In this document: piece by piece, positions 1 through 64,000 of the stretch | How the letters are laid out: every line of letters begins with the position of its first letter | Numbering within the stretch: position 1 is the first letter of the stretch | DNA from: Patescibacteria group bacterium | Lineage (GTDB): Bacteria; Patescibacteriota; Microgenomatia; UBA1400; MFAQ01 | Reading direction: 5' to 3' | NCBI GenBank assembly: GCA_943355005.1 | Contig: CALRDV010000003.1 | Location: forward strand, 72,590 to 136,589 | Length of the DNA: 64,000 nucleotides | Translations under genes and position numbers: made by a program | Notes under the pieces: generated by a model | Databases searched by the model: none | What the model saw: only the letters and a program-made list of their open reading frames with translations | What the model was told of the DNA's origin: nothing

Positions 1-141
1 ATCGTCTCGTTAATTGGATACAGCTGAACTGTTTGGATCAGCTGGAATTCTGGATTGACACCTGGGCTGAAATAGCTTACGGCGGAAATGGCGATTATCC
101 CAATGATTGTCAGAATAACTAAAAACAGTTTGTTTTGGAAC
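1..141 (-). CDS. Partial hypothetical protein whose N-terminus is in the window and whose body runs off the window start. Hydrophobic N-terminus (MFQNKLFLVILTIIGIIAISAV...).
   Basis: Open frame on minus strand from ATG at 139-141 to position 1. Read from sequence and not in ORF track because it is truncated. Confidence 0.35.
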
Positions 142-161
142 ATTTGTAGTCCTTTTTGATT

Positions 162-189
162 TTAAAACTCCCCATCGTTTGACGGGGAG
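162..189 (-). terminator. Rho-independent terminator for the lipoprotein gene at 198..593.
   Basis: Hairpin aaactccccatcgtttgacggggagttt followed by a T-run on the minus strand. Confidence 0.6.
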
Positions 190-197
190 TTTTTAGG

Positions 198-593
198 CTA
201 TGAACCGATTTTGTACAGATGAAGATATTTGTCTGATTCCCCAGGAGGAACAATAAAGGTATAGCTGATCGCTGCGCCGCCTTCAAAATCCTGATGAATC
301 ACGATATAGGCGTTGCCATCTGTGGAAGTTTCCTCAATGGTCATATTGGTTGTGTTGAATTTGAAATGATTTTCACCGTTGATTATTTCATTTGTGGGGT
401 CGGTATTTTCGTCGTTTACGACAAAAACAATATGTTTCTTCCAGGCGATGCTCTGATTGAGCTGGTACTGATCGGATCTGGTTGCTTGCTCTTGGTTTAA
501 CTCAGCAAGTTGTAATTTTGTGTCAACGGCTGGACCACAACTTGTTACAAATACAGCTAAAAATACTGTCGCGATAATGAATTTAATGTTCAT
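198..593 (-). CDS. Hypothetical lipoprotein.
   Basis: 131 aa ORF. N-terminal signal peptide with lipobox-like VTSC, and a terminator downstream. Confidence 0.55.
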   Translation of the reverse strand: MNIKFIIATVFLAVFVTSCGPAVDTKLQLAELNQEQATRSDQYQLNQSIAWKKHIVFVVNDENTDPTNEIINGENHFKFNTTNMTIEETSTDGNAYIVIHQDFEGGAAISYTFIVPPGESDKYLHLYKIGS

Positions 594-775
594 TCGTGCC
601 TCCTTAGGGCGAAGTTTAAGATGAGATGGTGCCTATTATAGCACTATAGGGCTAAAATAGCAAGTGGAGGTGGCTAAAGTGAGGCTGGGGTGCTAGAATA
701 GGGAAGTTAAATTAGTAATTTATCCTGGCACGAATCTCTGAAATGTGCCTAAGGATCAAAATGAGATGAAAAAAT

Positions 776-1885
776 ATGGCTACAAAAGCTAAAGAAGTTG
801 CGGTCACAACCAAAAAAGAGACCAAACCCGCCGTCGTTAAAAACTCTGGCGAGGTAAAGAAAGTAGTTAAGAAGACAGCAGTTAAGAAACCCGCCGTCGT
901 TAAAAACTCTGGCGAGGCAAAGAAAACCGTTAAGAAAACAGCTGTTAAGAAACCCGCCGTCGTCAAAGACTCTGGCGAGACGAAGAAGGCTGTTCCGAAA
1001 AAAGCTCCCGTAAAGAAGATTGTGAAGAAATCTGACAAGAGTGAGATTGCCAGGTCGAGTACTCCTCGCAATGACGATTTGGGGATGGATTCCGGGTCTG
1101 AGCCCGGAATGACAGATGAAGTGAAGATTGAGAAAACAAAAGTAGAGGAGAAGAAAGTTGAAGTAGTCAAAAAAGAATATCCTAGAACAGAAACATCTAT
1201 TGAAGAGCTTTTTGAAGCCGGTGCCCATTTTGGCCACGTGGTCAAAAAATGGAATCCTAAGATGAAAAAATATCTTTGGGGAGCCAAGAACGGTATTCAT
1301 ATTTTCGATCTTGAGAAAACAGTCGCAGGAGTTAATGAAGCTACCAAGGCTTTGACCGAGATGGCTGCTGCAGGAAAGAGAATTGTTCTTGTTGGAACCA
1401 AGAGACAGGTGAGAGCTATGGTGGAGGAAGAGGCCAAGAGACTCAATATCCCTTACATAACTCAGCGCTGGATGGGTGGATTAATCACCAACTGGAAACA
1501 ACTCAAGCTCACTTTGGACAGATTGAATTCTTTGAAATCCAAGAGAGAGTTGGGACAGCTAAAGAAATACACCAAGAAGGAACAGCTTTTATTCGATAAA
1601 GAGATCAATAAGCTTGAGAGAATCGTCGGTGGTATTGCTTCTCTTAGGGAAGCCCCTGAAGTGGTAGTCGTTTTCGATACCCACAAAGAGAAATTGGCTG
1701 TCAAAGAAGCTTCCAGTCGTGGAGTTCAAGTGGTCGGCTTGGTAGATTCCAATGCAAACCCTGATCCGATTGATTACTTAATCCCTATGAATGATGACTC
1801 TGCCAAAGGTTTGGAAATCTTGGTGAGAGTTCTTGGACAGGCGATTGAGAATGGACAGAAAGCAAAGAAGGAAGTTAAGAATTAA
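776..1885 (+). CDS. rpsB: 30S ribosomal protein S2 with a ~130 aa Lys/Ala/Val-rich N-terminal extension.
   Basis: The C-terminal 240 aa match the S2 core (EAGAHFGH...WNPKM...IFDLEKT). The extension is built from 63-bp tandem repeats plus codons from an embedded hairpin repeat. An alternative start at Met 1109 would give a canonical-length S2. Confidence 0.9.
   Translation: MATKAKEVAVTTKKETKPAVVKNSGEVKKVVKKTAVKKPAVVKNSGEAKKTVKKTAVKKPAVVKDSGETKKAVPKKAPVKKIVKKSDKSEIARSSTPRNDDLGMDSGSEPGMTDEVKIEKTKVEEKKVEVVKKEYPRTETSIEELFEAGAHFGHVVKKWNPKMKKYLWGAKNGIHIFDLEKTVAGVNEATKALTEMAAAGKRIVLVGTKRQVRAMVEEEAKRLNIPYITQRWMGGLITNWKQLKLTLDRLNSLKSKRELGQLKKYTKKEQLLFDKEINKLERIVGGIASLREAPEVVVVFDTHKEKLAVKEASSRGVQVVGLVDSNANPDPIDYLIPMNDDSAKGLEILVRVLGQAIENGQKAKKEVKN
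824..1012 (+). repeat. Three tandem copies of a 63-bp repeat (aaacccgccgtcgttaaaaactctggcgag...) encoding KPAVVKNSGE-KK-VKKTAVK units.
   Basis: Copies begin at 824, 887 and 950 with exact 63-nt periodicity. Seen directly. Confidence 0.85.
1046..1114 (+). repeat. Composite hairpin repeat (attgccaggtcgagtactcctcgcaatgac + ggattccgggtctgagcccggaatgaca) inside the rpsB reading frame.
   Basis: The sequence matches intergenic units at 5227, 27036, 2408 and 38017. The rpsB ORF stays open through it. Confidence 0.8.
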
Positions 1886-1895
1886 GGAATTTATT

Positions 1896-1927
1896 TATAT
1901 AGATTCCCGATCAGGTCGGGAATGACA
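1896..1927 (+). repeat. Hairpin repeat unit, type A (tatagattcccgatcaggtcgggaatgaca).
   Basis: The same 30-mer occurs at 25316 and 36182. Confidence 0.85.
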
Positions 1928-1946
1928 TTAATTAAACATAAAGAAT

Positions 1947-2399
1947 ATGATGGACAAGATTAAAGAATTAAGAGAAAAGACCGGCGCCGGTATTATGGAC
2001 GCTAAGAAAGCTTTGGAAGAAGCCAACGGTGATATGGCCAAGGCCATGGACATCATCAAGGCTAAGGGGATTCTGAAGGCTGAGAGTAAGGCTGACCGAG
2101 AAGTCCGCAGTGGTCGTGTTTACTGTTACACACACGGAGGTGGTTCAGCTGCAGCCATGGTAGAAGTGGCTTGCGAAACCGACTTTGTAGCTAAGACTCC
2201 TGAGTTCGAAACACTTTGCAAAGAGATTGCAATGCAAATTGTATCTATGGACCCAAAAACAGTAGAAGAACTGATGAAGCAGGATTATATCCGCGATGGC
2301 AGTAAAACGATGGATGCTTTGGTCAAGGAGCTTTCGGGTAAAACCGGTGAAAACATCCGCGTGACCAGATTTGCTAGATTTAAATTAGGAGTTGAGTAA
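1947..2399 (+). CDS. tsf: Elongation factor Ts (short form, 150 aa).
   Basis: N-terminal EF-Ts UBA-like motif (IKELREKTGAGIMDAKKALEEANGDM) and conserved rpsB-tsf synteny. Confidence 0.85.
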   Translation: MMDKIKELREKTGAGIMDAKKALEEANGDMAKAMDIIKAKGILKAESKADREVRSGRVYCYTHGGGSAAAMVEVACETDFVAKTPEFETLCKEIAMQIVSMDPKTVEELMKQDYIRDGSKTMDALVKELSGKTGENIRVTRFARFKLGVE

Positions 2400-2407
2400 T
2401 ATTTAGA

Positions 2408-2438
2408 TTCTGGATTCCGGGTCAAGCCCGGAATGACA
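2408..2438 (+). repeat. Hairpin repeat unit, type B (tctggattccgggtcaagcccggaatgaca).
   Basis: Member of the GGAATGACA-ended repeat family. Confidence 0.8.
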
Positions 2439-2465
2439 GATAAAAAAATGTTTTGTTATAAAAAA

Positions 2466-2489
2466 TCCCCCCCGCCATGGCGGGGGGGA
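2466..2489. terminator. Bidirectional rho-independent terminator between tsf and the convergent membrane gene.
   Basis: Hairpin tccccccgccatggcgggggggat flanked by an A-run and a T-run. Confidence 0.7.
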
Positions 2490-2513
2490 TTTGGGTTTGA
2501 TGCGATTGTGAGA

Positions 2514-3224
2514 TTATTGATTTCGGTAACGGCCTGGTTCAAGCTGAAGTAGTGCATCCCCGGTTTCTGCGTCGACGTAGGGGGCCGCTTCGCTGTAACC
2601 TGCGTTGTTAGCTGCAAGATATTTTGCCCTTGCCCTTGGGTCTTCAAAAAGGAACTGTGCCTCTTTGACGAGCCCTGCAATATTCGAACTTTGTTCCAGT
2701 TGTCTGTCCAATGTTGGTCCCGAAAAGGCACCCTTCGTGACTGTCATGGTAATCATTCTGCCTGTTCGGGGGTCGGGAAGCTGGAGCTTGACGCTATCTG
2801 CTTTTTTGACTCCGTAACCACGGTTCATGCCGTAAGCGATAACCGCGAGAACACCAATAAGTACTACGGCGACAATCGCCACAATGATAATGGTAAGGCC
2901 GTATCGGGGATTAGTGGCGTACATGTACATAGACAGAGTGATTATGCCTACAAGAACGCTTGAGGCAAAGCCGCTCCATGTCTTGCCGAAGTACATAACT
3001 CCAAAGGAAACTATTCCTACGACAAAATAGAACATCAAGCTTTGACCGTACTCCGGATGAGACATGTAGAAAGCCAAACCGGTTAAGATAACGCTGATAA
3101 GAAAGCTGGCTACCAGCCCGGTCAAAGACGCTTGGCTGATTTTGAAGATGACGGTTGTGAGAATGACAATTAGAACGCCAAATAAAAGTATATATAGCCG
3201 GGGATCATTCAAGGTTATGGGCAT
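2514..3224 (-). CDS. Hypothetical membrane protein with four N-terminal TM helices and a soluble C-terminal domain.
   Basis: 236 aa ORF with hydrophobic segments. Confidence 0.6.
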   Translation of the reverse strand: MPITLNDPRLYILLFGVLIVILTTVIFKISQASLTGLVASFLISVILTGLAFYMSHPEYGQSLMFYFVVGIVSFGVMYFGKTWSGFASSVLVGIITLSMYMYATNPRYGLTIIIVAIVAVVLIGVLAVIAYGMNRGYGVKKADSVKLQLPDPRTGRMITMTVTKGAFSGPTLDRQLEQSSNIAGLVKEAQFLFEDPRARAKYLAANNAGYSEAAPYVDAETGDALLQLEPGRYRNQ

Positions 3225-3412
3225 TTATTCCTCCAAGTTGATGGATTTAGTTTTTAAAGAAAACTTATAGTTCGATTATATATCTAATAGGCACGATGTC
3301 AACAAATCAAGCTCATAAATACCCTATAACTTGACAATGTGCCCAAAATATGGTATAAAGACGATGCAATATTGACAATTGACAGTAATAATCAAACATC
3401 CTTGGAGGTCCA

Positions 3413-3544
3413 ATGACATTTTACGATCGAAAGTTTGAAGGCTACAGTTTGTTCCTTCTGATTTTTGGAGTCCTCAACCTCGGAAACCACGGACTAGGAC
3501 TTGTCTTTATATATTTAGCTTTTAAGTTTAGCAAGCCCGCATAA
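3413..3544 (+). CDS. Small hydrophobic protein of 43 aa, not in the ORF track.
   Basis: ATG preceded by GGAGG at -8. Encodes MTFYDRKFEGYSLFLLIFGVLNLGNHGLGLVFIYLAFKFSKPA and is followed by a hairpin terminator at 3548-3575. Consensus-like promoters lie upstream (TTGACA at 3332). Confidence 0.35.
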   Translation: MTFYDRKFEGYSLFLLIFGVLNLGNHGLGLVFIYLAFKFSKPA

Positions 3545-3625
3545 AAAGTGGGACCTTAGTAAGGTCCTATTTTAATAACTACTTAGGTTATAATGTGAAC
3601 GCAAATTGATATAAGGAGATAACTT

Positions 3626-4141
3626 ATGGCTGATATGAAGTTGTTGGAGAAATTGCCGGAAATTTGTGATGTCGATGAACTGCACACGTTGCTTTGTGAG
3701 AACGAGGCGCTTATCGTCGCATTTACCGGCAAGGAAGATATTGGGATCATGCTCAAGAAATTCTACGAAGAGCAAGTGGCTGGTGCTCGAACTTCGGATC
3801 GGGGCATACAGTTTTCCAAAGAGGGTGCCCGGGTTTGGAATGACGATACCGTCAAAAGCAAAAAAGCTGTCAACCCGCGGGATGTCGTGCTTGGACTGTA
3901 CTTGGCGATCGAAGCACTCGAGCTCGGTCATGGGCGGGACAAGCCTGGAGTAATTGGTCACGGGAGACTGCCAGAAATTTGTTCATTCAAATACATGACT
4001 TTCACGGTTGAGTCTTACGCAATCTATCCCATGTTTGATTGGAAAGATGCCCACTTCACGGCTAATGAACAGAATGAAGTGGTTGGATGGATAAGAGCCG
4101 GAAGAGACAAGATATCAGATCGTGATAAGTTCGTCGCTTAA
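3626..4141 (+). CDS. Hypothetical protein.
   Basis: 171 aa ORF with an upstream TATAAT and a downstream terminator. Confidence 0.6.
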   Translation: MADMKLLEKLPEICDVDELHTLLCENEALIVAFTGKEDIGIMLKKFYEEQVAGARTSDRGIQFSKEGARVWNDDTVKSKKAVNPRDVVLGLYLAIEALELGHGRDKPGVIGHGRLPEICSFKYMTFTVESYAIYPMFDWKDAHFTANEQNEVVGWIRAGRDKISDRDKFVA

Positions 4142-4149
4142 GTATTATT

Positions 4150-4177
4150 AGACCTACATTCGTGTAGGTCTTTTTTG
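4150..4177 (+). terminator. Rho-independent terminator.
   Basis: Hairpin agacctacattcgtgtaggtct followed by tttttt. Confidence 0.7.
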
Positions 4178-4202
4178 TGGGGTAATGTTAGAATAAGTTT
4201 AT

Positions 4203-4766
4203 ATGGTATTAGAACATGAGCTCATCCAACTATTAAGACAAAAGTTTGCCAAAGTAATCGAAGTGGTCGAGGAGGACTTTGCCACGGTCCGAGTGGGCAG
4301 AGCAAAACCAGAATTGGTTTCCGGAATTTCTGTGCCGGCATATGGCACATGGATGAAGCTGGTGGAAGTGGCGACAATCACGGCGCCGGACACCAATATG
4401 CTTATTGTGACGCCATTCGATAGAAGTTTGCTTGGAGCGGTCGAGAAGGCAATAAGTGATAGTGAGATGCAGCTTTCCGGAGTAGTAAATGGAGACTTAA
4501 TCCGTATCGTGATTCCGTCGCTGACACAAGAAAGAAGATTGGATTTTGTAAAACTACTCAAGCAGAAGACAGAGTCAGGGAAAATAATGCTAAGACAGGC
4601 TAGGCAGGATATTAAGGAGAAAATTGATGCTCTCAAGGAGATGAAAGAAGTATCTGAAGACGATATCTATATGCTTCTGGCCGACTTGGATAAAATTACG
4701 GGAGAGTTCAATGAGAAGATTGAGGAGATGAGTAGGAAAAAAGAAGATGAAGTGATGGCGGTTTAA
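4203..4766 (+). CDS. frr: Ribosome recycling factor.
   Basis: 187 aa with the RRF pattern (VRVGRAKPELVSGISVPAYG...IPSLTQERRLDFVKLLKQ). Confidence 0.9.
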   Translation: MVLEHELIQLLRQKFAKVIEVVEEDFATVRVGRAKPELVSGISVPAYGTWMKLVEVATITAPDTNMLIVTPFDRSLLGAVEKAISDSEMQLSGVVNGDLIRIVIPSLTQERRLDFVKLLKQKTESGKIMLRQARQDIKEKIDALKEMKEVSEDDIYMLLADLDKITGEFNEKIEEMSRKKEDEVMAV

Positions 4767-4777
4767 TTGTTTATTTT

Positions 4778-4808
4778 TCTGGATCCCGGATCAGGTCCGG
4801 GATGACAG
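4778..4808 (+). repeat. Hairpin repeat unit, type C (tctggatcccggatcaggtccgggatgaca).
   Basis: Member of the repeat family. Confidence 0.8.
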
Positions 4809-4813
4809 GCTTA

Positions 4814-5206
4814 TTAGTTGGAGAAGGCGAGTTTTTCTAGCTTGGTGACACGGTTTTTAGTAGTTTCGTGATCTTCTTTGAGTTCGTTTATAACCGAGAC
4901 TATGTTTTTGTTCATACCTTCCATTTGTTGTTGAAAATCTTTTAGTGTTTCTATAATTTCGATTTGTCCTTCTTTGAGCTCTTTTTGTCCTTCTTCTAAT
5001 TTGTATTGACCTTCTTTAAGTAGTGATAGTTGATTTTGAACATCGGTAAATCCAAATGCAGTTCGAGCTTCAGATTCGTCTAGATCTTCTTTGGTAGAGA
5101 GCTTTGAAACCTCGTTTGCCAGATCTTCTTTGGTAGCAAAGTTCTTCAAATCTTCTTTGGTGGCAAAAACATCTTTTAGTTTTTCGATGTCTTTATTGGT
5201 GATCAT
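4814..5206 (-). CDS. Hypothetical coiled-coil protein with three ATKEDLK repeats.
   Basis: 130 aa ORF. The nucleotide repeat atcttctttggtagc occurs three times. Confidence 0.55.
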   Translation of the reverse strand: MITNKDIEKLKDVFATKEDLKNFATKEDLANEVSKLSTKEDLDESEARTAFGFTDVQNQLSLLKEGQYKLEEGQKELKEGQIEIIETLKDFQQQMEGMNKNIVSVINELKEDHETTKNRVTKLEKLAFSN

Positions 5207-5226
5207 TGCTTAATATTAACAATTTT

Positions 5227-5258
5227 AGATTGCCACGTCGAGTACTCCTCGCAATGAC
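5227..5258 (+). repeat. Hairpin repeat unit, type E (gattgccacgtcgagtactcctcgcaatgacgg).
   Basis: Near-identical to the units inside rpsB (1046) and nadA (27036). Confidence 0.8.
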
Positions 5259-5280
5259 GGATGTTACTTGGTAAGATTGA

Positions 5281-6366
5281 TTGATGCAAATAATCGTGTT
5301 TATCTTAATGTTGTCAGTTTTGGTTCTTATCCACGAACTTGGTCATTTCTTGATGGCTAGACTTTTTAAGATGAGAGTTGAGGAGTTTGGAATTGGAATC
5401 CCACCTAGAGCCAAGAAGCTTTTTACACACAAGGGGACTCTGTTTAGTTTGAATTGGTTGCCCATTGGTGGTTTTGTAAAGCTTTATGGTGAGGATATGG
5501 ACGATCCGTCACAAGCTAGTTCTCCGGAGGCTTTTTTTAATAAGCCAATATGGCAAAGGGCGGGAGTGCTGGTAGCTGGAGTTACCATGAACTTTCTCTT
5601 AGGTGTCTTTGCTTTTGGGGTGGTTTACACCGTACTTGGTATTCCTACCAAAACAGATAAAGTAATTGTGGTGGATGTGGGTAAGGGGACGCCGGCCGAG
5701 ACTGCAGGAATTAAGATAGGAAGTGAAATCAAGAAAATTACTTTTGGAAATGAAGAGATTGTTTTTGTTGGTGTAGATGGTTTTATTAAGGCAGTAGAGC
5801 CACTAAAAGGTAAAACCATTGATATAACTACCCTGGTAAAAGACGGTACCGAAGAAGTTGTCGAAATAGTGCCAAGACTAGATCCTCCACAAGGACAAGG
5901 TGCTCTCGGTGTAGCTCTATCGAATATTGAAATGAAAATGTATCCTATATGGCAAAGACCTTTTCGAGGTATAGTCGTCGGAATGGAAGAGGCCTGGTCC
6001 TGGGGCAAAGAAATTGCGTCGAGTATGGGAACTTTGATTTGGGGGATTTTGACCGGCAAAGGTGTGCCAAAAGATGTATCCGGCCCGATTGGAATTTATC
6101 AAGTAAGTAAACAGGTTTATTCGGTGGGTTGGATTGCGGTGATTCAGTTTATGGCAATTCTCTCGATAAACTTAGCAATCTTGAATATTATGCCTTTCCC
6201 GGCGCTTGATGGTGGAAGAGTATTCTTCTTATTTGTCGAGAAAATTATTGGCAAGAAATATAAAAATAGAATTGAAGGTTATGTACATACTGTGGGTATG
6301 ATTTTCTTGATTGGCCTCATGGTGCTAGTTACTGTAAGAGATGTTATACATTTAATTAGGCCATAG
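5281..6366 (+). CDS. rseP: RIP site-2 metalloprotease (M50 family, RseP-like) with a PDZ domain.
   Basis: HELGHF zinc motif near the N-terminus, a central PDZ-like region, and the C-terminal NIMPFPALDGGRV motif. Confidence 0.85.
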   Translation: MMQIIVFILMLSVLVLIHELGHFLMARLFKMRVEEFGIGIPPRAKKLFTHKGTLFSLNWLPIGGFVKLYGEDMDDPSQASSPEAFFNKPIWQRAGVLVAGVTMNFLLGVFAFGVVYTVLGIPTKTDKVIVVDVGKGTPAETAGIKIGSEIKKITFGNEEIVFVGVDGFIKAVEPLKGKTIDITTLVKDGTEEVVEIVPRLDPPQGQGALGVALSNIEMKMYPIWQRPFRGIVVGMEEAWSWGKEIASSMGTLIWGILTGKGVPKDVSGPIGIYQVSKQVYSVGWIAVIQFMAILSINLAILNIMPFPALDGGRVFFLFVEKIIGKKYKNRIEGYVHTVGMIFLIGLMVLVTVRDVIHLIRP

Positions 6367-6370
6367 AAGT

Positions 6371-7108
6371 ATGACTATTAGTGAAGATGAACATGGATTT
6401 ACTGTCGAAAAAAGTGAAAAAGAGATACCCTTAAGTTCAATTCATGGGGAAGGTGTCAAAATCAAAGTTTACGAGATAACAAATAAACAGGTAGGCGGAG
6501 CAGATGCTAAAAGTCACATTGTGGGAAGATTTGTAAGTAAAGATGGTTTTGAGAGTAGTGAAAATATTCCTATGTTTGTAAAGCAGGCTAAGGTCAACGA
6601 AGAGTATTTTGGTGGTGAAAAAGAAGGTATGTCTGCAGCCGAAAGGTATTTTGAAAGATGGAAGTTTCTAAGAGATTTGGGGGTTCCTGTAGTTCCTAAT
6701 GTTGTGGTTTTAGATGGGGGGAGGGTTGCGATGACAAATCTAGGAATTAATGGTTCTGAATTTTTTGGAAAAGCATGGAGACATGGTCCAAAAGCAAACA
6801 GAAATTCAGGACGCCGAGAGCTATCAAAAGCCGAACAAGCTGTTTTGTCAATTAGTGATAAAAAGGTAATGTCTGAGATGGCAAGAATTAGGGACATTTT
6901 GGTCAAGGAAAAAATTCGTTTACCATATGACGATCCGTTTGATTTCTTAGTTCACCCAGATGGAAGCTTTGAAATCTTGGTCCATGATCCTGAAGCTTTG
7001 GAGTGGGGGGAATATGATAATTCAAAAAAAGACAAAGAAGATCCTCTTCTTTTAGAGCCTATACATCTAAGATTACTTAAAGAAGAGCTTGAAGATTTGA
7101 GTCTTTAG
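6371..7108 (+). CDS. Hypothetical protein, paralog A of a tandem pair.
   Basis: 245 aa. Shares ERYFERWKFLRDLGVP and DDPFDFLVHPDGSFEILV blocks with the ORF at 7330..8034. Confidence 0.6.
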   Translation: MTISEDEHGFTVEKSEKEIPLSSIHGEGVKIKVYEITNKQVGGADAKSHIVGRFVSKDGFESSENIPMFVKQAKVNEEYFGGEKEGMSAAERYFERWKFLRDLGVPVVPNVVVLDGGRVAMTNLGINGSEFFGKAWRHGPKANRNSGRRELSKAEQAVLSISDKKVMSEMARIRDILVKEKIRLPYDDPFDFLVHPDGSFEILVHDPEALEWGEYDNSKKDKEDPLLLEPIHLRLLKEELEDLSL

Positions 7109-7137
7109 ATTAAAATTTATAAATTGACAATCAGATG

Positions 7138-7245
7138 AAAGATTCGAATTGCTTGTTTTGCAAAATTGTTGCCGGGGAGGAGCCGTGTGAGAAGGTTTTG
7201 GAGAATGAAGGCTCCACGAATACTTTAGTTGTAACGCTAGTAACG
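7138..7245 (+). pseudogene. Truncated duplicate of the 5' end of the HIT gene (MKDSNCLFCKIVAGEEPCEKVLENE...).
   Basis: About 75 nt are nearly identical to 8043-8120. The downstream frame degenerates and stops quickly. Confidence 0.6.
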
Positions 7246-7329
7246 GTGAGAAATGTAATTCGTTTGATACGCCTATAAAGTAAATATGTAGTATAATATG
7301 TCTTATGGGTCTAATAAGTAAATATTATC

Positions 7330-8034
7330 ATGCCTGTTGAAGTAGTTAGTGAAAGGGACATCTTGTATTTCCGGCGTCCTGCTGGGAAGATTGCAAGTCG
7401 CTTGGTGGTGGCTAGCTTGAATACGACCGAGACAGGAGGCTCAAGTGGCTTTAGCTCAGCTGAATTTAAGTACGGATATAAAGGTGGTCACCTGGCAGAA
7501 ATGGTGGTCAAAGATGCAGAAATTTTTAATAAAGAACTCTGTTTTGGACAGGAAAAAAAGTCAATGTGCATGGCAGATAGATATTATTATCGATGGTTAT
7601 ATCTAAAGGAGTTAGGCATTCCGACTGTGAGGACTATGAGAGTGGTAGACACCAATCGTATTATTATGGGTGACATGACGATTGATGGTAGTGAATTTAT
7701 GGGTAAAGGAAAGAATTATCTTTTAAGTTTAGAGAGTGCGGCAAAAAACAGACGTCAATTAACTTCTATGGAAAAAAGGTTCATTGAAATATATGAAAAT
7801 GGTGAGTTGGTGCAAGAAGTTTCTCGTGTTTGTGATCTCATGAACATACATTCTTTGGGGTTTCCGATGGACGATGAGTTTGATTTGTTAATTCATCCGG
7901 ATGGTTCGTTTGAAGTTTTAGTATTGGATTTGTCATATCTTAATAAGAAAGAAACCAATCACCCTGTAGATTACATAATGTCTACGGAGATGTGTTTGCA
8001 TCGTTTTTTGTTAGAAATTGGAATTAATGGTTAA
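7330..8034 (+). CDS. Hypothetical protein, paralog B of the tandem pair.
   Basis: 234 aa with conserved blocks DRYYYRWLYLKELGIP and DDEFDLLIHPDGSFEVLV. Confidence 0.6.
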   Translation: MPVEVVSERDILYFRRPAGKIASRLVVASLNTTETGGSSGFSSAEFKYGYKGGHLAEMVVKDAEIFNKELCFGQEKKSMCMADRYYYRWLYLKELGIPTVRTMRVVDTNRIIMGDMTIDGSEFMGKGKNYLLSLESAAKNRRQLTSMEKRFIEIYENGELVQEVSRVCDLMNIHSLGFPMDDEFDLLIHPDGSFEVLVLDLSYLNKKETNHPVDYIMSTEMCLHRFLLEIGING

Positions 8035-8042
8035 ATGAAGTA

Positions 8043-8390
8043 ATGAAAGATCCAAGTTGCTTGTTTTGCAAAATTGTGGCCGGGGAGGAGCCTTGTGAGA
8101 AGGTGTGGGAGAATGAGGAGTTCCTGGCTATCAAGAATAAGTATCCCATGGCTAAGGTGCATGTTTTGGTCATGCCTAAATCCCATATTAGAAAACAAGA
8201 GGTTGCTACTAGTCAAAGTGGGGAGTTTTGGGGTACAATTATGCCAGTCGTTTTTAGGGTAGTTTCTGAGCTAAAGCTCGAAAATTCTACCTACAAACTG
8301 GTTAATAACGGTATGGGATACGCCCATTTTGAGCACGAACATGTTCATATTTTAGGAGGATCCAAGACTGAGCCGGGTGGAGCGACTTAA
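8043..8390 (+). CDS. HIT family hydrolase.
   Basis: Histidine triad HFEHEHVHIL near the C-terminus and an N-terminal CLFCKI motif. Confidence 0.8.
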   Translation: MKDPSCLFCKIVAGEEPCEKVWENEEFLAIKNKYPMAKVHVLVMPKSHIRKQEVATSQSGEFWGTIMPVVFRVVSELKLENSTYKLVNNGMGYAHFEHEHVHILGGSKTEPGGAT

Positions 8391-8441
8391 CTAAGTATTT
8401 AATAAAACAAGTAAAAAATTAGAAAGAGAGGTGCATTTTTT

Positions 8442-8666
8442 GTGGCACTAGTAGCTAAAAGAAAACAAGGACAAAGTACACAACAGCTTATAAGTGAGTT
8501 TAAGAAGCTTACTTATGAAGATCAGGGACTTGATAAAGTTCGAGCGGTTGGCATGTCCGGATTTCTTAAACCTTCAAAAGTTAAGAATATCAAAATGACG
8601 GAATTACGTAAAGCTTCGGCTCGCATTCGCAGACGAAACAAACGCAACGCCGGTATTACCAAGTAA
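8442..8666 (+). CDS. rpsU: Putative 30S ribosomal protein S21.
   Basis: 74 aa basic protein. The arrangement LISEFKK...VRAVG..FLKPSKVK...RIRRRNKR resembles S21, with weak identity. GTG start. Confidence 0.5.
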   Translation: MALVAKRKQGQSTQQLISEFKKLTYEDQGLDKVRAVGMSGFLKPSKVKNIKMTELRKASARIRRRNKRNAGITK

Positions 8667-8705
8667 CATTAGTTATTTTGGACTTAGACACACTCCGAGA
8701 GGGGT

Positions 8706-9170
8706 GTGTTTTTGGTTCTAGCGTATAATTTAGCTATGCTATATTCAAAACTCAAAACAGATTTGGTGACGGCTCAAAAAGCAGGCGATCATAAGCTGGT
8801 GGATGCTCTCAAACTACTTTCATCTGAACTTTCGTATGCTCAGGTAGACTTTAAGGATGGTGAACTTTCTGATGAGGTAGTTGTCAAAGTTCTTATGAAG
8901 GAAGCCAAGAAGAGGCGTGACTCGATAGAGATTTATGAAAAATTGTCCTCGATGGAAAGAGTTGATCAGGAGAAGTATGAGCTTAAAGTAATTGAAAGTT
9001 ATCTGCCTCAGATGATGAGCGAAGAAGAAGTGGGACTCGAAGTGGACAAGACAGCTGTCGAAACAGGTTTGACCGGTGGTAGACTGATGGGAGCAGTGAT
9101 GGGTAAGCTTAGAGGTAAAGTAGATGGGGGAGTGGTTCAGAAGGTAGTGATGGCTAAATTCCCGGGATAG
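8706..9170 (+). CDS. yqeY: GatB/YqeY domain protein.
   Basis: LKTDLVTAQKAGDHKLVDALKLL...YLPQMMSEEEV pattern. The true start may be an internal Met near 8736. Confidence 0.8.
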   Translation: MFLVLAYNLAMLYSKLKTDLVTAQKAGDHKLVDALKLLSSELSYAQVDFKDGELSDEVVVKVLMKEAKKRRDSIEIYEKLSSMERVDQEKYELKVIESYLPQMMSEEEVGLEVDKTAVETGLTGGRLMGAVMGKLRGKVDGGVVQKVVMAKFPG

Positions 9171-9246
9171 AACTTCCAGTTTATAATCTTGGCTGTTATA
9201 ATCTGCGGGTAAGACGCTCGTACATTTCTTTTTAGTCGGAGGATAA

Positions 9247-9504
9247 ATGCTTGTAACTCCTGTAAAGAAGTCAAGGAAGACCAAAAAGTTTAAGCCTTTT
9301 AATGTGTATTGTGTTGTACATAAAGATTTTCGTGTTTCATCTCTGACAGATGTTCAGGTCGCACCTGGGACAGGACCGACAGGTGGAGGGTACGTACGGG
9401 CATTTGTAATTTGCCCAAAGTGCATCAAGGGCGCAGAGATCGCGAAGATAAATGTTCCAAGTGATTTGAGACTTGACCTGATAGAAATGAAGAAAGCCGA
9501 GTAG
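9247..9504 (+). CDS. Small Cys/His-containing protein, paralog 1 of a tandem trio.
   Basis: 85 aa. C-x2-H ... FVICPKC ... LDLIEMKKA resembles the ORF at 9896. Terminator at 9514-9543. Confidence 0.5.
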   Translation: MLVTPVKKSRKTKKFKPFNVYCVVHKDFRVSSLTDVQVAPGTGPTGGGYVRAFVICPKCIKGAEIAKINVPSDLRLDLIEMKKAE

Positions 9505-9626
9505 TTGTATTGAAGCGGTTGCTTATGTGACCGCTTTTTTTGTGGCTTGACAAGGGGTGTTTGATAGTGTAATATAGACACTATCGATGTAAGTTATCCC
9601 GGTACACTTAAATTAAGGAGTCTCAA

Positions 9627-9860
9627 ATGAGAACTTTTGAAATGGAATGCGACAACTGTTGCAAAATATTGACTGTAGATGGTGTAGATCAGATTATTAA
9701 GAAGTTCAAGAGAGGGTCAAAAGCCGGGGAAGTCGAGTATTTGGTGGAGTGTGATGTTTGCCATTGTCACACCAAAGTTCCAAATTGGACTTTATCTGAG
9801 GTTGAAAAGGCATTGAGGCCAATTCTGGTTTCTGAGTCGTTAGAAGCAGTCTTGGTATAA
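9627..9860 (+). CDS. Small Cys-rich protein (CDNCC ... CDVCHCH), middle member of the trio.
   Basis: 77 aa ORF downstream of a consensus-like promoter (TTGACA-17-TAATAT) that overlaps a palindrome. Confidence 0.5.
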   Translation: MRTFEMECDNCCKILTVDGVDQIIKKFKRGSKAGEVEYLVECDVCHCHTKVPNWTLSEVEKALRPILVSESLEAVLV

Positions 9861-9895
9861 TTTCCTGGTAAGTACATTTAATCGAGGAGGTAAAA

Positions 9896-10147
9896 ATGAC
9901 CGTAAAATCTTCAGACGACGCTAAAAAGGTAGTTTTTCCGATTGAGGTAATTTGTTGGAATCATGGAACAAAAGGAAAGAACCTAACGGTTACTGATTTT
10001 GTGGATGTTGAGTTTAAGGAGAGCTCTGATATGGACGCTGGGGCACCCTCTTTTACTTCAGTATTTGTAGTTTGTCCTTCCTGTGGTCTTCCTGCTTATT
10101 TTACTTATCCCTTGTCCGGGGAACTTCTTGATATGAAGGACGCTTAG
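9896..10147 (+). CDS. Small Cys/His-containing protein, paralog of the ORF at 9247.
   Basis: 83 aa with VICWNHG ... FVVCPSCG ... ELLDMKDA. GGAGG ribosome-binding site. Terminator at 10154-10181. Confidence 0.5.
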   Translation: MTVKSSDDAKKVVFPIEVICWNHGTKGKNLTVTDFVDVEFKESSDMDAGAPSFTSVFVVCPSCGLPAYFTYPLSGELLDMKDA

Positions 10148-10215
10148 CTTGGTAGCGATCCACTTTGGTGGGTCGCTTTTTGTATCGAAATGGGCGATAG
10201 GTTAGAATAGAGGGA

Positions 10216-10599
10216 ATGAAACTTCAATTAATCATTTCAGCTGATAGCCGATACAGCTTTGACCGTAAACAAGTTAGGGCGGGTTTGGAAAAAACACTAA
10301 ATGAACAGGGTGTGGATGGAAAAGTAATTATTTCACTTAGTGTAGTAGGAGAAAGAAAGATTCGAGAACTGGAAAAGAAATATTTTAATCGCGATGAAGT
10401 GACAGATGTTTTATCCTTTCCTCTGGAAGAGGGGGTTGAGATGCCGACCGGTACCGACGGTTTAAACCTCGGAGATATTGTAGTTTGCTATCCACAAGCC
10501 AAGAGGCAGGCGATGCAGTGGAATAAACTAATTGATGACGAAATTGAGTTCTTGGCTTGTCATGGACTGCTCCACCTTTTGGGGGTTCATCACGACTGA
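10216..10599 (+). CDS. ybeY: Endoribonuclease YbeY, rRNA maturation factor.
   Basis: C-terminal HGLLHLLGVHHD motif, 127 aa. Confidence 0.85.
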   Translation: MKLQLIISADSRYSFDRKQVRAGLEKTLNEQGVDGKVIISLSVVGERKIRELEKKYFNRDEVTDVLSFPLEEGVEMPTGTDGLNLGDIVVCYPQAKRQAMQWNKLIDDEIEFLACHGLLHLLGVHHD

Positions 10600-10610
10600 G
10601 GATATTTTAA

Positions 10611-10700
10611 CTGTCATTCTGAACTCGATTCAGAATCCAGAAATACCTGGATGTCCCTCACCAGATCGGGACTTTCAGCCCTATCAGGTCCGGCATGACA
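10611..10700 (+). repeat. Composite hairpin repeat: a type D unit (gtcattctgaactcgattcagaatcc) followed by a type C unit carrying an internal ~27-nt insertion.
   Basis: Same arrangement as 27746-27812. Confidence 0.8.
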
Positions 10701-10729
10701 ATTTTTTTGTGTAAAATAGGATATGCACA

Positions 10730-11086
10730 TTGAGAGGAGAAGTTATGAAGCTTATTTTGGTTACTGATCTCAACAATGAAGAAATTGCCAGAAACATTGT
10801 ATATATGTTGGGCAAGAATGAATTCGATATTGTGACTGACTATTTTGACTCAAATGGTAAGTTTACGGATCGCAAGGTGATGAGGAAGAAAACTTTATCT
10901 CATATGGATCCCGGTTCGTTTACCATCAACAATGGGCTTACGCGAATTCCATTTTTGGGAAGTAGGGCCATAATTTGGGATTTAAAGTGTGAGCATGTGA
11001 CAGTTGATTTTCAGGGTGACGGTGTAATTTTTTTGAATAGAATTTTGAAGGATAACAAAACAATTTCCAGAACAATTCTTGTTTAG
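10730..11086 (+). CDS. Hypothetical protein.
   Basis: 118 aa ORF with a terminator-like hairpin at 11100-11125. Confidence 0.5.
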   Translation: MRGEVMKLILVTDLNNEEIARNIVYMLGKNEFDIVTDYFDSNGKFTDRKVMRKKTLSHMDPGSFTINNGLTRIPFLGSRAIIWDLKCEHVTVDFQGDGVIFLNRILKDNKTISRTILV

Positions 11087-11282
11087 TCCTCTATCCCTCA
11101 CATCCAGTGGGGGATTTTTTGTGCCTGATATTCGGATATTTTTCGTCTGTCTTATAGAAAATTTCAAGTGATAATTACTCAGGCACGGGTTTATAGAATG
11201 ACCCGCTGTAGCGGTTAAAGTAATGAAAATGAGCAAGTTTTATGCAGTTGACATCGAGTGTGAAAAGCCATAAGGTGTTAGT

Positions 11283-12836
11283 GTGAGTTTTTATCAAAAA
11301 TACCGTCCAAAGAAAATTGCGGAACTAGACTTGGCGTCTGTTCGTGATGTCCTACTTTCTACTCTTTCTTCCGGAAAGATTTCCCATGCATATTTGTTTG
11401 TTGGTCCCCGTGGTTCAGGAAAGACTAGTACGGCTCGAATCTTGGCTCAAATCGTTAACTGCGAAAAAAATCAAGGTAAATCAAAAGATTTTGCCGAACC
11501 ATGTACTGAGTGTGAAGCCTGCCAAGTCATCAGTAGGGGGAGTAGTGTAGATGTCATCGAGATTGATGCGGCCAGTAATGGACTAGTAGATGATATTCGG
11601 GAACTGCGGGACAGAGTTAGACTTTCGCCTGTCCAGCTGAAGAAAAAGGTCTACATAATTGATGAGGTCCACATGGTATCCACAGCGGGCTTCAACGCTC
11701 TTTTGAAGACACTTGAAGAGCCCCCCGCACATGCTTTGTTCATTCTCTGTACTACGGAATCTCAAAAAGTTCCCGAGACTATAGTGAGTCGTTGCGCCAG
11801 GGTAAATTTTACAAAAGCTACTATTGATGAAGTGGTTGGCTCTCTGATGAAAGCAGTTAAAGGAGAGAAGATTAGTATCGAAGATGAGATTTTAAGGGAG
11901 ATTGCTGAGGCAACGGATGGTAGTTTTCGTGAAGGGCATAAAATTCTAGAACAAATTTCTTCCTATGGTTCCAAAATAGATGAAGTGGTGTTAGCTAAAG
12001 TGCTGGGGGTAGTAGGTAGACATTCGGTAGTTAAACTTTTGGAAGCAGTTAATTCTGGGGACACAGGAGTAATCACAAAGATGTTTGATGAGATGGAAAA
12101 AACCGGTGTTAAAGCGTCGTTGCTTAGCTCTTCACTTCTTACGGCTGCTAAACTCGAAATGGAAAATAAATTGAAGATTGGAGAAAGTCCGTCGAAGTAT
12201 CTAAAGATGATTGACAGTTTGATTACGGCTTCCGATAGAATAAAAATTTCACCTTTGCCAATGCTACCTCTAGAAATTGCACTACTAGCACTAGCACTTG
12301 AAGATGGTGGAGGAGGGATCCGCCCAAAAGTCCAAACGCCTGCCCCGGATCCGGAAATCCGCCAAGATTCCATGGTTAAAGCCAGTGTAGAAAGCTTGAT
12401 AAAGAAAGAAGAAACTCCTGTGATGGATATTATTAGTACTCATGTGGCCACTTCAAATACTACACCAGATTCTCTTGTAAATATTGAAAGTGTAAAGACC
12501 GGGTGGGTCGATTTTCTGAATCATATGTCCGTGAGTAATGGTTCACTGGCCGGTATGTTGCGATTGGTTTCACCTGTTGATGTGCAAGGAAAATCATTAA
12601 CGATTTCCGTTACTTCCAGATTTCATTTGGATATGTTGGAGAGAGATGTAAAGAGAAAACTCATCGAGGAGCAGATGGCCAAAGTTTGGGGTCCGATGAC
12701 TTTTAAATGTATCCTGACGGATAAGGTGATAAGGACGGAACCTCTAGTAGAAGATGCTAATGTTTCTGAGCCGAAGGACGAAGTTCTGAACGCTACCGGC
12801 AGTGTTATGTCTGCCGCGGAGAAGATTTTTGGGTAA
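11283..12836 (+). CDS. dnaX: DNA polymerase III subunit gamma/tau.
   Basis: YQKYRPKKIAEL...GPRGSGKTSTARILAQ Walker A and a CTECEACQ zinc module. GTG start. Confidence 0.9.
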   Translation: MSFYQKYRPKKIAELDLASVRDVLLSTLSSGKISHAYLFVGPRGSGKTSTARILAQIVNCEKNQGKSKDFAEPCTECEACQVISRGSSVDVIEIDAASNGLVDDIRELRDRVRLSPVQLKKKVYIIDEVHMVSTAGFNALLKTLEEPPAHALFILCTTESQKVPETIVSRCARVNFTKATIDEVVGSLMKAVKGEKISIEDEILREIAEATDGSFREGHKILEQISSYGSKIDEVVLAKVLGVVGRHSVVKLLEAVNSGDTGVITKMFDEMEKTGVKASLLSSSLLTAAKLEMENKLKIGESPSKYLKMIDSLITASDRIKISPLPMLPLEIALLALALEDGGGGIRPKVQTPAPDPEIRQDSMVKASVESLIKKEETPVMDIISTHVATSNTTPDSLVNIESVKTGWVDFLNHMSVSNGSLAGMLRLVSPVDVQGKSLTISVTSRFHLDMLERDVKRKLIEEQMAKVWGPMTFKCILTDKVIRTEPLVEDANVSEPKDEVLNATGSVMSAAEKIFG

Positions 12837-12888
12837 TGATGGTGAGGTTTGATATACAATAGGAGATGTTAGAAATTACGAAATAAAC

Positions 12889-13182
12889 ATGTTTAACGGA
12901 ATAAAACAATTTGGCGCTCAGGGTGCTGCTCTTACCAAACTAGCCTTACTTCAGAGGAAGATTGCCGGTCACAAGACCGAGATTGAAGATGGAGACGTCA
13001 GGGCTGTAGTTACGGGAGACGGTAAGCTTAAAGAACTCTACGTGGGTGGTGAGAATATGAATCAAGCCGTAAAAGTCATTAATGAAGCTATCACCAAGGC
13101 TCAAAAATACGCCGCCGAGGAAATGAAGGATTCGATGGGAGACTTGTCTAAGGTATTAGGCAATCTACCGAAAGGGGCTTAG
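12889..13182 (+). CDS. ybaB: Nucleoid-associated protein YbaB/EbfC.
   Basis: 97 aa immediately downstream of dnaX, with a YbaB-like pattern (GGENMNQAVKVINEAITKAQ). Confidence 0.85.
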   Translation: MFNGIKQFGAQGAALTKLALLQRKIAGHKTEIEDGDVRAVVTGDGKLKELYVGGENMNQAVKVINEAITKAQKYAAEEMKDSMGDLSKVLGNLPKGA

Positions 13183-13183
13183 A

Positions 13184-13639
13184 ATGGCGGACACAGAAAA
13201 GATGAGTGAATTAGAGCTAATTGCTTTAAATGAAAGTTTGCAAAAATCTTTGGACCTGTGGAATACTGAGTATCAATATAACAAGGTAGTAGGGAGAAAA
13301 CATTTTGAAATAAAGCATGATGCCAGAAATCATTTTATTGATATTGTTAAAACTCATTTAGAATCTAAACAAAACGTTTTAGATTTAAATTTAGAAATAA
13401 TGGAGAGTAGTGTTAATGAAAAAGAGTTAGTAGGGTTTCTTGAAAAAGTAACTCCAGAGCCAGGGTTTCACATAATCAATGTAAAAAGCCTCGATGAAGG
13501 CGAAAAATCCAAAACTTTACCTAAAATTCTTTTCCCATTAGCTGATACGGATGTGATGTGGGTATCAGGGACAGGAAACAAAGCGTTTATGATAAGACCT
13601 GATGATATTGTTTCGATAAAATTTACGATGCCGTCCTAG
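13184..13639 (+). CDS. Hypothetical protein inserted between ybaB and recR.
   Basis: 151 aa. It starts 2 nt after the ybaB stop, so translational coupling is likely. AT-rich. Confidence 0.55.
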   Translation: MADTEKMSELELIALNESLQKSLDLWNTEYQYNKVVGRKHFEIKHDARNHFIDIVKTHLESKQNVLDLNLEIMESSVNEKELVGFLEKVTPEPGFHIINVKSLDEGEKSKTLPKILFPLADTDVMWVSGTGNKAFMIRPDDIVSIKFTMPS

Positions 13640-13652
13640 CACGAACAATTCA

Positions 13653-15341
13653 ATGGAAATTATTTATGACGAGGTTGATGATGGGCTATCGGTAGAAGAT
13701 TTGCGTGAGAAATATTTTAATCTTGAGTTTTCCAACTTTTACGAACATAGTCATTCATTATTAAATAATTCTAATCGAATTGAGAATTTTTTGTGGCGTG
13801 AACCATTGAGAAAAATGAATTTAGATTTTATAAACAGAGCCGGAATCCTAATTTTGAGTGCGGAAGAAGATAAAAATGTCAATTTTTCAGTCTACAGAAG
13901 TTTATTGGCAAATTGGTTGAAAAAATCAAGTGAAGTAATGTCGACCGGATATGAGCCGAATCAATTATTTGCAAAAATTTTAAATGATGGGTTAAATAGG
14001 TATAGAAAATTTCTTGAAATAGAAAATGATCAAAATTTAAAAAAAGATATAACTTTTCTAGAATCCTCAGGTAGTATTGTTAGAGAACTTTCTAATCTCT
14101 CAAACACAACCGGTTTAGAATCGATAATTGGTGACAATTTAGAATATTTTGCTTGTGGTAAAAACGTGGAGGATCGGACGGCTTATTTTAATAACTTGGG
14201 GCTGATGGCTGACCACGACTTGGAGTTAGAAATATTGACAAAGATTGTTGCAAATCTAAACGTAGATGATTCCATAGATTTGTCTCAGACATTTTCCGTA
14301 GAAGGGGTTTCCGAAATTAATCACGCGGATTTAAACCGTAAGCAAGACGAAATCGATGTACCTCTAAAAATTTGCTATGTTTTAGCTCATGCAAAAGAAA
14401 ATAATAAAGTGGAAGAGTTTATTAAGGTATTTAAGGGATATTGTGACAGGCGTTCGTCTGTCGGTTATAGTACTTCAATTGAAGATGGACTAGTTTATAG
14501 ATTAATTGAAAGTAATATATTTTCTAAATATTCCCTGAGCGAGAATCTGGCAGATTGGTTATTTAAAGCTAAAGTAGAAAAAGTTAAAGTTGATTATTCG
14601 GAGAACAGAGCCTTTTGGAATGAAATTGCAGGTGAAACTCACTTGGACGAGGTTTGTGAAAGAATGTCCAAAATGGATCCTGAGCGAAGAATGGACTTAT
14701 TAAAAAAATGGCTACCGGACGAAGATGAATTTGTTCACAAGTTTATAGCTCAGTTAATGAATTCCGGGGTTCATAGTAGTTTAGATGAGAAGAAGGAATG
14801 GAGTGTGTGGATCGATTTACTGGATAAAAATATTGAAGTTCTTATCCAGTCCAAAAAATTGAAAGAAATCTGGGAGAGTATTGGTGCTTCACCCCAAACT
14901 CTTCTATATCAACTTGGCTTTTGGTTAGCAAATTTTCCTGTACAAAGTTTGAAAAACGTAGGTACTGAACAGCTGGATTTAATTGAAGGTGTATCACTTG
15001 GTGGATGGCGGTCTAAACTTTGTGGAAATGCTGAAATTTACTTTATTGAGGCGTTTAGTTTAAACAAAATTACTTCCTTTTATGATGGTGCTTTGCTGTA
15101 CAAAGGTTTGGGAGAAGGGGCAGCTATTTGTACTAGAGATTTTGTGGTTGAGTCAGACACGGGACGAAAAAGTATTTTTAAACGTGGTTGTTATTACGTT
15201 CCGGTATATGGTACGAGTACAAACAACTGGTCTCTTGCAAGACCTCCGGGTGGAGATGAACTACCTAGAACTTCTCAAGATTTAATGCGATTAGCTGATA
15301 GATGGAATGAAAATCATCCCGAAGTAAAACAGCAAGTTTAA
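13653..15341 (+). CDS. Large hypothetical protein (562 aa) with no recognisable motif.
   Basis: Long uninterrupted ORF that is AT-rich compared with its flanks. Confidence 0.6.
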   Translation: MEIIYDEVDDGLSVEDLREKYFNLEFSNFYEHSHSLLNNSNRIENFLWREPLRKMNLDFINRAGILILSAEEDKNVNFSVYRSLLANWLKKSSEVMSTGYEPNQLFAKILNDGLNRYRKFLEIENDQNLKKDITFLESSGSIVRELSNLSNTTGLESIIGDNLEYFACGKNVEDRTAYFNNLGLMADHDLELEILTKIVANLNVDDSIDLSQTFSVEGVSEINHADLNRKQDEIDVPLKICYVLAHAKENNKVEEFIKVFKGYCDRRSSVGYSTSIEDGLVYRLIESNIFSKYSLSENLADWLFKAKVEKVKVDYSENRAFWNEIAGETHLDEVCERMSKMDPERRMDLLKKWLPDEDEFVHKFIAQLMNSGVHSSLDEKKEWSVWIDLLDKNIEVLIQSKKLKEIWESIGASPQTLLYQLGFWLANFPVQSLKNVGTEQLDLIEGVSLGGWRSKLCGNAEIYFIEAFSLNKITSFYDGALLYKGLGEGAAICTRDFVVESDTGRKSIFKRGCYYVPVYGTSTNNWSLARPPGGDELPRTSQDLMRLADRWNENHPEVKQQV

Positions 15342-15357
15342 GATAGAATTATAGATT

Positions 15358-15966
15358 ATGAGAAGTATCCGCCCTGTTCAGAAAGTTATAGATGCGTTTG
15401 AGTCTTTGCCCGGTATTGGGCCCAAGTCGGCGGCTAGACTGGCATATTATTTATTGAATGTGCCACAGGATAAATTATCTCGTTTTGCACAGGCATTGGA
15501 GAATCTTAAGAAGGATACCAAGCTTTGTGCTTTGTGTTTTAACGTTGGTGAGGAGGAGTTTTGTCCTGTGTGTCAAGAAGAAGCAAGAGATAAAAGTTTG
15601 GTTTGTGTGGTAGAAACATCCTTGGATTTGTTGGCTTTTGAGAGAGCGGATGGATTTAAAGGTGTTTATCATGTCCTTGGTGGCTCAGTAAATCCTTTGG
15701 CCGGTATTGGTCCAAATGATTTAAGAATTCCTCAGCTGATGGCGAGACTGAAAATTGGAGAAATAAAGGAGTTGATAATTGCGACAAATCCAAACATGGA
15801 AGGGGAAGCGACGGCGATGTTTATCATTGAACGGATGAAGGAACTTGGACTGAAAGATATTGTTAGAGTGACTAGGATTGGTAGGGGTCTGCCGACGGGA
15901 GCTGATATCGAGTATGCGGACGGACAAACTCTCACCAGAGCCTTGGAAGGTCGAGGAGAGATGTAG
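15358..15966 (+). CDS. recR: Recombination protein RecR.
   Basis: C4 zinc finger CALC...CPVC and a Toprim-like C-terminal region. Conserved dnaX-ybaB-recR context. Confidence 0.9.
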   Translation: MRSIRPVQKVIDAFESLPGIGPKSAARLAYYLLNVPQDKLSRFAQALENLKKDTKLCALCFNVGEEEFCPVCQEEARDKSLVCVVETSLDLLAFERADGFKGVYHVLGGSVNPLAGIGPNDLRIPQLMARLKIGEIKELIIATNPNMEGEATAMFIIERMKELGLKDIVRVTRIGRGLPTGADIEYADGQTLTRALEGRGEM

Positions 15967-16048
15967 TCTAGTGTTGATGCTTGACGCGCAGTTTACCTCA
16001 TGATATTATAGGGTGACCGTTATTTCACAAGTTAATTGGAGGTGTTAG

Positions 16049-16588
16049 ATGATATTGAGTGTTAACATAAGCACGACAAATCAAGTTGTTGATGATCTGG
16101 TACTAAAGGCGGGATTTGACCATCCGGAGCTTATTTGGGAGGCATTGCCGGTTTCTGGGACTAAACCGCAAAACCCGAATCTTTCTGGTATGAGCCGGGT
16201 TCAGTTTTATGAACAGGTGGATAAGTATCTAAGTGAGCTTAGAGAAACTCAAGAAAGACTATTACTGATTGTAGCTGCACTTTCACAGTGGCTGGAATCT
16301 TGTGGTCGCCCTAAACTCGAAAACTTGAAGCCGAGTGATATGTCAGACAAGGAAGCCTTGAAGGTGCACCTTGACTATTTTAGGCTCGTGGTCATGGTTG
16401 AAAGACAGATTATGTCTTGCAAGGGTACTGCTATTAATGCCTATAATGCCAGGCTTGAAGCTACGAGAGTTTTAGCAAAAGTGTATTTAGAAGAAGCTGA
16501 CTTGGTGAAGGAATTGATACGATTAGGTTTTACTTTTGAAAAAAGTAAGCCTGAGCGATCGAGTTGGTGGCTATTTTTGAAATGGTAA
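16049..16588 (+). CDS. Hypothetical protein.
   Basis: 179 aa ORF. Terminator at 16591-16615 (gccggggttattcccggt followed by T7). Confidence 0.55.
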   Translation: MILSVNISTTNQVVDDLVLKAGFDHPELIWEALPVSGTKPQNPNLSGMSRVQFYEQVDKYLSELRETQERLLLIVAALSQWLESCGRPKLENLKPSDMSDKEALKVHLDYFRLVVMVERQIMSCKGTAINAYNARLEATRVLAKVYLEEADLVKELIRLGFTFEKSKPERSSWWLFLKW

Positions 16589-16631
16589 AAGCCGGGGTTA
16601 TTCCCGGTTTTTTTGTGGAAAGTGCCTAGAC

Positions 16632-16660
16632 TTGACAAGCCTATAGTAATGTGATATAAT
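16632..16660 (+). promoter_or_regulatory. Near-perfect sigma70 promoter (TTGACA, 17 nt, extended -10 TGaTATAAT).
   Basis: Read directly from cttgacaagcctatagtaatgtgatataat. Confidence 0.6.
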
Positions 16661-16807
16661 ATCCACAAGTTATCAGAGGGATATAGGGGGATAGTACGAA
16701 AGGGTCTAGGCAGCGTCCTTTAATGAGATTGAGTTCTGAATCAGAACCCAACTTTCTCGCTGTTTTAAAAATTAACCCGGGTCACCATTTGGTGACCCGG
16801 GTATTTC

Positions 16808-17299
16808 GTGTCAAAATATCTATTTATCTTCTTGGGACTTGGTTATAATGAATTAATGCCCGCACCACTAGGAGGAATTGGCCAACAGGTGGCCGACAAT
16901 TTATTTGAACTTGGGAAAAGTACTGCTAAATCCGTTGCCAAAGCGGGCACTGATTTGGCACAAACCACTATTGAGCAAATAATGGGAGCGCCAAGTGGGG
17001 TTGGGGACCCCGCTCAGAACAAGCCAAAAGAATCTTCTTCTCAAGAAATCGAAAGAAAAAAGGCGGAAGGTAAGCAGAAAGATGCTCAGCAATATAACCG
17101 AGTAAAAGCCGAGCTGGAACAGTACCGACAGAGGAAGCAGCAGCTGGATCAGCAAATTGCCAATGAAAAAGCTCAGGAGAATCGAGTGAAGCAGCAAGAA
17201 GAGGGGCAAGAAAAACAAAAGAAGGAGAGTTTTATTCAAAAATTGTTACATAAAGCTGCCGGGGGAGCTCACGGGGAGACTGATAGACAAAAAGAGTAA
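16808..17299 (+). CDS. Hypothetical protein with a Gln/Lys-rich coiled-coil C-terminus.
   Basis: 163 aa ORF. The start is uncertain and an internal Met is possible. Confidence 0.5.
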   Translation: MSKYLFIFLGLGYNELMPAPLGGIGQQVADNLFELGKSTAKSVAKAGTDLAQTTIEQIMGAPSGVGDPAQNKPKESSSQEIERKKAEGKQKDAQQYNRVKAELEQYRQRKQQLDQQIANEKAQENRVKQQEEGQEKQKKESFIQKLLHKAAGGAHGETDRQKE

Positions 17300-18997
17300 C
17301 TATATTTTTCTTAGTTGATTGTTTTCTATGACGTGGGTGACTCCGAGGGATTTTAGTTTGAAAATAATTTCGGGATTTAGGCCGTATGCGTTTATATTTT
17401 CGACCATGTCAATCCAGTCTTTTGTGGCGAAGCCGGAGAATCCGCCCAAGCGACGGTGTTTGTGAAACAGGGAGTATAAGGAACGAACAGATTCAATTTC
17501 GTGATCCGGCATGTTCCAGAGTTTGATAGGAAGTTCCAGTATGATATCGTCTGAGGGTAGATTTTTAACTTCTTGATATACGGGATGCATATTTATATTT
17601 ACTGGGTAACCTTTGAGAGGTAGGTCGGCTTCCAGAAACAAAAATGAAAGTATAAGTAGTATAAATGTAAATTTTGTCTTGGCAGCGAGATTCTTGAAAA
17701 TGGGAACTAGCTTGTAGCCGATAATGATTACTGCTGCGAGTAATGCGAGGAGGATGAAGCGGCTGGGAGTGCGGAAGCCGGTGAAGCCTGGGAAGAGGTA
17801 ATAGAAAAGGGCGTACGGAAGGGGAGTGGGGAAGCTAAATATTCGAAGATTTTTGCCGAATATCTTGAGGACTGGGCCGAGGGACATGATAAGGGAGAAG
17901 AATAAAATATATTTCCAGGGATCAAAAATATGGCGTTTCGGACCGCGCCAAAGAAATTGCGTTAAGTATTTCTTCAATGTCATTCCGGGCTTGACCCGGA
18001 ATCTATATAAATAAAATCCGCTAATTCTGGATTCCGGCTCGGTGGCCGGAATGACGACTTTTCTGTTTAGCCTGGATTGCCACGCCTTTTGAAATAGGCT
18101 CTCAATGACAAGAGTTGTGATAAAAAGAGTAATTACTGTCCGGCTGTGATATTTGGTGAAGATTTCGTCCAATCCTAGTGAGAAGGCGGCGGCGTCGCGG
18201 ATGGGTCGGGTGGCTTCGGGAAATTGTAAATGAAGCTGGAGATATGGAAAGAGTAAAGATATCCAGAGTGGAAGAATGAAAATGAATTGAATTAGAATTT
18301 TTAGAAACTGCTCTTTCTTTCTCCAAAACAGACAAAAACAAGCGAAAAAGATTAAGTAAAAGGTAAAAATGCTTTCAGCTAATTGGGCCGTACTGGAGAG
18401 CAGAACAAGTGTAAGAAAGATATTTTTGTCTGTGTCTTGGTATCTGAGGTAGAAATAGATGGTTAGGATAGTGAGCCAAAGTGAGAAAATTTGTAAATGG
18501 GGTAAGTAGGATAGGTGGAAGCCGGTAAAATTGAAAAGAATTGTAGCCAATAACGTAACCCAGTGATCCTTGAATAAATAGTTAAAAAGTAGGTATGAGC
18601 TAATGATGGTCAGGAGGAAATTAGTGATTAAAGCAACGTTAAAAATTAATACCGGGTGATTGGTCAGAGCTCGAAATGGGAGGGTTATTATGGATGTAGT
18701 CAAAAAGAGGTCGGAATAGGTAAGGGTGTCTTTCTCCGGGGCGAAAAAAGTGCCAGAATATAGAGGTTTGTGCTCGATTAAGTTGTTTTGAACTTGACCG
18801 ATGATATAAGCAATGAGACGAGTGTCGTTGTTGTCCGGTAGGATGTCCTTGGGGTAGATAAAAGCCGACGGATAAACAAATAATATTAGAAGTATCGAAA
18901 AAATGCTGATGATAAGCCACTTTCTGACCTGCAAGGAGAGTCCTTGCAGGTAAATAGGGGTATGGGGATTCATGGCTAGAGTATAGCAGTGATACAA
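17300..18997 (-). CDS. Large polytopic membrane protein. A GT-C-type glycosyltransferase-like fold is possible but not verified.
   Basis: 565 aa with many TM segments. A composite hairpin repeat is embedded in-frame at 17979-18085. Confidence 0.7.
   Translation of the reverse strand: MYHCYTLAMNPHTPIYLQGLSLQVRKWLIISIFSILLILFVYPSAFIYPKDILPDNNDTRLIAYIIGQVQNNLIEHKPLYSGTFFAPEKDTLTYSDLFLTTSIITLPFRALTNHPVLIFNVALITNFLLTIISSYLLFNYLFKDHWVTLLATILFNFTGFHLSYLPHLQIFSLWLTILTIYFYLRYQDTDKNIFLTLVLLSSTAQLAESIFTFYLIFFACFCLFWRKKEQFLKILIQFIFILPLWISLLFPYLQLHLQFPEATRPIRDAAAFSLGLDEIFTKYHSRTVITLFITTLVIESLFQKAWQSRLNRKVVIPATEPESRISGFYLYRFRVKPGMTLKKYLTQFLWRGPKRHIFDPWKYILFFSLIMSLGPVLKIFGKNLRIFSFPTPLPYALFYYLFPGFTGFRTPSRFILLALLAAVIIIGYKLVPIFKNLAAKTKFTFILLILSFLFLEADLPLKGYPVNINMHPVYQEVKNLPSDDIILELPIKLWNMPDHEIESVRSLYSLFHKHRRLGGFSGFATKDWIDMVENINAYGLNPEIIFKLKSLGVTHVIENNQLRKI
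17979..18085. repeat. Composite hairpin repeat: reverse type B unit, forward type B unit, then a partial type E unit, all inside the membrane protein CDS.
   Basis: tgtcattccgggcttgacccggaatctatata ... ctggattccggctcggtggccggaatgacgac ... ggattgccacg. Confidence 0.8.
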
Positions 18998-19039
18998 TAT
19001 AGGGTGTAACGGAAATTTGTACCTTAAGGAGTTTAAAAA

Positions 19040-19507
19040 ATGAACAGATTCCAGGTAGATGATTTGGAAATATTGTCAAAGTTGGCTTTGAATGGAAATG
19101 AAAACAGTCGAGAGGTTTGCGTTTCCTATTGGTCTGGAGTACTAACGGCTCTATATATTGCAAGGGAATATGCCCGGGCTCATGTCGACGCTCCAAGATG
19201 GGCTTTTTGGAAACTGGTTTTCGGAAAAATCTCTCCTGTACCTTCCAGGGCTGCTTTCCTAAATCTACTGGAAGAGTACACAAACGACGAGTTTTTCTTT
19301 CCTGGAGATATGATTATAAACAATGACTCCAGAATAGGTGTGTTTGGCGAATATTATTATAAGGGTATGGCTGATGCTATTGAGGTGGGTATTAGACAAG
19401 CACCAAAAGTATTTGAGTTAGTTTCGTCAAAAAGTACAGAGGATTTGAGGGATTGGCTTATGTCGAAGATTAGCTGGGCTAGACAAAACCTGGAAAAGTA
19501 TTTGTGA
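19040..19507 (+). CDS. Hypothetical protein.
   Basis: 155 aa ORF. Terminator at 19515-19542 (gcgacccgccacggcgggtcgc followed by T5). Confidence 0.5.
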   Translation: MNRFQVDDLEILSKLALNGNENSREVCVSYWSGVLTALYIAREYARAHVDAPRWAFWKLVFGKISPVPSRAAFLNLLEEYTNDEFFFPGDMIINNDSRIGVFGEYYYKGMADAIEVGIRQAPKVFELVSSKSTEDLRDWLMSKISWARQNLEKYL

Positions 19508-19710
19508 GATTTGAGCGACCCGCCACGGCGGGTCGCTTTTTGTTGATTGTGGTATATTTGACTATTAAACTAGGTTTGGAAGCGTGCACCAAACTGTAGA
19601 AGGCGGCTAATGACCGACGAAGTCCTGCGTAAAAGGATAAATTAAGAAATCCGCCATAAGGCGAGACTAAAGCGTTGAGGTGGAACCGTCCGACCTAAAG
19701 TCGAGACCCG

Positions 19711-19736
19711 CAACAAATATTTATAAATATTTGTTG
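19711..19736. promoter_or_regulatory. Perfect 26-nt palindrome caacaaatatttataaatatttgttg, ending 2 nt before the PIG-L start codon.
   Basis: Read directly. It overlaps the expected ribosome-binding region. Confidence 0.45.
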
Positions 19737-19738
19737 TT

Positions 19739-20461
19739 ATGAAATCAATCGATAGTTATTTGAGTCAGATTACCAATAAAAAATTGTTGGTGGTTTTTCC
19801 GCACCCGGATGATGAATCCGTCATGGCGGGAGGTATTATCCAAAGAGCAATGACTCATGGCTTTCAGGTGACAGTGCTTACTCTTACTGAGGGTGATAGG
19901 GGAAAGATACATATTTCCGGAAAGGGGAGAAGTGTGGCAGAAATCCGCAGGCAGGAAATGGCGCTAGCTATGAGTAGGCTAGGGGTGATGGATTGGATTA
20001 TGTGGAGATTTGATGACGGCAAACTTCGGCAAAAGAATGTTTGGAGGGATAGACTTAAAAATTTTATCTCGGATACTAAACCTGGTTTGATAGTCACCTA
20101 CGATTTATCAGGAGTTACGAGTCATCCTGACCACATTAGTGCCTCTTTGGAGGTATTGAGGGAGGTAAAAAGAGGTGGAACCGCCAAACTTCTTTGGGTA
20201 AGTTTTGAGGGTTTTATGAAAGATAGGATAGTGGATAAAAGAGTGCTGAGTTATTTGAAATCGCCTAAGTACTCATTACGTTTAAGCCGCAGAGATGCTG
20301 CGAAGAAGTGGCGAGCGGTCTTTGCGCATAAAAGCCAGGGGCTAGGTGGCTTCCTGGGTTTCCCTTGGTGGATGCTAATGTTTGTAGCTAGACATGAGTG
20401 GTACTCTGAATTCGAGCCTGATGCTAAGTACAAATACAAGTTCGTGCCGTTCAAAATCTAG
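19739..20461 (+). CDS. PIG-L/LmbE family deacetylase.
   Basis: N-terminal VVFPHPDDESVMAGG motif typical of LmbE-like N-acetylglucosaminyl deacetylases. Confidence 0.8.
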   Translation: MKSIDSYLSQITNKKLLVVFPHPDDESVMAGGIIQRAMTHGFQVTVLTLTEGDRGKIHISGKGRSVAEIRRQEMALAMSRLGVMDWIMWRFDDGKLRQKNVWRDRLKNFISDTKPGLIVTYDLSGVTSHPDHISASLEVLREVKRGGTAKLLWVSFEGFMKDRIVDKRVLSYLKSPKYSLRLSRRDAAKKWRAVFAHKSQGLGGFLGFPWWMLMFVARHEWYSEFEPDAKYKYKFVPFKI

Positions 20462-20535
20462 CCTATAGCTGGAATATTGGGTGGTTTTGGTGTAGAATAG
20501 GCAAGAAATTCTTTGAAAACTAATTGGAGGAATAA

Positions 20536-20904
20536 ATGGCAGATCAAAAAAGTTTGTTGCATACGGTGAATGAAATATTATCTGGTCACTTGACGGCGTT
20601 CGATGACATGTATATAGCAGGTACTTTAGCCGCTCTAGTATTGGTTCGCCACATGATCAGCAGTGGAATTGGTTTAAACTATTTCCACAATATACTGGCC
20701 TTTTACCCCTCGGGGAAAAAAGATTACAACAGGGGTTTAGTCGATAGTTTCGAAAGTCTGTACAAATGCTGGAAAGAGGCTTACGGAGTTGGTGGAAATA
20801 GACTAGCAACCAACAAGGTTCTTGAAATAATCGATCAAGTCGAGAAAAGAATTGAGACCGGTTCTTTAGATATTTCACAAGGTACCAAAAAGGGTACGAG
20901 ATAA
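20536..20904 (+). CDS. Hypothetical protein, member 1 of a four-gene paralog cassette.
   Basis: 122 aa. Shares the C-terminal motif Y-x2-G-[LVIM]-x2-[SG]-F-x3-[YFV]-x2-[YWF]. Its RBS and start ggaggaataaatggcag is identical to that of the next gene. Confidence 0.55.
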   Translation: MADQKSLLHTVNEILSGHLTAFDDMYIAGTLAALVLVRHMISSGIGLNYFHNILAFYPSGKKDYNRGLVDSFESLYKCWKEAYGVGGNRLATNKVLEIIDQVEKRIETGSLDISQGTKKGTR

Positions 20905-20923
20905 ACAATGTGTGGAGGAATAA

Positions 20924-21379
20924 ATGGCAGCAAAAAGGCTTGAAGACTTTTGGTTACTGAAGTTTAAATTAGAAGTGAAAGCTTCGAAAGAGGCTACTTT
21001 GAGTGATTATTCTGGCGGAATTCATTATGGGATCTTGACCGGACTGAAAATTGCATCTGTGATGGTTGCTAATAAATTAGTTTCTGATCAAGATGTGTAC
21101 TGTATTTTGGTTAGTAATAACGTAACAATCGAGCAAATTATTGCGGCCTTGAATAACATGCATGCCTCAAGAGGTGTGGTTTACGAAACCAGATACATTT
21201 TGCATAACTTTTCGGGAAAGCCAGGAAAGAAATACTACGATGCTGGGGTTGAACTCGGGTTTAACTATGTCTTCGACATGTACCAAGCTTATATTGATGC
21301 TGGGGCAACATCTGAAGGTGCCAAAAATGTTGTGAAGTTTCGTATTAATCAGCTTCATCGTGAAGTTCTATATTCTTAA
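20924..21379 (+). CDS. Hypothetical protein, paralog 2.
   Basis: 151 aa. Motif YDAGVELGFNYVFDMY. N-terminal similarity to the ORF at 21936. Confidence 0.55.
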   Translation: MAAKRLEDFWLLKFKLEVKASKEATLSDYSGGIHYGILTGLKIASVMVANKLVSDQDVYCILVSNNVTIEQIIAALNNMHASRGVVYETRYILHNFSGKPGKKYYDAGVELGFNYVFDMYQAYIDAGATSEGAKNVVKFRINQLHREVLYS

Positions 21380-21851
21380 GTTTGGAGGAAGAATTATGAT
21401 TCCGTCACTTGAAACAGAACTGGATGTATTTATCGCCACACATGACTCATCTGAAATTCGAGCATATAAGGATGGATTAAAAACGGGGTTGAATTTATTT
21501 GAGAGTTTAATTCAGAAGGGTTTGAGACATATGCCTAAAGAGTTATGGCATTTCCTCATGGAAAAGAGAATTAAGCGTCTCAGTTTTGGAGACTTGATGA
21601 TTGGAGTACAAACTGAATCGGGGATGTCGACCAATCCGGCCTTGTATATAAATCAAGACGATTACCTTTGTAAAGGAACCATGCACCAGTCCTACCTACA
21701 AGGTATGGTAGACAGTTTTTATGCTGCCTATGTCGTGTTTGAAGGAACCCACCTCCAAGTAGATGCAAAATCTGATGTTTGGGTGGAAGCAGAGAGACTG
21801 ACAGCAAAATTTCTTTACCGCTTAAGGACCTATATCGAAGAGGCCCAGTAA
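21360..21851 (+). CDS. Hypothetical protein, paralog 3.
   Basis: 163 aa. Motif YLQGMVDSFYAAYVVF. Followed by the terminator gtccccgccaatggcggggcttttt. Confidence 0.55.
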   Translation: MKFYILKFGGRIMIPSLETELDVFIATHDSSEIRAYKDGLKTGLNLFESLIQKGLRHMPKELWHFLMEKRIKRLSFGDLMIGVQTESGMSTNPALYINQDDYLCKGTMHQSYLQGMVDSFYAAYVVFEGTHLQVDAKSDVWVEAERLTAKFLYRLRTYIEEAQ

Positions 21852-21852
21852 A

Positions 21853-21882
21853 TATTGTCCCCGCCAATGGCGGGGCTTTTTT
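21853..21882 (+). terminator. Rho-independent terminator.
   Basis: gtccccgccaatggcggggc followed by tttttt. An identical hairpin recurs at 22403. Confidence 0.7.
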
Positions 21883-21935
21883 GTGATTGTGATAAACTTG
21901 GCGGGAAATTACCTTGATAATTAATTGGAGGTCAA

Positions 21936-22394
21936 ATGGATAAGGTTTTTGACGATTTTCTGGTCTCGGTGAAATTAAAGTTGATTGAGATGCAACAATC
22001 CCACTTTTTTATTGGAGCAATCGAGAGCGTACAGTTCGGAACTGTTACCGGGCTAATCTTGGGAAAAGCTTGGATCGCCGGATTGAAACCGGTAACCTTT
22101 AACGATTACCACTGGTTAGTTCTTGGTTATTTATCTGAACCGAGAGATGAAATTGAGGTTTGTCTGGAAAAAGCGAACGAGTATATGCTGCCGGACCATA
22201 AATTTACCAAAGATATGTACGAAGGGAGCGGAGGAAGAAAGGTGTTTTTTAAGGAATATCAGCAAGGGATTAGAAATGGTTTCCTCTACGCAGTTGATCT
22301 ATTTAATCTTTACAATGAGAGACTTGCAAAAGATGCTCTTAAGTTTGCGACCGATCACTTGGATTGTGTAATTTCTGCTTTAAAAGACTTTTAA
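21936..22394 (+). CDS. Hypothetical protein, paralog 4.
   Basis: 152 aa. Motif YQQGIRNGFLYAVDLF. Followed by the same terminator. Confidence 0.55.
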   Translation: MDKVFDDFLVSVKLKLIEMQQSHFFIGAIESVQFGTVTGLILGKAWIAGLKPVTFNDYHWLVLGYLSEPRDEIEVCLEKANEYMLPDHKFTKDMYEGSGGRKVFFKEYQQGIRNGFLYAVDLFNLYNERLAKDALKFATDHLDCVISALKDF

Positions 22395-22402
22395 TAGATA
22401 GG

Positions 22403-22432
22403 TTTGTCCCCGCCAATGGCGGGGCTTTTTGT
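22403..22432 (+). terminator. Rho-independent terminator, identical to the one at 21853.
   Basis: gtccccgccaatggcggggc followed by ttttt. Confidence 0.7.
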
Positions 22433-22462
22433 GTTCGGGGGGTAAAGTGGGTTAAAATATAG

Positions 22463-23902
22463 GTGATGCTAAAGATATTTAATTCGCTATCCAAGAATAT
22501 TGAGGAATTTAAGCCTATTAAGCTGGGCGAGGTGGGTATGTATGCCTGTGGTCCCACGGTCTACGACTATCCTCATATCGGCCATGGACGGAAATATGTG
22601 AACGATGACGTCCTGAAACGGGTTCTGGAGGTAGTGGAGGGTTACAAGGTGGAGCATGTGCAAAACATTACCGATGTGGGGCACTTGGTATCGGATGCCG
22701 ACGAAGGTGAAGATAAGCTGGAAAAGGGAGCCAAGAAAGCCGGGAAGACGGTCTGGGAGGTAGCTCAGGAGTTTACCGATTATTTTTTGAAGGAAATGGA
22801 CTCTTTGAATATTATCCGCCCGGACATTGAGTGCAAGGCGACGGATCACATTCCTGAACAAGTTGAACTGATAAAGAAGATTATTGAAAATGGTTATGGT
22901 TATGATACTGCTGAAGCGGTTTACTTTGATGTGACTAAGTTTGAAGATTATGGAAAGCTTTTTGGGCAGTCCTTGGAGGATAAGCTGGTGGGAGTTCGTG
23001 AGGAAGTGGTGACGGACAATAGTAAGAAACATCCGGCTGACTTTGCTTTGTGGTTTAAAAGAGTCGGGAAGTATGCCGATCATGTGATGCATTGGGAAAG
23101 TCCTTGGGGAGATGGCTTCCCCGGCTGGCATATCGAGTGTAGTGCCATGAGCATGAAGTATCTGGGAGAGCAAATTGATTTGCATACAGGCGGAGAAGAT
23201 CACTTGTCCATTCACCATCCAAATGAAATTGCCCAGAGTGAAGCGGCGACCGGAAAGAAGCCTTTTGTAAAGTACTGGTTCCATAGTTTGTTCCTTGCGG
23301 TCGATGGTAAGAAAATGAGTAAAAGTTTGGGTAATGTCTACAAAGTCGCCGATATCGTGGAAAAAGGTTTTTCACCTATGGCACTTAGATACTATTATTT
23401 ATCTGCACACTATCGTAAACAAATGAATTTTTCCTGGGAGGGAATGGAGGGGGTTTCGAATTCGTATAAGAAACTGAAGAAGGAATTTTTGTCTTTGCGA
23501 GTAGAAGGAGGGCAGGACAAAAATGTTTTTGGTAAAAATGCAGTAGAACTTTCCGGCAGAGAAACATATTTCCGTGATGAGTTTGTAAATGCGGTGGAAA
23601 ATGATTTGAACATGTCTGAAGCTTTGGCAGTAGCCCGAGCTGTCTTAAAGGATGACATTCTTTCTTCTTTTGAGAAAAGAAGATTGGTGGAAAACTTTGA
23701 TAAAGTTTTTGGACTTAAACTTTCGGAGCACGATGATATGCCAATCGAAGTCCCGGCCGAAGTGACAGAGCTTGTAAACAAAAGAGAAGAAATGAGAAAG
23801 TCCAAACAGTGGGCAGAGTCCGACTCACTACGACTTGAAATCGAAAAACTTGGCTACAAGGTTTCAGACTTTTTTGACGGGGTAAAAGTGGAAAAAATAT
23901 AG
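22463..23902 (+). CDS. cysS: Cysteinyl-tRNA synthetase.
   Basis: HIGH-class motif [12 protein letters not shown] motif KMSKSLGN, and an N-terminus like CysS. Confidence 0.9.
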
Positions 23903-23945
23903 CTTGGATTGCCACGACCCGCCGTGGCGGGTCTCGCAATGACTG
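23894..23945 (+). repeat. Hairpin repeat, type E variant with a GC-rich stem (ggattgccacgacccgccgtggcgggtctcgcaatgac).
   Basis: ATTGC...GCAATGAC ends are shared with the other type E units. It probably acts as the cysS terminator. Confidence 0.7.
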
Positions 23946-23964
23946 ACGGAGTATAATTAGAAGA

Positions 23965-24720
23965 ATGGAAATATATATCGTCGGTATTATTCTTTTCGTA
24001 TTGTTTTCGAGTTTGAAGATTGTTCAAGAGTACGAAAGGGGTGTTATCTTTTTTCTTGGTAGGTGTACCGGTGTTCGTGGTCCTGGACTAATTATTCTGA
24101 TTCCTTTCTTGGAGGTAATGAAAAAAGTTCAATTGAGAACTATAACCATGGGGATTCCGTCACAAAAGATAATCACCAAGGATAACGTTTCCATTGATAT
24201 CGCGGCTGTCGCTTATTACCATTTGGTAGATCCGATGAAATCGGTGGTGGCGATAGATGATGTCTATAGTGCAGTAAATCAAATTTCCCAGACTACCGTG
24301 CGAAACGTGGTCGGTCAATTCACCCTGGATGAACTACTTTCTCAGACCACGAAAATAAATCAACAGATTCAAAAGGTAATTGATACTCATACTGAACCTT
24401 GGGGGGCTCAGGTCACTGCTGTAGAGATTAAAGATATTGCTTTACCGGACAATATGCAAAGAGCAATGGCGAAAGAAGCCGAAGCCGAGAGAGAGAGAAG
24501 AGCAAAGGTGGTCGCAGCCGAAGGAGAGTTCCAATCAGCTCAGAAACTAGCTGAAGCTGCAGACGTAATCTCAGCTCACCCGGTAGCTTTACAGCTCAGA
24601 ACATTGCAAACAATGGCAGAGATTTCTGTAGAAAAGAATTCAACTATTATTTTCCCGGCTCAGTTTATGACCACGGTGCAAGAGGCTATCTCGATGATAA
24701 GAGGGGATAATAAGAAGTAG
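23965..24720 (+). CDS. SPFH/band-7 (stomatin-like) membrane protein.
   Basis: N-terminal TM, a band-7 core, and a C-terminal AEAERER coiled coil. Confidence 0.8.
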   Translation: MEIYIVGIILFVLFSSLKIVQEYERGVIFFLGRCTGVRGPGLIILIPFLEVMKKVQLRTITMGIPSQKIITKDNVSIDIAAVAYYHLVDPMKSVVAIDDVYSAVNQISQTTVRNVVGQFTLDELLSQTTKINQQIQKVIDTHTEPWGAQVTAVEIKDIALPDNMQRAMAKEAEAERERRAKVVAAEGEFQSAQKLAEAADVISAHPVALQLRTLQTMAEISVEKNSTIIFPAQFMTTVQEAISMIRGDNKK

Positions 24721-24786
24721 TTTTGGAGTAGGATGTGTGCATTAAAAAACCATCCCGTTTAGAGATGGTTTCTGTTTGCCTGGCTT

Positions 24787-24945
24787 TCAATAACCGGCGC
24801 TTTTGATAAACGCCGGGATATTAAATATGGCAAAGCCAAAGTTAGCAAACAATAGAACAACTGTTATGGCCTTGTCAAAGGCCAGCGCCCAACTTACTAT
24901 CAAACAAACAGCTAGCATTATTTGCAGAATTAGTCTCCAACTCAT
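24787..24945 (-). CDS. Small membrane protein of 52 aa, not in the ORF track.
   Basis: ATG with AAGGAG ribosome-binding site at -11..-6. Encodes MSWRLILQIMLAVCLIVSWALAFDKAITVVLLFANFGFAIFNIPAFIKSAGY. Confidence 0.45.
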   Translation of the reverse strand: MSWRLILQIMLAVCLIVSWALAFDKAITVVLLFANFGFAIFNIPAFIKSAGY

Positions 24946-24997
24946 GTTGACTCCTTATTTGTAGAATATCCTATATTACATCATTTTTATGGTTTTG

Positions 24998-26590
24998 TCA
25001 AGACTCCCGGTAGTGGCAGCCGATGGATTTTGGGTTCGCATAAGCAGCTTTAGCCACGATTAGGGAGACTAAGACCATGTTTCTGAGGCCTAATAATTCA
25101 TCTGACAGGGTGGCTTCCCGATAGAACTTGTTGATGGTGTTCTCCATTTGTGACAGATCCGAGATGGCTCTTTCGAGAAGTGGGGTTTTTCGAACCAATC
25201 CGACCATGTTCCACATGATGTTTTTTACCGTGTTTGCATCGGCGGACATGAGGGCGCTGTCAGCGGGGAATTTTTTGAAGTAGTTCCAAGAGGGGACGTC
25301 TGAGGAGTTTATTTTTATAGATTCCCGATCAGGTCGGGAATGACAAAATGTATTGGTAATGGATTTGGCGGCGCGGGAGCCAAACACGAGACCTTCCAGA
25401 AGGGAGGTGCTAGCCAGACGATTGCCACCGTGTAACCCCGTGCAAGAGATTTCGCCCACAGCATAAAGATTTTTTATGGATGATTTGCCAACGAGGTCTG
25501 TCAAAATTCCACCGCACATATAATGAGCGGCCGGAGAAACAGGGATGAGGTTTGTCGTAATATCTATTCCATATTTGAGACAGCTTTCATGAATCATGGG
25601 AAAATGTTTCAATATTTCTTCTTTGGAAATATAAGACTTTAAGTCCAGATATACATTTGAAGCTCCTGTCTCCAGCATTTCGGTAAAGATAGCTCTCGAG
25701 ACCTTGTCGCGGGTGGTAAGGTCTGGTTTGTCCAATTCCGGATAGTATTTTTGCATAAAAGGAATACCTTGTGAATTTGTTAGACGCGCACCTTCTCCGC
25801 GGACTGCCTCACTAATAAGGAATGGTGGAGCTCCGGTAATTTTTAAAGCGGTTGGGTGAAATTGTTCGTATTCCATATTTAGTAGCTTTGCTCCGGCACG
25901 ATAAGCCATAGCGATGCCATCTCCTCTAGCTCCTTTGGGGTTCGTAGTAAATGCAAAGATTTGGCCGTTACCACCGCTGGCTAGAATAGTAGTTTTTGCC
26001 AAAATTCTGGAAATAATGCCGTCTGCTTGATCGAAGGCGTATACCCCAACACAAGTATCGGTGCCATATTTATTCAACCAGTTATTGGTTTGGTGACCGG
26101 TAGTTATTAAGTCGACCGCAGTTAGATGATCAAAAATAGTAACGTTGCTTAATTTTTTTAAAGATTCGGTGAGATGTTCTTGAATGGATCTACCCGTAAA
26201 ATCAGAAACTTTAGCGACTCGTGGTTCTTTGTGGCCGCCCTCAAGAGCATAGGATAAATTTCCGTCTTTCTCCTTGTCAAAGGGAACGTTTGCGATTTCC
26301 AGTAATATTTTGTCTACTAAGGCAGGTCCTTCGTCAGCTAAGATTTGAGCGGCTTCAGGAAGTCCAATTCCATCGGCTGATTTTAGGATATCTTCGACTA
26401 GGTCCGGGCCACCTTTGGCAATGATGCCACCTTGGGCATAATTGGTATTTGATTCGTTTGGAGTTTCGGCTCTGGTTAATATTATTATTTTGATGGTCGG
26501 ATCCTGTTTGCTAATTTCGATAGCGGCAGTTGCTCCTGCAATGCCGGTGCCAATGATGAGTATGTCTGCTGTGAGGAGTTCTTGTTTCAT
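24998..26590 (-). CDS. nadB: L-aspartate oxidase.
   Basis: 530 aa with the FAD-binding N-terminus DILIIGTGIAGATAA. In an operon with nadA and nadC. Contains an in-frame type A repeat at 25316-25345. Confidence 0.9.
   Translation of the reverse strand: MKQELLTADILIIGTGIAGATAAIEISKQDPTIKIIILTRAETPNESNTNYAQGGIIAKGGPDLVEDILKSADGIGLPEAAQILADEGPALVDKILLEIANVPFDKEKDGNLSYALEGGHKEPRVAKVSDFTGRSIQEHLTESLKKLSNVTIFDHLTAVDLITTGHQTNNWLNKYGTDTCVGVYAFDQADGIISRILAKTTILASGGNGQIFAFTTNPKGARGDGIAMAYRAGAKLLNMEYEQFHPTALKITGAPPFLISEAVRGEGARLTNSQGIPFMQKYYPELDKPDLTTRDKVSRAIFTEMLETGASNVYLDLKSYISKEEILKHFPMIHESCLKYGIDITTNLIPVSPAAHYMCGGILTDLVGKSSIKNLYAVGEISCTGLHGGNRLASTSLLEGLVFGSRAAKSITNTFCHSRPDRESIKINSSDVPSWNYFKKFPADSALMSADANTVKNIMWNMVGLVRKTPLLERAISDLSQMENTINKFYREATLSDELLGLRNMVLVSLIVAKAAYANPKSIGCHYRES
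25316..25345 (+). repeat. Type A hairpin repeat (tatagattcccgatcaggtcgggaatgaca) inside the nadB coding sequence.
   Basis: Identical 30-mer to those at 1898 and 36182. Translated in nadB as TFCHSRPDRESIKI. Confidence 0.85.
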
Positions 26591-26591
26591 A

Positions 26592-27752
26592 TTATTTAAT
26601 GGCGATCATACGGCGAATTGGTAATTCTGCTTTGGCTCTGAGACCTTCTGGGACGGTGATTTCATACTGCATGTTTTCCAAAGCTTCAATAACTGTTTCC
26701 AGATTGTTTTGGGCCATGTGGGGACATCTTTTCTGGATAGAGCAAACTTGTAAAACGTTCTTGTGTTTGGCAGCCAGCATTTCGACCATGGCGCACTCTG
26801 TAAAGAAGGCAACTGGTCTATCTTGGACATCTTGTTTCTCTATATTTTTAATCATCTCACCGGTGGAGCCGGCAAAATCTACTTCAGCGATAACTTCTGG
26901 TGGGCATTCAGGGTGAGCCATGATGTAGACACCGGGAAAATCTTTCCTAAGTTCAATCGCGTCTTTTGGGGTGAATTTCTCATGAACTTCGCATTTTCCT
27001 TCCCAGGCGATGAAGAGGATATTGGGAGAACCTTTGTGGAGTGAGATTGCCACGTCGCGCTGCTCCTCGCAATGACGGATGTTTGATTCTGCTGAAGCGG
27101 ACGTGTCGGGGAAAAATATATCGGCACCCATATCTCGAGCGACATTTTGGGCTAAGAATTTATCGGGTAGAAAGATGACTGTATTTGTTTTCCACTCTTT
27201 GAGTGCCCACTCGACAACCTTTCGAGCATTGCCGGAAGCACAGCAGACATCAACTTCAGATTTGGTATCGGCATCTGTGTTTACATAGGCGACCACGGGA
27301 ACTCCGGGGAACATAGCTTTCAATTTGCGGACATCCGCTCCGGTAATACTGGAAGCAAGTGAACATCCAGCTTTCAGAGAAGGTATGAGCACTGTTTTGG
27401 TAGGGTTCAGTACTTTGGCGGTTTCTGCCATAAATTTGACTCCGAGAAATAAAATGAGATCTGCATCGGTTTCCGTTGCTTTACGGGATAATTCTAATGA
27501 ATCTCCGCGTATGCCTAAGACTTCGTCGCACTGCAAGTCCCAGGACATATAGTTGTGCTTTAGAATGACGGCTTTCTTTTCTCTCACTAGGCGATTGAGT
27601 TTTTCTACCTGACCGGCTTTGATCCATAGTTCGAAATCTGGACTGTAACCGGAATATTTTTCTTTGAAGAGGTCAAAAATTTCTTGTTGGGATAGGAGTG
27701 TAGTATTGTTAGTCATTATATTTTTATATTTGTATTTATTATCTTTTGTCAT
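26592..27752 (-). CDS. nadA: Quinolinate synthase.
   Basis: NadA pattern (ILKHNY ... GDSLELSRKATETDADLILFLGVKFMAETAKVLNP ... GCSLA). Contains an in-frame type E repeat at 27036-27071. Confidence 0.9.
   Translation of the reverse strand: MTKDNKYKYKNIMTNNTTLLSQQEIFDLFKEKYSGYSPDFELWIKAGQVEKLNRLVREKKAVILKHNYMSWDLQCDEVLGIRGDSLELSRKATETDADLILFLGVKFMAETAKVLNPTKTVLIPSLKAGCSLASSITGADVRKLKAMFPGVPVVAYVNTDADTKSEVDVCCASGNARKVVEWALKEWKTNTVIFLPDKFLAQNVARDMGADIFFPDTSASAESNIRHCEEQRDVAISLHKGSPNILFIAWEGKCEVHEKFTPKDAIELRKDFPGVYIMAHPECPPEVIAEVDFAGSTGEMIKNIEKQDVQDRPVAFFTECAMVEMLAAKHKNVLQVCSIQKRCPHMAQNNLETVIEALENMQYEITVPEGLRAKAELPIRRMIAIK
27036..27071 (+). repeat. Type E hairpin repeat (gagattgccacgtcgcgctgctcctcgcaatgacgg) inside the nadA coding sequence.
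   Basis: Translated in nadA as SNIRHCEEQRDVAIS. Homologous to the units at 1046 and 5227. Confidence 0.8.
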
Positions 27753-27812
27753 TCTGAACTTGATTCAGAATCCAGGATTTTCTGGATGCCGGATCGGGTC
27801 CGGCATGACAGA
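27746..27812 (+). repeat. Composite hairpin repeat (type D followed by type C) between nadA and nadC.
   Basis: tgtcattctgaacttgattcagaatccagg ... tctggatgccggatcgggtccggcatgaca. Confidence 0.8.
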
Positions 27813-27817
27813 TGTAA

Positions 27818-28720
27818 TTATTTGTTAAATGTTATATGTAATGAAATGTCGAAGGCGTTGACTGAGTGGGTGAGGGCTCCCACGGAGATAAAATCTACTC
27901 CGGTTTCGGCTACACTTTTAACACGATCCAGCGACATATTGCCGGAGGCTTCGAGGGGAATATATATTCCTGATGTTTCTTTAAAGGTATTTCTAATTTT
28001 TACGGCTTGAAGTGTTTGGGGATTATCCATGTTATCCAACATAATTCTATCCGGGAAGTTATTTAGTGCAGTTACCAGCTCAGCTTCGTTTCTAACTTCA
28101 ATTTCAAGTGGAATATCAGGATATTTATTCCTAAATAGTTTTATCGCCAGTGCGATATCACCACCAAGGATGTCTATGTGGTTATTTTTTATCAAACCCA
28201 TCTCGCTTAAGTTCATACGGTGATTGGTGCCACCTCCATCTCTAACGGCTTGTTTGTCAAGTTCACCGTAGCCTGGCCAAATTTTTCGAGTATCAAGAAT
28301 TTTGCATGAAGTGTGGGAAACTTGCTGAACATATTTGTGAGTATTGGTAGCGATACCACTCATGCGTCTAATAAACTCCAAAGCAACCCTTTCTCCTGAT
28401 AATAGGCTTTGACCTTTTCCTTCGATAACAGCTAGCTTGTCTCCTTTTTTGATTCTGTCTCCATCCTTCTTGAGGGAAGTGAAGATAATTGATGGGTCTA
28501 CTAGATTAAATATGACCTCAGCGAGTAGGAGTCCTGATACAATTCCTTCATCTTCTTTGACGACAAGTTCGGCGATAGCCTTAGTTTCTGACTCAATTAA
28601 GGCTAGGGAGGTAACATCTCCTCTTGGTCCGGCATCTTGCTGAAGAGCGCCATAAAGCCTCTTCCTGAGCGCCATGCCGTACTCTGAGCCGGTTTTGTTC
28701 ATTGACAATGTTTCTATCAT
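27818..28720 (-). CDS. nadC: Nicotinate-nucleotide (quinolinate) pyrophosphorylase.
   Basis: 300 aa with a QPRTase-like pattern. First gene of the nadC-nadA-nadB operon. Confidence 0.85.
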   Translation of the reverse strand: MIETLSMNKTGSEYGMALRKRLYGALQQDAGPRGDVTSLALIESETKAIAELVVKEDEGIVSGLLLAEVIFNLVDPSIIFTSLKKDGDRIKKGDKLAVIEGKGQSLLSGERVALEFIRRMSGIATNTHKYVQQVSHTSCKILDTRKIWPGYGELDKQAVRDGGGTNHRMNLSEMGLIKNNHIDILGGDIALAIKLFRNKYPDIPLEIEVRNEAELVTALNNFPDRIMLDNMDNPQTLQAVKIRNTFKETSGIYIPLEASGNMSLDRVKSVAETGVDFISVGALTHSVNAFDISLHITFNK

Positions 28721-28739
28721 AGTGTTATGATAACACTAA
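28721..28739. promoter_or_regulatory. Perfect inverted repeat TAGTGTTAT-g-ATAACACTA abutting the nadC start codon. Candidate operator.
   Basis: Read directly. The half-site ATAGTGT/ACACTAT is shared with the palindrome at 9563-9585. Confidence 0.4.
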
Positions 28740-28804
28740 CTGACAGGATGTCAAGTAGTACTTTAAATCTAATACTCAGGCTATAAACCATAAAGGAGAG
28801 CGAA

Positions 28805-29425
28805 ATGACACTTAATGAGGCGATTTCTAAGATTTGGGACGAGTCTGTTCTGTGGGGGTGGGTACATCCCCGTATCCCGAGTTTGTTTTTTCGGGTTTTG
28901 AGGCGCGATGTATCACGTACCAATCAAGATGGTTCAGCCGCGAGCGGCATGACTTTTTACGCTTTTGATCGTGGATCTTCAGTCGCCGCTTTGCTCCACG
29001 AAATTGACACAGATACTGTTATCTTGATCCGGCAATATAGGGCGGGTGTGAATAAAATTGAAATTGAAATCCCGGCCGGAATGCTTGAAATCAATGAAGA
29101 TCCTGAAGTGGCGGTAATGAGAGAAGTGTTTGAGGAGACGGGGTATGGTAGTTTTGTTTCTCTGAAGAAGATGTTCTCGTTGTCGATGTCACCGGGTGGT
29201 TCTACCGAAATCTCTCACAGTTTCTATATTCGGGTAAAGTCGACTGATAAGACAGGTGAGGGCGGTGGTTTGCTTTCTGAGAATGAATTTTTGGACGTGT
29301 TGAGACTTCCTGCTTCGGAAGCCATCTTGATGATACATTCTCAAGGAAGAAAAAATCCACTCATTACGGATGCCAAGACGGTAGCGGCTCTTCTGTGGCT
29401 TGAAAATCAGAGATTGAGTAAGTAG
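28805..29425 (+). CDS. Nudix hydrolase, ADP-ribose pyrophosphatase-like.
   Basis: Nudix box GMLEINEDPEVAVMREVFEETGY. Divergent from the nad operon. Confidence 0.7.
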   Translation: MTLNEAISKIWDESVLWGWVHPRIPSLFFRVLRRDVSRTNQDGSAASGMTFYAFDRGSSVAALLHEIDTDTVILIRQYRAGVNKIEIEIPAGMLEINEDPEVAVMREVFEETGYGSFVSLKKMFSLSMSPGGSTEISHSFYIRVKSTDKTGEGGGLLSENEFLDVLRLPASEAILMIHSQGRKNPLITDAKTVAALLWLENQRLSK

Positions 29426-29507
29426 TTTGTAACAGGTCTAAGACATTTGTCGAGGGCCTGTTTTTTTTTGTTGTATTATTAATTTATTACAGTATTTATT
29501 TGTAGAT

Positions 29508-30041
29508 ATGAATAAGAGTATTGATTCTGCACTGAGAGTTTCCCCCCTATTTACAGAAAAGTGGGCAGCCTGGTTTTTCTTACCTTTAAGACTTTGGCTT
29601 GGGTGGCAGTGGATAGAGGCCGGCTGGCATAAAATTGTTTCTCCAGCATGGATGGTGACCGGAACAGCTCTTCAGGGGTACTGGACCAAGGCGGTGGTGG
29701 TAAACGCTAGTGGCAGTGGTGCGATTTCTTATGATTGGTACCGTTCCTTCATTCAGTTTTTGTTGGATAGTCACTCAAATGTTTGGTTTGCCAAATTTGT
29801 GGCTTTAGGGGAGCTCGCTGTAGGAGTAGCCCTTATTCTTGGAGTATTCGTTGGTGTTTCAGCTTTCTTTGGGGGTTTGATGAACTGGAACTACATGATG
29901 GCCGGAACGGCTTCTACGAACCCCATGTTGTTTGTGATTTCTATTATCCTGATGCTTGGCTGGAGAGTTGCCGGGTACATTGGAGCGGATTATTATCTTT
30001 TAAACTGGACTCAAAGTGTTTTAAAGCGCTGGAGAAGGTAA
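29508..30041 (+). CDS. Hypothetical integral membrane protein.
   Basis: 177 aa with four hydrophobic segments. Confidence 0.55.
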   Translation: MNKSIDSALRVSPLFTEKWAAWFFLPLRLWLGWQWIEAGWHKIVSPAWMVTGTALQGYWTKAVVVNASGSGAISYDWYRSFIQFLLDSHSNVWFAKFVALGELAVGVALILGVFVGVSAFFGGLMNWNYMMAGTASTNPMLFVISIILMLGWRVAGYIGADYYLLNWTQSVLKRWRR

Positions 30042-30050
30042 AATAGGGGA

Positions 30051-31094
30051 ATGAGTTTAAAGGTGGGAATTGTGGGGTTACCAAATGTCGGGAAGTCGAC
30101 ACTGTTTAATGCTTTGTTAAAAAGGCAGCAGGCTTTGGTGGCAAATTACCCGTTTGCGACGATTGAGCCGAATGTAGGGATAGTAGAAGTGCCGGACGAA
30201 AGACTGAATGTTTTGGCAAAAATGTCCCAGAGTGTGAAAATCGTGCCAGCAACAGTGGAATTTGTGGATATTGCCGGTTTAGTGGCCGGGGCAGCGACCG
30301 GAGCGGGACTGGGTAATAAATTCTTGACTCATATTCGTGATGTGGATGTGATATTGCAAGTTTTAAGAGATTTTAAAGATTCCGAGATTGTGAAAGAGGG
30401 TAGTGTGGACCCCAAAACGGACTATGAAGTAATCGAAACCGAACTAATCTTGAAGGACTTAGAAACAGTTTCCAAAATACGGGAAAGTAAAGATCTAAGA
30501 CAAAAAGGCCTTGAGAAGAAAAGGGGAGTGGTGGAGAAACTTTTTGAGGGATTAAACAATGGACAGCCTGCAAGGACCATCCTTGCAGGTGAGGAGGTTG
30601 AGCTGGCTAGAGATTTGTTTCTCCTGACCATGAAAAAAGAGGTTAAGGTGTTTAATGTGAGTGAGATGGATCCCCGCATTCGCGAGGATGACAACGGAGA
30701 GTTCTGTGTTTGTGCAAAGATTGAGTCGGAGCTTTCAAGCTTGTCAGATGAAGACGCTAAAGCCTATATGGCTGATTTGGGGATTAAGGAATCCGGATTG
30801 GATAAGCTAATCAGGAAGGCCTACGAGACTCTAGGGCTTATTAGCTTCCTGACCACTGGAATCACTGAGAGCAGGGCTTGGACGATTGAGAAGGGGACTA
30901 AGGCACCCCAAGCAGCTGCTGTAATTCATACAGACTTTGAGAAGAAGTTTATCAAGGCTAAGGTTTGCGGCTATGACGATTTTGTGGCTTGTGGAGGCTG
31001 GAAGGAAGGGGTAGAAAAAGGGAAAGTCAGGTTTGAAGGTAAGGAATATGTAGTGAAGGATGGTGATGTGGTGGAGTTTATGGTTGGTGCTTAA
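30051..31094 (+). CDS. ychF: Ribosome-binding ATPase YchF (Obg family).
   Basis: G1 motif GIVGLPNVGKSTLFNAL and a TGS-like C-terminus. Carries two in-frame palindromic insertions at 30567 and 30668. Confidence 0.9.
   Translation: MSLKVGIVGLPNVGKSTLFNALLKRQQALVANYPFATIEPNVGIVEVPDERLNVLAKMSQSVKIVPATVEFVDIAGLVAGAATGAGLGNKFLTHIRDVDVILQVLRDFKDSEIVKEGSVDPKTDYEVIETELILKDLETVSKIRESKDLRQKGLEKKRGVVEKLFEGLNNGQPARTILAGEEVELARDLFLLTMKKEVKVFNVSEMDPRIREDDNGEFCVCAKIESELSSLSDEDAKAYMADLGIKESGLDKLIRKAYETLGLISFLTTGITESRAWTIEKGTKAPQAAAVIHTDFEKKFIKAKVCGYDDFVACGGWKEGVEKGKVRFEGKEYVVKDGDVVEFMVGA
30567..30591 (+). repeat. REP-type palindrome cctgcaaggaccatccttgcaggtg inside ychF, encoding PARTILAG.
   Basis: Same palindrome as the copies flanking the RAYT gene at 53.6-54.9 kb. 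Confidence 0.8.
30668..30693 (+). repeat. Hairpin repeat, type F (ggatccccgcattcgcgaggatgaca) inside ychF.
   Basis: Reverse complement of the unit at 36136-36163. Shares the CTGGAT...ATGACA ends with the family. Confidence 0.7.
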
Positions 31095-31116
31095 GGTTGA
31101 TGAAATTTTTTAACAA

Positions 31117-31146
31117 AAAACCGCCTTCGTGTGAAAGCGGTTGTGA
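31117..31146. terminator. Bidirectional terminator-like hairpin (aaccgc ... gcggtt).
   Basis: Read directly, downstream of ychF. Confidence 0.5.
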
Positions 31147-31530
31147 AACTATGCGGGGTGATTATGCTCCGCCGTCGTCTGCCTCGTAATCTTTCTTGTT
31201 GTAGAAAAAGAAAGAGAAGGCGATTAGCGACAAGCCGGCGATTAGCAACCAGTCTGTGGCGGCAGCGATTGAGCCAGAAATACCACTGATGATGCCGACC
31301 AGGGCGCCAATGACGACCAATGCTAATCCAGGGAAGAAGATAATGTGGTGGATTTTAACTCTTGTGCTAATGAATACTCCTTGAATGAACGTGCGAATGT
31401 GAACAGCCTATATTGTACTACATGGAAAAATTCAGTCAAGTTGGTAAGAAACGGGCATAAAGGCTCGGATTGTAGTAAAATAGCCAAGTTCCGCCTTTAA
31501 GGCGAGATTAAATTATAAAAACAAAAATTT

Positions 31531-31848
31531 GTGAAAAAAACAAAGACAACCGACCAAAAACCGTCCATGGGCGTCGTAAATAAGTACGAGCTCGTTGTCA
31601 TTTATCCTGCGTCCGAGAATGAATTGGGAGCAGAAAAACAGATCTCCGAGAAGTGCAAAAAACGCTCTTTGAAGGTCGTTGAGGTGGATAAATGGGGAAC
31701 GAAGACCATGGCTTACGAAATTAAAAAACAGAGTAGAGGCTACTATTTGAAGCTAAAACTCGAAGGTTCTTCCGAATCCGCTCAACTCCTAGAGAAGGAT
31801 TTGCAGATGGACGACAAGATGCTAAGATTCTTATTGATTAGGATTTAG
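31531..31848 (+). CDS. rpsF: 30S ribosomal protein S6.
   Basis: S6-like core (YELVVIYPASENE...WGTKTMAYEI) in the conserved rpsF-ssb-rpsR cluster. GTG start. The true start may be Met at 31567. Confidence 0.85.
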   Translation: MKKTKTTDQKPSMGVVNKYELVVIYPASENELGAEKQISEKCKKRSLKVVEVDKWGTKTMAYEIKKQSRGYYLKLKLEGSSESAQLLEKDLQMDDKMLRFLLIRI

Positions 31849-31859
31849 TTCACTAAGAT

Positions 31860-32339
31860 ATGAGTACAAGAAGTTTAAACAGAGTTACATTAATTGGAAA
31901 CCTTACAAAGGACCCAGAACTTAAATACACCCCTCAGGGTACTGCAGTTTGTACTTTTGGTTTGGCTACCAACCGTGAATGGACTGATTCCTCCGGCCAG
32001 AAGCAAGAGGGTGCAGAGTTCCATCGAATCGTTGCTTGGGGTAAGCTGGGTGAGATTTGCAGTCAGCTATTAGTCAAAGGTCAAAAGGCTTTTGTCGAAG
32101 GTAGACTTCAGACGAGACAGTGGAAGACTCAAGATGGCAGCGATAGGCAAATTACTGAAGTGGTAATAGAGGAGATGATAGCGTTGAACACTCCAAAGGG
32201 CACTTCATCTGATAACTATGTTCCCAACTATACCGCTACCGAAACCCGTGCTGCCGAGCCAGTTTCCCCTGCAGAAGAAGTATTTTCGGCAGATGTCAAA
32301 GGTGCAGATAAAGACTCCACCGATGAAATTCCTTTTTAA
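31860..32339 (+). CDS. ssb: Single-stranded DNA-binding protein.
   Basis: OB-fold N-terminus (LNRVTLIGNLTKDPELKYTPQGTAVCTFGLATN) and an acidic tail DEIPF. Confidence 0.9.
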   Translation: MSTRSLNRVTLIGNLTKDPELKYTPQGTAVCTFGLATNREWTDSSGQKQEGAEFHRIVAWGKLGEICSQLLVKGQKAFVEGRLQTRQWKTQDGSDRQITEVVIEEMIALNTPKGTSSDNYVPNYTATETRAAEPVSPAEEVFSADVKGADKDSTDEIPF

Positions 32340-32385
32340 TCCGCCTATGGCGAGATTGAGTACAAATATAAATTAAATAAAGAAA

Positions 32386-32616
32386 ATGATCATAAAGAAA
32401 AAAATTAGAAAATCAAATAAACCTTGTCCTTTTTGTGTAAAAAAGGCCGAACCGGTTTACTTTGACATGGAGTCTATCGCAGTGGGTATTTCTCCCAAAA
32501 AGAGAATTGTTTCCCGTTGGACGACCGGTGTTTGTGAAAAGCACCAACTAAGATTGGCCCGCGCGATTAAACGAGCAAGACATTTGGCTTTGCTTCCGTT
32601 TACAGACAGGGCGTAA
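32386..32616 (+). CDS. rpsR: 30S ribosomal protein S18.
   Basis: CPFC ... RISRWTTGVCEKHQLRLARAIKRARHLALLPF. Confidence 0.9.
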   Translation: MIIKKKIRKSNKPCPFCVKKAEPVYFDMESIAVGISPKKRIVSRWTTGVCEKHQLRLARAIKRARHLALLPFTDRA

Positions 32617-32641
32617 TTAGTAAAACTTCAGCACACTGCTC

Positions 32642-33847
32642 ATGAAATTGAATGTCGTACGACAGTATTTAGTCGGTCTTATTTTTGTATCCGCAATTGG
32701 TTTAGGCGGTTATAGATTGGGAGTATATAACACTCAGAAAGGGTTCCAAAATTCATCTGAAGTCGATACTAGTTCCATGAATCAGGTATTGTCTGAACTG
32801 AAGAAAAATTACCTAAGACCAGAGGATATCAATGCCAAGAAACTGATGTATGGTGCTACCGAAGGTATGACTGCTTCGTTGGGCGATCCTTATACTTCAT
32901 TTTTCCCTCCCGTAGAAAATTCTAGAAACAAAGAAGATTTACAAGGTGAATTTGGTGGTGTGGGTATACAGCTGGGCTTTATCGAAAAAACCTTGGCCGT
33001 TATGACTCCGCTCAAAGACACACCTGCTTTTAAAGCCGGTATCAAGGCGGGAGACTTAATTCTGAAGATTGTTGATGAGAAGAAAAAGGTCTCTAAAGAC
33101 ACAAATAATCTGACGATTGAAGATGCCGTTGACCTTATTCGCGGAGAAAAGGGAACACCTGTAACTTTAACCATATTTAGAGAGTCTGAGAAAAAATCTA
33201 GAGAAGTTGTTCTGGTTCGAGATGTCATAAATGTGCCTTCGACTGAACTTTCATGGATTGATAATGATAAAGTGGCCTTGATTAGAGTAAACAAATTTGG
33301 CGAACAGACTTTGGGTGAATGGGAAAAAATTGTGTCTGAAGTTAAAGCCAAGAATGCTAAGGGTGTAGTGCTTGACTTACGAAATAATCCCGGTGGCTAT
33401 TTACAAAGAGCCGTTGACTTGGGTAGTGAGTTTATCGCCGATGGAGTAATTGTGAAACAAAGAGATAGAAATAAAACCGAAGTTTCTAATGTTGATCGAA
33501 AAGGAAAATTGATCGGTATGCCTCTTGTGGTCCTGGTGAACAAGGGTTCGGCCAGTGCTGCAGAGATTCTTGCAGGAGCGCTTCGTGAAAGACTTGGGAC
33601 CAAGCTGGTGGGGGAGAATAGCTTCGGTAAAGGAACAGTTCAAGAACCGGAAGATTTTAGTGATGGTTCTTCGCTTCATGTCACCATTGCTGAATGGCTT
33701 CTACCTTCCGGAAAGAATATTCACAAAGTAGGATTGGCTCCTGATGTGACGGTAGAGTACAAGCAAGACGATAAGAATCCAGAGGCAGATAATCAAGTGG
33801 AGAAGGCACTGGAAGTTTTGAAGACAGAAATGGGATTAAAGAAATAA
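32642..33847 (+). CDS. Carboxyl-terminal processing protease (S41) with a PDZ domain.
   Basis: N-terminal TM, a PDZ region, and the S41 motif LVNKGSASAAEILAGAL plus LDLRNNPGGYL. Confidence 0.85.
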   Translation: MKLNVVRQYLVGLIFVSAIGLGGYRLGVYNTQKGFQNSSEVDTSSMNQVLSELKKNYLRPEDINAKKLMYGATEGMTASLGDPYTSFFPPVENSRNKEDLQGEFGGVGIQLGFIEKTLAVMTPLKDTPAFKAGIKAGDLILKIVDEKKKVSKDTNNLTIEDAVDLIRGEKGTPVTLTIFRESEKKSREVVLVRDVINVPSTELSWIDNDKVALIRVNKFGEQTLGEWEKIVSEVKAKNAKGVVLDLRNNPGGYLQRAVDLGSEFIADGVIVKQRDRNKTEVSNVDRKGKLIGMPLVVLVNKGSASAAEILAGALRERLGTKLVGENSFGKGTVQEPEDFSDGSSLHVTIAEWLLPSGKNIHKVGLAPDVTVEYKQDDKNPEADNQVEKALEVLKTEMGLKK

Positions 33848-33871
33848 GGCAACTCTCTAAGAATAAAAAAA

Positions 33872-33890
33872 CCTCCGCGAGTTGCGGAGG
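33872..33890. terminator. Hairpin cctccgcgagttgcggagg with an adjacent A/T run. Terminator mainly for the minus-strand gene.
   Basis: Read directly. Confidence 0.55.
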
Positions 33891-33907
33891 CTTAGTTGGT
33901 GGTTTAT

Positions 33908-34729
33908 TTAGTTAAGAGTATTTATCGTGTTCTTAATATTTTTGATTCTATTTTTGTTCGATTCGTGAGAGTCAGTAAGCCAAACTTTTATACTAGGTAT
34001 GGGTTCAAATAATTGAAAAAAATGTATCAAGCCAGGACCGAATCCCAGAATGGCTGTACCAATGTCGGCTGTGTTTTCGAGAATTCTCTCGGCCCATTTA
34101 TAGAAAAATCGAAACAGAGCAAAATTTATTAGGCAGATTGGTATTGAAATCAGGAGGGGAATTCGAAAAAGAAGCACTATGGTGAAAGATGCCACGCAAA
34201 ATAATGTTAGGATTCTAACGCAAGAAATGAAAATTAATTTCAAGTAATCGTTAGCTACTAAATGAACATACTCGTGGGCCAATACACTTTGAATTGTGTA
34301 GTCAGAAAGATCCAGAATTCTTCTCGAAAGAAATATGTAGGAAAAACGGATGGATGAATAGGCACCCGTTTCTCTTCCCTTCCCAGCGTATATGAAATCT
34401 AAGGGTTTTCTAGTTTCTTTGTTTTTAACAATTGGGGTAATCAGATTTAGAAGTCTTTCTCTTTGTGTACCTTCGATGGCGCTTTTAGTGTTGATTTTTT
34501 TCTGATCGTAATATTCTTTGAATTCTGAATTTAATTTGTTAAGTATTAATATTACTTGTATTGTCAATAGCGCAATTGCCAGGAGTCTTAGAAATAAGAT
34601 GGTTTGCATTTGCATAATGAGAATGGAAGCTATGAATATAAGAAGAATGGGGTACAAAAAAGAAATAAATATAGCGTAAGATGCCAGTTTGTTGCGGTAG
34701 AGTAAAAATGCCTGGAGCTCTGTGTTCAT
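33908..34729 (-). CDS. Membrane protein with an HExxH motif (HEYVH). Putative zinc metalloprotease, M48- or M56-like.
   Basis: 273 aa with multiple TM segments and the zinc-binding signature. The family is not resolved. Confidence 0.5.
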   Translation of the reverse strand: MNTELQAFLLYRNKLASYAIFISFLYPILLIFIASILIMQMQTILFLRLLAIALLTIQVILILNKLNSEFKEYYDQKKINTKSAIEGTQRERLLNLITPIVKNKETRKPLDFIYAGKGRETGAYSSIRFSYIFLSRRILDLSDYTIQSVLAHEYVHLVANDYLKLIFISCVRILTLFCVASFTIVLLFRIPLLISIPICLINFALFRFFYKWAERILENTADIGTAILGFGPGLIHFFQLFEPIPSIKVWLTDSHESNKNRIKNIKNTINTLN

Positions 34730-34826
34730 AATTACCTCCGAAATTTGATGTAAACGAACTTTGACCTATATTATATCATTAAATACAAAAAATCCCTGTA
34801 TTTTATACAGGGAAGGTGAAAAGAGA

Positions 34827-35156
34827 TTATTTTTTCTTGTCAAACCAGGTGGTGGGATCGAAGCCCATGGCAAAGTAAAGATAGGCATAGATCAGGATCT
34901 CGATGTACTCTTCAGGGAAAAATGGGAGTATGAATTGTCCGAGAACCCAAAGTCCGGCAACTACGACACCAAAGAAGGTTAAGCCCTTAAGGGTGAAGCG
35001 GCCTGGGATTTTTGGTTCGATTTCCTGTTTTGGTTCGGCTTCGGTTGGTATTCCTTTTTGGTGTTCTCTTTCAATTTCTTCTAAATACTCGTGTTCATTA
35101 AAGTGAGTTTTCAAATTACATCCTCCTGTGTTTCTAGGATGTTGAAATTTTAGCAT
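34827..35156 (-). CDS. Small hypothetical membrane protein.
   Basis: 109 aa with a hydrophobic C-terminus. Confidence 0.45.
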   Translation of the reverse strand: MLKFQHPRNTGGCNLKTHFNEHEYLEEIEREHQKGIPTEAEPKQEIEPKIPGRFTLKGLTFFGVVVAGLWVLGQFILPFFPEEYIEILIYAYLYFAMGFDPTTWFDKKK

Positions 35157-35180
35157 GGCTGATTGAATGTTGGAATCATA

Positions 35181-36104
35181 TTAGGAGACCGTTTGGAATT
35201 CGGAAAGGGTGAACTCGAATATTTCTTCCAGGCGGCCTTCCATGATTTCTTTGAGATTGTGCCAGGATTTATTGAGTCTGTGGTCGGTGAGGCGGTTTTG
35301 GGGGAAGTTGTAGGTTTTGACCTTCTCGGCACGCATACCTGAGCCTACGGCCAGAGAGCGTTTATCGGAGAGAGCACTGAGCCTGCGTTCTTCTTCCTGT
35401 TGCCAGATCTTAGACCGGATCATGGTGAGAGCAATTTCTTTGTTTCTGGCTTGGTAGCGCTCTTCGTGCACGAACACGGTCAAGCCTGTGGGAATGTGAG
35501 TTAGTCGGACGGCGGTGTTTACCTTATTTACATTCTGACCCCCTGGTCCACCGGCACGGGTAAATTGCCATTCCAGGTCCTGGTCCCTGACCTCCATTTG
35601 GCTAGACTTGATCTCGGGAAGTACAGCCACTGTGGCGGTGCTGGTGTGTATGCGCCCGGCTGCTTCAGTATCTGGGACTCTTTGGACTCTGTGGACGCCT
35701 GATTCGTACTGGAATGTCTCAAAGGCACCATGATTCCAGAGTGAACGGTCCGGACGGCTAATGCGGATAACACCTTCATCGATGTTTTCGACGGAAAAGC
35801 CGTGGTCGGCGGCAAAGCGGGAGTACATCCGTTCGAGATCTCCGGCGAAGTTCTTAGATTCGTCCCCGCCGGCGGCACCACGAATTTCGATGATAGCGGG
35901 GGAACTGTCGAAGTTCTCGCCTGATTCTTCTTCTATCTTTTGTTCTACTACTTGGCTGGTTAGGAGATTGTCCAGCTGTGACTTGAGTCTTACAACTTCG
36001 GCCTGGGCAAGCGTGCCAAGCTCAGGGTCTGAGGAGAGAGCTTCGTTTTCTTTGATTTCGACCTCGATACGTTCGATTTCTGCTTGGATGTAGGGGTTGT
36101 CCAT
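35181..36104 (-). CDS. prfA: Peptide chain release factor 1.
   Basis: GGQ motif, RF1-type VQRVPDTE (P-x-T) tripeptide region, and [13 protein letters not shown]. Confidence 0.85.
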
Positions 36105-36135
36105 AATGATATTTATTCTTTAATATTACAAATAA

Positions 36136-36211
36136 TGTCATCCTCGCGAATGCGGGGATCCAGATTTATTGTACTCATTTGTATAGATTCCCGATCAGGT
36201 CGGGAATGACA
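36136..36211 (+). repeat. Composite hairpin repeat: reverse type F unit followed by a type A unit.
   Basis: tgtcatcctcgcgaatgcggggatccag ... tatagattcccgatcaggtcgggaatgaca. Confidence 0.8.
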
Positions 36212-36226
36212 ATTTGGGGATTTAAT

Positions 36227-36559
36227 CTAAAGTGAAGCAACTGGTGCTTCAGCTGTCTCTTTTTTGGAGTCGGCTTTCTTTTTGACCTCAAGCATCTCTT
36301 TGAGGGATTTAGGAGTTCTGTCGACTTCTTCTTTTTTCTTATTTTTGGGAATATAGCCTGAAGCAGCTTTACGTTTAGCCATAAACTTGTCCACTCTACC
36401 TAGAGTATCGAGGAATTTCTGGGTACCGGTAAAGAAAGGGTGACAGTTGTAACAAACGTCGATGTGTAGAGTTTTTCTGGTGCCTCCGGTGGTAAACGAG
36501 TTTCCACAAGCGCAGGTGACGACCATTTCTTCGTAAATTGGATGAATATTCTGTTTCAT
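36227..36559 (-). CDS. rpmE: 50S ribosomal protein L31 with a Lys-rich C-terminal extension.
   Basis: [11 protein letters not shown] ... CACGN ... [10 protein letters not shown]. Confidence 0.9.
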
Positions 36560-36640
36560 AGCTGTGATATTGTATCACAGAAAGGGTATTTAGGCTCAGA
36601 GAATTATGTAAGTTGATATAAAAATAGCCCCCATGAGGGG

Positions 36641-36961
36641 CTATTCGATTTCGGAATACGCTATCCAATAGAACATCATTGATGTCCACAGAACATTTAT
36701 TTCTGTTGCGAGGATGATTTGGAAGATGAGACTGATGATTGTAGACTTTACAAACGTGAACACGAACATCGAGATCATTGTTGTTGGAGCGATCGTAATG
36801 ACGAAACTTACGATTCCCCAAAAACATAGGGCTCGGATCGCTTTCCAGGGTTGGGATAGATCATTCCACCCTTCGGTAGAATACTGGTAAGCACTTTTTA
36901 TGCTACCAATTACCCACTTGATCGTGTTCAGTATTACTTGGAATAAATTTGGCGATTTCAA
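36641..36961 (-). CDS. Small membrane protein of 106 aa.
   Basis: TTG start preceded by AAGGAG with a 6-nt spacer. Hydrophobic. Confidence 0.45.
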   Translation of the reverse strand: MKSPNLFQVILNTIKWVIGSIKSAYQYSTEGWNDLSQPWKAIRALCFWGIVSFVITIAPTTMISMFVFTFVKSTIISLIFQIILATEINVLWTSMMFYWIAYSEIE

Positions 36962-37055
36962 TGTGAACTCCTTGACCTTATGAAAATTTTGACTCCAAAT
37001 ATTGTATCATAGATTCAAAATTAAGGCAAGCTATAGGGTATAAATTGAGGCTGAG

Positions 37056-37931
37056 TTAGCGTCTCTCGGAGAGGTAGACGCCTGAGATTATGATGATGGT
37101 GGAGATAATCGTGACGGGGGACATGGGCTCCTTTAGCCAGAGAAGTGAAATGGGAATGGCAAAGGCAGGCTGTAAATATGTAAATATCGCGGCTTCGGCG
37201 GCTTCAATACGCTTTTGACCTTCTTGATAGGCCCAAAAACCAAGAATGGAGCCACCGATGGCCATATAGATAATGCCAGGGATGGCTTGAGGGTTTAAAT
37301 TTAGGCCTGTGTGTTCCAGTGTAATGGCAAGGTAAAAGAAGGGAATACTAATCAAGAAAGAGAGGAAGGTAAGAGAAATGGGATCGGCATGATCTTTTTT
37401 GGACTTGATTAGGAAGGTGGACCAGATTATATTGCTGACAAGGATAAGTAGATTTCCTTTGAGTGATAGGGAACCAATTCCTTGACCTGAGAAAAAGGGC
37501 TGGATGGCGATAAGTAGGGTGCCAAATAGAGCGATTAAAATCCCACGCCACTCGTTCTTGGATAATTTTTCATTTAAATAAATAATGCCACCGAGAATAG
37601 TGAAGATGGGACTACTGGAAAATAAGATGGAAGCTTCGATTGAGGTGGTTGTCTTTAGTCCGTAAAAGAGTGGTAGTAATGTAAGAGGTGTTCCCAGTAG
37701 AGCTAAAATGATTAGTTTTTTTAGATCCGGTTTGTTTACCATGTGGGCACGGTGAACTAGAAAAATGGGGAAGAAGATAAAAGTGGCAATGAGATAGCGG
37801 TAAAAAAGAAATACTTCCGGAGAGGTGAAATCTAAGGAATGCTTGATGATGGGTGCGGCGCAACCCCAAAGTGCTGTGTTCAGTAATAGGAATAGATACG
37901 CTTTGGAACGGGACTTGGAAATGTCGGGCAT
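37056..37931 (-). CDS. EamA/DMT-family transporter.
   Basis: 291 aa with ten predicted TM segments in two EamA-like halves. Confidence 0.7.
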   Translation of the reverse strand: MPDISKSRSKAYLFLLLNTALWGCAAPIIKHSLDFTSPEVFLFYRYLIATFIFFPIFLVHRAHMVNKPDLKKLIILALLGTPLTLLPLFYGLKTTTSIEASILFSSSPIFTILGGIIYLNEKLSKNEWRGILIALFGTLLIAIQPFFSGQGIGSLSLKGNLLILVSNIIWSTFLIKSKKDHADPISLTFLSFLISIPFFYLAITLEHTGLNLNPQAIPGIIYMAIGGSILGFWAYQEGQKRIEAAEAAIFTYLQPAFAIPISLLWLKEPMSPVTIISTIIIISGVYLSERR

Positions 37932-37980
37932 GTAAACATTTTACATTGTATGTTGATTATTTTATATTGACACAAAAAAG

Positions 37981-38046
37981 ATGTCATGCCGGACCTGATC
38001 CGACATCCAGGCTTTTCTGGATTCCGGGTCGTAGCCCGGAATGACA
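37981..38046 (+). repeat. Composite hairpin repeat: reverse type C unit followed by a type B unit.
   Basis: gtcatgccggacctgatccgacatccag ... tctggattccgggtcgtagcccggaatgaca. Confidence 0.8.
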
Positions 38047-38062
38047 ATATTTGTATGAAGTA

Positions 38063-38803
38063 TTAGATTACCTTGGCGGTGGAGAGGTAGTCTTTGCCTT
38101 CAAATTTTTTGGTAATGGCAAAAATGGAACTACCTGGCTTAATGTCGGTTATGACAATGGTTGATTTTTTGGTCAGGGTGTACAAGACCTCTTTACCTTC
38201 GATGCTAAGGCCAATTATTTTTTTCTTTGCATCTACGGAGGAAACTTTGGCAAAGATAGTTCCAGATACCATTGCTGATGGGTCTTCCTTGATGACAATA
38301 ATTCTTTTTGCCAGAATGATATCTTCTTTTAGTAAAGTGCCAATTACGATAATTTTGTCGGAGATGGCAATAGTGGTTAGTTTGCCGGGTTTGGCTTCTT
38401 TGATGTAGGCTGTTTTGTCATCTGTGGTTATTTGGATTAACGATTCGTCTTTGGAAGTTAGAGTGATGTTGCCCGAGTTTATGGATTTAACGTAACCAAC
38501 GTATCCCACCAAGGTTTTCTGATTTATTTTTTCTTTCAAGTTTGATTCGGTGGCAGTGAGATTTTCTTTTACAAGTGACTTAATTTTTTCCTGAATATCT
38601 TCGGTTTGAGATGGGGTGGCAGCTATCGTGGCTACTTTTTCTGTGGGAGTGGCGGAAGGGGTGGCAGTCTTGGTGGGGGTTGGGGAGGCGGCAAAAACGG
38701 TAGAGTTCGGAGTTACTGGATGGATTCCTGCCTTCGCAGGAATGACTATTGTTATGGATAATATTATTAAAATTGATAGTGCAACTAATTTTTTACTTTT
38801 CAT
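38063..38803 (-). CDS. Secreted hypothetical protein with a Pro/Thr-rich linker.
   Basis: Signal peptide followed by a PTPTKTATPSATPTEK linker. Confidence 0.6.
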   Translation of the reverse strand: MKSKKLVALSILIILSITIVIPAKAGIHPVTPNSTVFAASPTPTKTATPSATPTEKVATIAATPSQTEDIQEKIKSLVKENLTATESNLKEKINQKTLVGYVGYVKSINSGNITLTSKDESLIQITTDDKTAYIKEAKPGKLTTIAISDKIIVIGTLLKEDIILAKRIIVIKEDPSAMVSGTIFAKVSSVDAKKKIIGLSIEGKEVLYTLTKKSTIVITDIKPGSSIFAITKKFEGKDYLSTAKVI

Positions 38804-39246
38804 TCGGGTAGGGTAGCTGTTTGAATAATCGTAATACTCTCTTTAACTGTAGTATTGTCTGGAAGTAATTCAGTGACTGTTATGGTATTTTCTCCTCCTA
38901 TTAAATTGATTTTGGCTGAGAAAGTGCCATCTGACCCGGCTTCTATAAGTAGGTCGTCTGCTTCACCTATGATCGCAATGTTTGAACCGGGAATTGCTTT
39001 CCCTGTAAGTGTAGCAATTTTTTCGGTAGTAACCGTGTGATTGGAAGGACTGATTATGCTAAGAGATTTCGTTTCCGTTGTTGGAGCTGGAGAGATCGGG
39101 GATTCGGTGGTCTTCTCAACAGGTTTAGTGTTGCTTACTGATTTGTTAGCTAGATTTATTCCATAGAGAATGACACCTCCAAGGATGATACCAAATATTA
39201 CGGCCAGAAGTACTTCTTTTCGCATTTCCTCTCGATTATATACCAC
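38800..39246 (-). CDS. Hypothetical membrane-anchored protein.
   Basis: 148 aa with an N-terminal TM. Overlaps the downstream gene by 4 nt, which suggests an operon. Confidence 0.55.
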   Translation of the reverse strand: MVYNREEMRKEVLLAVIFGIILGGVILYGINLANKSVSNTKPVEKTTESPISPAPTTETKSLSIISPSNHTVTTEKIATLTGKAIPGSNIAIIGEADDLLIEAGSDGTFSAKINLIGGENTITVTELLPDNTTVKESITIIQTATLPE

Positions 39247-39292
39247 GTCGATTTTAAAGAGATGAAAGCGGTTACTGTGGTATTATTTAGAC

Positions 39293-39952
39293 ATGGAAAT
39301 TACCTATTTTGGTCACTCATGTTTCAAGTTGAAAAATAAAGCGGGACTTACCATATATATGGACCCGTTCAAAAGCGAAATGGTTGGCCTTCCTATGGCC
39401 AAAGATGTTGCTGACGTTCTGACTATTTCTCATAGTCATGAAGATCATAGTGCCTCCGAAGTGATTACCGGACCGGTTACTAGAGAAAATACTTTTGTAA
39501 TTGACAGAGAGGGTGAATATGAAATAGCGGGAGTTCAAATCTCGGCTATTAAGACATATCATGATAAGAACACTGGCGCTGACAGAGGTAAAAATTTGGT
39601 CATATATATTATCATGGATAGTCTTCATATCGTTCATCTTGGAGATATTTGCCATAAGCTCACGGAAGCACAAATCGAAAAATTGGGTTCGGTAGACGTC
39701 ATGATGGTGCCGGTTGGTGGGACCTTTACTCTGGATGCCAACGAAGCGATGGATATGATTAAGGATGTCCAGCCTTCTTATGCTATTCCTATGCATTACA
39801 AAACCAATGAATCTAAAATTACAGAATTGACAACATTAGAAAATTTCTTAGATAAAAATAAATTTCCAATAGCCGGAGAACCGGTTCATAAGATTAAATT
39901 AGACGAGGGAAATCTGCCCGATGATACCCAAGTGTTAATAATGAATGGCTAA
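39293..39952 (+). CDS. Metallo-beta-lactamase fold hydrolase.
   Basis: HSHEDH metal-binding motif. Confidence 0.75.
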   Translation: MEITYFGHSCFKLKNKAGLTIYMDPFKSEMVGLPMAKDVADVLTISHSHEDHSASEVITGPVTRENTFVIDREGEYEIAGVQISAIKTYHDKNTGADRGKNLVIYIIMDSLHIVHLGDICHKLTEAQIEKLGSVDVMMVPVGGTFTLDANEAMDMIKDVQPSYAIPMHYKTNESKITELTTLENFLDKNKFPIAGEPVHKIKLDEGNLPDDTQVLIMNG

Positions 39953-41261
39953 CCTCAGGGTCCCTCCTCATGCAGATGAAGCTGAGAAATCCATTTTAGG
40001 GTCTGTCCTAATTGATAAAGATGCGATAGTCGACATTGCAGTTATTTTGCGGCCGGAAATGTTTTACAACGAAAACAACGGCAAAATCTTTGAAGCAATG
40101 ATCACTCTTTATGAGATGCGAGATCCGATTGATGTGCTTACAGTTTCTGATTGGCTCAAGAAAAATAAGGTGCTGGACAGGGTGGGAGGAAGGGCGTATA
40201 TTTCCGAACTCTCAAATGAAGTCCCGGTGGCTTCACATGTGTCTAAGTATTCTCAAATTGTCAGAGATTGCTATATTAAACGGCTTTTGATTTCAGCGGG
40301 TGCTCAGATGGGAGAGATGGGCTTTGATGAAGGAAAACCTTTGGGTGAGATTCTCGACAAGGCAGAGCAATCTATTTATGCGCTTTCTCAAACACATGTT
40401 AGAAAATCTTTTGTTCCAATCAAAGATGCTCTGGCGGAAAGTTTTGATCGTTTAGATTCTCTGCATAATTCACCGGATGGACTTCGAGGTGTTCCTACGG
40501 GATTTTCTGACTTGGATAATATGTTAGCAGGGATGCAGGACAGTAACTTAATTATTTTGGCGGCGCGTCCTGGTATTGGAAAAACAACTTTTGCAACTAA
40601 TATTGCTCAGTATGCGGCGGTAGAAAGAAAGATGCCGGTGGGATACTTTGCTCTGGAAATGAGTAACTTGGAAATGGTCGACCGTATGCTTGTGGGCCAA
40701 GCTAATATTGATGCTTGGAAACTTAAAACAGGAAATCTTAAGGAAGATGACTTTGCTAGATTGTCCGAAGCAATGGGCGTTTTGGCGGATTGTCCTCTGT
40801 ATATCGATGATACTCCTGGACAATCTATCCTAGAGCTTCGCACCAAAGCCCGTAAACTTCACTCACAAGTAGGATTAAAACTTCTTGTTGTTGACTACTT
40901 ACAGCTGGTAGTAGGGGATAAGAGCTATGAAAGTAGGGTGCAGGAAGTGGGTGCGATTTCGCAGGGTTTGAAAAATCTAGCTCGTGAACTTAAAATTCCG
41001 GTATTGGCTTTGTCTCAGCTTAATCGAGGAATTGAGGGTAGAACAGAGAAGACACCGCAGCTTTCTGACCTCCGTGAGTCTGGAAGTATCGAGCAAGATG
41101 CAGACGTAGTCATGTTCCTATATCGTAATGATGACAATATTTTGGAAGATATTAATTTGTCGATAGCCAAGCACCGTAATGGTGGTTTGGGGACAATTAG
41201 TCTCAAGTTCCGAGGTGATCGTGTGAAATTCTATGGTGTAGATCATGGACATAAGAGCTAG
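39945..41261 (+). CDS. dnaB: Replicative DNA helicase DnaB.
   Basis: N-terminus PPHADEAEKSILGSVL, Walker A GARPGIGKTTFA, and a RecA-like C-terminal domain. Confidence 0.9.
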   Translation: MANLRVPPHADEAEKSILGSVLIDKDAIVDIAVILRPEMFYNENNGKIFEAMITLYEMRDPIDVLTVSDWLKKNKVLDRVGGRAYISELSNEVPVASHVSKYSQIVRDCYIKRLLISAGAQMGEMGFDEGKPLGEILDKAEQSIYALSQTHVRKSFVPIKDALAESFDRLDSLHNSPDGLRGVPTGFSDLDNMLAGMQDSNLIILAARPGIGKTTFATNIAQYAAVERKMPVGYFALEMSNLEMVDRMLVGQANIDAWKLKTGNLKEDDFARLSEAMGVLADCPLYIDDTPGQSILELRTKARKLHSQVGLKLLVVDYLQLVVGDKSYESRVQEVGAISQGLKNLARELKIPVLALSQLNRGIEGRTEKTPQLSDLRESGSIEQDADVVMFLYRNDDNILEDINLSIAKHRNGGLGTISLKFRGDRVKFYGVDHGHKS

Positions 41262-41303
41262 GCTTTTTTGTGGTAAATTTAAGTGATATTAATTAACTTA
41301 ATT

Positions 41304-41897
41304 ATGGCAAAAACTTATCCTTACATGTTAGATTCGTTACCTTATGCATTCGACGCTCTTGAGCCGGTTATAGATCAAGAGACCATGATGATCCACCATG
41401 ATAAACATCATCAGGCATATGTAGACAATCTAAATAAATCTATGGAGGCAAATCCTAGTTTACAAGCTAAGACTCTGGACGAGTTATTTTCTTCCGATAT
41501 TCCTGTGGTGAAGAATAATGCCGGTGGAGTTTGGAATCATGATTTTTTCTGGGATGAGATGGTTACCCCCGGTAGTTCTCAAATGGGAGAAAATCTTAAG
41601 GTGGAAATAGAGAAAAACTTTGTAAGTGTGGATGAGTTTAAAGCAAAGTTCGAAACATCAGCCTTAACTAGATTTGGTAGTGGTTGGGCTTGGCTGGTGA
41701 TGAATAAAGATGGGGGGCTGGAGATTATGTCTACTGCAAACCAAGACAATCCGATGGTTGACGGTTTTAAACCCTTGTTGGCAATTGATGTTTGGGAGCA
41801 TGCTTACTATTTGAAGTATAAAAATAAAAGAGCCGACTATGTCAAAGCTTGGTGGGAAGTGGTGAACTGGGATGTGGTGGAGTCAAGGATGAAATAG
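41304..41897 (+). CDS. sodA: Fe/Mn superoxide dismutase.
   Basis: MAKTYPY ... HHDKHHQAYV ... DVWEHAYYL. The start is placed at the internal ATG 41304, not the track's 41283. Confidence 0.9.
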   Translation: MAKTYPYMLDSLPYAFDALEPVIDQETMMIHHDKHHQAYVDNLNKSMEANPSLQAKTLDELFSSDIPVVKNNAGGVWNHDFFWDEMVTPGSSQMGENLKVEIEKNFVSVDEFKAKFETSALTRFGSGWAWLVMNKDGGLEIMSTANQDNPMVDGFKPLLAIDVWEHAYYLKYKNKRADYVKAWWEVVNWDVVESRMK

Positions 41898-41941
41898 CCA
41901 ATAAAAATGACTCTCGATTGAGAGTCATTAGTTTTATGGAA

Positions 41942-42457
41942 TTATTTAAGAGGGATTAGCTTCCAGGATGATGGTTTATTGGAGAGCGCAGCACCGCTTG
42001 TAGTAGTTGTGCTAATGTTGAAGTGTTGGATTACCTCTAGCATCCCGAGTTCTGATCCTAAGAGTAATTTTGCTTGATTGATGTACCACCAAGCCCTGGG
42101 AAAGGTAACGTATGATCGGTAAGTTGCTTGACCGCTTACAATATGGTCTTGTAAAACTTTTATTTCGCCCGTGTGCAAGAAATACACTGAGATATTTTCA
42201 TCCATGCGAATGCAAGGAGTGAAAAAATAATGGGTGATAATTTCATCGCCATCTTTGCTGGCTTCGGTAAGTGGTCCGTAGTTCCCAGCGGAAAAAAGAT
42301 AATAACTGGCGGCTGAGTTATCTGGTGTGGCTGCCCAGCTTGGAACAACACCTGAATTACTTTTGAGAAACTCCTCGGCTGAGGCTAGAAAAATCTTTGG
42401 GTTGACGTGTATCACGGTTTCCTCTTTTCTTTGGTTTAAGGGGCAATTTGATGTCAT
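41942..42457 (-). CDS. Hypothetical protein.
   Basis: 171 aa ORF. Confidence 0.55.
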   Translation of the reverse strand: MTSNCPLNQRKEETVIHVNPKIFLASAEEFLKSNSGVVPSWAATPDNSAASYYLFSAGNYGPLTEASKDGDEIITHYFFTPCIRMDENISVYFLHTGEIKVLQDHIVSGQATYRSYVTFPRAWWYINQAKLLLGSELGMLEVIQHFNISTTTTSGAALSNKPSSWKLIPLK

Positions 42458-42531
42458 ATAGTAACATATATCCTATATAATGTCAATCGAGCTTAAAAGT
42501 GATAAATTTCTGTTAAAATAGAGTGTTAGTT

Positions 42532-42614
42532 GCCGGGATGGCGGAATGGTATACGCTCAAGTCTCAAAAACTTGTGGTCGCAAGGCCGTGAGGGTTCGAC
42601 TCCCTCTCCCGGCA
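42532..42614 (+). tRNA. tRNA-Leu (anticodon CAA), type II with a long variable arm.
   Basis: Folded by hand. Acceptor GCCGGGA/TCCCGGC, anticodon stem CAAGT/ACTTG with loop CTCAAAA, T-arm GAGGG-TTCGACT-CCCTC. CCA is not encoded. A terminator lies at 42625-42652. Confidence 0.85.
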
Positions 42615-42624
42615 CATTAAAAAA

Positions 42625-42652
42625 TACGCGCCTCGTGCGCGTATTTTTTTAC
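42625..42652 (+). terminator. Rho-independent terminator after the tRNA.
   Basis: atacgcgcctcgtgcgcgtat followed by ttttttt. Confidence 0.7.
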
Positions 42653-42662
42653 AAAAAACCCG

Positions 42663-42875
42663 CTACTTTGCGGGTTTATTAAGTGTCGAATACAGGATTG
42701 ATCTTATTAGTCGATTACAGTTATAACAACGTATCTCGACGTATTTCCCAACTCTTTTTACTTTTCGTAAGTTCGAACTTACTCCACATCCGCCTTTGTG
42801 TCGGTGGCAATGGTATTTTCCTTCTTTTCTGGGTAGTCGTGGGGTGACTTCGCTACCGGTTATTGGACCATTCAT
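42663..42875 (-). CDS. Small, very basic Cys/His-containing protein (zinc-ribbon-like).
   Basis: 70 aa. Strong ribosome-binding site AGGAGG 5 nt before the ATG. Terminator hairpin at 42654-42680. The family was not recognised. Confidence 0.45.
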   Translation of the reverse strand: MNGPITGSEVTPRLPRKEGKYHCHRHKGGCGVSSNLRKVKRVGKYVEIRCYNCNRLIRSILYSTLNKPAK

Positions 42876-42955
42876 GTAGACCTCCTGAAGGTACTGTTGG
42901 CCTATATTTTATATCATTTCTTGCTATGCTTGAGGCTTAGGTTTAAAATAGGCTC

Positions 42956-43516
42956 ATGATTGATGTAAACAAGCTCAAAGTTGGCGTAACTTTTACCGAA
43001 GAGGGGATTCCTTATCGGGTAATGAAGTATGATTTTACAAAAATGGGGCGTGGACACGCGACTATTAAGGTAAAGGCAAGAAACCTTTTTAGTGGATCTA
43101 TTGAAACTAAGGGTTATATCTCAGGTAATATGGTTGAGGATATTTTGCTAGACAAAAGGCACTTACAGTATCTCTATAAAGACGATGAAAAGGCATTTTT
43201 TATGGATCCGTCTACTTTTGAACAGGTTGAAATCCCCTTAACTGTCCTAGCTGATGATGTTCTGTACTTAGTAGAAGGTGAAAAGTCTTGGGTACTTTTC
43301 TGGGATGAAAAGATACTGGGAGTTGAAGTTCCCACTTCTGTGATTATGAAAATTGCCGAGACCGAGCCTGGTGCTCGAGGAAATACCGTCAGTAACGTTC
43401 TTAAGCCGGCTAAGACCCTTTCAGGGCTTACGGTGATGGTTCCTTTGTTTATTAGTGAAGGGGACACTATTAAAATCAATACGGAAACCGGGGAATATAC
43501 CGGTAGGGCGAATTAA
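42956..43516 (+). CDS. efp: Elongation factor P.
   Basis: 186 aa with the EF-P KOW and OB pattern (KVGVTFTEEGIPYRVMKYDFTKMGRGHA). Confidence 0.9.
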   Translation: MIDVNKLKVGVTFTEEGIPYRVMKYDFTKMGRGHATIKVKARNLFSGSIETKGYISGNMVEDILLDKRHLQYLYKDDEKAFFMDPSTFEQVEIPLTVLADDVLYLVEGEKSWVLFWDEKILGVEVPTSVIMKIAETEPGARGNTVSNVLKPAKTLSGLTVMVPLFISEGDTIKINTETGEYTGRAN

Positions 43517-43538
43517 AAACCCGCCATTCGTGGCGGGT

Positions 43539-43862
43539 TTAGCTGTTCGATCTGAGAGAATTGCGTAATTTGTCGCACCTTAGTCGCCAGTCCGGAACAA
43601 GATCTTTTTTGGAGATTGTTGACTCGAAGTCGGTAAGGATGTAATTCAACACCTCGGTTTGGATTTCAAGGGTTAAATATTCCCTGGCAATTTCCAAAGA
43701 GGCGATGAGAAAGTCATCTGTAAGAGATGATATTGCTTCTTTTTCTGTGGGTTGGTCATAACAAACTCCGGCAATATCATAGCCACGGAGATCCTTTACT
43801 TCAGGGTCGAACTTGAACTGGTATCCGGCTTTAGATGTAACCAAAAAAATGACTTCGTTCAT
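43539..43862 (-). CDS. Hypothetical protein.
   Basis: 107 aa ORF. Hairpin terminator at 43518-43540. Confidence 0.5.
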   Translation of the reverse strand: MNEVIFLVTSKAGYQFKFDPEVKDLRGYDIAGVCYDQPTEKEAISSLTDDFLIASLEIAREYLTLEIQTEVLNYILTDFESTISKKDLVPDWRLRCDKLRNSLRSNS

Positions 43863-43952
43863 GTTCTCTCCTCTCTTTTGGGATTATTCAGGTGCCAAAC
43901 TTCGGTTATTATCCCATAAATACCTGATTATGGCTAGTTTTGACTTATAAAG

Positions 43953-44399
43953 TTATTTTAGGAGTAGAATTAGTAAAATTACCAGGAATTGGGGAAGCAG
44001 TCCCCAGAATTTGTTCGAAGTGGAGCGGTGACACCAGGTATGAAAAGCAGCGAATTTTTTCATTAATGGCCCACGAAAGTTAAGAAATAGGTAGGGGAAT
44101 TCTATGAAATCCGGTAAAAGCCCGAAAAACCAGCCTAGCCAGGGACGGTAGTCGAAGGGACGACCGACCTGAAAAAATAGATAGACAATAAGAAAAGAGA
44201 GGGGGAAATCAATAAAAAGCTCTTGAAGAAAGGCTGACTTTTTACTCTTCTTTTGGTGAGTCAGTCCTTGACCGACATCCCAGTGGGGGACGCGATCTTC
44301 CAGAAAATGAGAAGCTAAAATAAGGGGAATACTGATAAAGGGGTTGTTGATTTTTGAGGCGATAAAAGCGCCGGTGGGTCCATGAGCGATGGATAGCAT
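43953..44399 (-). CDS. Hypothetical membrane protein. It may be a YdjM-like membrane-bound hydrolase, which is weakly supported.
   Basis: 148 aa with hydrophobic segments and His/Asp residues at the N-terminus. Confidence 0.45.
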   Translation of the reverse strand: MLSIAHGPTGAFIASKINNPFISIPLILASHFLEDRVPHWDVGQGLTHQKKSKKSAFLQELFIDFPLSFLIVYLFFQVGRPFDYRPWLGWFFGLLPDFIEFPYLFLNFRGPLMKKFAAFHTWCHRSTSNKFWGLLPQFLVILLILLLK

Positions 44400-44426
44400 A
44401 TGTTTTTTTAGTATACTCTATGTATC

Positions 44427-45161
44427 ATGAATGACGCTATTTACAGAATAGGAACAATTTCTATTTACGGGTTTGGGTTATTAGCAACTCTGTCGTTTCT
44501 GTGGGGGTCTTTTGTCTTTTACAAAAAAGCAATTGGTTCTCATGTGGAGGAATTTCATATTTTAGACGGGGTGGTGATGTCGGCATTTTGGGCTTTTATT
44601 ATTGGGAGGCTTTCCTTTGTTGTGTTAAATATAGGAACATTTTGGAATCATTTTTCTAGAATCTTTTTGTTTTCAAATTTTCCGGGTATCGATAAATGGG
44701 GAGTGATAATTGGAGTTTTCCTTGGAGCTTATTGGACTATCCGTAGAGTTAAGGCAAAATGGCTCGATTGGTTCGATTTGATTTCTTTGGGTATTAGTGC
44801 AGGAATTTCGATTTTTTTTGCAGGATTGTCAATATTAACTTTTTCTTGGCAGTATACGGTTTTGGCGCTTATTTATTTGTTTATCTTTGTTTTTGGGTGG
44901 GGAGCGGAGGAGAAGTACCGGACTTATGCTTGGTACAAAAGTAATAAGACTTCAGCCAAATCTGGATTGATTACAGGTCTTTCTTGTTCTGCTTGGGGAA
45001 TAGTCTCAATCTTGGAAAAGTTTATTTTTGGGAAGATGAATCTATTAGAAATATTGTGGGGATCATTACTGTTTGTGGCAGGTATAGTTTTAGTGTATAT
45101 TAGGTCTGGAAGGACAGTGAATGAAGATATTAAAATAATTTTTAAACATGGAAGAAAATAA
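44427..45161 (+). CDS. Polytopic membrane protein, possibly a divergent prolipoprotein diacylglyceryl transferase.
   Basis: The N-terminal pattern IYGFGLLATLSFLWG...IIGRLSFV resembles Lgt, and lspA lies in the same operon. The Lgt signature GRxGNFxNxE was not found. Confidence 0.35.
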   Translation: MNDAIYRIGTISIYGFGLLATLSFLWGSFVFYKKAIGSHVEEFHILDGVVMSAFWAFIIGRLSFVVLNIGTFWNHFSRIFLFSNFPGIDKWGVIIGVFLGAYWTIRRVKAKWLDWFDLISLGISAGISIFFAGLSILTFSWQYTVLALIYLFIFVFGWGAEEKYRTYAWYKSNKTSAKSGLITGLSCSAWGIVSILEKFIFGKMNLLEILWGSLLFVAGIVLVYIRSGRTVNEDIKIIFKHGRK

Positions 45162-45531
45162 TAAAATCAAATTCCCTTTATCCGTGCTTAAACCGCTAAT
45201 TTCTTACCTCAAAGGTGAAGAAAAACGCTTAAAGGAAACTAAGAAAGAGCTAAAAAAGGAGGACCCTTTTATTGTTGGTAATCGAGACGAGGATAATTCG
45301 GTAGATTCCGACGTAGCCGAAAATGTCGAGCATGACAGAACTTTCGCAATGAGGAAGCAGGTAAGTCGCTCTATCATTGAAATCCGAAAAACACTAACCA
45401 GGATAAAGCTTGGAAAATACGGAATTTGTGCAAGTTGCGGAAAAATGATTGATACTGACAGGCTCGCCGTGAATCCTACTGCTGAGTTCTGTATGACCTG
45501 TGAAACTCAGATTGAAAAGAAGAGGGGATGA
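45148..45531 (+). CDS. DksA/TraR-family C4 zinc-finger protein.
   Basis: C-terminal CASCGKMIDTDRLAVNPTAEFCMTC. Confidence 0.7.
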   Translation: MEENNKIKFPLSVLKPLISYLKGEEKRLKETKKELKKEDPFIVGNRDEDNSVDSDVAENVEHDRTFAMRKQVSRSIIEIRKTLTRIKLGKYGICASCGKMIDTDRLAVNPTAEFCMTCETQIEKKRG

Positions 45532-45952
45532 AATAAAACAAAATCTGTTTAAAAAATATTTAATTCTGGCCATTAGTTCGAGTTTTGTAATACTTGATAT
45601 TTTTTTGCAGTCATATTTTCGCAATAGGGGATTGGGGATTGAAAATCGAGGTGTGTCTTTTGGAATTTTTTCAGGCTGGGGTCAGGGGATTGCAATTGTA
45701 GTTTTCTTTCTTTTTATTCTATTTTCCTCAAGGAGCTTTATAAAAGGGAAGTCTGACTTAGGGTTGTTGATGATTCTGATTGGGGGCCTGGGAAACTTGA
45801 TTCCCAGGTTGTTTCAGGGCGGTGTATGGGATTATATTTATTTGCCACTTTTGCCCTTTTGGTTTAATTTTTCGGATGTCATGATAACCGGTGGGGTATT
45901 TTTGTATGGATGGAGGGAGATTGCTTCAGCTCGAGTACGAGATTCGCAATGA
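45500..45952 (+). CDS. lspA: Lipoprotein signal peptidase II.
   Basis: LspA motifs GVSFGIF and GGLGNLIPR...WDYIYL...FNFSDVMITGGV. The last codons and the TGA stop lie inside a hairpin repeat. Confidence 0.8.
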   Translation: MKLRLKRRGDEIKQNLFKKYLILAISSSFVILDIFLQSYFRNRGLGIENRGVSFGIFSGWGQGIAIVVFFLFILFSSRSFIKGKSDLGLLMILIGGLGNLIPRLFQGGVWDYIYLPLLPFWFNFSDVMITGGVFLYGWREIASARVRDSQ

Positions 45953-45995
45953 CGGGAGGGTGGAGTGAGTCTCGCCAGGGCGGGAGACGGTGACT
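45935..45995 (+). repeat. Hairpin repeat, type E variant, followed by a GC-rich palindrome (gagtctcgccagggcgggagac).
   Basis: The unit cgagtacgagattcgcaatgacgg supplies the lspA stop codon (caaTGA). Confidence 0.65.
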
Positions 45996-46012
45996 GAGAC
46001 TATAATAGGCTA

Positions 46013-46747
46013 ATGGAAATCCCAATTCTATACGAAGACAAGGACACTCTGGTAATTAACAAGCCGGTAGATTTAGTCGTAAATAGAGCTAATTCCATAA
46101 AAGGAAGGACTGTTCAAGATTGGGTGGAAGGTCTGGAATGGTTTGATGAAGCCCAAAAAAAGGATGATGATTTGTTTAGACAAAGAAGTGGTGTATGTCA
46201 TCGTTTAGATAAGGAAACAAGTGGCTGTTTGCTGATTGCTAAAAACCCTAATGCTTTGAGATATTATTTGAGTCTTTTTAAAGAAAGAAAATTGACGAAG
46301 ACTTATATGGCTTTGGTTCATGGCCGGGTAGAGCCTGATCATGGTGAGACGGTACTTCCTCTACGGAGAAACTTGTTTAATAGAGAAAAGTGGCAGGTTC
46401 ATTATGAAGGAAAGAAAGCTATTACAGAATGGACAGTGGAGAAAAGATTTATCTATCAGGGTCATGAGCATTGGCGAGATGCTTTAACATTGCTAAGATT
46501 AAATTTGAAAACGGGTAGAACTCACCAAATTAGAGTACATCTATCTTTTTTGGGATGGCCTATCTTTGCTGACGACAAATATTTGAATCGAAAGTTTTCG
46601 CGGGAGGATAGAAAGTATTTGTTTCACCATTTTCTCCATGCAGAACAAATTTCTTTTATTTCCTTTTCCGGTGATAGGGTAGATGTGCACGCTCCAGTGC
46701 CAAGTGATTGTGAAAAACTTCTAAGTTCGTTAATTGAAGAAACGTAA
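46013..46747 (+). CDS. RluA-family pseudouridine synthase (RluD/RluC-like).
   Basis: Catalytic motif HRLDKETSGCLLIAK. Confidence 0.85.
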   Translation: MEIPILYEDKDTLVINKPVDLVVNRANSIKGRTVQDWVEGLEWFDEAQKKDDDLFRQRSGVCHRLDKETSGCLLIAKNPNALRYYLSLFKERKLTKTYMALVHGRVEPDHGETVLPLRRNLFNREKWQVHYEGKKAITEWTVEKRFIYQGHEHWRDALTLLRLNLKTGRTHQIRVHLSFLGWPIFADDKYLNRKFSREDRKYLFHHFLHAEQISFISFSGDRVDVHAPVPSDCEKLLSSLIEET

Positions 46748-46749
46748 AA

Positions 46750-46826
46750 TGTCATTCCGGGCTGAGACCCGGAATCTATATGAATTTTCAAATTTCTGTA
46801 TCCCGGATCAAGTCCGGGATGACAAT
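46750..46826 (+). repeat. Composite hairpin repeat: reverse type B unit followed by a type C unit.
   Basis: gtcattccgggctgagacccggaatctatat ... tgtatcccggatcaagtccgggatgaca. Confidence 0.8.
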
Positions 46827-46839
46827 ACTGTATTGATGT

Positions 46840-48555
46840 TTGGTGGGGAAGTATTGGATGTTAGAATGGATTATGGATGTATTTTTGGTTGACTTAATGG
46901 CGGTTTTTGCAGTGGCAGTTTCCCTAGGTATTGTGTTTAGGTATTTTGGTTTGCCTTCATTGGTTGGTCAAGTATTAGCTGGTTTTCTGATTGGAATTTC
47001 CGGATTTATTGGCACTCAAAATATTTTGATTATGCACATGCTTGGTTCCTTAGGTGTCACTTTGCTTCTCTTTCTGGTTGGATTGGAGATGAATTTTCGG
47101 GAGATTAAGAACACGGGTAAGGTAGTGTTTAAAATGTTTCTTATTCAAACAACATTATTGGGATTTCTGTATTTTGTTTTTTCGGCCTTTGTTCTGAGAT
47201 TGGGGACCACTCCTGCTATCTTACTTTCTCTGGCACTTACATTTAGCAGTACCATTGTGGTGGTAAAAATGCTATCTGAGACAAAGGATCTTTCCAGTTT
47301 TGCCGGTAGACTGAGCCTTGGTTTATTACTTTTGCAAGACCTAATGGCGATTTTTGTCTTAGTGCTTTTGCCTGGATTCTCACAGGGTTTTGAAATCAAT
47401 GGACTTCTTAGTTTGCTTTTTAAGATATTTGCTTTGTTCTTGTGCATAAATGTTGCCGGTCACTTCTTGATTACTAAAATTGAAAAATACTTAGTTAAGA
47501 CTTCCGAAGATCTAGTTCTTCTTAGTCTGGTGTGGTTCTCTTTATCCGTTTATTTTTCCGTTAATGTTCTTCATTTGACTCCGGAGATTGGTGGAATTTT
47601 GGCCGGTATCTCGCTGTCTACCAGTTGGGGTCATTATCAAATCATGAGTAAGGTAAAAACTTTGAGAGATATTTTCTTGACGGTCTTCTTTGTTCTCTTA
47701 GGTTTGGAAATTGGAGTTGGTTCGGTAGATTGGATTTTGGTATTGGAGCTTACTTTATTAGCCGTTTTGGTAAAGTTTGTTGTAACTGAAATTAGTGCTC
47801 TTTGGTCCGGTTTACCAGGTAAAGTTGCTTTTTCTATTAGTATAAATACTACTCAGTTTTCGGAATTTAGCATAATTGTTCTTTCTTTTGGACTGACATC
47901 AGACTTATGGGGAAATAGTTTGGTTACCGCTGTTACCGTTGCTAGTTTGTTCTCGATGATACTATCAACGATTTTTATTGGTAGATCTGCAATGCTATAT
48001 AAATCCTTGTCTTCCAAAGCTCCACGATTTTTTAAAGGTAAAGGTTTGGGTTTGTCGGGTGGAGAAATCTTGACTAATCATGTGGTGCTTCTAGGAGGAG
48101 ACAGGACGGGGCGAAGTATTTTGTCCTCTTTAAAAAAGAATGGCGAAAGAGTTTTGGTGGTTGATTTTAATCCTGATGTGGTAAGTAAGCTTAAAGAATC
48201 CGGGGGAGATGCTATTAGCGCAGATGCCTCTGATCCGGATATCTTGGATATTGCAAACATGGCTAAAGCGAAAATGATTATTTCAACTATCAAGGATATA
48301 AATGATTCCTTGTCTCTTTTGGCTGAAATTAAACAAGCCGGAATAAAGGTTCCTACAATTGTAGATGCCGAAACAGCGACTCAGGCGGCTGAACTGTATG
48401 CTGCAGGCGCTTCTTATGTAATTTTCCCTCACTTTGTAAGTGGTCTTCATTTGGGACAGTTGATGAAAAAATTTGAGAAAGACATAACCATTATCGAAAA
48501 ATACAGAAACAAGCAAAGTGATGTGTTGAAGGAGGTATATGAGGGAGAGTTCTGA
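46840..48555 (+). CDS. CPA2-family cation/proton antiporter with a C-terminal RCK/TrkA-N domain.
   Basis: About 12 TM segments followed by the NAD-binding-like motif VVLLGGDRTG. Confidence 0.75.
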   Translation: MVGKYWMLEWIMDVFLVDLMAVFAVAVSLGIVFRYFGLPSLVGQVLAGFLIGISGFIGTQNILIMHMLGSLGVTLLLFLVGLEMNFREIKNTGKVVFKMFLIQTTLLGFLYFVFSAFVLRLGTTPAILLSLALTFSSTIVVVKMLSETKDLSSFAGRLSLGLLLLQDLMAIFVLVLLPGFSQGFEINGLLSLLFKIFALFLCINVAGHFLITKIEKYLVKTSEDLVLLSLVWFSLSVYFSVNVLHLTPEIGGILAGISLSTSWGHYQIMSKVKTLRDIFLTVFFVLLGLEIGVGSVDWILVLELTLLAVLVKFVVTEISALWSGLPGKVAFSISINTTQFSEFSIIVLSFGLTSDLWGNSLVTAVTVASLFSMILSTIFIGRSAMLYKSLSSKAPRFFKGKGLGLSGGEILTNHVVLLGGDRTGRSILSSLKKNGERVLVVDFNPDVVSKLKESGGDAISADASDPDILDIANMAKAKMIISTIKDINDSLSLLAEIKQAGIKVPTIVDAETATQAAELYAAGASYVIFPHFVSGLHLGQLMKKFEKDITIIEKYRNKQSDVLKEVYEGEF

Positions 48556-49420
48556 TAATAAATATATTAAGTTTGCAGGGGTGGCCTTTCTTGTACTTTT
48601 GTTTGGTCTTCTTTGCTATCGGAATATTGTAGATGGCATTTTTTCTAAGACATCAGGTATCAACGTGGCTATTGTTGGTGATAGAAGCGTGGCTCTTTTG
48701 ATATTGCGTCCTGATGAAGATATCTTGGGCTTGATAAAGTTTCCGGAGAAATTAAAAATTAAGATTTACAATTCAGCCGCTCAATATCCAATTGGTTCTT
48801 TGTGGGAGTATGGATTGAATGAAAAACAGCCTTATCCAATTTTTGAAAAGTCTTTGGGCTTGTCCATAGGCGTTGCTATCTCCAGAACCATCAAGATACA
48901 CGGTGACGTCTCTTTGGAGGAGGTTTTGGGTAATCTACACAAAATAAATCTTAAGACTGACTTGAGTCTGCGAGACAGGTTCCTGATTCGTCAATATTTA
49001 GTGGATTCAGTTACCTCCAAAAAAGTATTGGAGATGGATATTCCAAGTAGTGGGATGGACAAGATTACCGAACCGGATGGAAAGGAATTTTTGATGTTTA
49101 ATAGTGTGATTTCGCTGTGGTCCAAAAACAAATTTTTGCTGGAATCGATCCTAAATGAGAATGTAGATTTGTCTGTAAATAATATATCCGGATTGGTAGG
49201 GTTAGGGATATCTGTCTCCAGGCAGTTGGAAGCGGCTGGATTCCGAGTGGTAGAGGTAAAAACAGATCCCTCGAAAGACGTGCAAGGTTCAGGCTGTATT
49301 TTTATTATAAAAGGAATTTATCCTGCCGCAGAAAAATTTTTACTGGAGCAATTGAATTGTGTTAAACACTCGCAAGTATCTTCTGAGAGCGAAAAGGGGA
49401 TTGATCTTTGGCTCAAGTAA
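48539..49420 (+). CDS. Hypothetical membrane-anchored protein.
   Basis: 293 aa with an N-terminal TM. Overlaps the antiporter gene by 17 nt. Confidence 0.5.
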   Translation: MRESSDNKYIKFAGVAFLVLLFGLLCYRNIVDGIFSKTSGINVAIVGDRSVALLILRPDEDILGLIKFPEKLKIKIYNSAAQYPIGSLWEYGLNEKQPYPIFEKSLGLSIGVAISRTIKIHGDVSLEEVLGNLHKINLKTDLSLRDRFLIRQYLVDSVTSKKVLEMDIPSSGMDKITEPDGKEFLMFNSVISLWSKNKFLLESILNENVDLSVNNISGLVGLGISVSRQLEAAGFRVVEVKTDPSKDVQGSGCIFIIKGIYPAAEKFLLEQLNCVKHSQVSSESEKGIDLWLK

Positions 49421-49424
49421 CTAA

Positions 49425-50126
49425 TTACTCATCACCCAAAAGAGGGTCGTAGATTTCCAATGGGGGAGTCTCACTGGACTCTCCGGCGGAAAGCGAAGGT
49501 AAGTGCTCCTTTTCATCCAGCGGGAAAGAAGGAATGCCTTTTAATTTTTTGGAGCTTTTGGTTTCAAGAATAAAAACTTGGGGACTTTTGGCGTTTACCG
49601 ATTTCATGACAGTTTTGTATTTATATCCGGCATTAATGAGCCTCATCAGTCTGGAAGATAAATTGTCAGGAAGATATCCAATAAATTCATTATTTCTGGA
49701 GACTTTTACTTTATGTTTTGAGAGAGATAGTTCGACCGGCTCACCAATATTTAAGGATGAGAATATTTTTGGCTCACCTTGGCTGACTAAAGGGACAACT
49801 TTTGATTTTCCCGGTTCTTCAATAAAACTGACAGTTTGAAGATATGGATTGGCAAGTCCTTGCTTCTTGTTTATCTTCAGACGGGCCAGATTGTTTTTGG
49901 CTATTGGGTTGTGGGAATCTATTTCGAGAACTCTTTGAAAGCTGATAGTAGCCTTCTTGTTTGTTCCTTGCATGGAATAAGCAATTCCAAGCCGATTTAA
50001 GGTGGGAATATCGTCAGGAGTGTTCTCTAGAATCTTTTCGTTTATGGCAATGGCCTCGTTCCATTTTTTGGCGATGGAGGCTTTTATTGCTTCCTGTTGT
50101 AAATCGGCTATGTTGTCATTGTTCAT
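49425..50126 (-). CDS. TPR-repeat protein.
   Basis: N-terminal TPR-like repeats (AIAINEKILENTPDDIPTLNRLGIAYSMQG...). Confidence 0.6.
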   Translation of the reverse strand: MNNDNIADLQQEAIKASIAKKWNEAIAINEKILENTPDDIPTLNRLGIAYSMQGTNKKATISFQRVLEIDSHNPIAKNNLARLKINKKQGLANPYLQTVSFIEEPGKSKVVPLVSQGEPKIFSSLNIGEPVELSLSKHKVKVSRNNEFIGYLPDNLSSRLMRLINAGYKYKTVMKSVNAKSPQVFILETKSSKKLKGIPSFPLDEKEHLPSLSAGESSETPPLEIYDPLLGDE

Positions 50127-50202
50127 GCTGAGAAATGATATCTATGATTTAACCCTGTGTCAAGTTGTATTTGAGACTTGGGTGTGTAGTAAAATTGTCT
50201 AT

Positions 50203-50727
50203 ATGTCAGGGCATTCAAAATGGTCGACAATCAAGCACCAAAAAGCGATTGAGGACAGTAAACGTAGTTCCGTGTTTACTAAAATAGCTAAAAAGATTCA
50301 TATAGCCGTCAAAAAAGGCGGTTCTGGTGATGTAGATGGCAATCCTTATCTACGCTCATGTGTAGAGGAAGCCAGATCGGTAAATATGCCAATGGAAAAT
50401 ATCAAAAGGGCTATAGACAAAGCTTTGGGCTCAAATGGTGGTGCGTCTGCTGAAGAAGTCGTTTATGAGGCTTATGGACCGTTTGGGGTGGGTATCTTAA
50501 TTACGGCTGTTACCGATAATAGAAATCGTACTTCGGGTGAAGTGAAGAATACTTTGGAAAAGCATGACGCAAAGCTCGGTGGACCGGGATCCGTTTCTTA
50601 CATGAAGGCAATAACTCCAATTCCTAAAATTAGCATCCTAGATACAGACAAAAGTCGAGTCTTAGAACTTTTGGATCTTTTGTCCGAGCTTGAAGATGTG
50701 GTGGACGTTTGGAGTAACTTAGAATAA
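50203..50727 (+). CDS. yebC: YebC/PmpR-family transcriptional regulator (short form).
   Basis: The start MSGHSKWSTIKHQKAIEDSKRS is characteristic of YebC. The start is placed at the internal ATG 50203 of ORF 50002..50727. Confidence 0.75.
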   Translation: MSGHSKWSTIKHQKAIEDSKRSSVFTKIAKKIHIAVKKGGSGDVDGNPYLRSCVEEARSVNMPMENIKRAIDKALGSNGGASAEEVVYEAYGPFGVGILITAVTDNRNRTSGEVKNTLEKHDAKLGGPGSVSYMKAITPIPKISILDTDKSRVLELLDLLSELEDVVDVWSNLE

Positions 50728-50729
50728 TA

Positions 50730-51557
50730 ATGTCAAAAAGAACAAGATTTATATTGGTAAGCGGGATTGTGGCCTTTTGTCTCTGGCTTACAACTACAGC
50801 ACAGGTCGATTACCGATTTGGGCTGTATTTGGCTGTAGCTGCTCTATCTTATGTTTTATCAATCTGGGTTCTGTTCGACGATTTAAAGGGTATTGAGTGG
50901 CTCACTTTGATGGTCTTGCCGGTAATGTTTACTTTGGGATGTGGTTTATTTGCCAACTTCTTGCCGGCAGCCATCCCAAGAATGTTTGGTATGGCTTTTC
51001 AGCTGGAAACTTCATTGCTAATGGCGGGAGTTTTGAAAATTGTTTATTTTGTTCTTTATGCCTTAGCTATGTATGGAATCCTCTTAATTGAGAATATTTT
51101 TTCCGTAGCATCAATTCGAACTATTCAGTTGTTTAGAGCCGCCAGGTCGGTTAACTTTATCTTGACACTTGTTGCTTCACTATTCTTCTATACAGTTGCT
51201 TTGAGCTTAAAAATGCCCTTTTGGTGGATCGCTCCAATGGTATTCGTTGTTTCTTTGATACTATCCTTTCCAAGCTTCTGGAGTGTCGATTTGAAGGGTG
51301 ATATCCTTCATGATGCCGGAAGATTCTCCCTGGTAGTGAGCTGGGTGACAGCCACAGCCTCAATTGCTCTATCTTTTTGGCCGATCAAGGCTTTTATGGG
51401 TGGTTTGATGCTCACGGCGATACTTTACTCGCTTTTAGGCATACTCGAGCAGCGTTTATCCAGTAGGGTATACCTGGAGAGTCTGCTGGAGTATGGGGTA
51501 ACAGTTATGATTATTTTTGTAATTGGGTTCCTGACGACTTCCTGGGTGGGTGGCTAA
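50730..51557 (+). CDS. Hypothetical polytopic membrane protein.
   Basis: 275 aa with multiple TM segments. Confidence 0.55.
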   Translation: MSKRTRFILVSGIVAFCLWLTTTAQVDYRFGLYLAVAALSYVLSIWVLFDDLKGIEWLTLMVLPVMFTLGCGLFANFLPAAIPRMFGMAFQLETSLLMAGVLKIVYFVLYALAMYGILLIENIFSVASIRTIQLFRAARSVNFILTLVASLFFYTVALSLKMPFWWIAPMVFVVSLILSFPSFWSVDLKGDILHDAGRFSLVVSWVTATASIALSFWPIKAFMGGLMLTAILYSLLGILEQRLSSRVYLESLLEYGVTVMIIFVIGFLTTSWVGG

Positions 51558-51626
51558 ATTGTATTAATTTGCGCGTAATCTGCCGTCGTAAAATTATTTT
51601 TGCTAAGGCAAACGAAGGGGGAGAGG

Positions 51627-51698
51627 GCCTATAATCATTGAGCCTATAATAACCTATAACTCATCAAGCCCTATAATAGTTTTCACGAAACCTATAAG
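51627..51698 (+). repeat. Five direct repeats of (G/A/C)CCTATAA(T/C/G) spaced 10-21 nt apart, plus two copies of agttttcacg(a/g).
   Basis: Read directly. Iteron-like, and each copy also looks like a perfect TATAAT -10 box. Confidence 0.6.
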
Positions 51699-51720
51699 TT
51701 TTCACGGATTTAGCACAAAT

Positions 51721-51729
51721 TGTGGATAA
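51721..51729 (-). promoter_or_regulatory. Perfect DnaA-box 9-mer (TTATCCACA on the minus strand).
   Basis: tgtggataa read directly. A 1-mismatch copy tgtagataa lies at 52022-52030. Confidence 0.3.
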
Positions 51730-52322
51730 CTGCTAGGGGGTGATAGGGATTGATATAGTAATTAGGCACGAATGCATGTGGAGTGGGATAGGTTCGAAGT
51801 CGTACCTATATTTAATTATTAATCTGCAAATTAGCCACGTCCCCGAGGCTTAGCTTAGTGTAAAAGTGTGATGAGTGTAGTTGCAGTTCTATGCTATTCC
51901 CTATTTTGAGTCCGGAGAAGCGATACAGAAGAATCGTATACAATACGTCGCACAATAATACTTTTGCGACGTATCTCGTAAAAACAGCCTCCAGGGAAGT
52001 ATGTTTTACATTCTGTCTATTTGTGTAGATAATCCCGAAACTTTCTGACAAGTCTCTCCTCCGATCCTTCTATGGACCCATTTCTTTTGGGTTTATGCCT
52101 GCCGGCCTCGGTTTGTGCCTAATTGTATATAAACCCGAATGTTTGAGGCTATTTTACTTTTTTAGGCTTTGGACGGATACACCAAGTATTTTGTCCAATG
52201 ACTATCTACCCACAAATAGTTCCAGAAGCCGTTTTAGAGCCATTCTACAGCCCCGGTTTTTGACCTAATTTTGGTATTAAAAAACCCCGAGTTGTCCGGG
52301 GGTAGTCTTAGGTGGATTTAGG

Positions 52323-52624
52323 CTATTTCAGTATCTCTAAGATTTTATCTCTTGTTTTTTTATAGAAGTCCGGATTGTCTTCAAACACCTCAGGCAATTC
52401 CATTTCGAAGTATATTTTTATGAGTTCGTGATATTCAAATACTTCAATTGGTACTGAGACATTTGGCCATGCTTTAGCTAAAGACACTATCCTTTTGCAG
52501 TTTTTGATTCCTGTTTCGCCCTCATAGTTACCGGTAAAGGTTTTCTGTATGGGCTTATGGTAAAGATTGTAACTTGAGATTTTTCGATAATTTCTTTAAT
52601 TATTTCGTCAATAGTTAATGGCAT
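52323..52624 (-). pseudogene. Frameshifted small gene (MPLTIDEIIKEIIEKSQVTIFTISPYRKP, then a -1 shift, then FTGNYEGETGIKNCKRIVSLAKAWPNVSVPIEVFEYHELIKIYFEMELPEVFEDNPDFYKKTRDKILEILK).
   Basis: Two overlapping reading frames join into about 100 aa if one frameshift near 52530 is allowed. Terminator hairpin at 52279-52305. Confidence 0.35.
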
Positions 52625-53006
52625 TTTGGCTCCTTCAATGTTCAGATTTATTTAGTATTATATAGGATGTTTGGTTTAAGTCAACAAGCTAAGGTGTTAT
52701 GTTTAACCGTTTTGTAAAACATACACCCCTCTCCCCTCTTTAGGTCTCCCCTTTTTATTTTCACAATGTGAAAAGTCAAATTAGAAAATATATGGATGTA
52801 TCAATATAAATATTAATGATTTAACTAGTCTTTAATTGTTTTGCAAGCCGTTTTAGAGGTATTGTATGGGTTCTTGGGCATATTTTGTACGAAATTTATT
52901 GAAATAATGAACTCAATATTATTATTTATCCGGTTAGAGTTAAAAATGTTTGTTTGTAAAATGTTAATTTAATATCATATTAATCGTCTAATAAAAAACC
53001 CGTGAT

Positions 53007-53414
53007 TTACACGGGTTTGAAAATTATTGGGGGTGTGGCTGGTTTTTGAGATGTAACAATGAGACCGTCATCGCTTGTCAAAATACCTTTAACTCTGTGC
53101 CAAGCCGAAACAACTTCTTGGTTTGTCGTTGCCAGTGATTTCATGATTTCTAAAGCAATATAATTGGCTGAAATGACATCGTCTCTGTATCGGTCATTGT
53201 TGTCTATTACTGTGGCGGTTAACAGAAAATCAGGCATGCCAATAGTGTAGTCAAACGGGGCAACTTCGTAGCCTATTGGTTGGCCGGTGAAGTGGTGCTG
53301 AACTTTATCTCTGATGGTAGCTGCCATAGCCATCGCGTTATATTTGCACTTTCGCTCTTCCTCTTCTGTCAAAATGCCTGCGGGTAGCTTGTATTGAAGC
53401 TTGAAAAGTACCAT
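53007..53414 (-). CDS. Hypothetical protein.
   Basis: 135 aa ORF. Terminator hairpin at 52995-53020 (aacccgtgatttacacgggtt). Confidence 0.5.
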   Translation of the reverse strand: MVLFKLQYKLPAGILTEEEERKCKYNAMAMAATIRDKVQHHFTGQPIGYEVAPFDYTIGMPDFLLTATVIDNNDRYRDDVISANYIALEIMKSLATTNQEVVSAWHRVKGILTSDDGLIVTSQKPATPPIIFKPV

Positions 53415-53619
53415 GTGTCCTCCAAATGACGTTTTTTGTTTACCGGGTGATTATACTGTAAATATTTAAATAATTTAAGCCTGGTTTGGGTTTATTGTAT
53501 TTACTATATTTGTCGCTTAACATTTTTAAAATGTTTACGAGATTCAGCTGTCTTGTCTGCTTATTTTGATGGTAATTTGGTAAGGGTATCGGCTGTTGTA
53601 AGTATTTTCCTCATTTCAA

Positions 53620-53642
53620 CCTACAAGGACCATCCTTGCAGG
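53620..53642 (+). repeat. REP palindrome (cctacaaggaccatccttgcagg) immediately upstream of the RAYT gene.
   Basis: 10-bp stem with a cca loop. One of six copies in the window. Confidence 0.8.
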
Positions 53643-53654
53643 ATTCTTTAAATA

Positions 53655-54362
53655 ATGATCGAGTGTAAGATTAAATTAATGCCATCAAAAAATGTCGTTA
53701 AAGAATATGAGGCTGGTGGGTATTATCATATATATAACCGAGGGGTTGAAAAAAGACAGATTTTTATGGATGAGATGGACTACTCGGTTTATATCTCATA
53801 TCTGGCTACATATTTATCACCTGAAGACTTGCAAGGACCATCCTTGCAAGAGAAAGTATCTCCTTCCAAGGTTTCGAAGAATTATTTTGGAGAAATTAAA
53901 TTACTTGCTTATTGCTTGATGCCGAACCACTTTCATTTGATGCTAACTCAAGAAACTGAACACGGAATAGACCATTTTATGAGATCTATGTCTACCAAAT
54001 ACGTTCGATATTTTAATACTAAATACAAAAGAGTTGGTCCACTATTTCAAGGAATATATAAAGCGGTTAGAATTCAAGATGAATATCAATTTGTTTACCT
54101 TTCGAAATATATTCACCGGAATCCAATCGATTTATTTGCCTGCAAGGATGGTCCTTGCAGGTTGGTGGATTACAAATATTCATCGTATGGAAATTATCTG
54201 CATTTGTTTAGTCAAGGATGGCTGGATACTGAGGAAATTTCAGGCTTGTTTGGTAATGTAAATAAGCAAATTTCGTATCGGAACTACAGAGAGTTTGTGG
54301 AAGGAACATCTGACGAAGACATAACCATGATTAAGGATGTTGTCCTCGATATTGATGTTTAA
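53655..54362 (+). CDS. REP-associated tyrosine transposase (IS200-like Y1 HUH transposase, RAYT).
   Basis: HUH motif LMPNHFHLM, catalytic Tyr region YLSKYIHRNP, and N-terminus YYHIYNRGVEKRQIF. Flanked by inverted REPs. Two further REP copies lie inside the CDS at 53828-53850 and 54139-54161. Confidence 0.8.
   Translation: MIECKIKLMPSKNVVKEYEAGGYYHIYNRGVEKRQIFMDEMDYSVYISYLATYLSPEDLQGPSLQEKVSPSKVSKNYFGEIKLLAYCLMPNHFHLMLTQETEHGIDHFMRSMSTKYVRYFNTKYKRVGPLFQGIYKAVRIQDEYQFVYLSKYIHRNPIDLFACKDGPCRLVDYKYSSYGNYLHLFSQGWLDTEEISGLFGNVNKQISYRNYREFVEGTSDEDITMIKDVVLDIDV
53828..53850 (+). repeat. REP palindrome inside the RAYT coding sequence (encodes LQGPSLQ).
   Basis: cttgcaaggaccatccttgcaag. Confidence 0.75.
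54139..54161 (-). repeat. REP palindrome in the opposite orientation inside the RAYT coding sequence (encodes ACKDGPCRL).
   Basis: cctgcaaggatggtccttgcagg. Confidence 0.75.
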
Positions 54363-54871
54363 TCACCTGCAAGGATGGTCCTTGCAGGTCTTAAGGGTTG
54401 AAGAGAACTGTCGATGAGAGCGGAGGAAGTCCACAAGGATATAGACTTGGGAATGTGGAGAAAGGTTAGTTGAGAATAAAGGTCTCCCCTATTGATTAAT
54501 TCCATAATTTTCCAACAAATTTGGTTGCAATGCGAATTACCCATTGCTTTGCCAAGTTTCATATATTCGTCTGGCTCTAGAAAATTATTAAGGTTGGTTT
54601 GCTCAGGAGTGTTATGCTCAAATTCGTTGCGAAATTGATTTGTGCAGATAGTTTCGATTCTAATTTTATCTTGATCTACACCAGTGTATGATCCTAAACC
54701 GAGAATAAATTTGGGTTGGTCGTGCAACAACAGTCTTAGAAAGTGGCTGAAATTGCTTGGATTTGTAATGTAACTGCAATCTGTGTTGCGAAGTTTATAC
54801 AAAATATTTTTGGTGGGAGGAAAAGAAAATGCGTAGATTTGGTTTTCGAAGAGGTTTGTTGTATTTTTCAT
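54359..54871 (-). CDS. Hypothetical protein, possibly pyroglutamyl-peptidase I (C15)-like.
   Basis: GNSHCNQICWKI and LTFLHIPKS resemble the C15 Cys and His motifs (G-x-x-x-C-N and IHVP). The N-terminus is atypical. The C-terminus is encoded by a REP copy. Confidence 0.4.
   Translation of the reverse strand: MKNTTNLFENQIYAFSFPPTKNILYKLRNTDCSYITNPSNFSHFLRLLLHDQPKFILGLGSYTGVDQDKIRIETICTNQFRNEFEHNTPEQTNLNNFLEPDEYMKLGKAMGNSHCNQICWKIMELINRGDLYSQLTFLHIPKSISLWTSSALIDSSLQPLRPARTILAGD
54366..54388 (-). repeat. REP palindrome downstream of RAYT, forming an inverted pair with the copy at 53620.
   Basis: cctgcaaggatggtccttgcagg. Confidence 0.8.
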
Positions 54872-54895
54872 AGCCGAGAGATTGCATTGCTATTG

Positions 54896-54918
54896 CCTGC
54901 AAGGATGGTCCTTGCAGG
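54896..54918 (-). repeat. REP palindrome.
   Basis: cctgcaaggatggtccttgcagg. Confidence 0.8.
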
Positions 54919-54931
54919 TGAAGCAGGTAAG

Positions 54932-55594
54932 TTAATATTTGAATAATTTGTTGTAGCAGTTTGTACTCTTAATATAACCTGCGACTTGGGCTTCTTTTTC
55001 GGAGCAAAACCATTGTTCCCCTAAGTACAATTGGACTTTGGATACCTGATAGCTGGAACAACCTGGGAAGAAATAAATTTTTGTGCCCTTGCTACCAATG
55101 CTCCCCTTAATGTTACATTTAGGATTTACTGGATTGACTATCTGAGTGCAGATCTCGCCGTAAATCCCCTTCCCCGATTTCATGGCATCTTGATGGAGTT
55201 TGAGAACTGTTTCTCTCTCAGGAATTTCTTGAGAATTATATCCAGCCCACCCAGAGGCTATTATTTCCTGATTAATATATTTATTACCAAGATAGATGGA
55301 GGCGACATCGCGACCATAGGAATCAGTGATGATGGGGACGATTTTGACCAACCTATCCCCTATCAAACTTTTCAATAGTTCAGCCGACTCTTTACTGCCA
55401 CACAAACCTTTTTCCGGAGCTTCGACACCAGCCAGTCGGACACGACGAGAATTTTCGATGAGAATAGTATCTCCATCTAGTACGTCAACGACGTGGTGAA
55501 GTTCGCTTCTGGTGGCTTTGATGTATTGAAAAATATTGACACTAATCGAGAAAATAAGAAGAAAGATAAGCAAAATTTGCAGGAATTTTGACAT
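54932..55594 (-). CDS. Secreted thermonuclease (SNase-like) with a C-terminal Cys-containing domain.
   Basis: Signal peptide, then VLDGDTI ... RLAGVEAPE nuclease motifs, then the C-terminal module CNIKGS...KIYFFPGCSSY...WFCSEKEAQVAGY. Confidence 0.75.
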   Translation of the reverse strand: MSKFLQILLIFLLIFSISVNIFQYIKATRSELHHVVDVLDGDTILIENSRRVRLAGVEAPEKGLCGSKESAELLKSLIGDRLVKIVPIITDSYGRDVASIYLGNKYINQEIIASGWAGYNSQEIPERETVLKLHQDAMKSGKGIYGEICTQIVNPVNPKCNIKGSIGSKGTKIYFFPGCSSYQVSKVQLYLGEQWFCSEKEAQVAGYIKSTNCYNKLFKY

Positions 55595-55640
55595 GATTTA
55601 ATATTACTCTTTTGGGGAATGATATTTTTGGATATATACT

Positions 55641-56279
55641 ATGGCTTTGAATATGACTACTGGAAAAGAATATTGGAATAATGAAGCGAAACAATGGAAA
55701 AATTCTCATGGATTGGGTGAGAGAGCAGAGAATGCCAGGAGTTTTATACGGGATGAGGTTGGAAAATTTTTGCCTACAGATAATAATGACCTCATACTAA
55801 ATCTGGGGGCTGGAAATGATTTTCAAAGTTTAAATCTATGGAATCCGGAGCGGATTATTTCTTTAGATTATGCACATAAAATGCTTGATGAAGATTGTAT
55901 TTTTAAACCAGTTGAAGCCGATGTTAGAGATGCTTTACCAATTTTAGACAGTTCAGTTGGGATGGTCTGTTCCTTCTTCTTGATGAGATACCTAAGTCAC
56001 GAACAAAGAGTAGCTCTGCTAACAGAATCAGATAGGCTATTGAAGCCAGGAGGATATGTGCTGTTTATTGATGTGCCGGATAATTCTCATTTTTTGCAGG
56101 TGGAGAAGTTTGACCCTAGTACTTTGGTAGATGCTGTTAGTTCGCTTGGTATGGAGCTAAAAAGAAAAGTATCAACACTTAGAAAAGTGGGTAGATATGT
56201 CGAAACTGGCTTTGGTGGCTGGCATGAAGGTGGAAGTTATGTAATTGGATCTTTGGTCGCTATGAAGAAGTTTCGATAA
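55641..56279 (+). CDS. Putative class I SAM-dependent methyltransferase.
   Basis: Motif I-like LNLGAGND and motif LLKPGGYVLFIDV. Confidence 0.5.
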   Translation: MALNMTTGKEYWNNEAKQWKNSHGLGERAENARSFIRDEVGKFLPTDNNDLILNLGAGNDFQSLNLWNPERIISLDYAHKMLDEDCIFKPVEADVRDALPILDSSVGMVCSFFLMRYLSHEQRVALLTESDRLLKPGGYVLFIDVPDNSHFLQVEKFDPSTLVDAVSSLGMELKRKVSTLRKVGRYVETGFGGWHEGGSYVIGSLVAMKKFR

Positions 56280-56337
56280 AAGTTTACTATTCTACCTATT
56301 TCCAGGCTTAATTTGACAATCTCGGTATAATTAAGGC

Positions 56338-56598
56338 ATGTTAAGTATAAATATCGGTAGGAGGAGTTTGGAAAAAATGACGGCATCTCTGGCAGTAGTT
56401 TTGCTTACGTTGATGGTGTTTACTGTGACGCTGGCGATTTCGAACTCGGTTTTTAACTGGGACTTATTCCCTCCTGAGATTGAAAAGGTTGGGACGGTTT
56501 TCATGATAGTCTCGACCTCGATTATTTTTTCTTCGGTAATTATCAACATTATGGTAAATATTGGCAGAATTGCAGACAAAATCGATGGCGGAAAATAA
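56338..56598 (+). CDS. Small membrane protein.
   Basis: 86 aa with two hydrophobic helices. Confidence 0.4.
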   Translation: MLSINIGRRSLEKMTASLAVVLLTLMVFTVTLAISNSVFNWDLFPPEIEKVGTVFMIVSTSIIFSSVIINIMVNIGRIADKIDGGK

Positions 56599-57103
56599 TT
56601 CATACATCAAGATAAATATCTGGCAACTGACGGTAGTTGCTCTGCTCATTACTCTCACTGTTCTGGGAGGCTCGTGGTGGAATCGGCGGAGATTGGATGA
56701 AAAACTGGTAAGAATAAAAGCCAGTGTCGAAAGAATTTATCAAGCACGGAAGGATGAAATAATTAAGGTGATAAAGACCGGGGAAAAGGTTTCTGAAATC
56801 AATCTGCTGAGACAGATAAATGAACCAGAAAAAGGAATTATAAATATAAATTTTCTGATAATAGATGGTGATGGGTATCGACTGGTTTCTGATATGTACT
56901 CGGACGGTAAATTGAATTCTGATAAAACGAGCTATCTAAAACAGATCTTGATGGATGGCAAGAGTGTTGCTACAGATGTTGACGTCTTCCCTCGTCAGCA
57001 ATGGGAAGGTGAAAAAGTTTATGCCTTTACACCCATTTTGGGCTACGACGGGAAACTGCTGGGCTATATGGTTTTGGGCATAAACAGGAAGCAAAACATC
57101 TAA
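56561..57103 (+). CDS. Hypothetical membrane-anchored protein.
   Basis: 180 aa with an N-terminal TM. Confidence 0.5.
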   Translation: MAELQTKSMAENNSYIKINIWQLTVVALLITLTVLGGSWWNRRRLDEKLVRIKASVERIYQARKDEIIKVIKTGEKVSEINLLRQINEPEKGIININFLIIDGDGYRLVSDMYSDGKLNSDKTSYLKQILMDGKSVATDVDVFPRQQWEGEKVYAFTPILGYDGKLLGYMVLGINRKQNI

Positions 57104-57153
57104 AATTTTCCTGCTTGGAAGTAATTAGAGGTGGTTCGGTCGAAGTTTGTTTT

Positions 57154-57423
57154 TTATTTTATTTTCTTTTGGAGCTTTACATAAAGCAATTTGGCTTCTT
57201 CATCTGTAACTTTTTCAGAGGAGCCATAAAGAGCTGTTAGTTGATCTCTGCAAGCTTGAAGTACTTGTGGGCTCAAATCAGGTGAATTTCTTACTCCTGC
57301 CATAAGACTTTTTGCCATTTTGACATCTTGCATAAAGGGGTCTCCTATGACTGTATCTCTTTTACTCATCATGACCACCATTTCTACTGCGGTTTCCAGA
57401 GGGCTTAGTGGTTGTTTTTCCAT
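57154..57423 (-). CDS. Hypothetical protein.
   Basis: 89 aa ORF, adjacent to the next gene in an operon-like arrangement. Confidence 0.45.
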   Translation of the reverse strand: MEKQPLSPLETAVEMVVMMSKRDTVIGDPFMQDVKMAKSLMAGVRNSPDLSPQVLQACRDQLTALYGSSEKVTDEEAKLLYVKLQKKIK

Positions 57424-57424
57424 T

Positions 57425-57784
57425 TTACGTATATCGCCCTAATATTTCTTTGGTTCTAAATCTGGTGATTTTAGAAATTAAATCGAAGGGAATTGGTTTG
57501 TCTAGTGGAAATTGAATAGAGCCTTTGGCATGGACATAGGATAAGAGGTCTTTTTCGAATTTGGTCACGCCGGATGGTGCTGGATAAAAACCGATATGGT
57601 TTTTAAAAGCGGCGAAATGAACTAAGTTCTTGTCGTTTAGTCTAAAAGTTGGCATGCCGTAAGAAATTGCCTCGATAGCTGTCGGGGCGGTCTGCTGAAT
57701 AGTTGACCTTACCTTCTCTAGTTTTAGTTGTATTACATTAGGAAATGTTCCAATATATTCGTCAATCGAAGTGTAAGATCTCAT
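57425..57784 (-). CDS. DUF1801/YdhG-like domain protein.
   Basis: 119 aa. The pattern IDEYI...VRSTI...AIEAISYGMPTF...NLVHFAAFKNHIGFYP is typical of the family. Confidence 0.5.
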   Translation of the reverse strand: MRSYTSIDEYIGTFPNVIQLKLEKVRSTIQQTAPTAIEAISYGMPTFRLNDKNLVHFAAFKNHIGFYPAPSGVTKFEKDLLSYVHAKGSIQFPLDKPIPFDLISKITRFRTKEILGRYT

Positions 57785-57799
57785 AAGATTTGTCTTAAA

Positions 57800-58105
57800 T
57801 TAGTGAATAAGGCTGGTGTAAAGTGTAAGTAAGATTAGAATTGTTATGCCGGCAAAAACGGCAATCGTCTGAACAAATAGATTGATGGCTTCTTTCTTTT
57901 TTCCGTCTATAAATAATAGAATGGGTTGAAGACAAAAGAGATAAGCCATAACGGCTGCGGACAAAGTAAAAACCGAAATAAAAGCGACAGGTGCAAGGAA
58001 TGAATCTGGTTTATCTGCAAATTTCCCAGCATAAGTCATCAGTGAGACTACTAGGAATATATAGGCGCTGGCAAGGATTCCGTTCTGAAAAGGGTTTTTG
58101 CTCAT
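57800..58105 (-). CDS. Small membrane protein.
   Basis: 101 aa with three hydrophobic helices. Confidence 0.45.
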   Translation of the reverse strand: MSKNPFQNGILASAYIFLVVSLMTYAGKFADKPDSFLAPVAFISVFTLSAAVMAYLFCLQPILLFIDGKKKEAINLFVQTIAVFAGITILILLTLYTSLIH

Positions 58106-58138
58106 AAGGAAATTATACTCGGGCTGGTAAAATGGGTT

Positions 58139-59305
58139 GTGAAGCGAAATATTTCAATCGCCTACTTTTTGTCTTTTGCCTTTCATTCCTGGTTTTGGAT
58201 GGGAAATTGGATATTTTATTATCTGAGCTTCGGAAGTTATGCTACGGTAGCCTTGTTAGATTCCGGATCGGTTATGGCCGGTTTATTGATGGAAATCCCG
58301 ACGGGGGCATTCGCCGATATCATGGGTAAAAAGAAAACTTTAATGATTGCCTTCCTGCTTCAAGCTATTGGGAATATTATGATGGGTATTTCCGGAAGTT
58401 TTTGGATGCTGGCGATTTCTCTTTGGCTTTTTGTGTGTGTCGGTGGAGCTTTTTACTCGGGGACGCTCGACGCTTTAGTTTTTGATAGCTTAAAGGTGCT
58501 GAAGGAAGAACATTTATTTGAGAGAAAAATCGGAACCATTAACGCTACCAGACTCTGGGCCATGGCTATTTGTGGGGTGATAGGAGGCCTCCTGTACTCT
58601 TTTTCACCTGGGCTGCCATATATATTGAATGGCATTGTTTGTCTTACGGGGTTGATTGCATGTTTTTATCTGGAAGAACCTAAAATTGATACAGATAAAT
58701 ATTCGATTATGAGTTTCTTTAAGCAAAACACCTTAGGAATCAAAGAACTGTTTAAAAACGCTTATATGTCTAAGCTATCCTTATTTTTGATTGCTACGGG
58801 CGCTATGGGGATATTTATTTACAACATCTTAGATGATTTACTAGCAGTGGAATATGGCTACTCTCCCCTTGGGGTGAGTATTCTATTTTCGATTGTTTGT
58901 CTGGTGGCAGGCTTTGCTTCTTTGTATCTGCCCAGATGGAAGGTGAAGCTTGACCAGAGATTGGTACTAATTGTTTCGATGATTGTGATGGCTTTACTGC
59001 TGATACTGTCCCCTGTTGTTGGTATGATTGCCGGAGGCGTACTGCTATTATTTAGAGTAATTCTTGAGGTGCTGGGAGATAATGCGGCTTCTGTGATGGT
59101 TAACCTAAATACCGAATCAAAAGTTAGAGCCACGACACTTTCTTCTTTGAGTTTACTGCGTAGTATTCCCTATGCCGTCGGTGGGAGTTTGCTCGGAAGT
59201 GCTGTTCTCCTCGTGGGTGGAGCTAGAAATTTCGCGATGTGGTTTGGGCTGGTGCTCATGATCATCGCCGTAGTGTTGGGATTGAGGATTGAAAAGAGGG
59301 TGTAA
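58139..59305 (+). CDS. MFS transporter.
   Basis: 388 aa with about 12 TM segments and the motif GAFADIMGKKK. Confidence 0.75.
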   Translation: MKRNISIAYFLSFAFHSWFWMGNWIFYYLSFGSYATVALLDSGSVMAGLLMEIPTGAFADIMGKKKTLMIAFLLQAIGNIMMGISGSFWMLAISLWLFVCVGGAFYSGTLDALVFDSLKVLKEEHLFERKIGTINATRLWAMAICGVIGGLLYSFSPGLPYILNGIVCLTGLIACFYLEEPKIDTDKYSIMSFFKQNTLGIKELFKNAYMSKLSLFLIATGAMGIFIYNILDDLLAVEYGYSPLGVSILFSIVCLVAGFASLYLPRWKVKLDQRLVLIVSMIVMALLLILSPVVGMIAGGVLLLFRVILEVLGDNAASVMVNLNTESKVRATTLSSLSLLRSIPYAVGGSLLGSAVLLVGGARNFAMWFGLVLMIIAVVLGLRIEKRV

Positions 59306-59359
59306 TAAACCCACCGGATGGCTGGATATTTGTCGCACAATAATTTGCTATGATTAATT

Positions 59360-60307
59360 GTGGCTAAAAAGCAAGTAAATGATTTGGGTTTAAGGATACT
59401 TATTCGGAGATATTTGAGCTTTATTGAGGTGGAGAAAAACTATTCGAAGTTTACTATTCGTAACTACTCCCACTATCTCGATATGTTCCGTAAATGGTTT
59501 GAGAAACATTATGAGCAGGAGTATATCGAGAAATTGACAAGTGAAATGGTTCGTAAGTACAGATTATTTTTAACTAGATTTGAGACCAAAGAAGGTAAGC
59601 AGCTCTCCCCTACTACGCAGAGTTATTACGTGATTGCTTTGAGGGCGTTTCTAAAATATTGCAGCAAAAAAGGTATAAAAACTTTGTCGGCAGAAAAGGT
59701 AGATTTGCCGAAGGCCAGTGAACATCAAATAAAGTTTCTGGACCGAGAACAAGTTGAAAGACTTTTGATGGCCCCGGATACCTCAACAGTTCCAGGTCTG
59801 AGGGATAGAACTATTTTGGAAGTATTGTTTAGTACCGGTTTGCGTGTGTCTGAAATGGCTAAGCTGGATATAGATAAAATTGATTTGAAAGAGAGAGAGT
59901 TTGGGATAATTGGCAAGGGCCGTCGAGCCAGGGTGGTCTTTATTTCTGAACGGGCCAATGTATGGCTTGGCAGATATCTGTCGGCTAGGACAGATCCTTT
60001 TAGAGCCCTGTGGGTGCGAGTGCCCAGAAGTGGTGATTGGGACCCGACTATGGGAAATGAGAAGGCTAGACTGTCGGTCAGAGGGATTCAAAGAATTGTG
60101 GAAAAATATAGAAGGTCAGCAGGAATAGCGATAAAGGTTAGTCCTCATATACTGAGACACTCCTTCGCCACTACCCTACTCCAGCAAGGTGCTGATTTGA
60201 GAAGTGTTCAGGAAATGCTGGGGCACAAAAATGTAGCCACAACTCAGATATATACGCACGTAACCAATCCCCAGCTCAAGAAGATCCACGATCAGTTTTT
60301 GAAATAA
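59360..60307 (+). CDS. Tyrosine recombinase XerC/XerD.
   Basis: HILRHSFATTLLQQGADLRSVQEMLGHKNVATTQIYTHV and catalytic residues R...HxxR...Y. XerC versus XerD is not resolved. Confidence 0.85.
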   Translation: MAKKQVNDLGLRILIRRYLSFIEVEKNYSKFTIRNYSHYLDMFRKWFEKHYEQEYIEKLTSEMVRKYRLFLTRFETKEGKQLSPTTQSYYVIALRAFLKYCSKKGIKTLSAEKVDLPKASEHQIKFLDREQVERLLMAPDTSTVPGLRDRTILEVLFSTGLRVSEMAKLDIDKIDLKEREFGIIGKGRRARVVFISERANVWLGRYLSARTDPFRALWVRVPRSGDWDPTMGNEKARLSVRGIQRIVEKYRRSAGIAIKVSPHILRHSFATTLLQQGADLRSVQEMLGHKNVATTQIYTHVTNPQLKKIHDQFLK

Positions 60308-60374
60308 TTGTACTTATTAGGATATAGAATGGTGTAAAATTGGCTGAATCCTAGCTATTTAACAAGGAGGTTCC

Positions 60375-60833
60375 ATGAGAGTACTTAATATCGGAGATTT
60401 AAGAACTGGAGACCGAATACGTGTTGGAAATGAAGTTCTTGTTGTAATCGCAAAATTAAATGAGGATAGCCTACTGGTAGATAGTGGGCGAATCGTTGAA
60501 TTTTCAAAAGTCGCTTCGGTATACGATTTGGGTTTGGATATGAAATTTGTAATTATTTCATACCCAGATGTCGAGATTTTCAGATCACATGGCTTACAAG
60601 TTTATGGTTTTAGCGAGGTTCTTGTTGGGGATATTTTGATTGATGTGAGTGGTATCATCGGTGAACTTGTCACTGTAGCTGTAATCGATGTGCCACGTAA
60701 AACTGCCTATTCTCAAAACGGCGAAATGCTTCTTTCCGACAGTTCAATCTATTTAAAAACCGGTTGGAGAACGAAAGCGACAGATCTGTTAACAGAAGAT
60801 GGAAAGTATATTTTGAGTAAGCTGTACCAATAA
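60375..60833 (+). CDS. Hypothetical protein.
   Basis: 152 aa. Terminator at 60851-60882 (atcccccgcatgtttatgcgggggat followed by ttt). Confidence 0.5.
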   Translation: MRVLNIGDLRTGDRIRVGNEVLVVIAKLNEDSLLVDSGRIVEFSKVASVYDLGLDMKFVIISYPDVEIFRSHGLQVYGFSEVLVGDILIDVSGIIGELVTVAVIDVPRKTAYSQNGEMLLSDSSIYLKTGWRTKATDLLTEDGKYILSKLYQ

Positions 60834-61009
60834 CTTGCTACTTATCCCCCGCATGTTTATGCGGGGGATTTTATTTATGCTTTATCCAAGAATTGGCGAA
60901 GCTGGGGAAGTCAATATGACAAATTTGTTGACATAAAGCACAACAAGATCCCCGATAATATTAGAGCCCTCCTAGTAATAGGAGGGTTTTCTTTATATAC
61001 TCTTGAGTT

Positions 61010-61711
61010 ATGGAACTTGAAGAAAAACTAAAGGAAGAAGTGGTTAAGGGTTTGGTTAATCATGCTCTTGACCAGGTTAGGATGAGATATGGTAGTGGAG
61101 AGTACGGGGTCGAGAGTAAGAAAAGATATCACAACGAAAAGCATTCAAAACTAGTTATAGAAGAGGCAAAACAATTAGGGGTAAAGGCTTTAGAAAATGG
61201 AAAAATTAAAACTGAAGAGTTGCCCCTTCTTATAATTGCTGCCGCTTATCATGACTTGGAACAGGATATGGGAAGTGGTGAGAATGAGCGTATAAGTGCT
61301 AAAGCGGCGGTTGAAATGATGACCAATTCAAAACTCTTCACGCTTGAAGAAATTAAGACCGTGGAGACAGTTATACTTTCGACTGAGGTAAGTTTTGCCA
61401 CGGGAGTAATGGAGCAGCCATTTACTACAGTAAATTACATGACCCAGTTGATTGCCGATGCTGATTTGGCAAATTTGGGTCAAGAGACATCTGAGTTTTG
61501 GAGATGTACAAATCTGTTAATGAAAGAGGTTTTTAACACAGATGAATTAACCACTGCTAATGAGGCCAAATTTCTACCCGGTAGCGAGAGCTTGCTCACA
61601 AATCATAAGTACTTTACGGAAGAAGCTCGGGTTAAATATCCTCATCAGTCGGAAAATCTAAAGGAAGTGCAGGACAAATTATTGAAGTTAAAACCTTCCG
61701 TTCTTGTGTAA
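61010..61711 (+). CDS. HD-domain protein.
   Basis: H...HD pattern (YHNEKHSKLV ... AAAYHDLEQD). Confidence 0.55.
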   Translation: MELEEKLKEEVVKGLVNHALDQVRMRYGSGEYGVESKKRYHNEKHSKLVIEEAKQLGVKALENGKIKTEELPLLIIAAAYHDLEQDMGSGENERISAKAAVEMMTNSKLFTLEEIKTVETVILSTEVSFATGVMEQPFTTVNYMTQLIADADLANLGQETSEFWRCTNLLMKEVFNTDELTTANEAKFLPGSESLLTNHKYFTEEARVKYPHQSENLKEVQDKLLKLKPSVLV

Positions 61712-62224
61712 TTAAACTTCGTCAACAATCTCGAGGATTTGATCGATGATGTTTTCATTCTCGTCGAACATAAAACTAGCTTTGACTTTTGAACCACTCA
61801 GAATTATGGGGAACCAGATCTCATCATCCCACCACATATCTTTGTATGGTATGTCATCAAAAATAAACCATTGAGGTTTCATCTCCTCTGTCTCGATTGG
61901 GTCACCTATCCAATCGCGAACAATAAAAACATGGACCTGTTGATTTAGTCCTTTGCCGTCAAGATTTTGAGGATGGTAAAAATTTATAACGCAAACTTTT
62001 TCGAGATTTTCTGGCGTGACGCCTATTTCTTCCTCTGTTTCTCTAATGGCTGCGTCCAGATCTGATTCTCCAAGGTCGGTTTTACCGCCAACCCCATTCC
62101 ATTTTCCGACACCGAATCCTCTTTTCTTCATGGCCAGCAAAATTCTGTTATTATCCAAAAGCAGGGTAAGGGTGACATGACGAAGCGGCTCATTTAGGGC
62201 CGCTTCGTACTCTTTGATATTCAT
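61712..62224 (-). CDS. Nudix hydrolase of the MutT/MTH1-like type (8-oxo-dGTP diphosphatase-like).
   Basis: Nudix box GGKTDLGESDLDAAIRETEEEIGV. KRGFGVGKWNGVGGK and KPQWFIFDDIPYKDMWWDDEIWFPIIL closely resemble the NUDT1/MTH1 signature. Confidence 0.8.
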   Translation of the reverse strand: MNIKEYEAALNEPLRHVTLTLLLDNNRILLAMKKRGFGVGKWNGVGGKTDLGESDLDAAIRETEEEIGVTPENLEKVCVINFYHPQNLDGKGLNQQVHVFIVRDWIGDPIETEEMKPQWFIFDDIPYKDMWWDDEIWFPIILSGSKVKASFMFDENENIIDQILEIVDEV

Positions 62225-62230
62225 AAAGTA

Positions 62231-64000
62231 TTATTCCTCTTCGGATTCGGAGATGACCGTGACGGCGACGATACTGTCTCCATCTTTGGCGAAGCGCATA
62301 AGAATTACTCCTTGAGTGGCGCGGCCTAATCTGGGGATATTTCTGACAGGAAGCTTGATGGCTTGACCTTGTGAGGTAGTGATTAAGACGACTTCAGAAT
62401 CTTGGTCCACTAGCAATGCTCCGGAAATCTTTCCCGTTTTGTCGGCCGTTTCGCTTACCTTTAATCCCTGTCCGGAACGATTTTGAACAGGATATTCGTT
62501 TAGAGGAGTTCTCTTGCCCATGCCTTTTTCGGTGACGACTAACAAGTCCCGATAAAGCTTGACACGTTTGTCGGTGGAAACAGGCTCAACTGGGGAGAAA
62601 GATTCCATAGAAATAATGTAGTCATCGTTTTTGAGAAGAATACCTCTAACACCCATGGTGTCTCTGTCGGTAGGCCTGACATCACCTTCCTGGAATCGAA
62701 TGGATTTTCCATCTCGACTGACCAAGAGGATGTGGTCGCTACCGGAGGTTTTGTTTACCCACACAAGACTATCATCCGGAGTCAGTTTGATAGCAATGAG
62801 ACCGTTGCTCTTGATGTTTTCGTATTTACTGAGAACTGTTCTCTTTACTATACCTTTCTTGGTAGTGAAGAAAAGACAGTCGGCTTTATCAATCTTGGAT
62901 GACAGAGGTAGTATGGATTGTATTGTTTCATCGGTGTCGATATTTATCAGATTGATAATCGCTTGACCTTTGCTGATACGACTACCTTCAGGAAGTTCCC
63001 AGACTTTGAGTGAGAATACTTTTCCCTTACTACTAAAAACAAGTAACCTGTCGTGAGTATTGGCGTTGGTGAGGAGGTGTATTTCATCTGTATCTTTGAT
63101 AGTCATGCCGGAAACACCCTTGCCTCCCCTCTTTTGAGTTTTGAAGGTAGCTAGAGGCATGCGCTTGATGTAGCCGGATTTGGTGAGGGCTACGATAGTT
63201 TCTTCCGCAGGAATCAAATCTTCCTCTGAAAAAGTACCTGGGGCGTTGGCAACAATTTTTGTTTTCCTCTTTTCCGGATAATCGAGAGCCAGTTTGGTAA
63301 CTTCGTCTTTGATTATTTGAAGCACTTCTTTGGGATCTTTGAGGATGGCAATCAGTTTATCAATTTGTTTCTTTAGCTCCTGATATTCAGCTTCAATCTT
63401 GGCTCTTTCCAAAGCGGCTAATTTTCTCAGCTGCATGTCTAGAATGGCGACGGACTGGATTTCCGAAAGACCAAATTTGGCCATTAAATTTTGTTTGGCT
63501 GTTTCACTATCCGGACTCTTCTTGATAGTTTCGATGACTTCATCAATATTATTTAAGGCAATAAGTAGTCCTTCTAAGATGTGAGCGCGGTCCATGGCAG
63601 TCTTTAGCTCAAACTGACTTCTTCGTACAATAACTCCCTGGCGATGAGCGGTGTACTCCATCAAAATTTGCTTAAGATTTAGCAAGTGAGGTGTCCCGTC
63701 TGAGGTTAAAGCCACGACGTTGGCGGGGAAACTGGTTTGAAGTTCGGTGAATTTGTAAAGATTGTTTAGCACACTCTTGGGCTTGGCATCCTTCTTTAAA
63801 TCTACTGCTACAGTTAGACCAATACGGTCAGATTCGTCGCGAAGATCGGCAATGCCGTCCAATCTCTTTTTCTTTACCAGCTCGGCAATGTTTGTAATTA
63901 ATTTGGCTTTGTTGACTTGGTATGGAAGTTCGGTAATAAGGATCTGGAAGCGACCATTCTTCTTTTCTACTATTTCGGCAACTCCACGAACCATGATACT
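62231..64000 (-). CDS. gyrA: DNA gyrase subunit A, C-terminal part. The N-terminus lies beyond the window end.
   Basis: GyrA-box QKRGGKGVSG and a repeated beta-pinwheel C-terminal domain. The ORF is open to the window edge. Confidence 0.9.
   Translation of the reverse strand, partial: SIMVRGVAEIVEKKNGRFQILITELPYQVNKAKLITNIAELVKKKRLDGIADLRDESDRIGLTVAVDLKKDAKPKSVLNNLYKFTELQTSFPANVVALTSDGTPHLLNLKQILMEYTAHRQGVIVRRSQFELKTAMDRAHILEGLLIALNNIDEVIETIKKSPDSETAKQNLMAKFGLSEIQSVAILDMQLRKLAALERAKIEAEYQELKKQIDKLIAILKDPKEVLQIIKDEVTKLALDYPEKRKTKIVANAPGTFSEEDLIPAEETIVALTKSGYIKRMPLATFKTQKRGGKGVSGMTIKDTDEIHLLTNANTHDRLLVFSSKGKVFSLKVWELPEGSRISKGQAIINLINIDTDETIQSILPLSSKIDKADCLFFTTKKGIVKRTVLSKYENIKSNGLIAIKLTPDDSLVWVNKTSGSDHILLVSRDGKSIRFQEGDVRPTDRDTMGVRGILLKNDDYIISMESFSPVEPVSTDKRVKLYRDLLVVTEKGMGKRTPLNEYPVQNRSGQGLKVSETADKTGKISGALLVDQDSEVVLITTSQGQAIKLPVRNIPRLGRATQGVILMRFAKDGDSIVAVTVISESEEE

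Follow-up and report, generated by a model that had tools for sequence, protein, structure and literature searches.

The 64-kb window (the whole stretch of Patescibacteria DNA that was analysed) carries short hairpin-forming repeat units, occurring singly or in close pairs. A covariance model (R1), built from 63 distinct units and applied to the window with its filters disabled, retrieved 18 canonical hairpin units of ~27 nt (all with E <= 1.4e-5), 12 on the top strand (which reads GGAT..ATGACA) and six on the bottom strand, the false-unit rate in a first-order Markov control being 0.32 per 64 kb. Their stems are 8-9 bp long and double substitutions are seen at 6/8 stem pairs across the 63 distinct units, while the 100% stem pairing is by construction, because the seeds were picked for perfect stems. 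The units termed 'E' represent a long-loop variant with the outer stem ATTGC/GCAAT. All seven composites (7/7) listed by an earlier sequence-only reading are present at the coordinates it gave, except that the third unit of the composite at 17979, placed there as ending at 18085, actually extends to about 18110. Additional 'E' copies, beyond those of that reading, were found at ~5227, 23906, 27044 and 45918, along with a second 'F' unit at 30664-30693.

Table 1. Repeat units of the window and their associated features (strand: the one reading GGAT..ATGACA, the NTS sense being on the opposite strand; L240 and L241: loci of relatives)
Position	Strand	Feature	Evidence
1040..1076	+	E-type long-loop unit, in tandem with 1083-1114	sequence; weak R1 match
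1083..1114	+	class B, second of E+B tandem pair	R1 38 bits
1897..1927	+	class A singleton, rpsB-tsf spacer	R1
2408..2438	+	class B singleton downstream of tsf	R1; missing in L240 and L241
4777..4807	+	class C' singleton downstream of frr	R1; SRM pattern match; missing in L240 and L241
5223..5259	+	E-type long-loop unit, intergenic	sequence
10612..10642	-	class D, left half of doublet; top strand TGTCATTCTGAACTCGATTCAGAATCCAG	R1 40.6 bits, E 1.6e-9
10647..10700	+	interrupted class C, right half: CTGGATG + module + CCCTATCAGGTCCGGCATGACA	sequence; no R1 match
10654..10682	+	nested module TCCCTCACCAGATCGGGACTTTCAG(CCCT), net +25 nt	25/29 identical to L240 1079-1107
17978..18008	-	class B, left half, in-frame doublet in membrane-protein gene 17300-18997(-)	R1 41.8 bits; ORF reads through
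18025..18056	+	class B', right half of 17978 doublet	R1 37.5 bits
18070..18110	+	E-like long-loop unit, tandem after 17978 doublet	R1 15.1 bits, E 0.05; sequence
23902..23944	+	E-type, G+C-rich hairpin (GACCCGCCGTGGCGGGTC) in loop, directly after cysS	weak R1 match
25315..25345	+	class A singleton, in frame in nadB (peptide CHSRPDRESI)	R1
27040..27077	+	E-type unit within nadA, in frame	18-aa insertion vs 89%-identical ortholog
27747..27777	-	class D, left half of intact D+C doublet, nadC-nadA spacer	R1 42.3 bits
27780..27810	+	class C, right half of intact D+C doublet	R1 39.2 bits
30664..30693	+	class F singleton, in frame in ychF (MDPRIREDD)	R1; SRM pattern match
36136..36165	-	class F (TGTCATCCTCGCGAATGCGGGGATCCAG), left half of F+A doublet, between release-factor and L31 genes	R1 29.5 bits; SRM pattern match
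36181..36211	+	class A, right half of F+A doublet; holds exact cross-phyla 27-mer	R1 41.8 bits
37982..38012	-	class C, left half of C+B doublet, between EamA-family gene and ORF 38063	R1 36.8 bits; neighbours by Pfam
38015..38046	+	class B, right half of C+B doublet; spacer CCAGGCTTTTCTGG	R1 39.5 bits; fold z -4.73
38718..38747	+	singleton ATTCCTGCCTTCGCAGGAAT inside ORF 38063-38803(-)	R1 31.3 bits
45918..45953	+	E-type long-loop unit	sequence
46750..46781	-	class B, left half of B+C' doublet, downstream of pseudouridine synthase gene	R1 35.7 bits
46794..46824	+	class C', right half of B+C' doublet; 24 nt between palindromes	R1 34.5 bits

Sequence features place the units in the NTS/dRS3 'Ssn-related motif' (SRM) superfamily, a known and very widespread hairpin repeat. 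The SRM is a short DNA hairpin with fixed flanks, 5'-GTC-[AT..stem..loop..stem..AT]-C-3', in which the GTC located 5' of the palindrome sets the direction and is required for cleavage, and the C directly 3' of the palindrome is the base most critical for binding (Chenal et al., 2025, PMC11893778). Its partner in Neisseria, SsnA, is a GIY-YIG nuclease of ~95 aa which binds and cuts NTS as ssDNA, on one strand only, not as RNA (PMC11893778). The ssn genes encode single-domain GIY-YIG proteins (cd10448), typically with the motifs on either side. The units of the window share with this motif the GTCAT head (ATGAC on the other strand; invariant alignment columns, 18/18 R1 units), the palindrome bounded by AT, the C that follows it (G before AT on the GGAT strand; 17/18 units, 46794-46824 having T), the directionality and the wide phylogenetic spread. 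The exact class-A 27-mer occurs on >117 contigs from many phyla, and 33 matches to the NTS consensus (<=1 mismatch) were found in 28 loci of other phyla, where they mostly partner class-A units. Copies on viral contigs lie directly after stop codons. Unlike the described SRMs, the loops of most units here are of the TCARG type and their stems deviate from the published pattern, HGTCWYN(0-2)YYVSBRHN(0-5)WNVSBRGN(0-2)RNCYNB, which is matched by 3/18 units (4779-4807, 30666-30693 and 36136-36163) vs 0.16 expected; the remaining 15/18 are off by one or two stem positions. The window holds no match to the strict NTS consensus CGTCATTCCCGCGMAVGCGGGAATCYRG or to dRS3 ATTCCC-N8-GGGAAT, and no Rfam family matches the units.

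The arrangement of the paired units is highly regular. Every doublet (n=6) follows the pattern TGTCAT-hairpin-ATCCAG, spacer, CTGGAT-hairpin-ATGACA, i.e. heads-out, with the GTCAT heads pointing outward, the ATCCAG tails turned inward and 14-28 nt separating the palindromes, and all six minus-strand units (6/6) form its left half. A top-strand unit follows each bottom-strand unit by 2-16 nt (model coordinates), the exception being 10612-10642: its partner at 10647-10700 carries the interruption and was missed by R1. Chance can be excluded: at least five such pairs arose in 0/100,000 random placements, and shuffling the strands with positions fixed gave P = 4.5e-4 for the pairing. Furthermore, of the 142 pairs lying <=60 nt apart in 1.59 Mb of related loci, 104 are heads-out (the other orientations numbering 19, 13 and 6). 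The pairing in fixed orientation proposed by the sequence-only reading is confirmed. Two ends of one doublet may carry different stem classes, and partner classes are non-random, a tetraloop/NTS-like unit being the partner of class A in 27/38 cases. The folding check suggested by that reading, run as single-stranded DNA, yielded four-way junctions or imperfect long hairpins; for instance, the nadC-nadA doublet is predicted to fold into a four-way junction (z -5.55), the 14 nt between its palindromes (CCAGGATTTTCTGG) forming their own small hairpin.

Comparison with relatives points to gain or loss of doublets as blocks. Downstream of ybeY, two syntenic relatives lack the entire doublet, a clean indel of 89 nt, the spacer being collinear once the doublet is removed; no target-site duplication is visible at this single clean empty site, and terminal inverted repeats (TGTCAT..ATGACA and beyond) are present in the doublets. 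A doublet-sized in-frame block occurs in the L240 membrane-protein gene, where the window lacks it, and the doublet in the membrane-protein gene 17300-18997(-) lies in a loop region which varies vs L240 and L241. Further, one MAG carries identical composites, spacer included, on separate contigs and amid unrelated flanking sequence. The D+C doublet of the nadC-nadA spacer is 97% identical at the orthologous site of L118, where the flanks have diverged. The ybeY indel, the L240 block and the spacer-identical composites thus support the earlier proposal that composites move as larger 70-90-bp units. The unit load of the relatives is far lower (none in 21.5 kb of L241; one doublet and one interrupted unit in 15 kb of L240).

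The same reading had also proposed that elements insert into each other, on account of ~27 extra nucleotides in the C unit of the 10611 copy. The insertion is present, with a net size of +25 nt (89 vs 64 nt), and is best described either as two substitutions and a 25-nt block behind GGATG or as the replacement of 4 nt by 29 nt. It is placed after the third nucleotide of the palindrome. The interrupted unit (intact at 27780-27810, as well as in L165 and L229) gives no R1 match even at E<10 and its hairpin is gone in the fold. In L240, the copy occupies the same position, but the unit that holds it is of another class and lies at another locus; the extra sequence is therefore a discrete recurrent module. 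It equals none of the A-F units, and the two copies (window and L240) are the only ones in the 1.6 Mb examined; on sequence grounds, its recurrence inside a unit of another class lends support to nested insertion.

A candidate for the enzymatic partner emerges from the genes beside the units. In unbiased clustering across 241 loci, single-domain GIY-YIG genes (PF01541) constitute the only recurrent small-ORF family adjoining units. Read in gene sense, the cassette is GTCAT-hairpin-ATCCAG, ~5 nt, ATG..stop, 0-5 nt, CTGGAT-hairpin-ATGACA, and its ends belong to different classes, like the doublet ends. Such ssn-like genes between inverted motifs are a further likeness to the SRM/SsnA system, as is a loop that takes insertions (cf. 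the long-loop 'E' units), while the Patescibacteria host and the lack of an ssn gene in the window are differences; no ssn/GIY-YIG homolog was found in the 64 kb nor in 47 kb of the closest relative. The doublets share the orientation of the SRM pair that brackets ssn genes in other genomes. They are therefore probably gene-less, MITE-like derivatives of SRM-ssn-SRM cassettes, or the minimal ends of these, gained and lost as blocks. Chenal et al. 2025 (PMC11893778) do not report gene-less cassette ends in the form of doublets. The Patescibacteria (Collierbacteria-like) genome of the window has accumulated many SRM-type units, on which an Ssn nuclease encoded elsewhere in the genome, or formerly there, may act. 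The doublet itself would be the mobilised entity, whole doublets coming or going as blocks, with unlike stem classes at the ends and in-frame sites tolerated. The substrate may be ssDNA at the replication fork, as suggested by the strand bias of the singletons (together with the long-loop units, 13/13 lie in the same orientation, on the G-rich strand). Mobilisation of doublets by Ssn is inferred; the one activity known for Ssn is that of a nuclease, and it is not known to carry out strand transfer or transposition. Chenal et al. favour a role of Ssn in limiting transformation (PMC11893778).

Alternatively, single units may insert one by one, with existing units or neighbouring sequence as preferred targets, so that pairs accumulate stepwise. 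Such a course would account for the seven canonical singletons of the window, for doublet spacers which vary in length (14-28 nt) and sequence from doublet to doublet, and for the combination of different stem classes, and units themselves can serve as insertion targets, as the nested module demonstrates. Different classes at orthologous sites are also in line with it: at the rpsB-tsf site (1897-1927), L240 has an interrupted unit of another class and L241 has none, and at the ychF site (30664-30693), L118 carries a class B unit with an identical 3' boundary. Stepwise accumulation is nevertheless unlikely, being at odds with the single clean indel at ybeY and with spacer-identical composites at unrelated loci of one MAG, and predicting neither the 104/142 orientation excess nor the match to the ssn-cassette ends.

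A still less probable reading is that the units are not mobile DNA but are kept in place by host selection, for a structural or regulatory role (as promoter donors, mRNA stabilisers or terminators). Most units are indeed located where a short spacer separates two genes of the same direction, the ATGACA tail yields -35-like hexamers toward downstream genes at 1922 and 10695, and the viral copies stand just after stops. Moreover, the nadC-nadA D+C doublet is far better conserved than its surroundings (97% identical to its ortholog in L118, 8649-8712, with flanks at 70-78%), and this conservation could reflect a host function rather than selfish persistence. On the other hand, a terminator scan of positions 1-20000 listed no unit, terminator-like hairpins with T-runs being located elsewhere, and the absence of an Rfam match likewise disfavours a host element. 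Also against it, ~9 of ~23 units of the window are within ORFs, both orientations with respect to the gene being represented, close relatives lack most units at the same sites, and the same 27-mer recurs across phyla.

An origin as REP/BIME or REPIN elements mobilised by RAYT (an IS200/IS605-type Y1 transposase) is very improbable: short extragenic palindromes whose 5' tag is conserved, inverted doublets foldable into long hairpins, mosaic type combinations and a strand bias as expected for ssDNA transposition would fit, but the tag here is GTCAT (the REP families described by Di Nocera et al. in 2013 reportedly carry GTAG or CGTC), only GIY-YIG genes recur beside the units, with no recurrent transposase-like family (Y1 included) in the small-ORF clustering of 241 loci, and the sequences match Neisseria NTS, whose experimentally shown partner is SsnA. 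As a comparison, REP/BIME/REPIN systems resemble the repeats of the window in having small tagged palindromes, the inverted doublet as repeat, mosaic subtypes and a repeat-flanked gene, and differ in the tag, in the enzyme (Y1 transposase, not GIY-YIG) and in the in-frame copies found here. Hairpin ends recognised on ssDNA are a feature of IS200/IS605 elements as well, though there the two hairpins share one strand, whereas the ends are inverted here, and the enzyme is different. A bias of the kind seen for the window singletons, in orientation with respect to the replication strand, is also reported for IS200/IS605 elements. The analogy to these 'peel and paste' elements is named in PMC11893778.

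[quoted passage not shown] 2007, PMC1797815). Inverted dRS3-type hairpin pairs around a short spacer (six doublets here), many spacer/unit combinations and repeat numbers which differ between related genomes are common to both. Unlike NIMEs, the pairs of the window are isolated (at most three adjacent units, no long intergenic arrays), their spacers of 14-28 nt do not go beyond the lower end of RS lengths, strict dRS3 is lacking and one doublet is inside coding sequence.

The most notable additional observation is the presence of in-frame copies in nadA, nadB and ychF, essential genes being sometimes hit; likewise, the E+B tandem pair (1040-1114) is in frame and lies in the Lys-rich N-terminal extension of rpsB. 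About 40% of the units here are in ORFs vs 2% of SRM units in N. meningitidis (PMC11893778). Palindromic repeats in frame in protein-coding genes, without the genes being destroyed, are also a feature of the Rickettsia palindromic elements (RPE). RPE, which Ogata et al. reportedly described in 2000, are said to be about 100-150 bp long and to lie in frame within genes, in contrast to the ~27 nt of the units here. Rickettsia is among the SRM-rich genera according to Chenal et al. (PMC11893778).

The paired repeats are real, and a known kind of element explains them well: they are Ssn-related hairpins of the NTS/dRS3 type, in this case from a new group of hosts and with stem classes that fall outside the published pattern. 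On one strand a unit consists of (C/T)TGGAT, a 7-9 bp stem with a 3-4 nt loop, and ATGAC(A/G), while the opposite strand reads GTCAT-hairpin-ATCCAG. The stem sequence is specific to the class (ATTCCCGAT/GTCGGGAAT in class A, ATTCCGGGT/GCCCGGAAT in B, ATGCCGGAT/GTCCGGCAT in C, ATTCTGAAT/GTTCAGAAT in D and ATCCCCGC/GCGAGGAT in F), and both arms co-vary between classes. A covariance model derived from 63 distinct units (cut-off E <= 1.4e-5) detected 18 units in the window, with GGAT..ATGACA on the top strand in 12 and on the bottom strand in six; E units (n = 6 in the window) have a long loop and an outer ATTGC/GCAAT stem. The false-unit rate of a simple finder was 0.32 per 64 kb in Markov simulations. 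Rfam at gathering thresholds returned one tRNA only for the window and no family match for the units. By its genes and their homologs the window belongs to Patescibacteria, near Collierbacteria: its DnaX shares 72% identity with a protein of Candidatus Collierbacteria and its NadB 66% with one of Gottesmanbacteria. GC skew is positive across the whole window.

When a single genome of each species was scanned, at least 117 contigs carried the exact class-A 27-mer GGATTCCCGATCAGGTCGGGAATGACA, the hosts among the matches listed being Dehalococcoidia, Patescibacteria, Saccharibacteria, Smithella, Zixibacteria, Kiritimatiellia, Nitrospirales, Verrucomicrobiota, Planctomycetes and others. Querying the literature full text with GTCATTCCCG brought up Chenal et al. 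2025 (PMC11893778), the first description of the family and its nuclease, mostly in Neisseria and other Pseudomonadati. The dRS3 repeat of Neisseria lies within the 28-nt NTS CGTCATTCCCGCGMAVGCGGGAATCYRG, which SsnA, a 94-aa GIY-YIG nuclease, binds and cuts solely as ssDNA and solely on that strand, RNA being left unbound; cleavage depends most on the three bases 5' of the palindrome and binding on the C directly 3' of it, extension of the loop leaves cleavage intact, and ssn homologs in many phyla are flanked by degenerate Ssn-related motifs, SRMs (PMC11893778). The published SRM pattern matches three of the 18 window units (0.16 expected), and the covariance model was built because of this low coverage; the strict NTS or dRS3 consensus has no match among the window units. 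Since the positions critical for SsnA cleavage and binding are kept, the pattern matches three units, and the class-A partner in the fetched loci is usually a Neisseria NTS match at <=1 mismatch (33 matches, 28 loci), the units are filed as divergent members of the SRM superfamily, most of them outside the published search pattern. Loop insertions are frequent in the family (long-loop E units; loci L128, L164, L204 and L235), in agreement with the published loop tolerance (PMC11893778). The class-A 27-mer also occurs in eight IMG/VR viral contigs (L242-L249), as a singleton in every one and after an A+T-rich stretch with TAA triplets that would resemble a gene end, with no GIY-YIG gene near it in these contigs, which are possible vehicles of inter-phylum spread.

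Pairing of the units in fixed orientation, proposed in the sequence-only reading, is borne out by six doublets, that is, pairs of close inverted units. All six bottom-strand units form the left half of a doublet, and the palindromes are separated by exactly 14 nt (CCAG-N6-CTGG) in three doublets and by 24-28 nt in the others; none of 100,000 random placements reached at least five such pairs, and shuffling of strands only gave P = 4.5e-4. The comparison drew on relatives plus 241 loci of other genomes. In an orientation census of 242 sequences (1.59 Mb, 515 units), consecutive units <=60 nt apart were arranged heads-out (GTCAT ends outward) in 104 pairs, heads-in in 19, and in tandem in 13 pairs in one direction and six in the other. 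Dehalococcoidia MAGs (L001, L059, L077, L083) carry several copies of another, heads-in composite (GGAT-hairpin-ATGACA, a ~50-nt spacer with its own hairpin, and TGTCAT-hairpin-ATCC), and favoured composite types thus vary by lineage.

The heads-out arrangement is also that of a gene cassette. Clustering of small ORFs <=60 nt from units yielded a sole recurrent family, a single-domain GIY-YIG protein of ~95 aa, encoded in the layout GTCAT-hairpin-ATCCAG, ~5 nt, ATG...stop, 0-5 nt, CTGGAT-hairpin-ATGACA. The two cassette ends mostly belong to different classes (NTS-like 5' and class A 3' in L028 and L006; class D 5' in L181), and doublets are equally asymmetric, class A being joined to a tetraloop/NTS-like partner in 27 of 38 and class D mainly to TCARG-loop units. 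The pairs originally recognised (D+C twice, C+B, B+C', F+A and B+B') fit this cassette-end pattern. Given the shared layout and end-class asymmetry, doublets are best read as both cassette ends minus the gene, and would relate to ssn cassettes much as a MITE does to an IS or a REPIN to its RAYT locus. The arrangement of the window hairpins is likewise similar to that of NIME units and REPINs. Neither tblastn, a small HMM nor a GIY-YIG motif regex found an ssn homolog within the 64-kb window, and solved structures and NCBIfam yielded no SsnA reference; we infer that Ssn mobilises the repeats in a window without an ssn gene of its own. A RAYT explanation is rejected, no transposase-like family recurring beside units in ORF clustering of the 241 loci.

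Comparison with relatives supports the view that doublets are gained and lost as blocks. The relative L118 (NadB 80% identical) also has a D+C doublet in its nadC-nadA spacer, 97% identical to that of the window along the 62 nt of composite compared, against 70-78% in the flanks; a host function may account for this well-conserved doublet. Relatives L240 and L241 (DnaX 83% and 75% identical) are syntenic with the window from rpsB to recR and lack the ybeY-downstream doublet. Once 10612-10700 is removed, the window spacer is collinear with that of L240 in pairwise alignment, and no target duplication is visible at this site between the two. Furthermore, the membrane-protein gene of L240 contains an in-frame doublet at a point where both the window and L241 are gapped over ~23 codons; this doublet (L240 14746) and the in-gene doublet at window 17978 are placed by protein alignment at different gene positions, and are not orthologs with compensatory stem changes. 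Near-identical composites, including the spacer, occur in unrelated flanks on separate contigs of one Verrucomicrobiota MAG, Verrucomicrobiota composites being 100% identical over 66 nt (L018/L096) and 96% over 73 nt (L061/L091), and intact D+C composites in metagenome contigs L165 and L229 have a spacer resembling that of the 10612 copy. The ybeY indel, the conservation in L118, the in-frame block of L240 and the recurrent composites together favour the earlier suggestion that composites move as larger units, while some doublets may have been assembled stepwise. The scarcity of units in L241 (none in 21.5 kb) and L240 (a single doublet plus an interrupted unit over 15 kb) indicates that the window lineage is unusually unit-rich. 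The MAG to which L240, L016, L066, L102 and L105 belong (GCA_964348455.1, CAYGCQ01) is titled 'uncultured Pseudomonadales', a label that looks wrong in view of the rpsB-to-recR synteny and DnaX identity with the window.

Folding, suggested as a check from the sequence alone, gave structured forms for the intact doublets, with Z-scores of -3.0 to -5.6. As ssDNA, the doublets with short spacers form a four-way junction in which an outer TGTCAT/ATGACA stem is combined with the hairpins of both units and a CCAG/CTGG hairpin at the centre; the other doublets give an imperfect long hairpin or two separate hairpins. The units are not terminators, as none was flagged in a terminator scan of 1-20000 and true terminator-like hairpins are located elsewhere. 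In two places the conserved ATGACA tail forms a -35-like hexamer, followed at 16-18 nt by a -10-like one, and the units might donate outward promoters.

The two D+C composites of the window share one frame, that of the intact copy being TGTCATTCTGAACTTGATTCAGAATCCAGGATTTTCTGGATGCCGGATCGGGTCCGGCATGACA, and the ybeY-downstream copy has additional sequence in its right half. Its interrupted unit reads CTGGATG + TCCCTCACCAGATCGGGACTTTCAG + CCCTATCAGGTCCGGCATGACA; against intact C units (27780-27810, L165 and L229) this amounts to a net gain of 25 nt, rather than the ~27 first estimated, together with two base changes in the 5' arm. The interrupted unit has no covariance-model match and no longer folds into its hairpin. 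In L240 the rpsB-tsf spacer contains a unit of a different class that reads GATGGATT + TCCCTCAGAAGATCAGGACTTTCAG + CCCACCTTCGCAGGAATGACG, its extra block being identical to that of the window at 25 of 29 positions; both follow base 3 of the palindrome, with CC and two mismatches thereafter, and these are the two copies in all within the 1.6 Mb compared. Its presence at the same unit position in two genomes indicates, as judged from these copies, that the extra sequence is a discrete module recurring at a fixed place rather than random filler. The notion that elements insert into each other is supported to this extent. The module is neither a reverse-oriented degenerate unit (no covariance-model match) nor a conserved hairpin, the short stem of the window copy being missing in L240.

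About nine of the ~23 window units lie in frame within ORFs, compared with 2% of NTS inside genes in N. meningitidis (PMC11893778), and encode peptides such as CHSRPDRESI, RHCEEQRDVAIS, MDPRIREDD and MDSGSEPGMT. In NadA the unit accounts for a clean insertion of 18 aa when compared with an ortholog of 89% identity, and most NadB homologs are gapped at the unit-encoded peptide. Unit class differs between orthologous sites in ychF, nadB and the rpsB-tsf spacer, which may reflect gene conversion, re-insertion or compensatory change. All 13 singleton and E-type units carry GGAT..ATGACA on the G-rich top strand irrespective of gene strand (two-sided binomial P = 2.4e-4), so that the strand SsnA would cut is the opposite one; the bias is weaker in the fetched loci (56 vs 34, P = 0.026). 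This suggests a link to replication-fork ssDNA.

Positions of repeat units and other features in the window
Feature	Position	Remark
D+C doublet downstream of ybeY	10612-10700	interrupted unit 10647-10700
D+C doublet, nadC-nadA spacer	27747-27810	intact
Unit in nadB	25315-25345	in frame; class A vs class B in NadB homolog P0017
Unit in nadA	27040-27077	in frame
Unit in ychF	30664-30693	in frame; class F vs class B in L118 (4911-4942), 3' boundary shared
Units in rpsB	1040-1114	in frame
Units in membrane-protein gene	17978-18110	in frame
Unit in ORF 38063-38803	38718-38747	in frame
Unit in rpsB-tsf spacer	1897-1927	class A vs interrupted tetraloop-class unit in L240 (1071-1125)
Same-strand units tested	1044, 1083, 1897, 2408, 4777, 5227, 18070, 23906, 25315, 27044, 30664, 38718, 45918	top strand
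Promoter-like pair facing tsf	1922-1951	10/12 matches
Promoter-like pair facing ORF 10730	10695-10722	9/12 matches
E-type unit with hairpin loop	23906-23943	G+C-rich hairpin GACCCGCCGTGGCGGGTC in loop
Terminator-like repeats	10154-10183, 19514-19543	
Second palindromic repeat family	18925-18950, 30564-30589, 53617-53642, 53825-53850, 54136-54161, 54363-54388, 54893-54918	5/7 within 53.6-54.9 kb
63-nt tandem repeats	824-1012	three copies
Similar starts of adjacent ORFs	7135-7208, 8043-8116	74 nt, 91% identical

Repeats of this hairpin family are plentiful in a candidate-phyla-radiation genome, where the paired form shares its architecture with nuclease-gene cassette ends, pairs come and go as blocks between close relatives, and housekeeping genes (nadA, nadB, ychF and rpsB) hold in-frame copies. 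The gene-less cassette-end doublets, block indels between relatives, class differences at orthologous sites, in-frame housekeeping copies and the 25-nt module go beyond the published accounts compared. A far-reaching reading, which we consider rather unlikely as a whole, is that SRM-ssn-SRM cassettes are unrecognised autonomous mobile elements acting via the GIY-YIG nuclease on ssDNA; gene-less doublets and single hairpins would have spread across distant phyla, including phage-like contigs, and colonised essential genes in frame in streamlined Patescibacteria, templated repair would overwrite them in place with different stem classes, and the 25-nt module would parasitise them by targeting a fixed hairpin-arm position. 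Specific sites with and without the repeats, as well as defined substrates, are now available for testing Ssn mobilisation of the repeats. Apart from this, peptides such as CHSRPDRES or MDSGSEPGMT in predicted proteins of uncultured bacteria are translated repeats, and annotation pipelines should recognise them.

Several other repeats occur in the window. The loop of one E-type unit contains a G+C-rich hairpin similar to the terminator-like repeats, making this unit a further example of a hairpin nested within a hairpin. A second, unrelated palindromic family (CCTGCAAGGA-NNN-TCCTTGCAGG) has seven copies, most of them clustered. A Lys-rich extension at the N terminus of ribosomal protein S2, of variable length among relatives, is encoded by the 63-nt tandem repeats. 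Lastly, the similar starts of two adjacent ORFs, one of which is the counterpart of the relatives' HIT-family gene, point to local duplication of a gene start.

Follow-up and report, generated by a model that had tools for sequence, protein, structure and literature searches.

A general concept in the organisation of bacterial genomes is the chromosomal hotspot, in which accessory genes lie between conserved core genes. A close described counterpart of the locus analysed here is the dnaX-ybaB-recR operon of Escherichia coli, where the ybaB stop codon overlaps the recR start and the two genes are translationally coupled (PMC9610160). In a genome of Candidatus Collierbacteria (CPR), the same anchors occur in the same order and orientation, with very tight spacing after ybaB, but here an ORF of 151 aa (S) follows ybaB, and recR lies 2.2 kb on, past a second ORF of 562 aa (L). 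As at hotspots, fixed core pairs (dnaX/ybaB and ybaB/recR) bracket content that varies between genomes, including unrelated ORFs and an insertion sequence (IS), with evidence for exchange of that content by homologous recombination through the flanks. Unlike typical hotspots, the Collierbacteria slots are tiny (one to three genes), lie within a housekeeping operon and are without integrase, tRNA or att repeats, and S and L are apparently promoterless, co-oriented orphans instead of recognisable mobile-element or defence cargo. We conclude that S and L are probably independent, dispensable protein-coding genes of one Candidatus Collierbacteria subclade, occupying a variable ybaB/recR slot in an otherwise conserved operon.

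Two ORFs separate ybaB from recR

Throughout, the window is the whole 64,000-nt stretch of DNA that was analysed. Its genes dnaX, ybaB, S, L and recR share one orientation and are tightly spaced, and the two ORFs lie exactly where the first-pass annotation had placed them:

dnaX, 11283..12836, + strand: clamp-loader tau/gamma; first gene of the operon and conserved left anchor (Pfam PF13177 DNA_pol3_delta2, 3.8e-42)
ybaB/ebfC, 12889..13182, + strand: nucleoid-associated protein; highly conserved anchor (PF02575, 26.0 bits)
S, 13184..13639, + strand: ORF of 151 aa (ORF list)
L, 13653..15341, + strand: ORF of 562 aa (ORF list)
L signature domain, 14829..15338, + strand: C-terminal ~170 aa of L (alignment and HMM)
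recR, 15358..15966, + strand: conserved right anchor (Pfam Toprim_4, RecR_HhH and RecR_C)

The YbaB assignment follows from a PF02575 score above the gathering cutoff of 25.5 bits, a length of ~100 aa and the position between dnaX and recR, and source databases label its protein cluster YbaB / nucleoid-associated protein. RecR, defined by HhH, Cys4 zinc finger, Toprim and C-terminal domains, exceeded the cutoffs of PF21176, PF13662 and PF21175, with PF02132 slightly under its own. Identity to relatives was 47-83% for DnaX (29 related loci), 76-96% for YbaB (28 species loci) and 74-93% for RecR.

A single base separates the ybaB stop codon (TAG, 13180-13182) from the S start (ATG at 13184), and the remaining spacers measure 13 nt (S-L) and 16 nt (L-recR). 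Terminator-like and promoter-like signals bracket the operon, with a hairpin upstream of dnaX (11093-11115) and a promoter-like site downstream of recR (15981-16009). No + strand terminator-like hairpin was found at any gene junction from dnaX to recR, the + strand matches being minimal stems within dnaX and recR, which makes co-transcription from dnaX to recR plausible. Co-transcription of S and L with the operon had been called almost certain; given the tight spacing and the consensus scans, we grade it as plausible.

S and L vary separately among related genomes

Gene order was compared across 28 Collierbacteria/Microgenomates loci fetched with YbaB. In 17 of 27 related species loci, ybaB is followed by recR at a distance of 9-19 nt, and the same direct junction occurs in all 10 contigs of a close population, whose RecR clusters with that of the window at 90% identity. 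Together with E. coli (PMC9610160), these loci bear out the premise that recR usually follows ybaB and, because most relatives have the direct junction, identify S and L as accessory; their presence varies among relatives, most of which have neither. At the nucleotide level, similarity between the window and its closest relative (L002) stops at 13182, the end of the ybaB stop codon, and resumes at 15357, 1 nt before the recR ATG.

The two ORFs had been read as a two-gene module, which their distribution contradicts. Four loci (L002, L015, L007 and L016) have the order ybaB-S-recR with no L, L030 has ybaB-L-recR with no S, and in L001 (dnaX-L-ybaB-S) ybaB itself lies between them. S and L are on separate contigs in GW2011_GWB1_44_6, and in L032 and L034 L has a class II aaRS gene on one side and thrS on the other. 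Since S and L occur apart in several genomes, they form no obligate pair. L-type genes reside within the dnaX-recR operon in three of the five independent finds (window, L001 and L030), and in L030 L begins at the base right after the ybaB stop. All six S genes (window, L001, L002, L015, L007 and L016) lie directly 3' of ybaB, a linkage affected by ascertainment bias because most S loci were retrieved via YbaB; the spacer is mostly 1-8 nt, and in L016 the S start overlaps the ybaB end.

Elsewhere, both slots (dnaX/ybaB and ybaB/recR) hold unrelated minus-strand ORFs, a ~100-aa family and modules of 89+599 aa. In one population a 1.1-kb rve IS occupies the slot neighbouring ybaB/recR, present or absent among contigs that are 99.4-99.7% identical; it is absent from the window locus. 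Between 3 and 24 kb of the window, about half of the ORFs are orphan or fast-evolving, wedged between conserved housekeeping genes and tending to lower GC. The situation of S and L is a general pattern of this neighbourhood and is not special to the dnaX-ybaB-recR operon.

Two diverged protein families and a conserved C-terminal domain

An open frame of 562 codons in DNA of ~35% GC has a chance of ~1e-21 (arithmetic from base composition), and both S and L have protein-level homologues in other genomes; for these two reasons we regard them as real genes. L is a very acidic soluble protein (net charge -26, pI 4.9) and S an acidic one (pI 5.2, no TM segment), and both products are predicted to be cytoplasmic. 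S homologues (L001, L002, L015, L007 and L016) are 22-38% identical, with length and motifs conserved in the six genomes, and L homologues are 31-43% identical, with conserved motifs and full-length collinear alignment in more than five lineages.

Both families are rare. An exhaustive profile search for L returned 7 proteins among 1.84 billion representatives, and a word-indexed search of 5.8 billion proteins gave L itself plus one homologue, only the self-match for S and only the query for a 10-sequence L profile. A JGI metagenome scan recovered one locus, a duplicate of L032. In agreement with the first-pass observation of no recognisable motifs, neither protein had a match in Pfam, NCBIfam, PHROGs or PADLOC, or in sequence and profile searches of the PDB. 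Nothing consistent emerged when each member of the two family alignments was scanned against Pfam, and S, L and two orphan ORFs nearby matched no PADLOC-DB v2 family at E <= 1. Duplication of the neighbouring genes was rejected by hhalign: neither S nor L showed any relation to YbaB or DnaX, which excludes S as a YbaB duplicate and L as a DnaX duplicate. It likewise ruled out S and L as duplicates of each other.

L carries a conserved C-terminal domain of ~150 aa, the signature of its family, in which a 10-sequence alignment revealed nearly invariant P429, D442, L456, C457, K484, G487, C493, F509, G512, Y515, W526 and R530 (L numbering), including two invariant cysteines, and no His in any invariant or nearly invariant column. 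The same domain is present in a protein of 259 aa (P0008/L046), on whose contig the rest of the L profile is unmatched, and truncated L-family fragments were found elsewhere (P0006/L047). A distant relative, P0007, sits among glycolytic, CTP-synthase and ribosomal-protein genes; the 94-aa gene preceding it has no Pfam YbaB match and no significant relation to the small partners of the 599-aa family described below.

An AF2 model of full-length L (2-sequence MSA) was mostly helical over the first ~430 aa and beta-rich thereafter, at low confidence (pLDDT 43), and the C-terminal domain modelled separately (6-sequence MSA) reached pLDDT 41. With the low-confidence full-length model, Foldseek gave TM-scores of at most 0.24 and no match at E <= 0.001. 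The all-helical prediction for the N-terminal ~430 aa recalls HEAT/ARM alpha-solenoids, and the sole structural or Pfam similarities of L, all insignificant, were to helical-repeat proteins, including a sub-threshold HEAT_2 match (E 0.036) in one family member (P0004); we treat this likeness as a resemblance only. Judged from these models, L looks like a helical scaffold bearing a conserved, beta-rich C-terminal domain. Speculatively, S and L may bind other proteins or serve as adaptors, at the periphery of replication and repair.

A paralogous family and evidence for exchange

The 599-aa family occupies the dnaX/ybaB slot together with an upstream partner of 79-89 aa (L014, L016 and L030). 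It shares the C-terminal domain with L and is collinear with it overall; like L, it is housed in a slot of this operon and has a small, tightly coupled ORF just upstream. It differs in being only ~15% identical, in having a GC content equal to that of its host and in lying between dnaX and ybaB instead of between ybaB and recR. An HMM built without the 599-aa family still matches its proteins at ~2e-17. As L030 carries both genes, the two families are paralogues, not alleles. The 599-aa family is under purifying selection (dN/dS 0.13). S as a relative of the 79-89-aa partners was rejected by hhalign.

Between L014 and L016, the 89+599 module has a dS of 0.19-0.36 and a DNA identity of 87-97%, compared with a dS >2 and 75-82% identity in the flanks, and the tract of elevated identity spans the module and continues into the ybaB start. 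The module's dS, far below that of its flanks, points to exchange by recombination. Further tracts of >90% identity unrelated to the module exist between these genomes, which indicates that mosaic recombination is general. Genes in a slot of the ybaB/recR type can be far younger than their flanks. S is also incongruent with the host tree, a neighbour-joining tree of three proteins with no support values: S is 51% identical between L007 and L016 at 76% housekeeping identity, but 22% between the window and L002 at 87%. The evidence for recombination comes from the 599 module and from this incongruence of S, not from L itself. Part of the earlier suggestion of cargo riding in an essential operon is therefore retained, since there are accessory ybaB/recR insertions and slot genes show horizontal exchange among Collierbacteria, whereas cargo in the form of a two-gene module is not.

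Base composition

S (GC 0.333, z -2.3) and L (0.348, z -1.9) have the two lowest GC values among the 75 ORFs of the window (mean 0.411, sd 0.034), and GC3 is similarly reduced (0.29 and 0.28 versus 0.40). They had been called markedly AT-rich; the rank agrees with that description, but the deviation is moderate, with a few other ORFs close to L (0.348-0.359, z about -1.9 to -1.55). GC of S and L is below the surroundings in every genome carrying them, and other fast-evolving ORFs of the window are likewise AT-shifted.

The host lineage is known for an extreme G>C strand skew (PMC7143001), and S (0.237) and L (0.267) share the skew of the window's 48 + strand genes (0.238 +/- 0.066). We therefore rejected low GC as a mark of foreign DNA; carrying the host's unusual skew, S and L appear to be long-resident, not recent foreign imports.

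Known element types

Phage or plasmid origin was rejected, as neither tblastn searches of phage and plasmid records nor four scans of IMG/VR viral contigs turned up any relative. An integrative element, prophage or genomic island was rejected for the same absence of relatives, with no flanking repeats and no PHROG match; the sole tRNA found in the window is at 42532. Integron cassettes carry attC 3' of a promoterless ORF, with IntI and attI nearby, whereas no attC site was found here, the spacers are 1, 13 and 16 nt, boundary repeats are not meaningful and the locus contains no integrase. A diversity-generating retroelement (DGR) target was dismissed, with no direct repeat of at least 40 nt involving L in the 64-kb window and no TR/VR-like pair between 12.8 and 16.1 kb.

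Alternative explanations

We favour the reading of S and L as separate accessory genes in a variable slot. On this reading neither S nor L would have its own promoter; both would depend on the dnaX/ybaB transcript for expression, through read-through and translational coupling. They would persist as weakly constrained accessory genes that are often lost, and may pass from one Collierbacteria lineage to another by homologous recombination via the conserved genes on either side. The low GC of S and L would reflect relaxed constraint under AT-biased mutation, not import from another phylum.

An unlikely alternative is that S, L or both act as accessory factors specific to this lineage, serving the nucleoid, replication or recombination machinery, physically partnering YbaB, DnaX or RecR and kept in place for stoichiometric co-expression. 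S directly follows ybaB in every one of its six genomes, which fits this idea, as do the L030 arrangement, the recurrence of L-type and 599-type genes in the dnaX/ybaB and ybaB/recR slots, the use of the ybaB/recR position for translational coupling in E. coli (PMC9610160) and the pairing of acidic S and L with a basic, DNA-binding YbaB (pI 8.9). However, the linkage of S to ybaB is partly an artefact of ascertainment, and S (22-38%) and L (31-43%) are far less conserved than YbaB (76-100%) in the same genomes, an uncommon pattern for an obligate partner. Neither gene is present in most Collierbacteria whose YbaB and RecR are near-identical, L also lies between aaRS genes and in the P0007 surroundings, and hhalign found neither protein related to YbaB or DnaX; a DNA-metabolism accessory role, as first suggested, gained no supporting evidence.

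It is also conceivable, at rather low probability, that S, L, the 599-aa family and the ~100-aa minus-strand family are an unrecognised class of promoterless cassettes that specifically colonise dnaX-ybaB-recR in Collierbacteria and move between lineages by recombination through the ultra-conserved ybaB and recR flanks. Their products would differ between strains and act in conflict or host interaction, or else modulate YbaB. Were this so, the Cys-containing C-terminal domain of L would be a new functional domain.

We consider it improbable that the S-L pair is a conflict module within an essential operon, whether for anti-phage defence, counter-defence or toxin-antitoxin-style addiction, as the first-pass annotation had proposed for addiction and defence. 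Patchy presence in close relatives, very fast divergence, an S phylogeny at odds with the host tree, the consistently low GC and a slot that also takes in an IS would all suit such a module. Against this, no family member matches PADLOC, PHROG, Pfam or NCBIfam; Pfam and NCBIfam reveal no ATPase, nuclease, HEPN, TIR or other toxin domain; phages, plasmids and IMG/VR contain no relatives; defence genes are absent from the neighbourhood; and the 599-aa paralogue is under ordinary purifying selection. Toxin-antitoxin modules in particular comprise two obligately linked small genes with recognisable toxin and DNA-binding antitoxin domains, but S and L occur separately and L, at 562 aa, is atypical of such a component.

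Very little probability attaches to L-type genes being free-standing selfish ORFs, similar to homing endonucleases, that lodge exactly between conserved genes and propagate via break-induced gene conversion. Insertion is precisely intergenic and without flanking repeats, several distinct intergenic slots are occupied, close lineages differ in presence and the elevated-identity tract of L014 and L016 runs into ybaB, all of which such elements would produce. But GIY-YIG, HNH, LAGLIDADG, PD-(D/E)XK and other nuclease families were undetected in the 10 L-family members, the near-invariant columns of the conserved domain contain no His, mosaic recombination between L014 and L016 is general and copies that are 31-43% identical run contrary to recent spread. 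Least credible is that S and/or L are non-functional frames, decaying or spurious, as low GC, the absence of known domains, very low AF2 confidence and the truncated fragments might suggest, given an open frame far beyond chance in AT-rich DNA, the conserved motifs, length and collinearity of the two families and the selection acting on the 599-aa paralogue.

Significance

As separate accessory genes, S and L are an instance of a common CPR pattern, that of lineage-specific hypothetical genes among core genes, and imply no new mechanism. The analysis defines two uncharacterised families, S and L/599, the latter with a C-terminal domain absent from Pfam, and both are possible targets for structural genomics in the 'dark matter' of the CPR. 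The locus further indicates that the widely conserved ybaB-recR junction, translationally coupled in many bacteria, can be opened, and that an ultra-small CPR genome uses it as a landing slot for orphan genes with fast turnover.

An accessory segment in the dnaX-recR operon

Two ORFs, here called S and L, lie between ybaB and recR in a run of five genes of one orientation, an arrangement that the first-pass annotation had described correctly, including the coordinates, AT-richness and lack of recognisable motifs of the ORF pair.

11283-12836, + strand, dnaX (Pfam DNA_pol3_delta2, 3.8e-42)
12889-13182, + strand, ybaB (Pfam, 26.0 bits; gathering score, 25.5)
13184-13639, + strand, S, 151-aa ORF
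13653-15341, + strand, L, 562-aa ORF
15358-15966, + strand, recR (Pfam Toprim_4, RecR_HhH and RecR_C)

The ATG of S follows the ybaB TAG (13180-13182) after one spacer base, with spacers of 13 nt from S to L and 16 nt from L to recR. From a terminator-like hairpin 5' of dnaX (11093-11115) to a promoter-like site 3' of recR (15981-16009), no + strand terminator-like hairpin was found at any gene junction, and the only + strand stem matches were minimal ones of 5-6 pairs within dnaX and recR. This lack of junction hairpins makes co-transcription from dnaX to recR plausible, and S and L would be expressed by operon read-through.

Scanning GTDB species representatives for YbaB yielded 28 loci, with informative record titles mostly from Candidatus Collierbacteria or other Microgenomates and a number of MAG titles labelled otherwise; source names in the clusters of the window YbaB and RecR were likewise from Candidatus Collierbacteria and other Microgenomates. 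The presence of S and L varied among relatives. Most loci had ybaB and recR directly adjoining, with recR starting 9-19 nt past ybaB in 17 of the 27 loci with both genes and in all ten contigs of one natural population, whose RecR shares a 90%-identity cluster with the window RecR. This synteny makes S and L accessory genes in this lineage. The variable segment is precisely bounded by ybaB and recR: DNA similarity to the closest relative (locus L002; L001-L047 are loci from related genomes or contigs) spans 11205-13182 at ~76%, breaking off exactly with the final base of the ybaB stop codon, and returns at 15357, one base 5' of the recR ATG.

S and L as separate families

A 151-175-aa + strand ORF right after ybaB was found in six genomes (the window, L001, L002, L015, L007 and L016), four of whose loci were retrieved via YbaB, so that the position of S beside ybaB is partly an ascertainment effect; a YbaB-linked role is the main rival explanation for S and L. 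The six ORFs are mutually homologous by bridging BLASTP matches (E 1e-30 to 1e-4) and by alignment (A5), with pairwise identities of 22-38% (51% for L007-L016), while concatenated DnaX, YbaB and RecR from the same genomes are 76-87% identical. The pattern of S similarity conflicts with the host neighbour-joining tree: housekeeping proteins of the sister genomes, window and L002, are 87% identical but S only 22%, whereas the distant pair L007 and L016 share 76% and 51%, respectively.

The L family is small: only seven proteins were found when 1.84 billion cluster representatives were searched exhaustively by HMMER, using a profile of the window protein and its relative P0002. Its members occur in several contexts:

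L001: dnaX-L-ybaB-S
L030: dnaX-(two minus-strand ORFs)-79aa-599aa-ybaB-L-recR, no S
L031, L032 and L034: L flanked by a class II aaRS gene and thrS
L033: a 606-aa distant relative, with an abutting 94-aa ORF upstream and glycolytic, CTP-synthase and ribosomal-protein gene neighbours

The protein cluster of L031, L032 and L034 carries the source names Collierbacteria GW2011_GWC2_43_12 and GW2011_GWB1_44_6, and the operon of the latter genome (L007) contains S but not L. By these contexts, S and L are independent units, and the claim that they form a pair or module fails on their separate occurrence (L without S at L030, S without L in the L007 operon).

A conserved C-terminal domain of ~150 aa, seen in alignment A6, is shared by L and a family of 599-aa proteins. 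This family occupies the dnaX|ybaB junction of L014, L016 and L030 and is detected at about 2e-17 even by an HMM from which it was left out. L-type members roughly share the motifs YQLGxWLAxFPV, LCGxAE, AALCTxDF, FKRGxYYxP and WxxARP; the near-invariant cysteines C457 and C493, together with D442, K484, Y515, W526 and R530, are all that the 599-aa and other distant members retain. As both occur in L030, L and the 599-aa protein are paralogues. The domain is also found in a 259-aa protein, on a contig that the remainder of the L profile does not match. On a 1.9-kb contig (L047, 134-781 and 843-1388(-)), a truncated L-family fragment matching only the middle of the profile adjoins a PRiA4_ORF3-domain gene; this copy may be decaying, in the setting of a mobile element.

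Recombination and insertion at the operon junctions

A contrast in age was seen for the two-gene module of the 599-aa protein and its 89-aa upstream partner. Between L014 and L016, this module has a dS of 0.19-0.36, a dN/dS of 0.13-0.18 and DNA identity of 87-97%, whereas dS exceeds 2 in ybaB and recR, dnaX is saturated and flanking DNA identity is 75-82%. By these values the module has about a tenth of the age of its flanks, which points to recent recombination. Further patches of 90-97% DNA identity between these two Collierbacteria species representatives (L014 1576-2024 and 12177-12926) against the 75-82% background suggest that mosaic homologous recombination is frequent in this lineage; as they lie in the same loci, it is general and not confined to the module. 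Together, the dS contrast of the 89+599 module and the incongruence of S support cassette-like replacement of that module and of S by homologous recombination via conserved flanks.

Both junctions, dnaX|ybaB and ybaB|recR, also house unrelated minus-strand ORFs of 92-201 aa in various genomes. One family of ~100 aa (members ~92-107 aa, N-terminal motif 'M.v....F..k', C-terminal end '..V.i.L.') recurs in these slots in different Collierbacteria; pairwise BLASTP joins only three of its loci, and the others were grouped by eye.

L030 6915-7522, - strand, two tandem copies (102-aa copy linked by BLASTP)
L041 4198-4506, - strand (BLASTP)
L027 2521-2823, - strand (BLASTP)
L011 8329-8607, - strand (terminal motifs, by eye)
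L017 7525-7848, - strand (terminal motifs, by eye)
L036 3185-3463, - strand (terminal motifs, by eye)

Within one population (L036-L045), a 1.1-kb IS with a 350-aa rve-family transposase lies between dnaX and ybaB in L036 (3543-4658), L038 and L043, and probably in L044, where the ORF upstream is cut short and lacks annotation; it is missing from L037, L039, L040, L042 and L045, on contigs otherwise 99.4-99.7% identical. The two slots are a small hotspot.

Base composition and the surrounding mosaic

Computed GC bore out the description of S and L as markedly AT-rich: S, at 0.333 (z -2.3), and L, at 0.348 (z -1.9), rank lowest among 75 window ORFs, whose mean is 0.411 +/- 0.034, with several others near L, and their GC3 is 0.29 and 0.28 versus 0.40. 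A very strong G>C disparity between strands extends across the genomes of Collierbacteria (PMC7143001), and the window agrees with that report for Collierbacteria and relatives, with strong positive GC skew throughout the + strand (about 0.1-0.35), which carries most genes. The skew of S (0.237) and L (0.267) is average for the + strand (0.238 +/- 0.066 over 48 genes); both have therefore long been resident, in their present orientation, in genomes under such a mutational regime. Because S- and L-type genes fall 0.02-0.07 below locus GC in every genome examined and other fast-evolving window ORFs are likewise AT-shifted, we infer weak constraint, and not import from another phylum, as the cause of the low GC.

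A mosaic of this kind is genome-wide, and the S/L insertion is its most conspicuous case. About half of 30 ORFs at 3-24 kb of the window have no homologue, or only homologues of 22-40% identity, in the 46 related loci, and alternate with housekeeping genes of 57-97% identity.

4814-5206, - strand, orphan or fast-evolving ORF
6371-7108 and 7330-8034, orphan or fast-evolving ORFs
9247-10147, three orphan or fast-evolving ORFs
10730-11086, orphan or fast-evolving ORF
13184-13639 and 13653-15341, + strand, S and L
16049-16588, 19040-19507 and 20536-22394, orphan or fast-evolving ORFs

The 118-aa ORF at 10730-11086 is another gene that evolves fast while holding its slot: 12 relatives have it between ybeY and dnaX too, at 27-37% identity (33% even to L002), and the L036 population has two tandem copies. 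Three consecutive small ORFs (9247-9504, 9627-9860 and 9896-10147; 77-85 aa) have CxxC pairs and a zinc-ribbon look, with no homologues in the 46 related loci; the first and third seem related by eye. Between two fast-evolving ORFs, a 74-nt, 91% identical copy (7135-7208) of the 5' end (8043-8116) of a HIT-family gene (8043-8390) lies ~900 nt upstream of the original and looks like a partial-duplication remnant. ORF 776-1885 contains three tandem 63-nt (21-aa) repeats (824-1012). Dispersed intergenic hairpin repeats, REP/MITE-like, occur at 1878-1927, 4758-4807, 25296-25345 and 36162-36211, and also at 10612-10661, 27747-27796 and 37982-38031; one form is '...GATTCCCGATCAGGTCGGGAATGACA' and a second, 'TGTCATTCTGAACTTGATTCAGAATCCAG...', is an apparent relative in opposite orientation. 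The gap from ybeY to the orphan ORF 5' of dnaX contains one copy.

What S and L might be

Searches of S and L against Pfam, NCBIfam, PHROGs, PADLOC and PDB sequences gave no match, and neither they nor their family members showed evidence of an enzymatic, nuclease, ATPase, toxin or DNA-binding domain. No relatives were found in phage records, plasmid records or IMG/VR, and no att, attC or DGR repeats at the locus or in the window. S is unrelated to L, YbaB or DnaX, and L to YbaB or DnaX. The suggested addiction, defence or DNA-metabolism module is unsupported, with no toxin or nuclease domain and no PADLOC match; the 'cargo' reading is supported in part, by the accessory nature, variability and exchange of the genes.

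Both proteins are acidic (S, pI 5.2; L, pI 4.9 and net charge -26), with no TM-helix-compatible hydrophobic segment or signal peptide. AF2 secondary structure of L is helical for the first ~430 aa, with a beta-rich domain next and helices at the end, at a pLDDT too low for use (43; 41 for the C-terminal domain alone), and a Foldseek search of PDB with this low-confidence model gave nothing beyond insignificant matches to helical-repeat proteins. Our low-confidence guess for S and L is a dispensable role in the cytoplasm, as binding or adaptor proteins.

S and L belong to an already known kind of thing, orphan genes that are specific to one lineage and sit in a small hotspot of recombination and insertion. 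The main value of the analysis is that it defines two families of CPR dark matter and shows the ybaB-recR coupling point to be plastic in this lineage.

Follow-up and report, generated by a model that had tools for sequence, protein, structure and literature searches.

Genes and Palindromes at the Locus

The locus consists of a gene for a Y1 HUH transposase and of copies of a short palindrome that lie around it and inside it (Table 1). In the window, by which we mean the whole stretch of 64,000 nt that was analyzed, the palindrome CCTGCAAGGA-NNN-TCCTTGCAGG occurs seven times. Four of these copies adjoin or sit within the transposase gene, a fifth lies 0.5 kb downstream, and two are distant (18928 and 30567). 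The initial annotation had listed six copies, all of which exist, and had omitted the one at 18928.

Table 1. Positions of the transposase gene, the palindrome copies of the window and their orthologous copies.
Feature	Position	Strand	Stem and loop	Context
rayT-like gene	53655..54362	+		intact Y1 HUH transposase, 235 aa from first ATG
Upstream cognate palindrome	53620..53642		CCTACAAGGA-CCA-TCCTTGCAGG, one A.C mismatch	
Internal palindrome i1	53828..53850		CTTGCAAGGA-CCA-TCCTTGCAAG	inside transposase gene, read as LQGPSLQ (residues 59-65)
Internal palindrome i2	54139..54161		CCTGCAAGGA-TGG-TCCTTGCAGG, exact	inside transposase gene, read as CKDGPCR (residues 162-168)
Downstream cognate palindrome	54366..54388		loop TGG, exact	begins 4 nt past transposase stop codon
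Palindrome	54896..54918		loop TGG, exact	spacer between start of ORF 54359-54871 (-) and end of SNase gene 54932-55594 (-)
Palindrome in ychF	30567..30589		loop CCA, exact	ychF at 30051-31094 (+); read as PARTILAG
Palindrome in membrane-protein ORF	18928..18950		loop GAG on + strand, exact	ORF on - strand, 556 aa
Orthologue of 53620 copy	L011 at 436			
Orthologue of 54366 copy	L011 at 1172			
Orthologue of 54896 copy	L034 at 479			just upstream of 72%-identical homologue of 170-aa ORF
Orthologue of ychF copy	L022		loop GTA	
Orthologue of 18928 copy	L019			60%-identical orthologous protein, palindrome at same N-terminal position

The reading of the ORF as a Y1 HUH transposase, which had been proposed from its LMPNHFHLM and YIHRNP motifs, was borne out by the profile search: Pfam Y1_Tnp (PF01797) matched with 37.4 bits against a cut-off of 23, over profile positions 40-121. 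The E. coli-type equivalog NCBIfam NF047646 (REP_Tyr_transpos) scored 40.6 bits, under its cut-off of 80. Most homologues begin with MPSKN, and by this comparison the true start is probably at 53679, giving a protein of 227 aa. The HUH motif NHFH corresponds to residues 91-94 and the catalytic-Tyr motif YIHRNP to residues 152-157. NHFH and Y152 were invariant in alignments of 27 and 93 sequences, and Y152 falls within a predicted helix.

The AlphaFold2 model of the transposase had a pLDDT of 85.5 and a beta-alpha-beta-beta-alpha-beta-alpha core. With this model, the top PDB match in Foldseek was 4er8_A, TnpA-REP with a bound REP hairpin (E 1.3e-5, 13% sequence identity). The Foldseek probability was 1.00 to 4er8, 2xm3, 2a6o, and 2f4f, and the TnpA proteins of IS608 and ISDra2 were among the structural matches, while searching the PDB with the protein sequence returned nothing at E ≤ 1. 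Both the assignment of the protein to the RAYT (TnpA-REP) type of Y1 HUH transposases and the flanking of its gene by the cognate palindrome are supported; the enzyme is intact and apparently domesticated.

Full-length CPR homologues of the transposase number in the thousands. The gene has one copy in the window, and the contigs of L052/L057, L077, and L108 carry two paralogues. Synteny is partly kept, since in L046 the region downstream of the transposase gene contains a homologue of ORF 58139-59305. No large neighboring ORF, such as the tnpB that often accompanies IS200/IS605 elements, gave a transposase-type Pfam match. The stretch 51560-53000 had been taken for an insertion hotspot, a view that found no backing, as it holds no palindrome copy and no Rfam or Pfam match. 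Over 50.5-56.5 kb neither Rfam nor tRNA scans gave a match, nor did Pfam searches with the small ORFs of 51.5-53 kb. In addition, an ATGACA hairpin family had been described, and a search in one arm order (ATGACA-N0-12-TGTCAT) gave no match in the window.

Properties of the Palindrome Copies

The 23-mer was observed 7 times at up to three mismatches, compared to 0.00 expected from 100 shuffles, and the 10-nt half-site was observed 20 times in the window at up to one mismatch, compared to 3.3 expected. Searches of the window with the half-site and with variable loops gave no additional palindrome copies. When folded as single-stranded DNA, every window copy forms a hairpin of 10-11 bp, with z-scores from -4.0 to -6.6. 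In the flanking pair at 53620 and 54366, only the loop is inverted (CCA vs TGG), because the stem itself is a perfect palindrome.

The upstream copy is located 12 nt ahead of the first ATG and 36 nt ahead of the probable start of the transposase gene, and copies upstream of the gene were also present in many homologous loci. The downstream copy overlaps the last codons (PARTILAGD and the stop) of the convergent ORF 54359-54871. The copy at 18928 makes up codons 8-16 (YLQGLSLQV) of the membrane-protein ORF, numbered from the ATG at 18973. All six frames of the palindrome are free of stop codons, and for this reason it lies at the ends of genes and, in frame, within them in these tightly packed genomes.

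A conserved GT[AG]G foot tetranucleotide was absent from the 7 window copies and from 23 copies of three other genomes. The sole conserved flank of these copies was an A...T pair that lengthens the stem, so that the flanks do not mark a cleavage site.

Pairing of the Gene With Its Palindrome Variant

Across about 80 homologous loci, each locus has its own palindrome variant, which recurs upstream, downstream, and at two internal sites. Like the window, L011 and many further loci combine a flanked gene with palindromes elsewhere in the genome. Flanking hairpins of at least 9 bp were present at 42 loci, and in 24 of these the own hairpin recurred inside the coding sequence, while foreign hairpins matched in 65 of 3104 comparisons (2%). 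Moreover, the two paralogues on contig Ga0075756_110 have separate variants, CCTGCAGGGC at L052 and CCTGCGAGGA at L057. The loops around the gene follow the order X, X, rcX, rcX in the window, in L011, and partly in L051 and L021, and all have a single orientation at L046, L052/L053, and L061. As these patterns vary among loci, we drew no conclusion from loop orientation.

The internal copies of the surveyed loci were confined to residues 60-65 and 160-168, positions that family members share at identities as low as about 41%. Site i1 precedes the HUH motif and, as seen in the Pfam PF01797 match, its linker divides the N-terminal part of the transposase from the remainder; i2 comes directly after the catalytic-Tyr helix. 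The i1 copy at 53828 has two departures from the consensus (C>T and G>A), which pair together and leave the 10-bp stem perfect. In the homologue alignment, the i1 peptides LQG..SLQ and LRG..SSQ covary, matching the prediction from base-pairing. Furthermore, the i2 palindrome is translated in three frames across the family (CKDxPCR, PARxxLAG, and L..LEV), which suggests that it is the hairpin, as DNA or RNA, that is kept and not the peptide.

The pLDDT of the model was below 50 at i1 and about 62 at i2, and in this model both sites encode low-confidence surface linkers. The lengths of the i1 and i2 segments did not differ between loci with and without a hairpin, a comparison that is indicative only, as the regular expression caught 33 of 81 loci. 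Many family members had no recognizable hairpin at i1 or i2, and in the 39-44% identity bin a recognizable i2 hairpin was found in 4 of 31 loci.

Orthologous Sites in Diverged Genomes

All seven window copies have a palindrome at the orthologous position in the diverged MAG CAZUFH01. Between the window and this MAG, the stems agree at 18-20 of 20 bases, the flanks are 48-83% identical, and the proteins are 60-79% identical. The loops are CCA in six copies and CTC in one in the window, compared to GTA in six and TCA in one in CAZUFH01. Within a genome the copies have the same stem and nearly the same loop, while the loop, and at larger distances also the stem, differs between genomes; the set therefore evolves in concert. 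Homogenization is incomplete, as exemplified by L047, where the stems of i1 and the downstream copy are unlike (CCTTCAAGGA vs CCTACGAGGA) and the ychF copy of that genome has a third, mismatched stem.

Among representative genomes, 45 stretches, for the most part from CPR, contained the exact palindrome. CAZUFH01 holds 13 copies (12 of them exact) and JBDRQW01 holds 7, the majority outside the transposase gene, and copy numbers are about 10-15 per genome, a figure obtained from MAGs other than the source genome. With copies at 18928 and 30567 and in other genomes, the palindrome is not confined to this locus. Solo palindromes occur far from any transposase gene, and many palindrome copies lie at gene ends. 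The paired inverted (BIME-like) arrangement, which had been proposed as a check, was not seen as a rule: the palindromes are mostly single, and the one close inverted doublet is in L019, at 1167 and 1253. These palindromes are an old, position-stable, low-copy set that is kept uniform by concerted evolution, and they are not recent insertions.

The palindrome of ychF is located in the helical insert domain. In the alignment to solved YchF structures it adds no length and overlies a native PAR, with GKPARTF at this place in T. thermophilus. PARxxLAG occurs in most close relatives, and many relatives have the palindrome at the site. In the ychF of L128 the palindrome stays perfect through two synonymous compensatory changes. 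In that of L130, the closest relative (91% identical), it was lost, so the ychF copy is dispensable.

Two other origins were considered and rejected. That the ychF copy arose by chance out of the PAR motif does not agree with the matching second 10-nt arm, nor with the genome-specific loops and compensatory changes of the relatives. An RPE-like in-frame insertion does not agree with the lack of any length gain in ychF, i1, or i2.

Discussion

We consider it likely that this part of a Collierbacteria-type (Microgenomates, CPR) genome is a REPtron-like unit, in which a domesticated Y1 transposase of the RAYT kind is paired with a cognate 23-bp palindrome whose old sites evolve in concert. The protein would bind the hairpin extruded on single-stranded DNA, like E. 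coli TnpA-REP, and cleavage and rejoining at the feet of the hairpin would overwrite existing copies from another copy. Such replacement, or a gene-conversion-like exchange, would be more frequent than the creation of new sites. The two internal copies may be tolerated since they encode linkers predicted to be disordered and at the surface, and the i2 hairpin is possibly kept so that the product can regulate its own gene.

This last point can be extended to the proposal that the intragenic hairpins are functional cis-elements, and that the protein limits its own expression by binding them in its gene or mRNA, a function that would account for their retention at fixed sites. The proposal elaborates the explanation above and is not exclusive of it, and we hold it tentatively, as a possibility that is somewhat doubtful. 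It agrees with the persistence of the i2 hairpin in three reading frames with variable peptide length, with the compensated double change at i1, with the match of internal to flanking copies in each locus, and with the position of the upstream copy 12-36 nt before the start codon. However, the many family members without a hairpin, such as all but four of the 31 loci in the 39-44% identity bin at i2, do not fit, and insertion into permissive linkers followed by homogenization predicts an equal pattern. Recurrent, functionless local insertion into such linkers could be the source of the fixed internal sites. We think it unlikely that the Y1 enzyme of these minimal genomes serves less to disperse selfish palindromes than to maintain, by hairpin replacement, a small position-fixed set of hairpins, including those in essential genes and in its own gene, with the whole set switching together and the two own-gene hairpins serving as its control sites.

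The initial annotation had taken the locus for a RAYT system whose palindromes had invaded rayT and ychF. An active system with recent transposition into these genes would account for the near-identity of the window copies, and REP insertions in genes, including tnpA-REP genes, are documented (PMC6006769, PMC3733652). But the near-identity is explained by concerted evolution, because the loops differ between genomes at the same sites. Moreover, every window site has an occupied orthologous counterpart in a genome with a protein identity of only 60-79%, the ychF copy adds no residues, and the internal sites are shared between proteins with as little as about 41% identity. Recent transposition is largely refuted by these results, and invasion is a highly improbable account of the copies.

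The palindromes could also be host signals, recognized by another DNA-binding protein or acting in RNA stability or termination, with the Y1 gene merely lying among them. The conservation of stems at orthologous sites with diverging flanks and the many copies at gene ends would be expected of such signals, and E. coli REPs bind gyrase and IHF and stabilize mRNA (PMC3733652). We nevertheless regard this as very unlikely. Across about 80 loci, a change of the Y1 gene goes along with a change of the palindrome variant, the two paralogues that share a contig have separate variants, and the window copies cluster in and around the Y1 gene. In addition, the hairpins are not followed by a T-run and are therefore not intrinsic terminators.

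It is hardly conceivable that the locus is an autonomous insertion sequence of the IS200/IS605 type with the flanking palindromes as left-end and right-end hairpins, since against the Pfam Y1_Tnp match, the structural matches to IS608 and ISDra2 TnpA, and the hairpins on both sides of the gene stand a Tyr motif of the form Y---NP (class 2, RAYT-like) and not the Y---Q of IS200 (PMC6006769 Table 1), a best fold match to TnpA-REP, a single gene copy in the 64-kb window in place of the several near-identical ones of such elements, solo palindromes far from transposase genes, conserved positions with partly kept synteny, and ends that are the same perfect palindrome and not a distinct left and right end.

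Our literature search found no account of a RAYT/REP-type system in CPR bacteria. To our knowledge, work on these systems has dealt almost exclusively with Proteobacteria and Cyanobacteria. The REPs of those systems are abundant and extragenic and have a GTAG foot. A large CPR clade with 2.1-type motifs and cognate hairpins would revise the REP-less picture of subclass 2.1 (Group 1), the largest RAYT subclass. The same seven sites in two diverged genomes, including one in the conserved ychF, provide a clean case of concerted evolution. Moreover, with a substrate of 23 nt and a protein of 227 aa it becomes possible to test whether a RAYT copies, replaces, or maintains its REPs. Furthermore, when a motif such as PARxxLAG, LQGxSLQ, or CKDxPCR occurs in a CPR protein, it can be a palindrome in translation and not a protein feature.

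Comparison With Known Systems

RAYTs are single-copy genes of vertical inheritance that are flanked by their own REPs (PMC5581495, PMC6006769). Like the REPtrons of TnpA-REP/RAYT, the unit described here has a cognate palindrome flanking the gene and further dispersed copies. The location of the gene is apparently conserved, and, as judged from MAGs other than the source genome, it probably has few copies per genome. Of the classic RAYT/REP layout that had been seen in the locus, the cognate flanks and the dispersed copies are confirmed, while the score below the NCBIfam RAYT cut-off and several properties of the palindrome depart from it. Unlike the REPs of TnpA-REP, the palindrome has no GTAG foot and has a perfect, bulge-free stem of 10-11 bp. 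Its copies number about 10-15 per genome, whereas REPs exceed 100 and run to hundreds; the copies are mostly single without BIME/REPIN doublets, and also lie in coding sequence. The E. coli protein YafM TnpA-REP (4er8; subclass 2.2 of Quentin et al., 2018, Group 2 of Bertels et al., 2017) shares the Y1 HUH fold and the Y---NP motif with our transposase, but the two are 13% identical and the latter has about 70 extra C-terminal residues.

In-frame REPs are known inside tnpA-REP genes and other genes (PMC6006769, PMC3733652), and those inside RAYT genes have already been published for subclass 2.4. In this subclass, from Cyanobacteria and Bacteroidetes, REPs lie in frame inside tnpA-REP and in a peripheral region of the protein (PMC6006769). 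The palindromes described here likewise leave the frame of the transposase gene unbroken, but they occupy two fixed sites, before HuH and after Y, without lengthening the protein and without a GTAG, and the motifs are FQ and YIHRNP compared to WQ and YIxNNP in subclass 2.4. Intragenic REPs and Rickettsia palindromic elements (RPEs) are also palindromic repeats that are read through in functional genes, often in loops or linkers (PMC3733652). RPEs and most intragenic REPs add 20-80 residues, whereas the ychF copy leaves the length unchanged, coincides with a native motif, and has orthologous copies in other genomes.

Subclass 2.1 (Group 1 of Bertels, which includes TIRYTs) is described by NH[YF]H, FQ or W[EQ], Y[IV]HLNP, a C-terminal domain containing SS, and a median length of 238 aa (PMC6006769 Table 1). 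By motif inspection only, the transposase family looks like this subclass, with NHFH, LFQG, YIHRNP (R for L), YKYSSY, and a length of 227-235 aa. Members of subclass 2.1 have been described with no REP-like sequences near the gene, or with terminal inverted repeats instead (PMC6006769). Unlike these, the CPR clade has cognate hairpins both outside and inside the gene.

Characterization of the Transposase

The ORF rayT is a Y1 HUH transposase, passing the Pfam Y1_Tnp cut-off of 23 with 37.4 bits. On the NCBIfam model of E. coli-type REP-associated tyrosine transposases (RAYTs), it reached 40.6 bits, under the cut-off of 80. Full-length homologues of the product numbered in the thousands, with 56-81% identity among the best 120, and were hosted by Collierbacteria, Microgenomates and other bacteria of the candidate phyla radiation (CPR). 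Since most homologues begin with MPSKN, the true start of rayT is probably 53679. The product carries the motifs NHFH, LFQG, YIHRNP and YKYSSY, with a length of 227-235 aa. We built an AlphaFold2 model on an alignment of 93 sequences; it was confident (pLDDT 85.5, pTM 0.84) and displayed the expected Y1 core. Its top match among solved structures was 4er8, the E. coli TnpA-REP with a bound REP hairpin (E 1.3e-5), followed by the ISDra2, IS608 and IS200 transposases. The protein combines the fold with the catalytic motifs of single-strand DNA transposases that recognise hairpins. The RAYT/REP assignment made in the initial annotation was supported in kind, but several features of the classical family were not found.

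The Palindrome and Its Distribution

The 23-bp palindrome CCTGCAAGGA-NNN-TCCTTGCAGG had seven matches in the window with up to three mismatches, compared to 0.00 expected from 100 shuffles. The six copies first annotated were all present, and an additional exact copy was found in the membrane-protein gene (see table). When the seven copies were aligned together with flanking sequence, the repeat unit proved to be no longer than the palindrome, whose stem reaches 11 bp at most, via an A...T pair. As single-stranded DNA, every copy folds into a hairpin (z-scores -4.0 to -6.6). Because the stem is a perfect palindrome, the orientation of a copy is given by its 3-nt loop only. The i1 copy, the first of the two inside rayT, has two differences from the consensus, and its stem is still perfect because these positions pair with each other. 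The palindrome contains no stop codon in any frame and reads as PARxxLAG, LQGxSLQ or CKDxPCR. No GT[AG]G foot was found at the seven window copies or at 23 copies from three other genomes.

Features of the window and counterparts of the palindrome copies in the genome CAZUFH01
Feature	Position (strand)	Loop	CAZUFH01 counterpart
Palindrome, N-terminus of membrane-protein gene	18928	GAG	L019, within 60%-identical homologue
Palindrome, ychF	30567	CCA	L022
Palindrome, rayT upstream	53620	CCA	L011
Palindrome, rayT internal (i1)	53828	CCA	L011
Palindrome, rayT internal (i2)	54139	TGG (reverse complement of CCA)	L011
Palindrome, rayT downstream	54366	TGG	L011
Palindrome, upstream of 170-aa ORF	54896	TGG	L034, beside 72%-identical homologue
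Membrane-protein gene	17300-18973		
ORF preceding the direct repeats	50730-51557		
Direct-repeat cluster	51629-51706		
33-nt repeat pair	52215-52247, 52834-52866		
rayT	53655-54362 (+)		
170-aa ORF	54359-54871 (-)		
Staphylococcal-nuclease homologue	54932-55594 (-)		

Within the species-representative genome collection, 45 stretches contained the exact palindrome, the majority from CPR lineages (Collierbacteria, Beckwithbacteria, Woesebacteria, Gottesmanbacteria, Saccharibacteria and Patescibacteria). In the representative genomes, the copies lay mostly outside the transposase gene, many of them inside the first or last few codons of long ORFs. The copies were mostly single and low in number, with 13 in CAZUFH01 and 7 in the genome JBDRQW01. 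The only close inverted doublet seen was in L019 (1167 and 1253, 86 bp apart, loops GTA and TAC), which resembles a REPIN and is placed directly upstream of and inside the first codons of the orthologue of the membrane-protein gene.

Concerted Evolution at Orthologous Sites

The transposase of CAZUFH01 is 79% identical to that of the window, and the palindrome was found there at the counterpart of each of the seven window positions. The stems were identical at 18-20 of 20 bases, while the 60-nt flanks were 48-83% identical. The loops of the window are CCA at six sites and CTC at one, whereas those at the CAZUFH01 counterparts are GTA at six and TCA at one. Loops were also uniform in JBDRQW01 (CAG/CTG in 7/7 copies) and in the genome CAZENT01 (GAC in 3/3 copies; ychF copy GTC). 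Because the same sites bear genome-specific sequence, these results showed that the palindrome set is under concerted evolution while its positions are stable. An independent origin of one 3-nt change at six sites is not credible.

CAZUFH01, CAZENT01, CAYHNG01, CAZYUF01 and CAZDQA01 are labelled as 'uncultured Pseudomonadales' MAGs (loci L001, L003, L005, L006, L011, L017, L019, L022, L027, L028, L031-L036 and L038). The compared loci of CAZUFH01 and CAZENT01 matched the Collierbacteria-type window at 79% for RAYT, 80-96% for YchF and 60% for the membrane protein; the label of these MAGs is probably wrong.

Internal Palindromes Across the Family

In the protein alignment, conserved motifs coincide with both internal palindromes: L-Q/R-G-x-S-L/S-Q at residues 59-65 (i1) and C-K/E-D-x-P-C/R-R at residues 162-168 (i2). 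Residues covary at both sites in the manner of base pairing, LQG..SLQ against LRG..SSQ at i1 and CKD..PCR against CED..PRR at i2. In 80 homologous loci from metagenomes and three from genomes, we surveyed four places for hairpins: the upstream and downstream flanks of the gene and both internal sites. Many loci carried their own variant at several of the four places. L046 (CCTGCGAGGA-gac) and L052 and L053 (CCTGCAGGGC-cag) had it at all four, and further variants were found in L055 (CCTTTCGGGA), L061 (ACTTCAAGTA), L051 (CCTACAAGGT), L054 (CCTGCGAGGT), L062 (ACTTCAAGGC), L111 (GCTTCGCAAGGC) and L122 (AGAGGTCTCTCCTC). Among the 42 loci whose flanking hairpin measured 9 bp or more, 24 repeated it within the coding sequence, whereas hairpins taken from other loci matched in 65 of 3104 comparisons. 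Each transposase gene is thus strongly and specifically associated with its own hairpin. Moreover, two paralogues 14 kb apart on contig Ga0075756_110 (L052 and L057) each have a different cognate palindrome. Two paralogues also stand side by side in L077 and in L108.

Every internal copy matched in the survey lay at residues 60-65 or 160-168, and when the coding sequences were scanned without bias for perfect hairpins of 8 bp or more, the same two peaks emerged. Internal copies are a family trait of rayT. The i2 palindrome is read in three frames among lineages (CKDxPCR, PARxxLAG and L..LEV), in a segment of 8-19 aa whose length is equal with and without the hairpin (33 of 81 loci parsed). At i2, the hairpin rather than the peptide appears to be retained. 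In the rayT model, i1 and i2 are the sole internal low-confidence stretches (pLDDT <50 and ~62, respectively), so the encoded peptides are likely disordered surface linkers. The internal hairpins may be functional, or permissive linkers may have received local insertions repeatedly, with homogenisation afterwards; the data accommodate both.

The Palindrome in ychF

The ychF palindrome is not an insertion relative to solved YchF structures. A native PAR motif underlies its first arm, and the T. thermophilus counterpart is GKPARTF. PARxxLAG, with varying loop residues (TI, IL, II, SI, MI, MV, SL, TV, TL), occurs in most of the nearer members of the 120 closest YchF proteins; more distant ones have PAREILKD and no palindrome, and protein length does not change with its presence. 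In the ychF DNA of L128, a perfect palindrome, CCTGCGAGGA-TTA-TCCTCGCAGG, was reached by two synonymous changes that compensate each other (GCA>GCG and CTT>CTC). A single G.T mismatch is present in L127 and in L129, and L130, the closest ychF relative (91% identity), has lost the palindrome. The initial annotation had read the internal copies as an invasion of rayT and ychF. We reject this reading, since internal copies occur family-wide and all seven sites are orthologous in the diverged CAZUFH01. The intragenic hairpins are ancient, position-stable and concertedly evolving.

Some 20 residues before the PAR site, four YchF proteins (P0144, P0158, P0180 and P0216) have LRG[LSY]SSQE where others have LRQKGME. 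Translating the palindrome variant CTGCGAGGA-NNN-TCCTCGCAG gives this peptide, which suggests a second intragenic site in ychF of some lineages. In L022 (CAZUFH010000115.1, ~2892-2904), the ychF orthologue aligns as two pieces, residues 1-136 and 140-346, and the small break near residue 138 points to a frameshift, an indel or an error in assembly.

Neighbouring Stretch and Genes

The stretch 51560-53000 had been proposed as an insertion hotspot, but it yielded no palindrome, RNA family match or Pfam match, and hence no marker of one in these searches. One arm order of the ATGACA hairpin, ATGACA-N0-12-TGTCAT, had no match in the window. Directly after the end of the preceding ORF, a cluster of short direct repeats holds some five occurrences of CCTATAA in 80 nt and two of AGTTTTCACG, 19 nt apart. 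These look like iterons or operator sites, and no gene or RNA was found adjoining them. The 33-nt pair in the gene-poor stretch is 76% identical, 619 bp apart and shares the core AAGCCGTTTTAGAG; with only two copies, it is not an array.

The 170-aa ORF has no Pfam match, and its homologue in L034 marks it, on sequence conservation, as a real gene. Its open frame runs through the downstream palindrome of rayT (..RPARTILAGD*), with a 4-nt overlap at the rayT stop. A distance of 14 nt separates the 54896 palindrome from the secreted-type nuclease homologue (Pfam SNase), which has a C-terminal 'sunset' domain (NCBIfam NF051437).

Proposed Mechanism and Comparison With Known Systems

We propose that the rayT protein would bind the extruded hairpin, then cut and rejoin it at the hairpin feet. 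Its activity would mainly overwrite existing copies from each other, with the seeding of new sites a lesser part. Through the internal hairpins, the protein may also control its own gene.

Subclass 2.4 is a published case of REPs that lie within tnpA-REP genes and preserve the frame, and intragenic REPs have been described in several species (PMC6006769, PMC3733652). A non-exhaustive literature search found no prior description of a system like the present one in CPR bacteria. By inspection of the published signatures (PMC6006769 Table 1), the motifs and length of rayT match TnpA-Y1 subclass 2.1 (Bertels Group 1), and the motifs do not fit subclass 2.4 or the E. coli-type subclass 2.2. Subclass 2.1 was described as REP-less, yet the 2.1-like rayT is accompanied by palindromes. 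Unlike the published intragenic REPs, those here belong to a CPR host, occupy two fixed internal sites, both outside the HuH-Y interval, and bring no gain in length. Compared with known REPs, this family lacks the GTAG foot, has a very low copy number, and provides direct evidence of orthologous sites, that in ychF included, evolving in concert.
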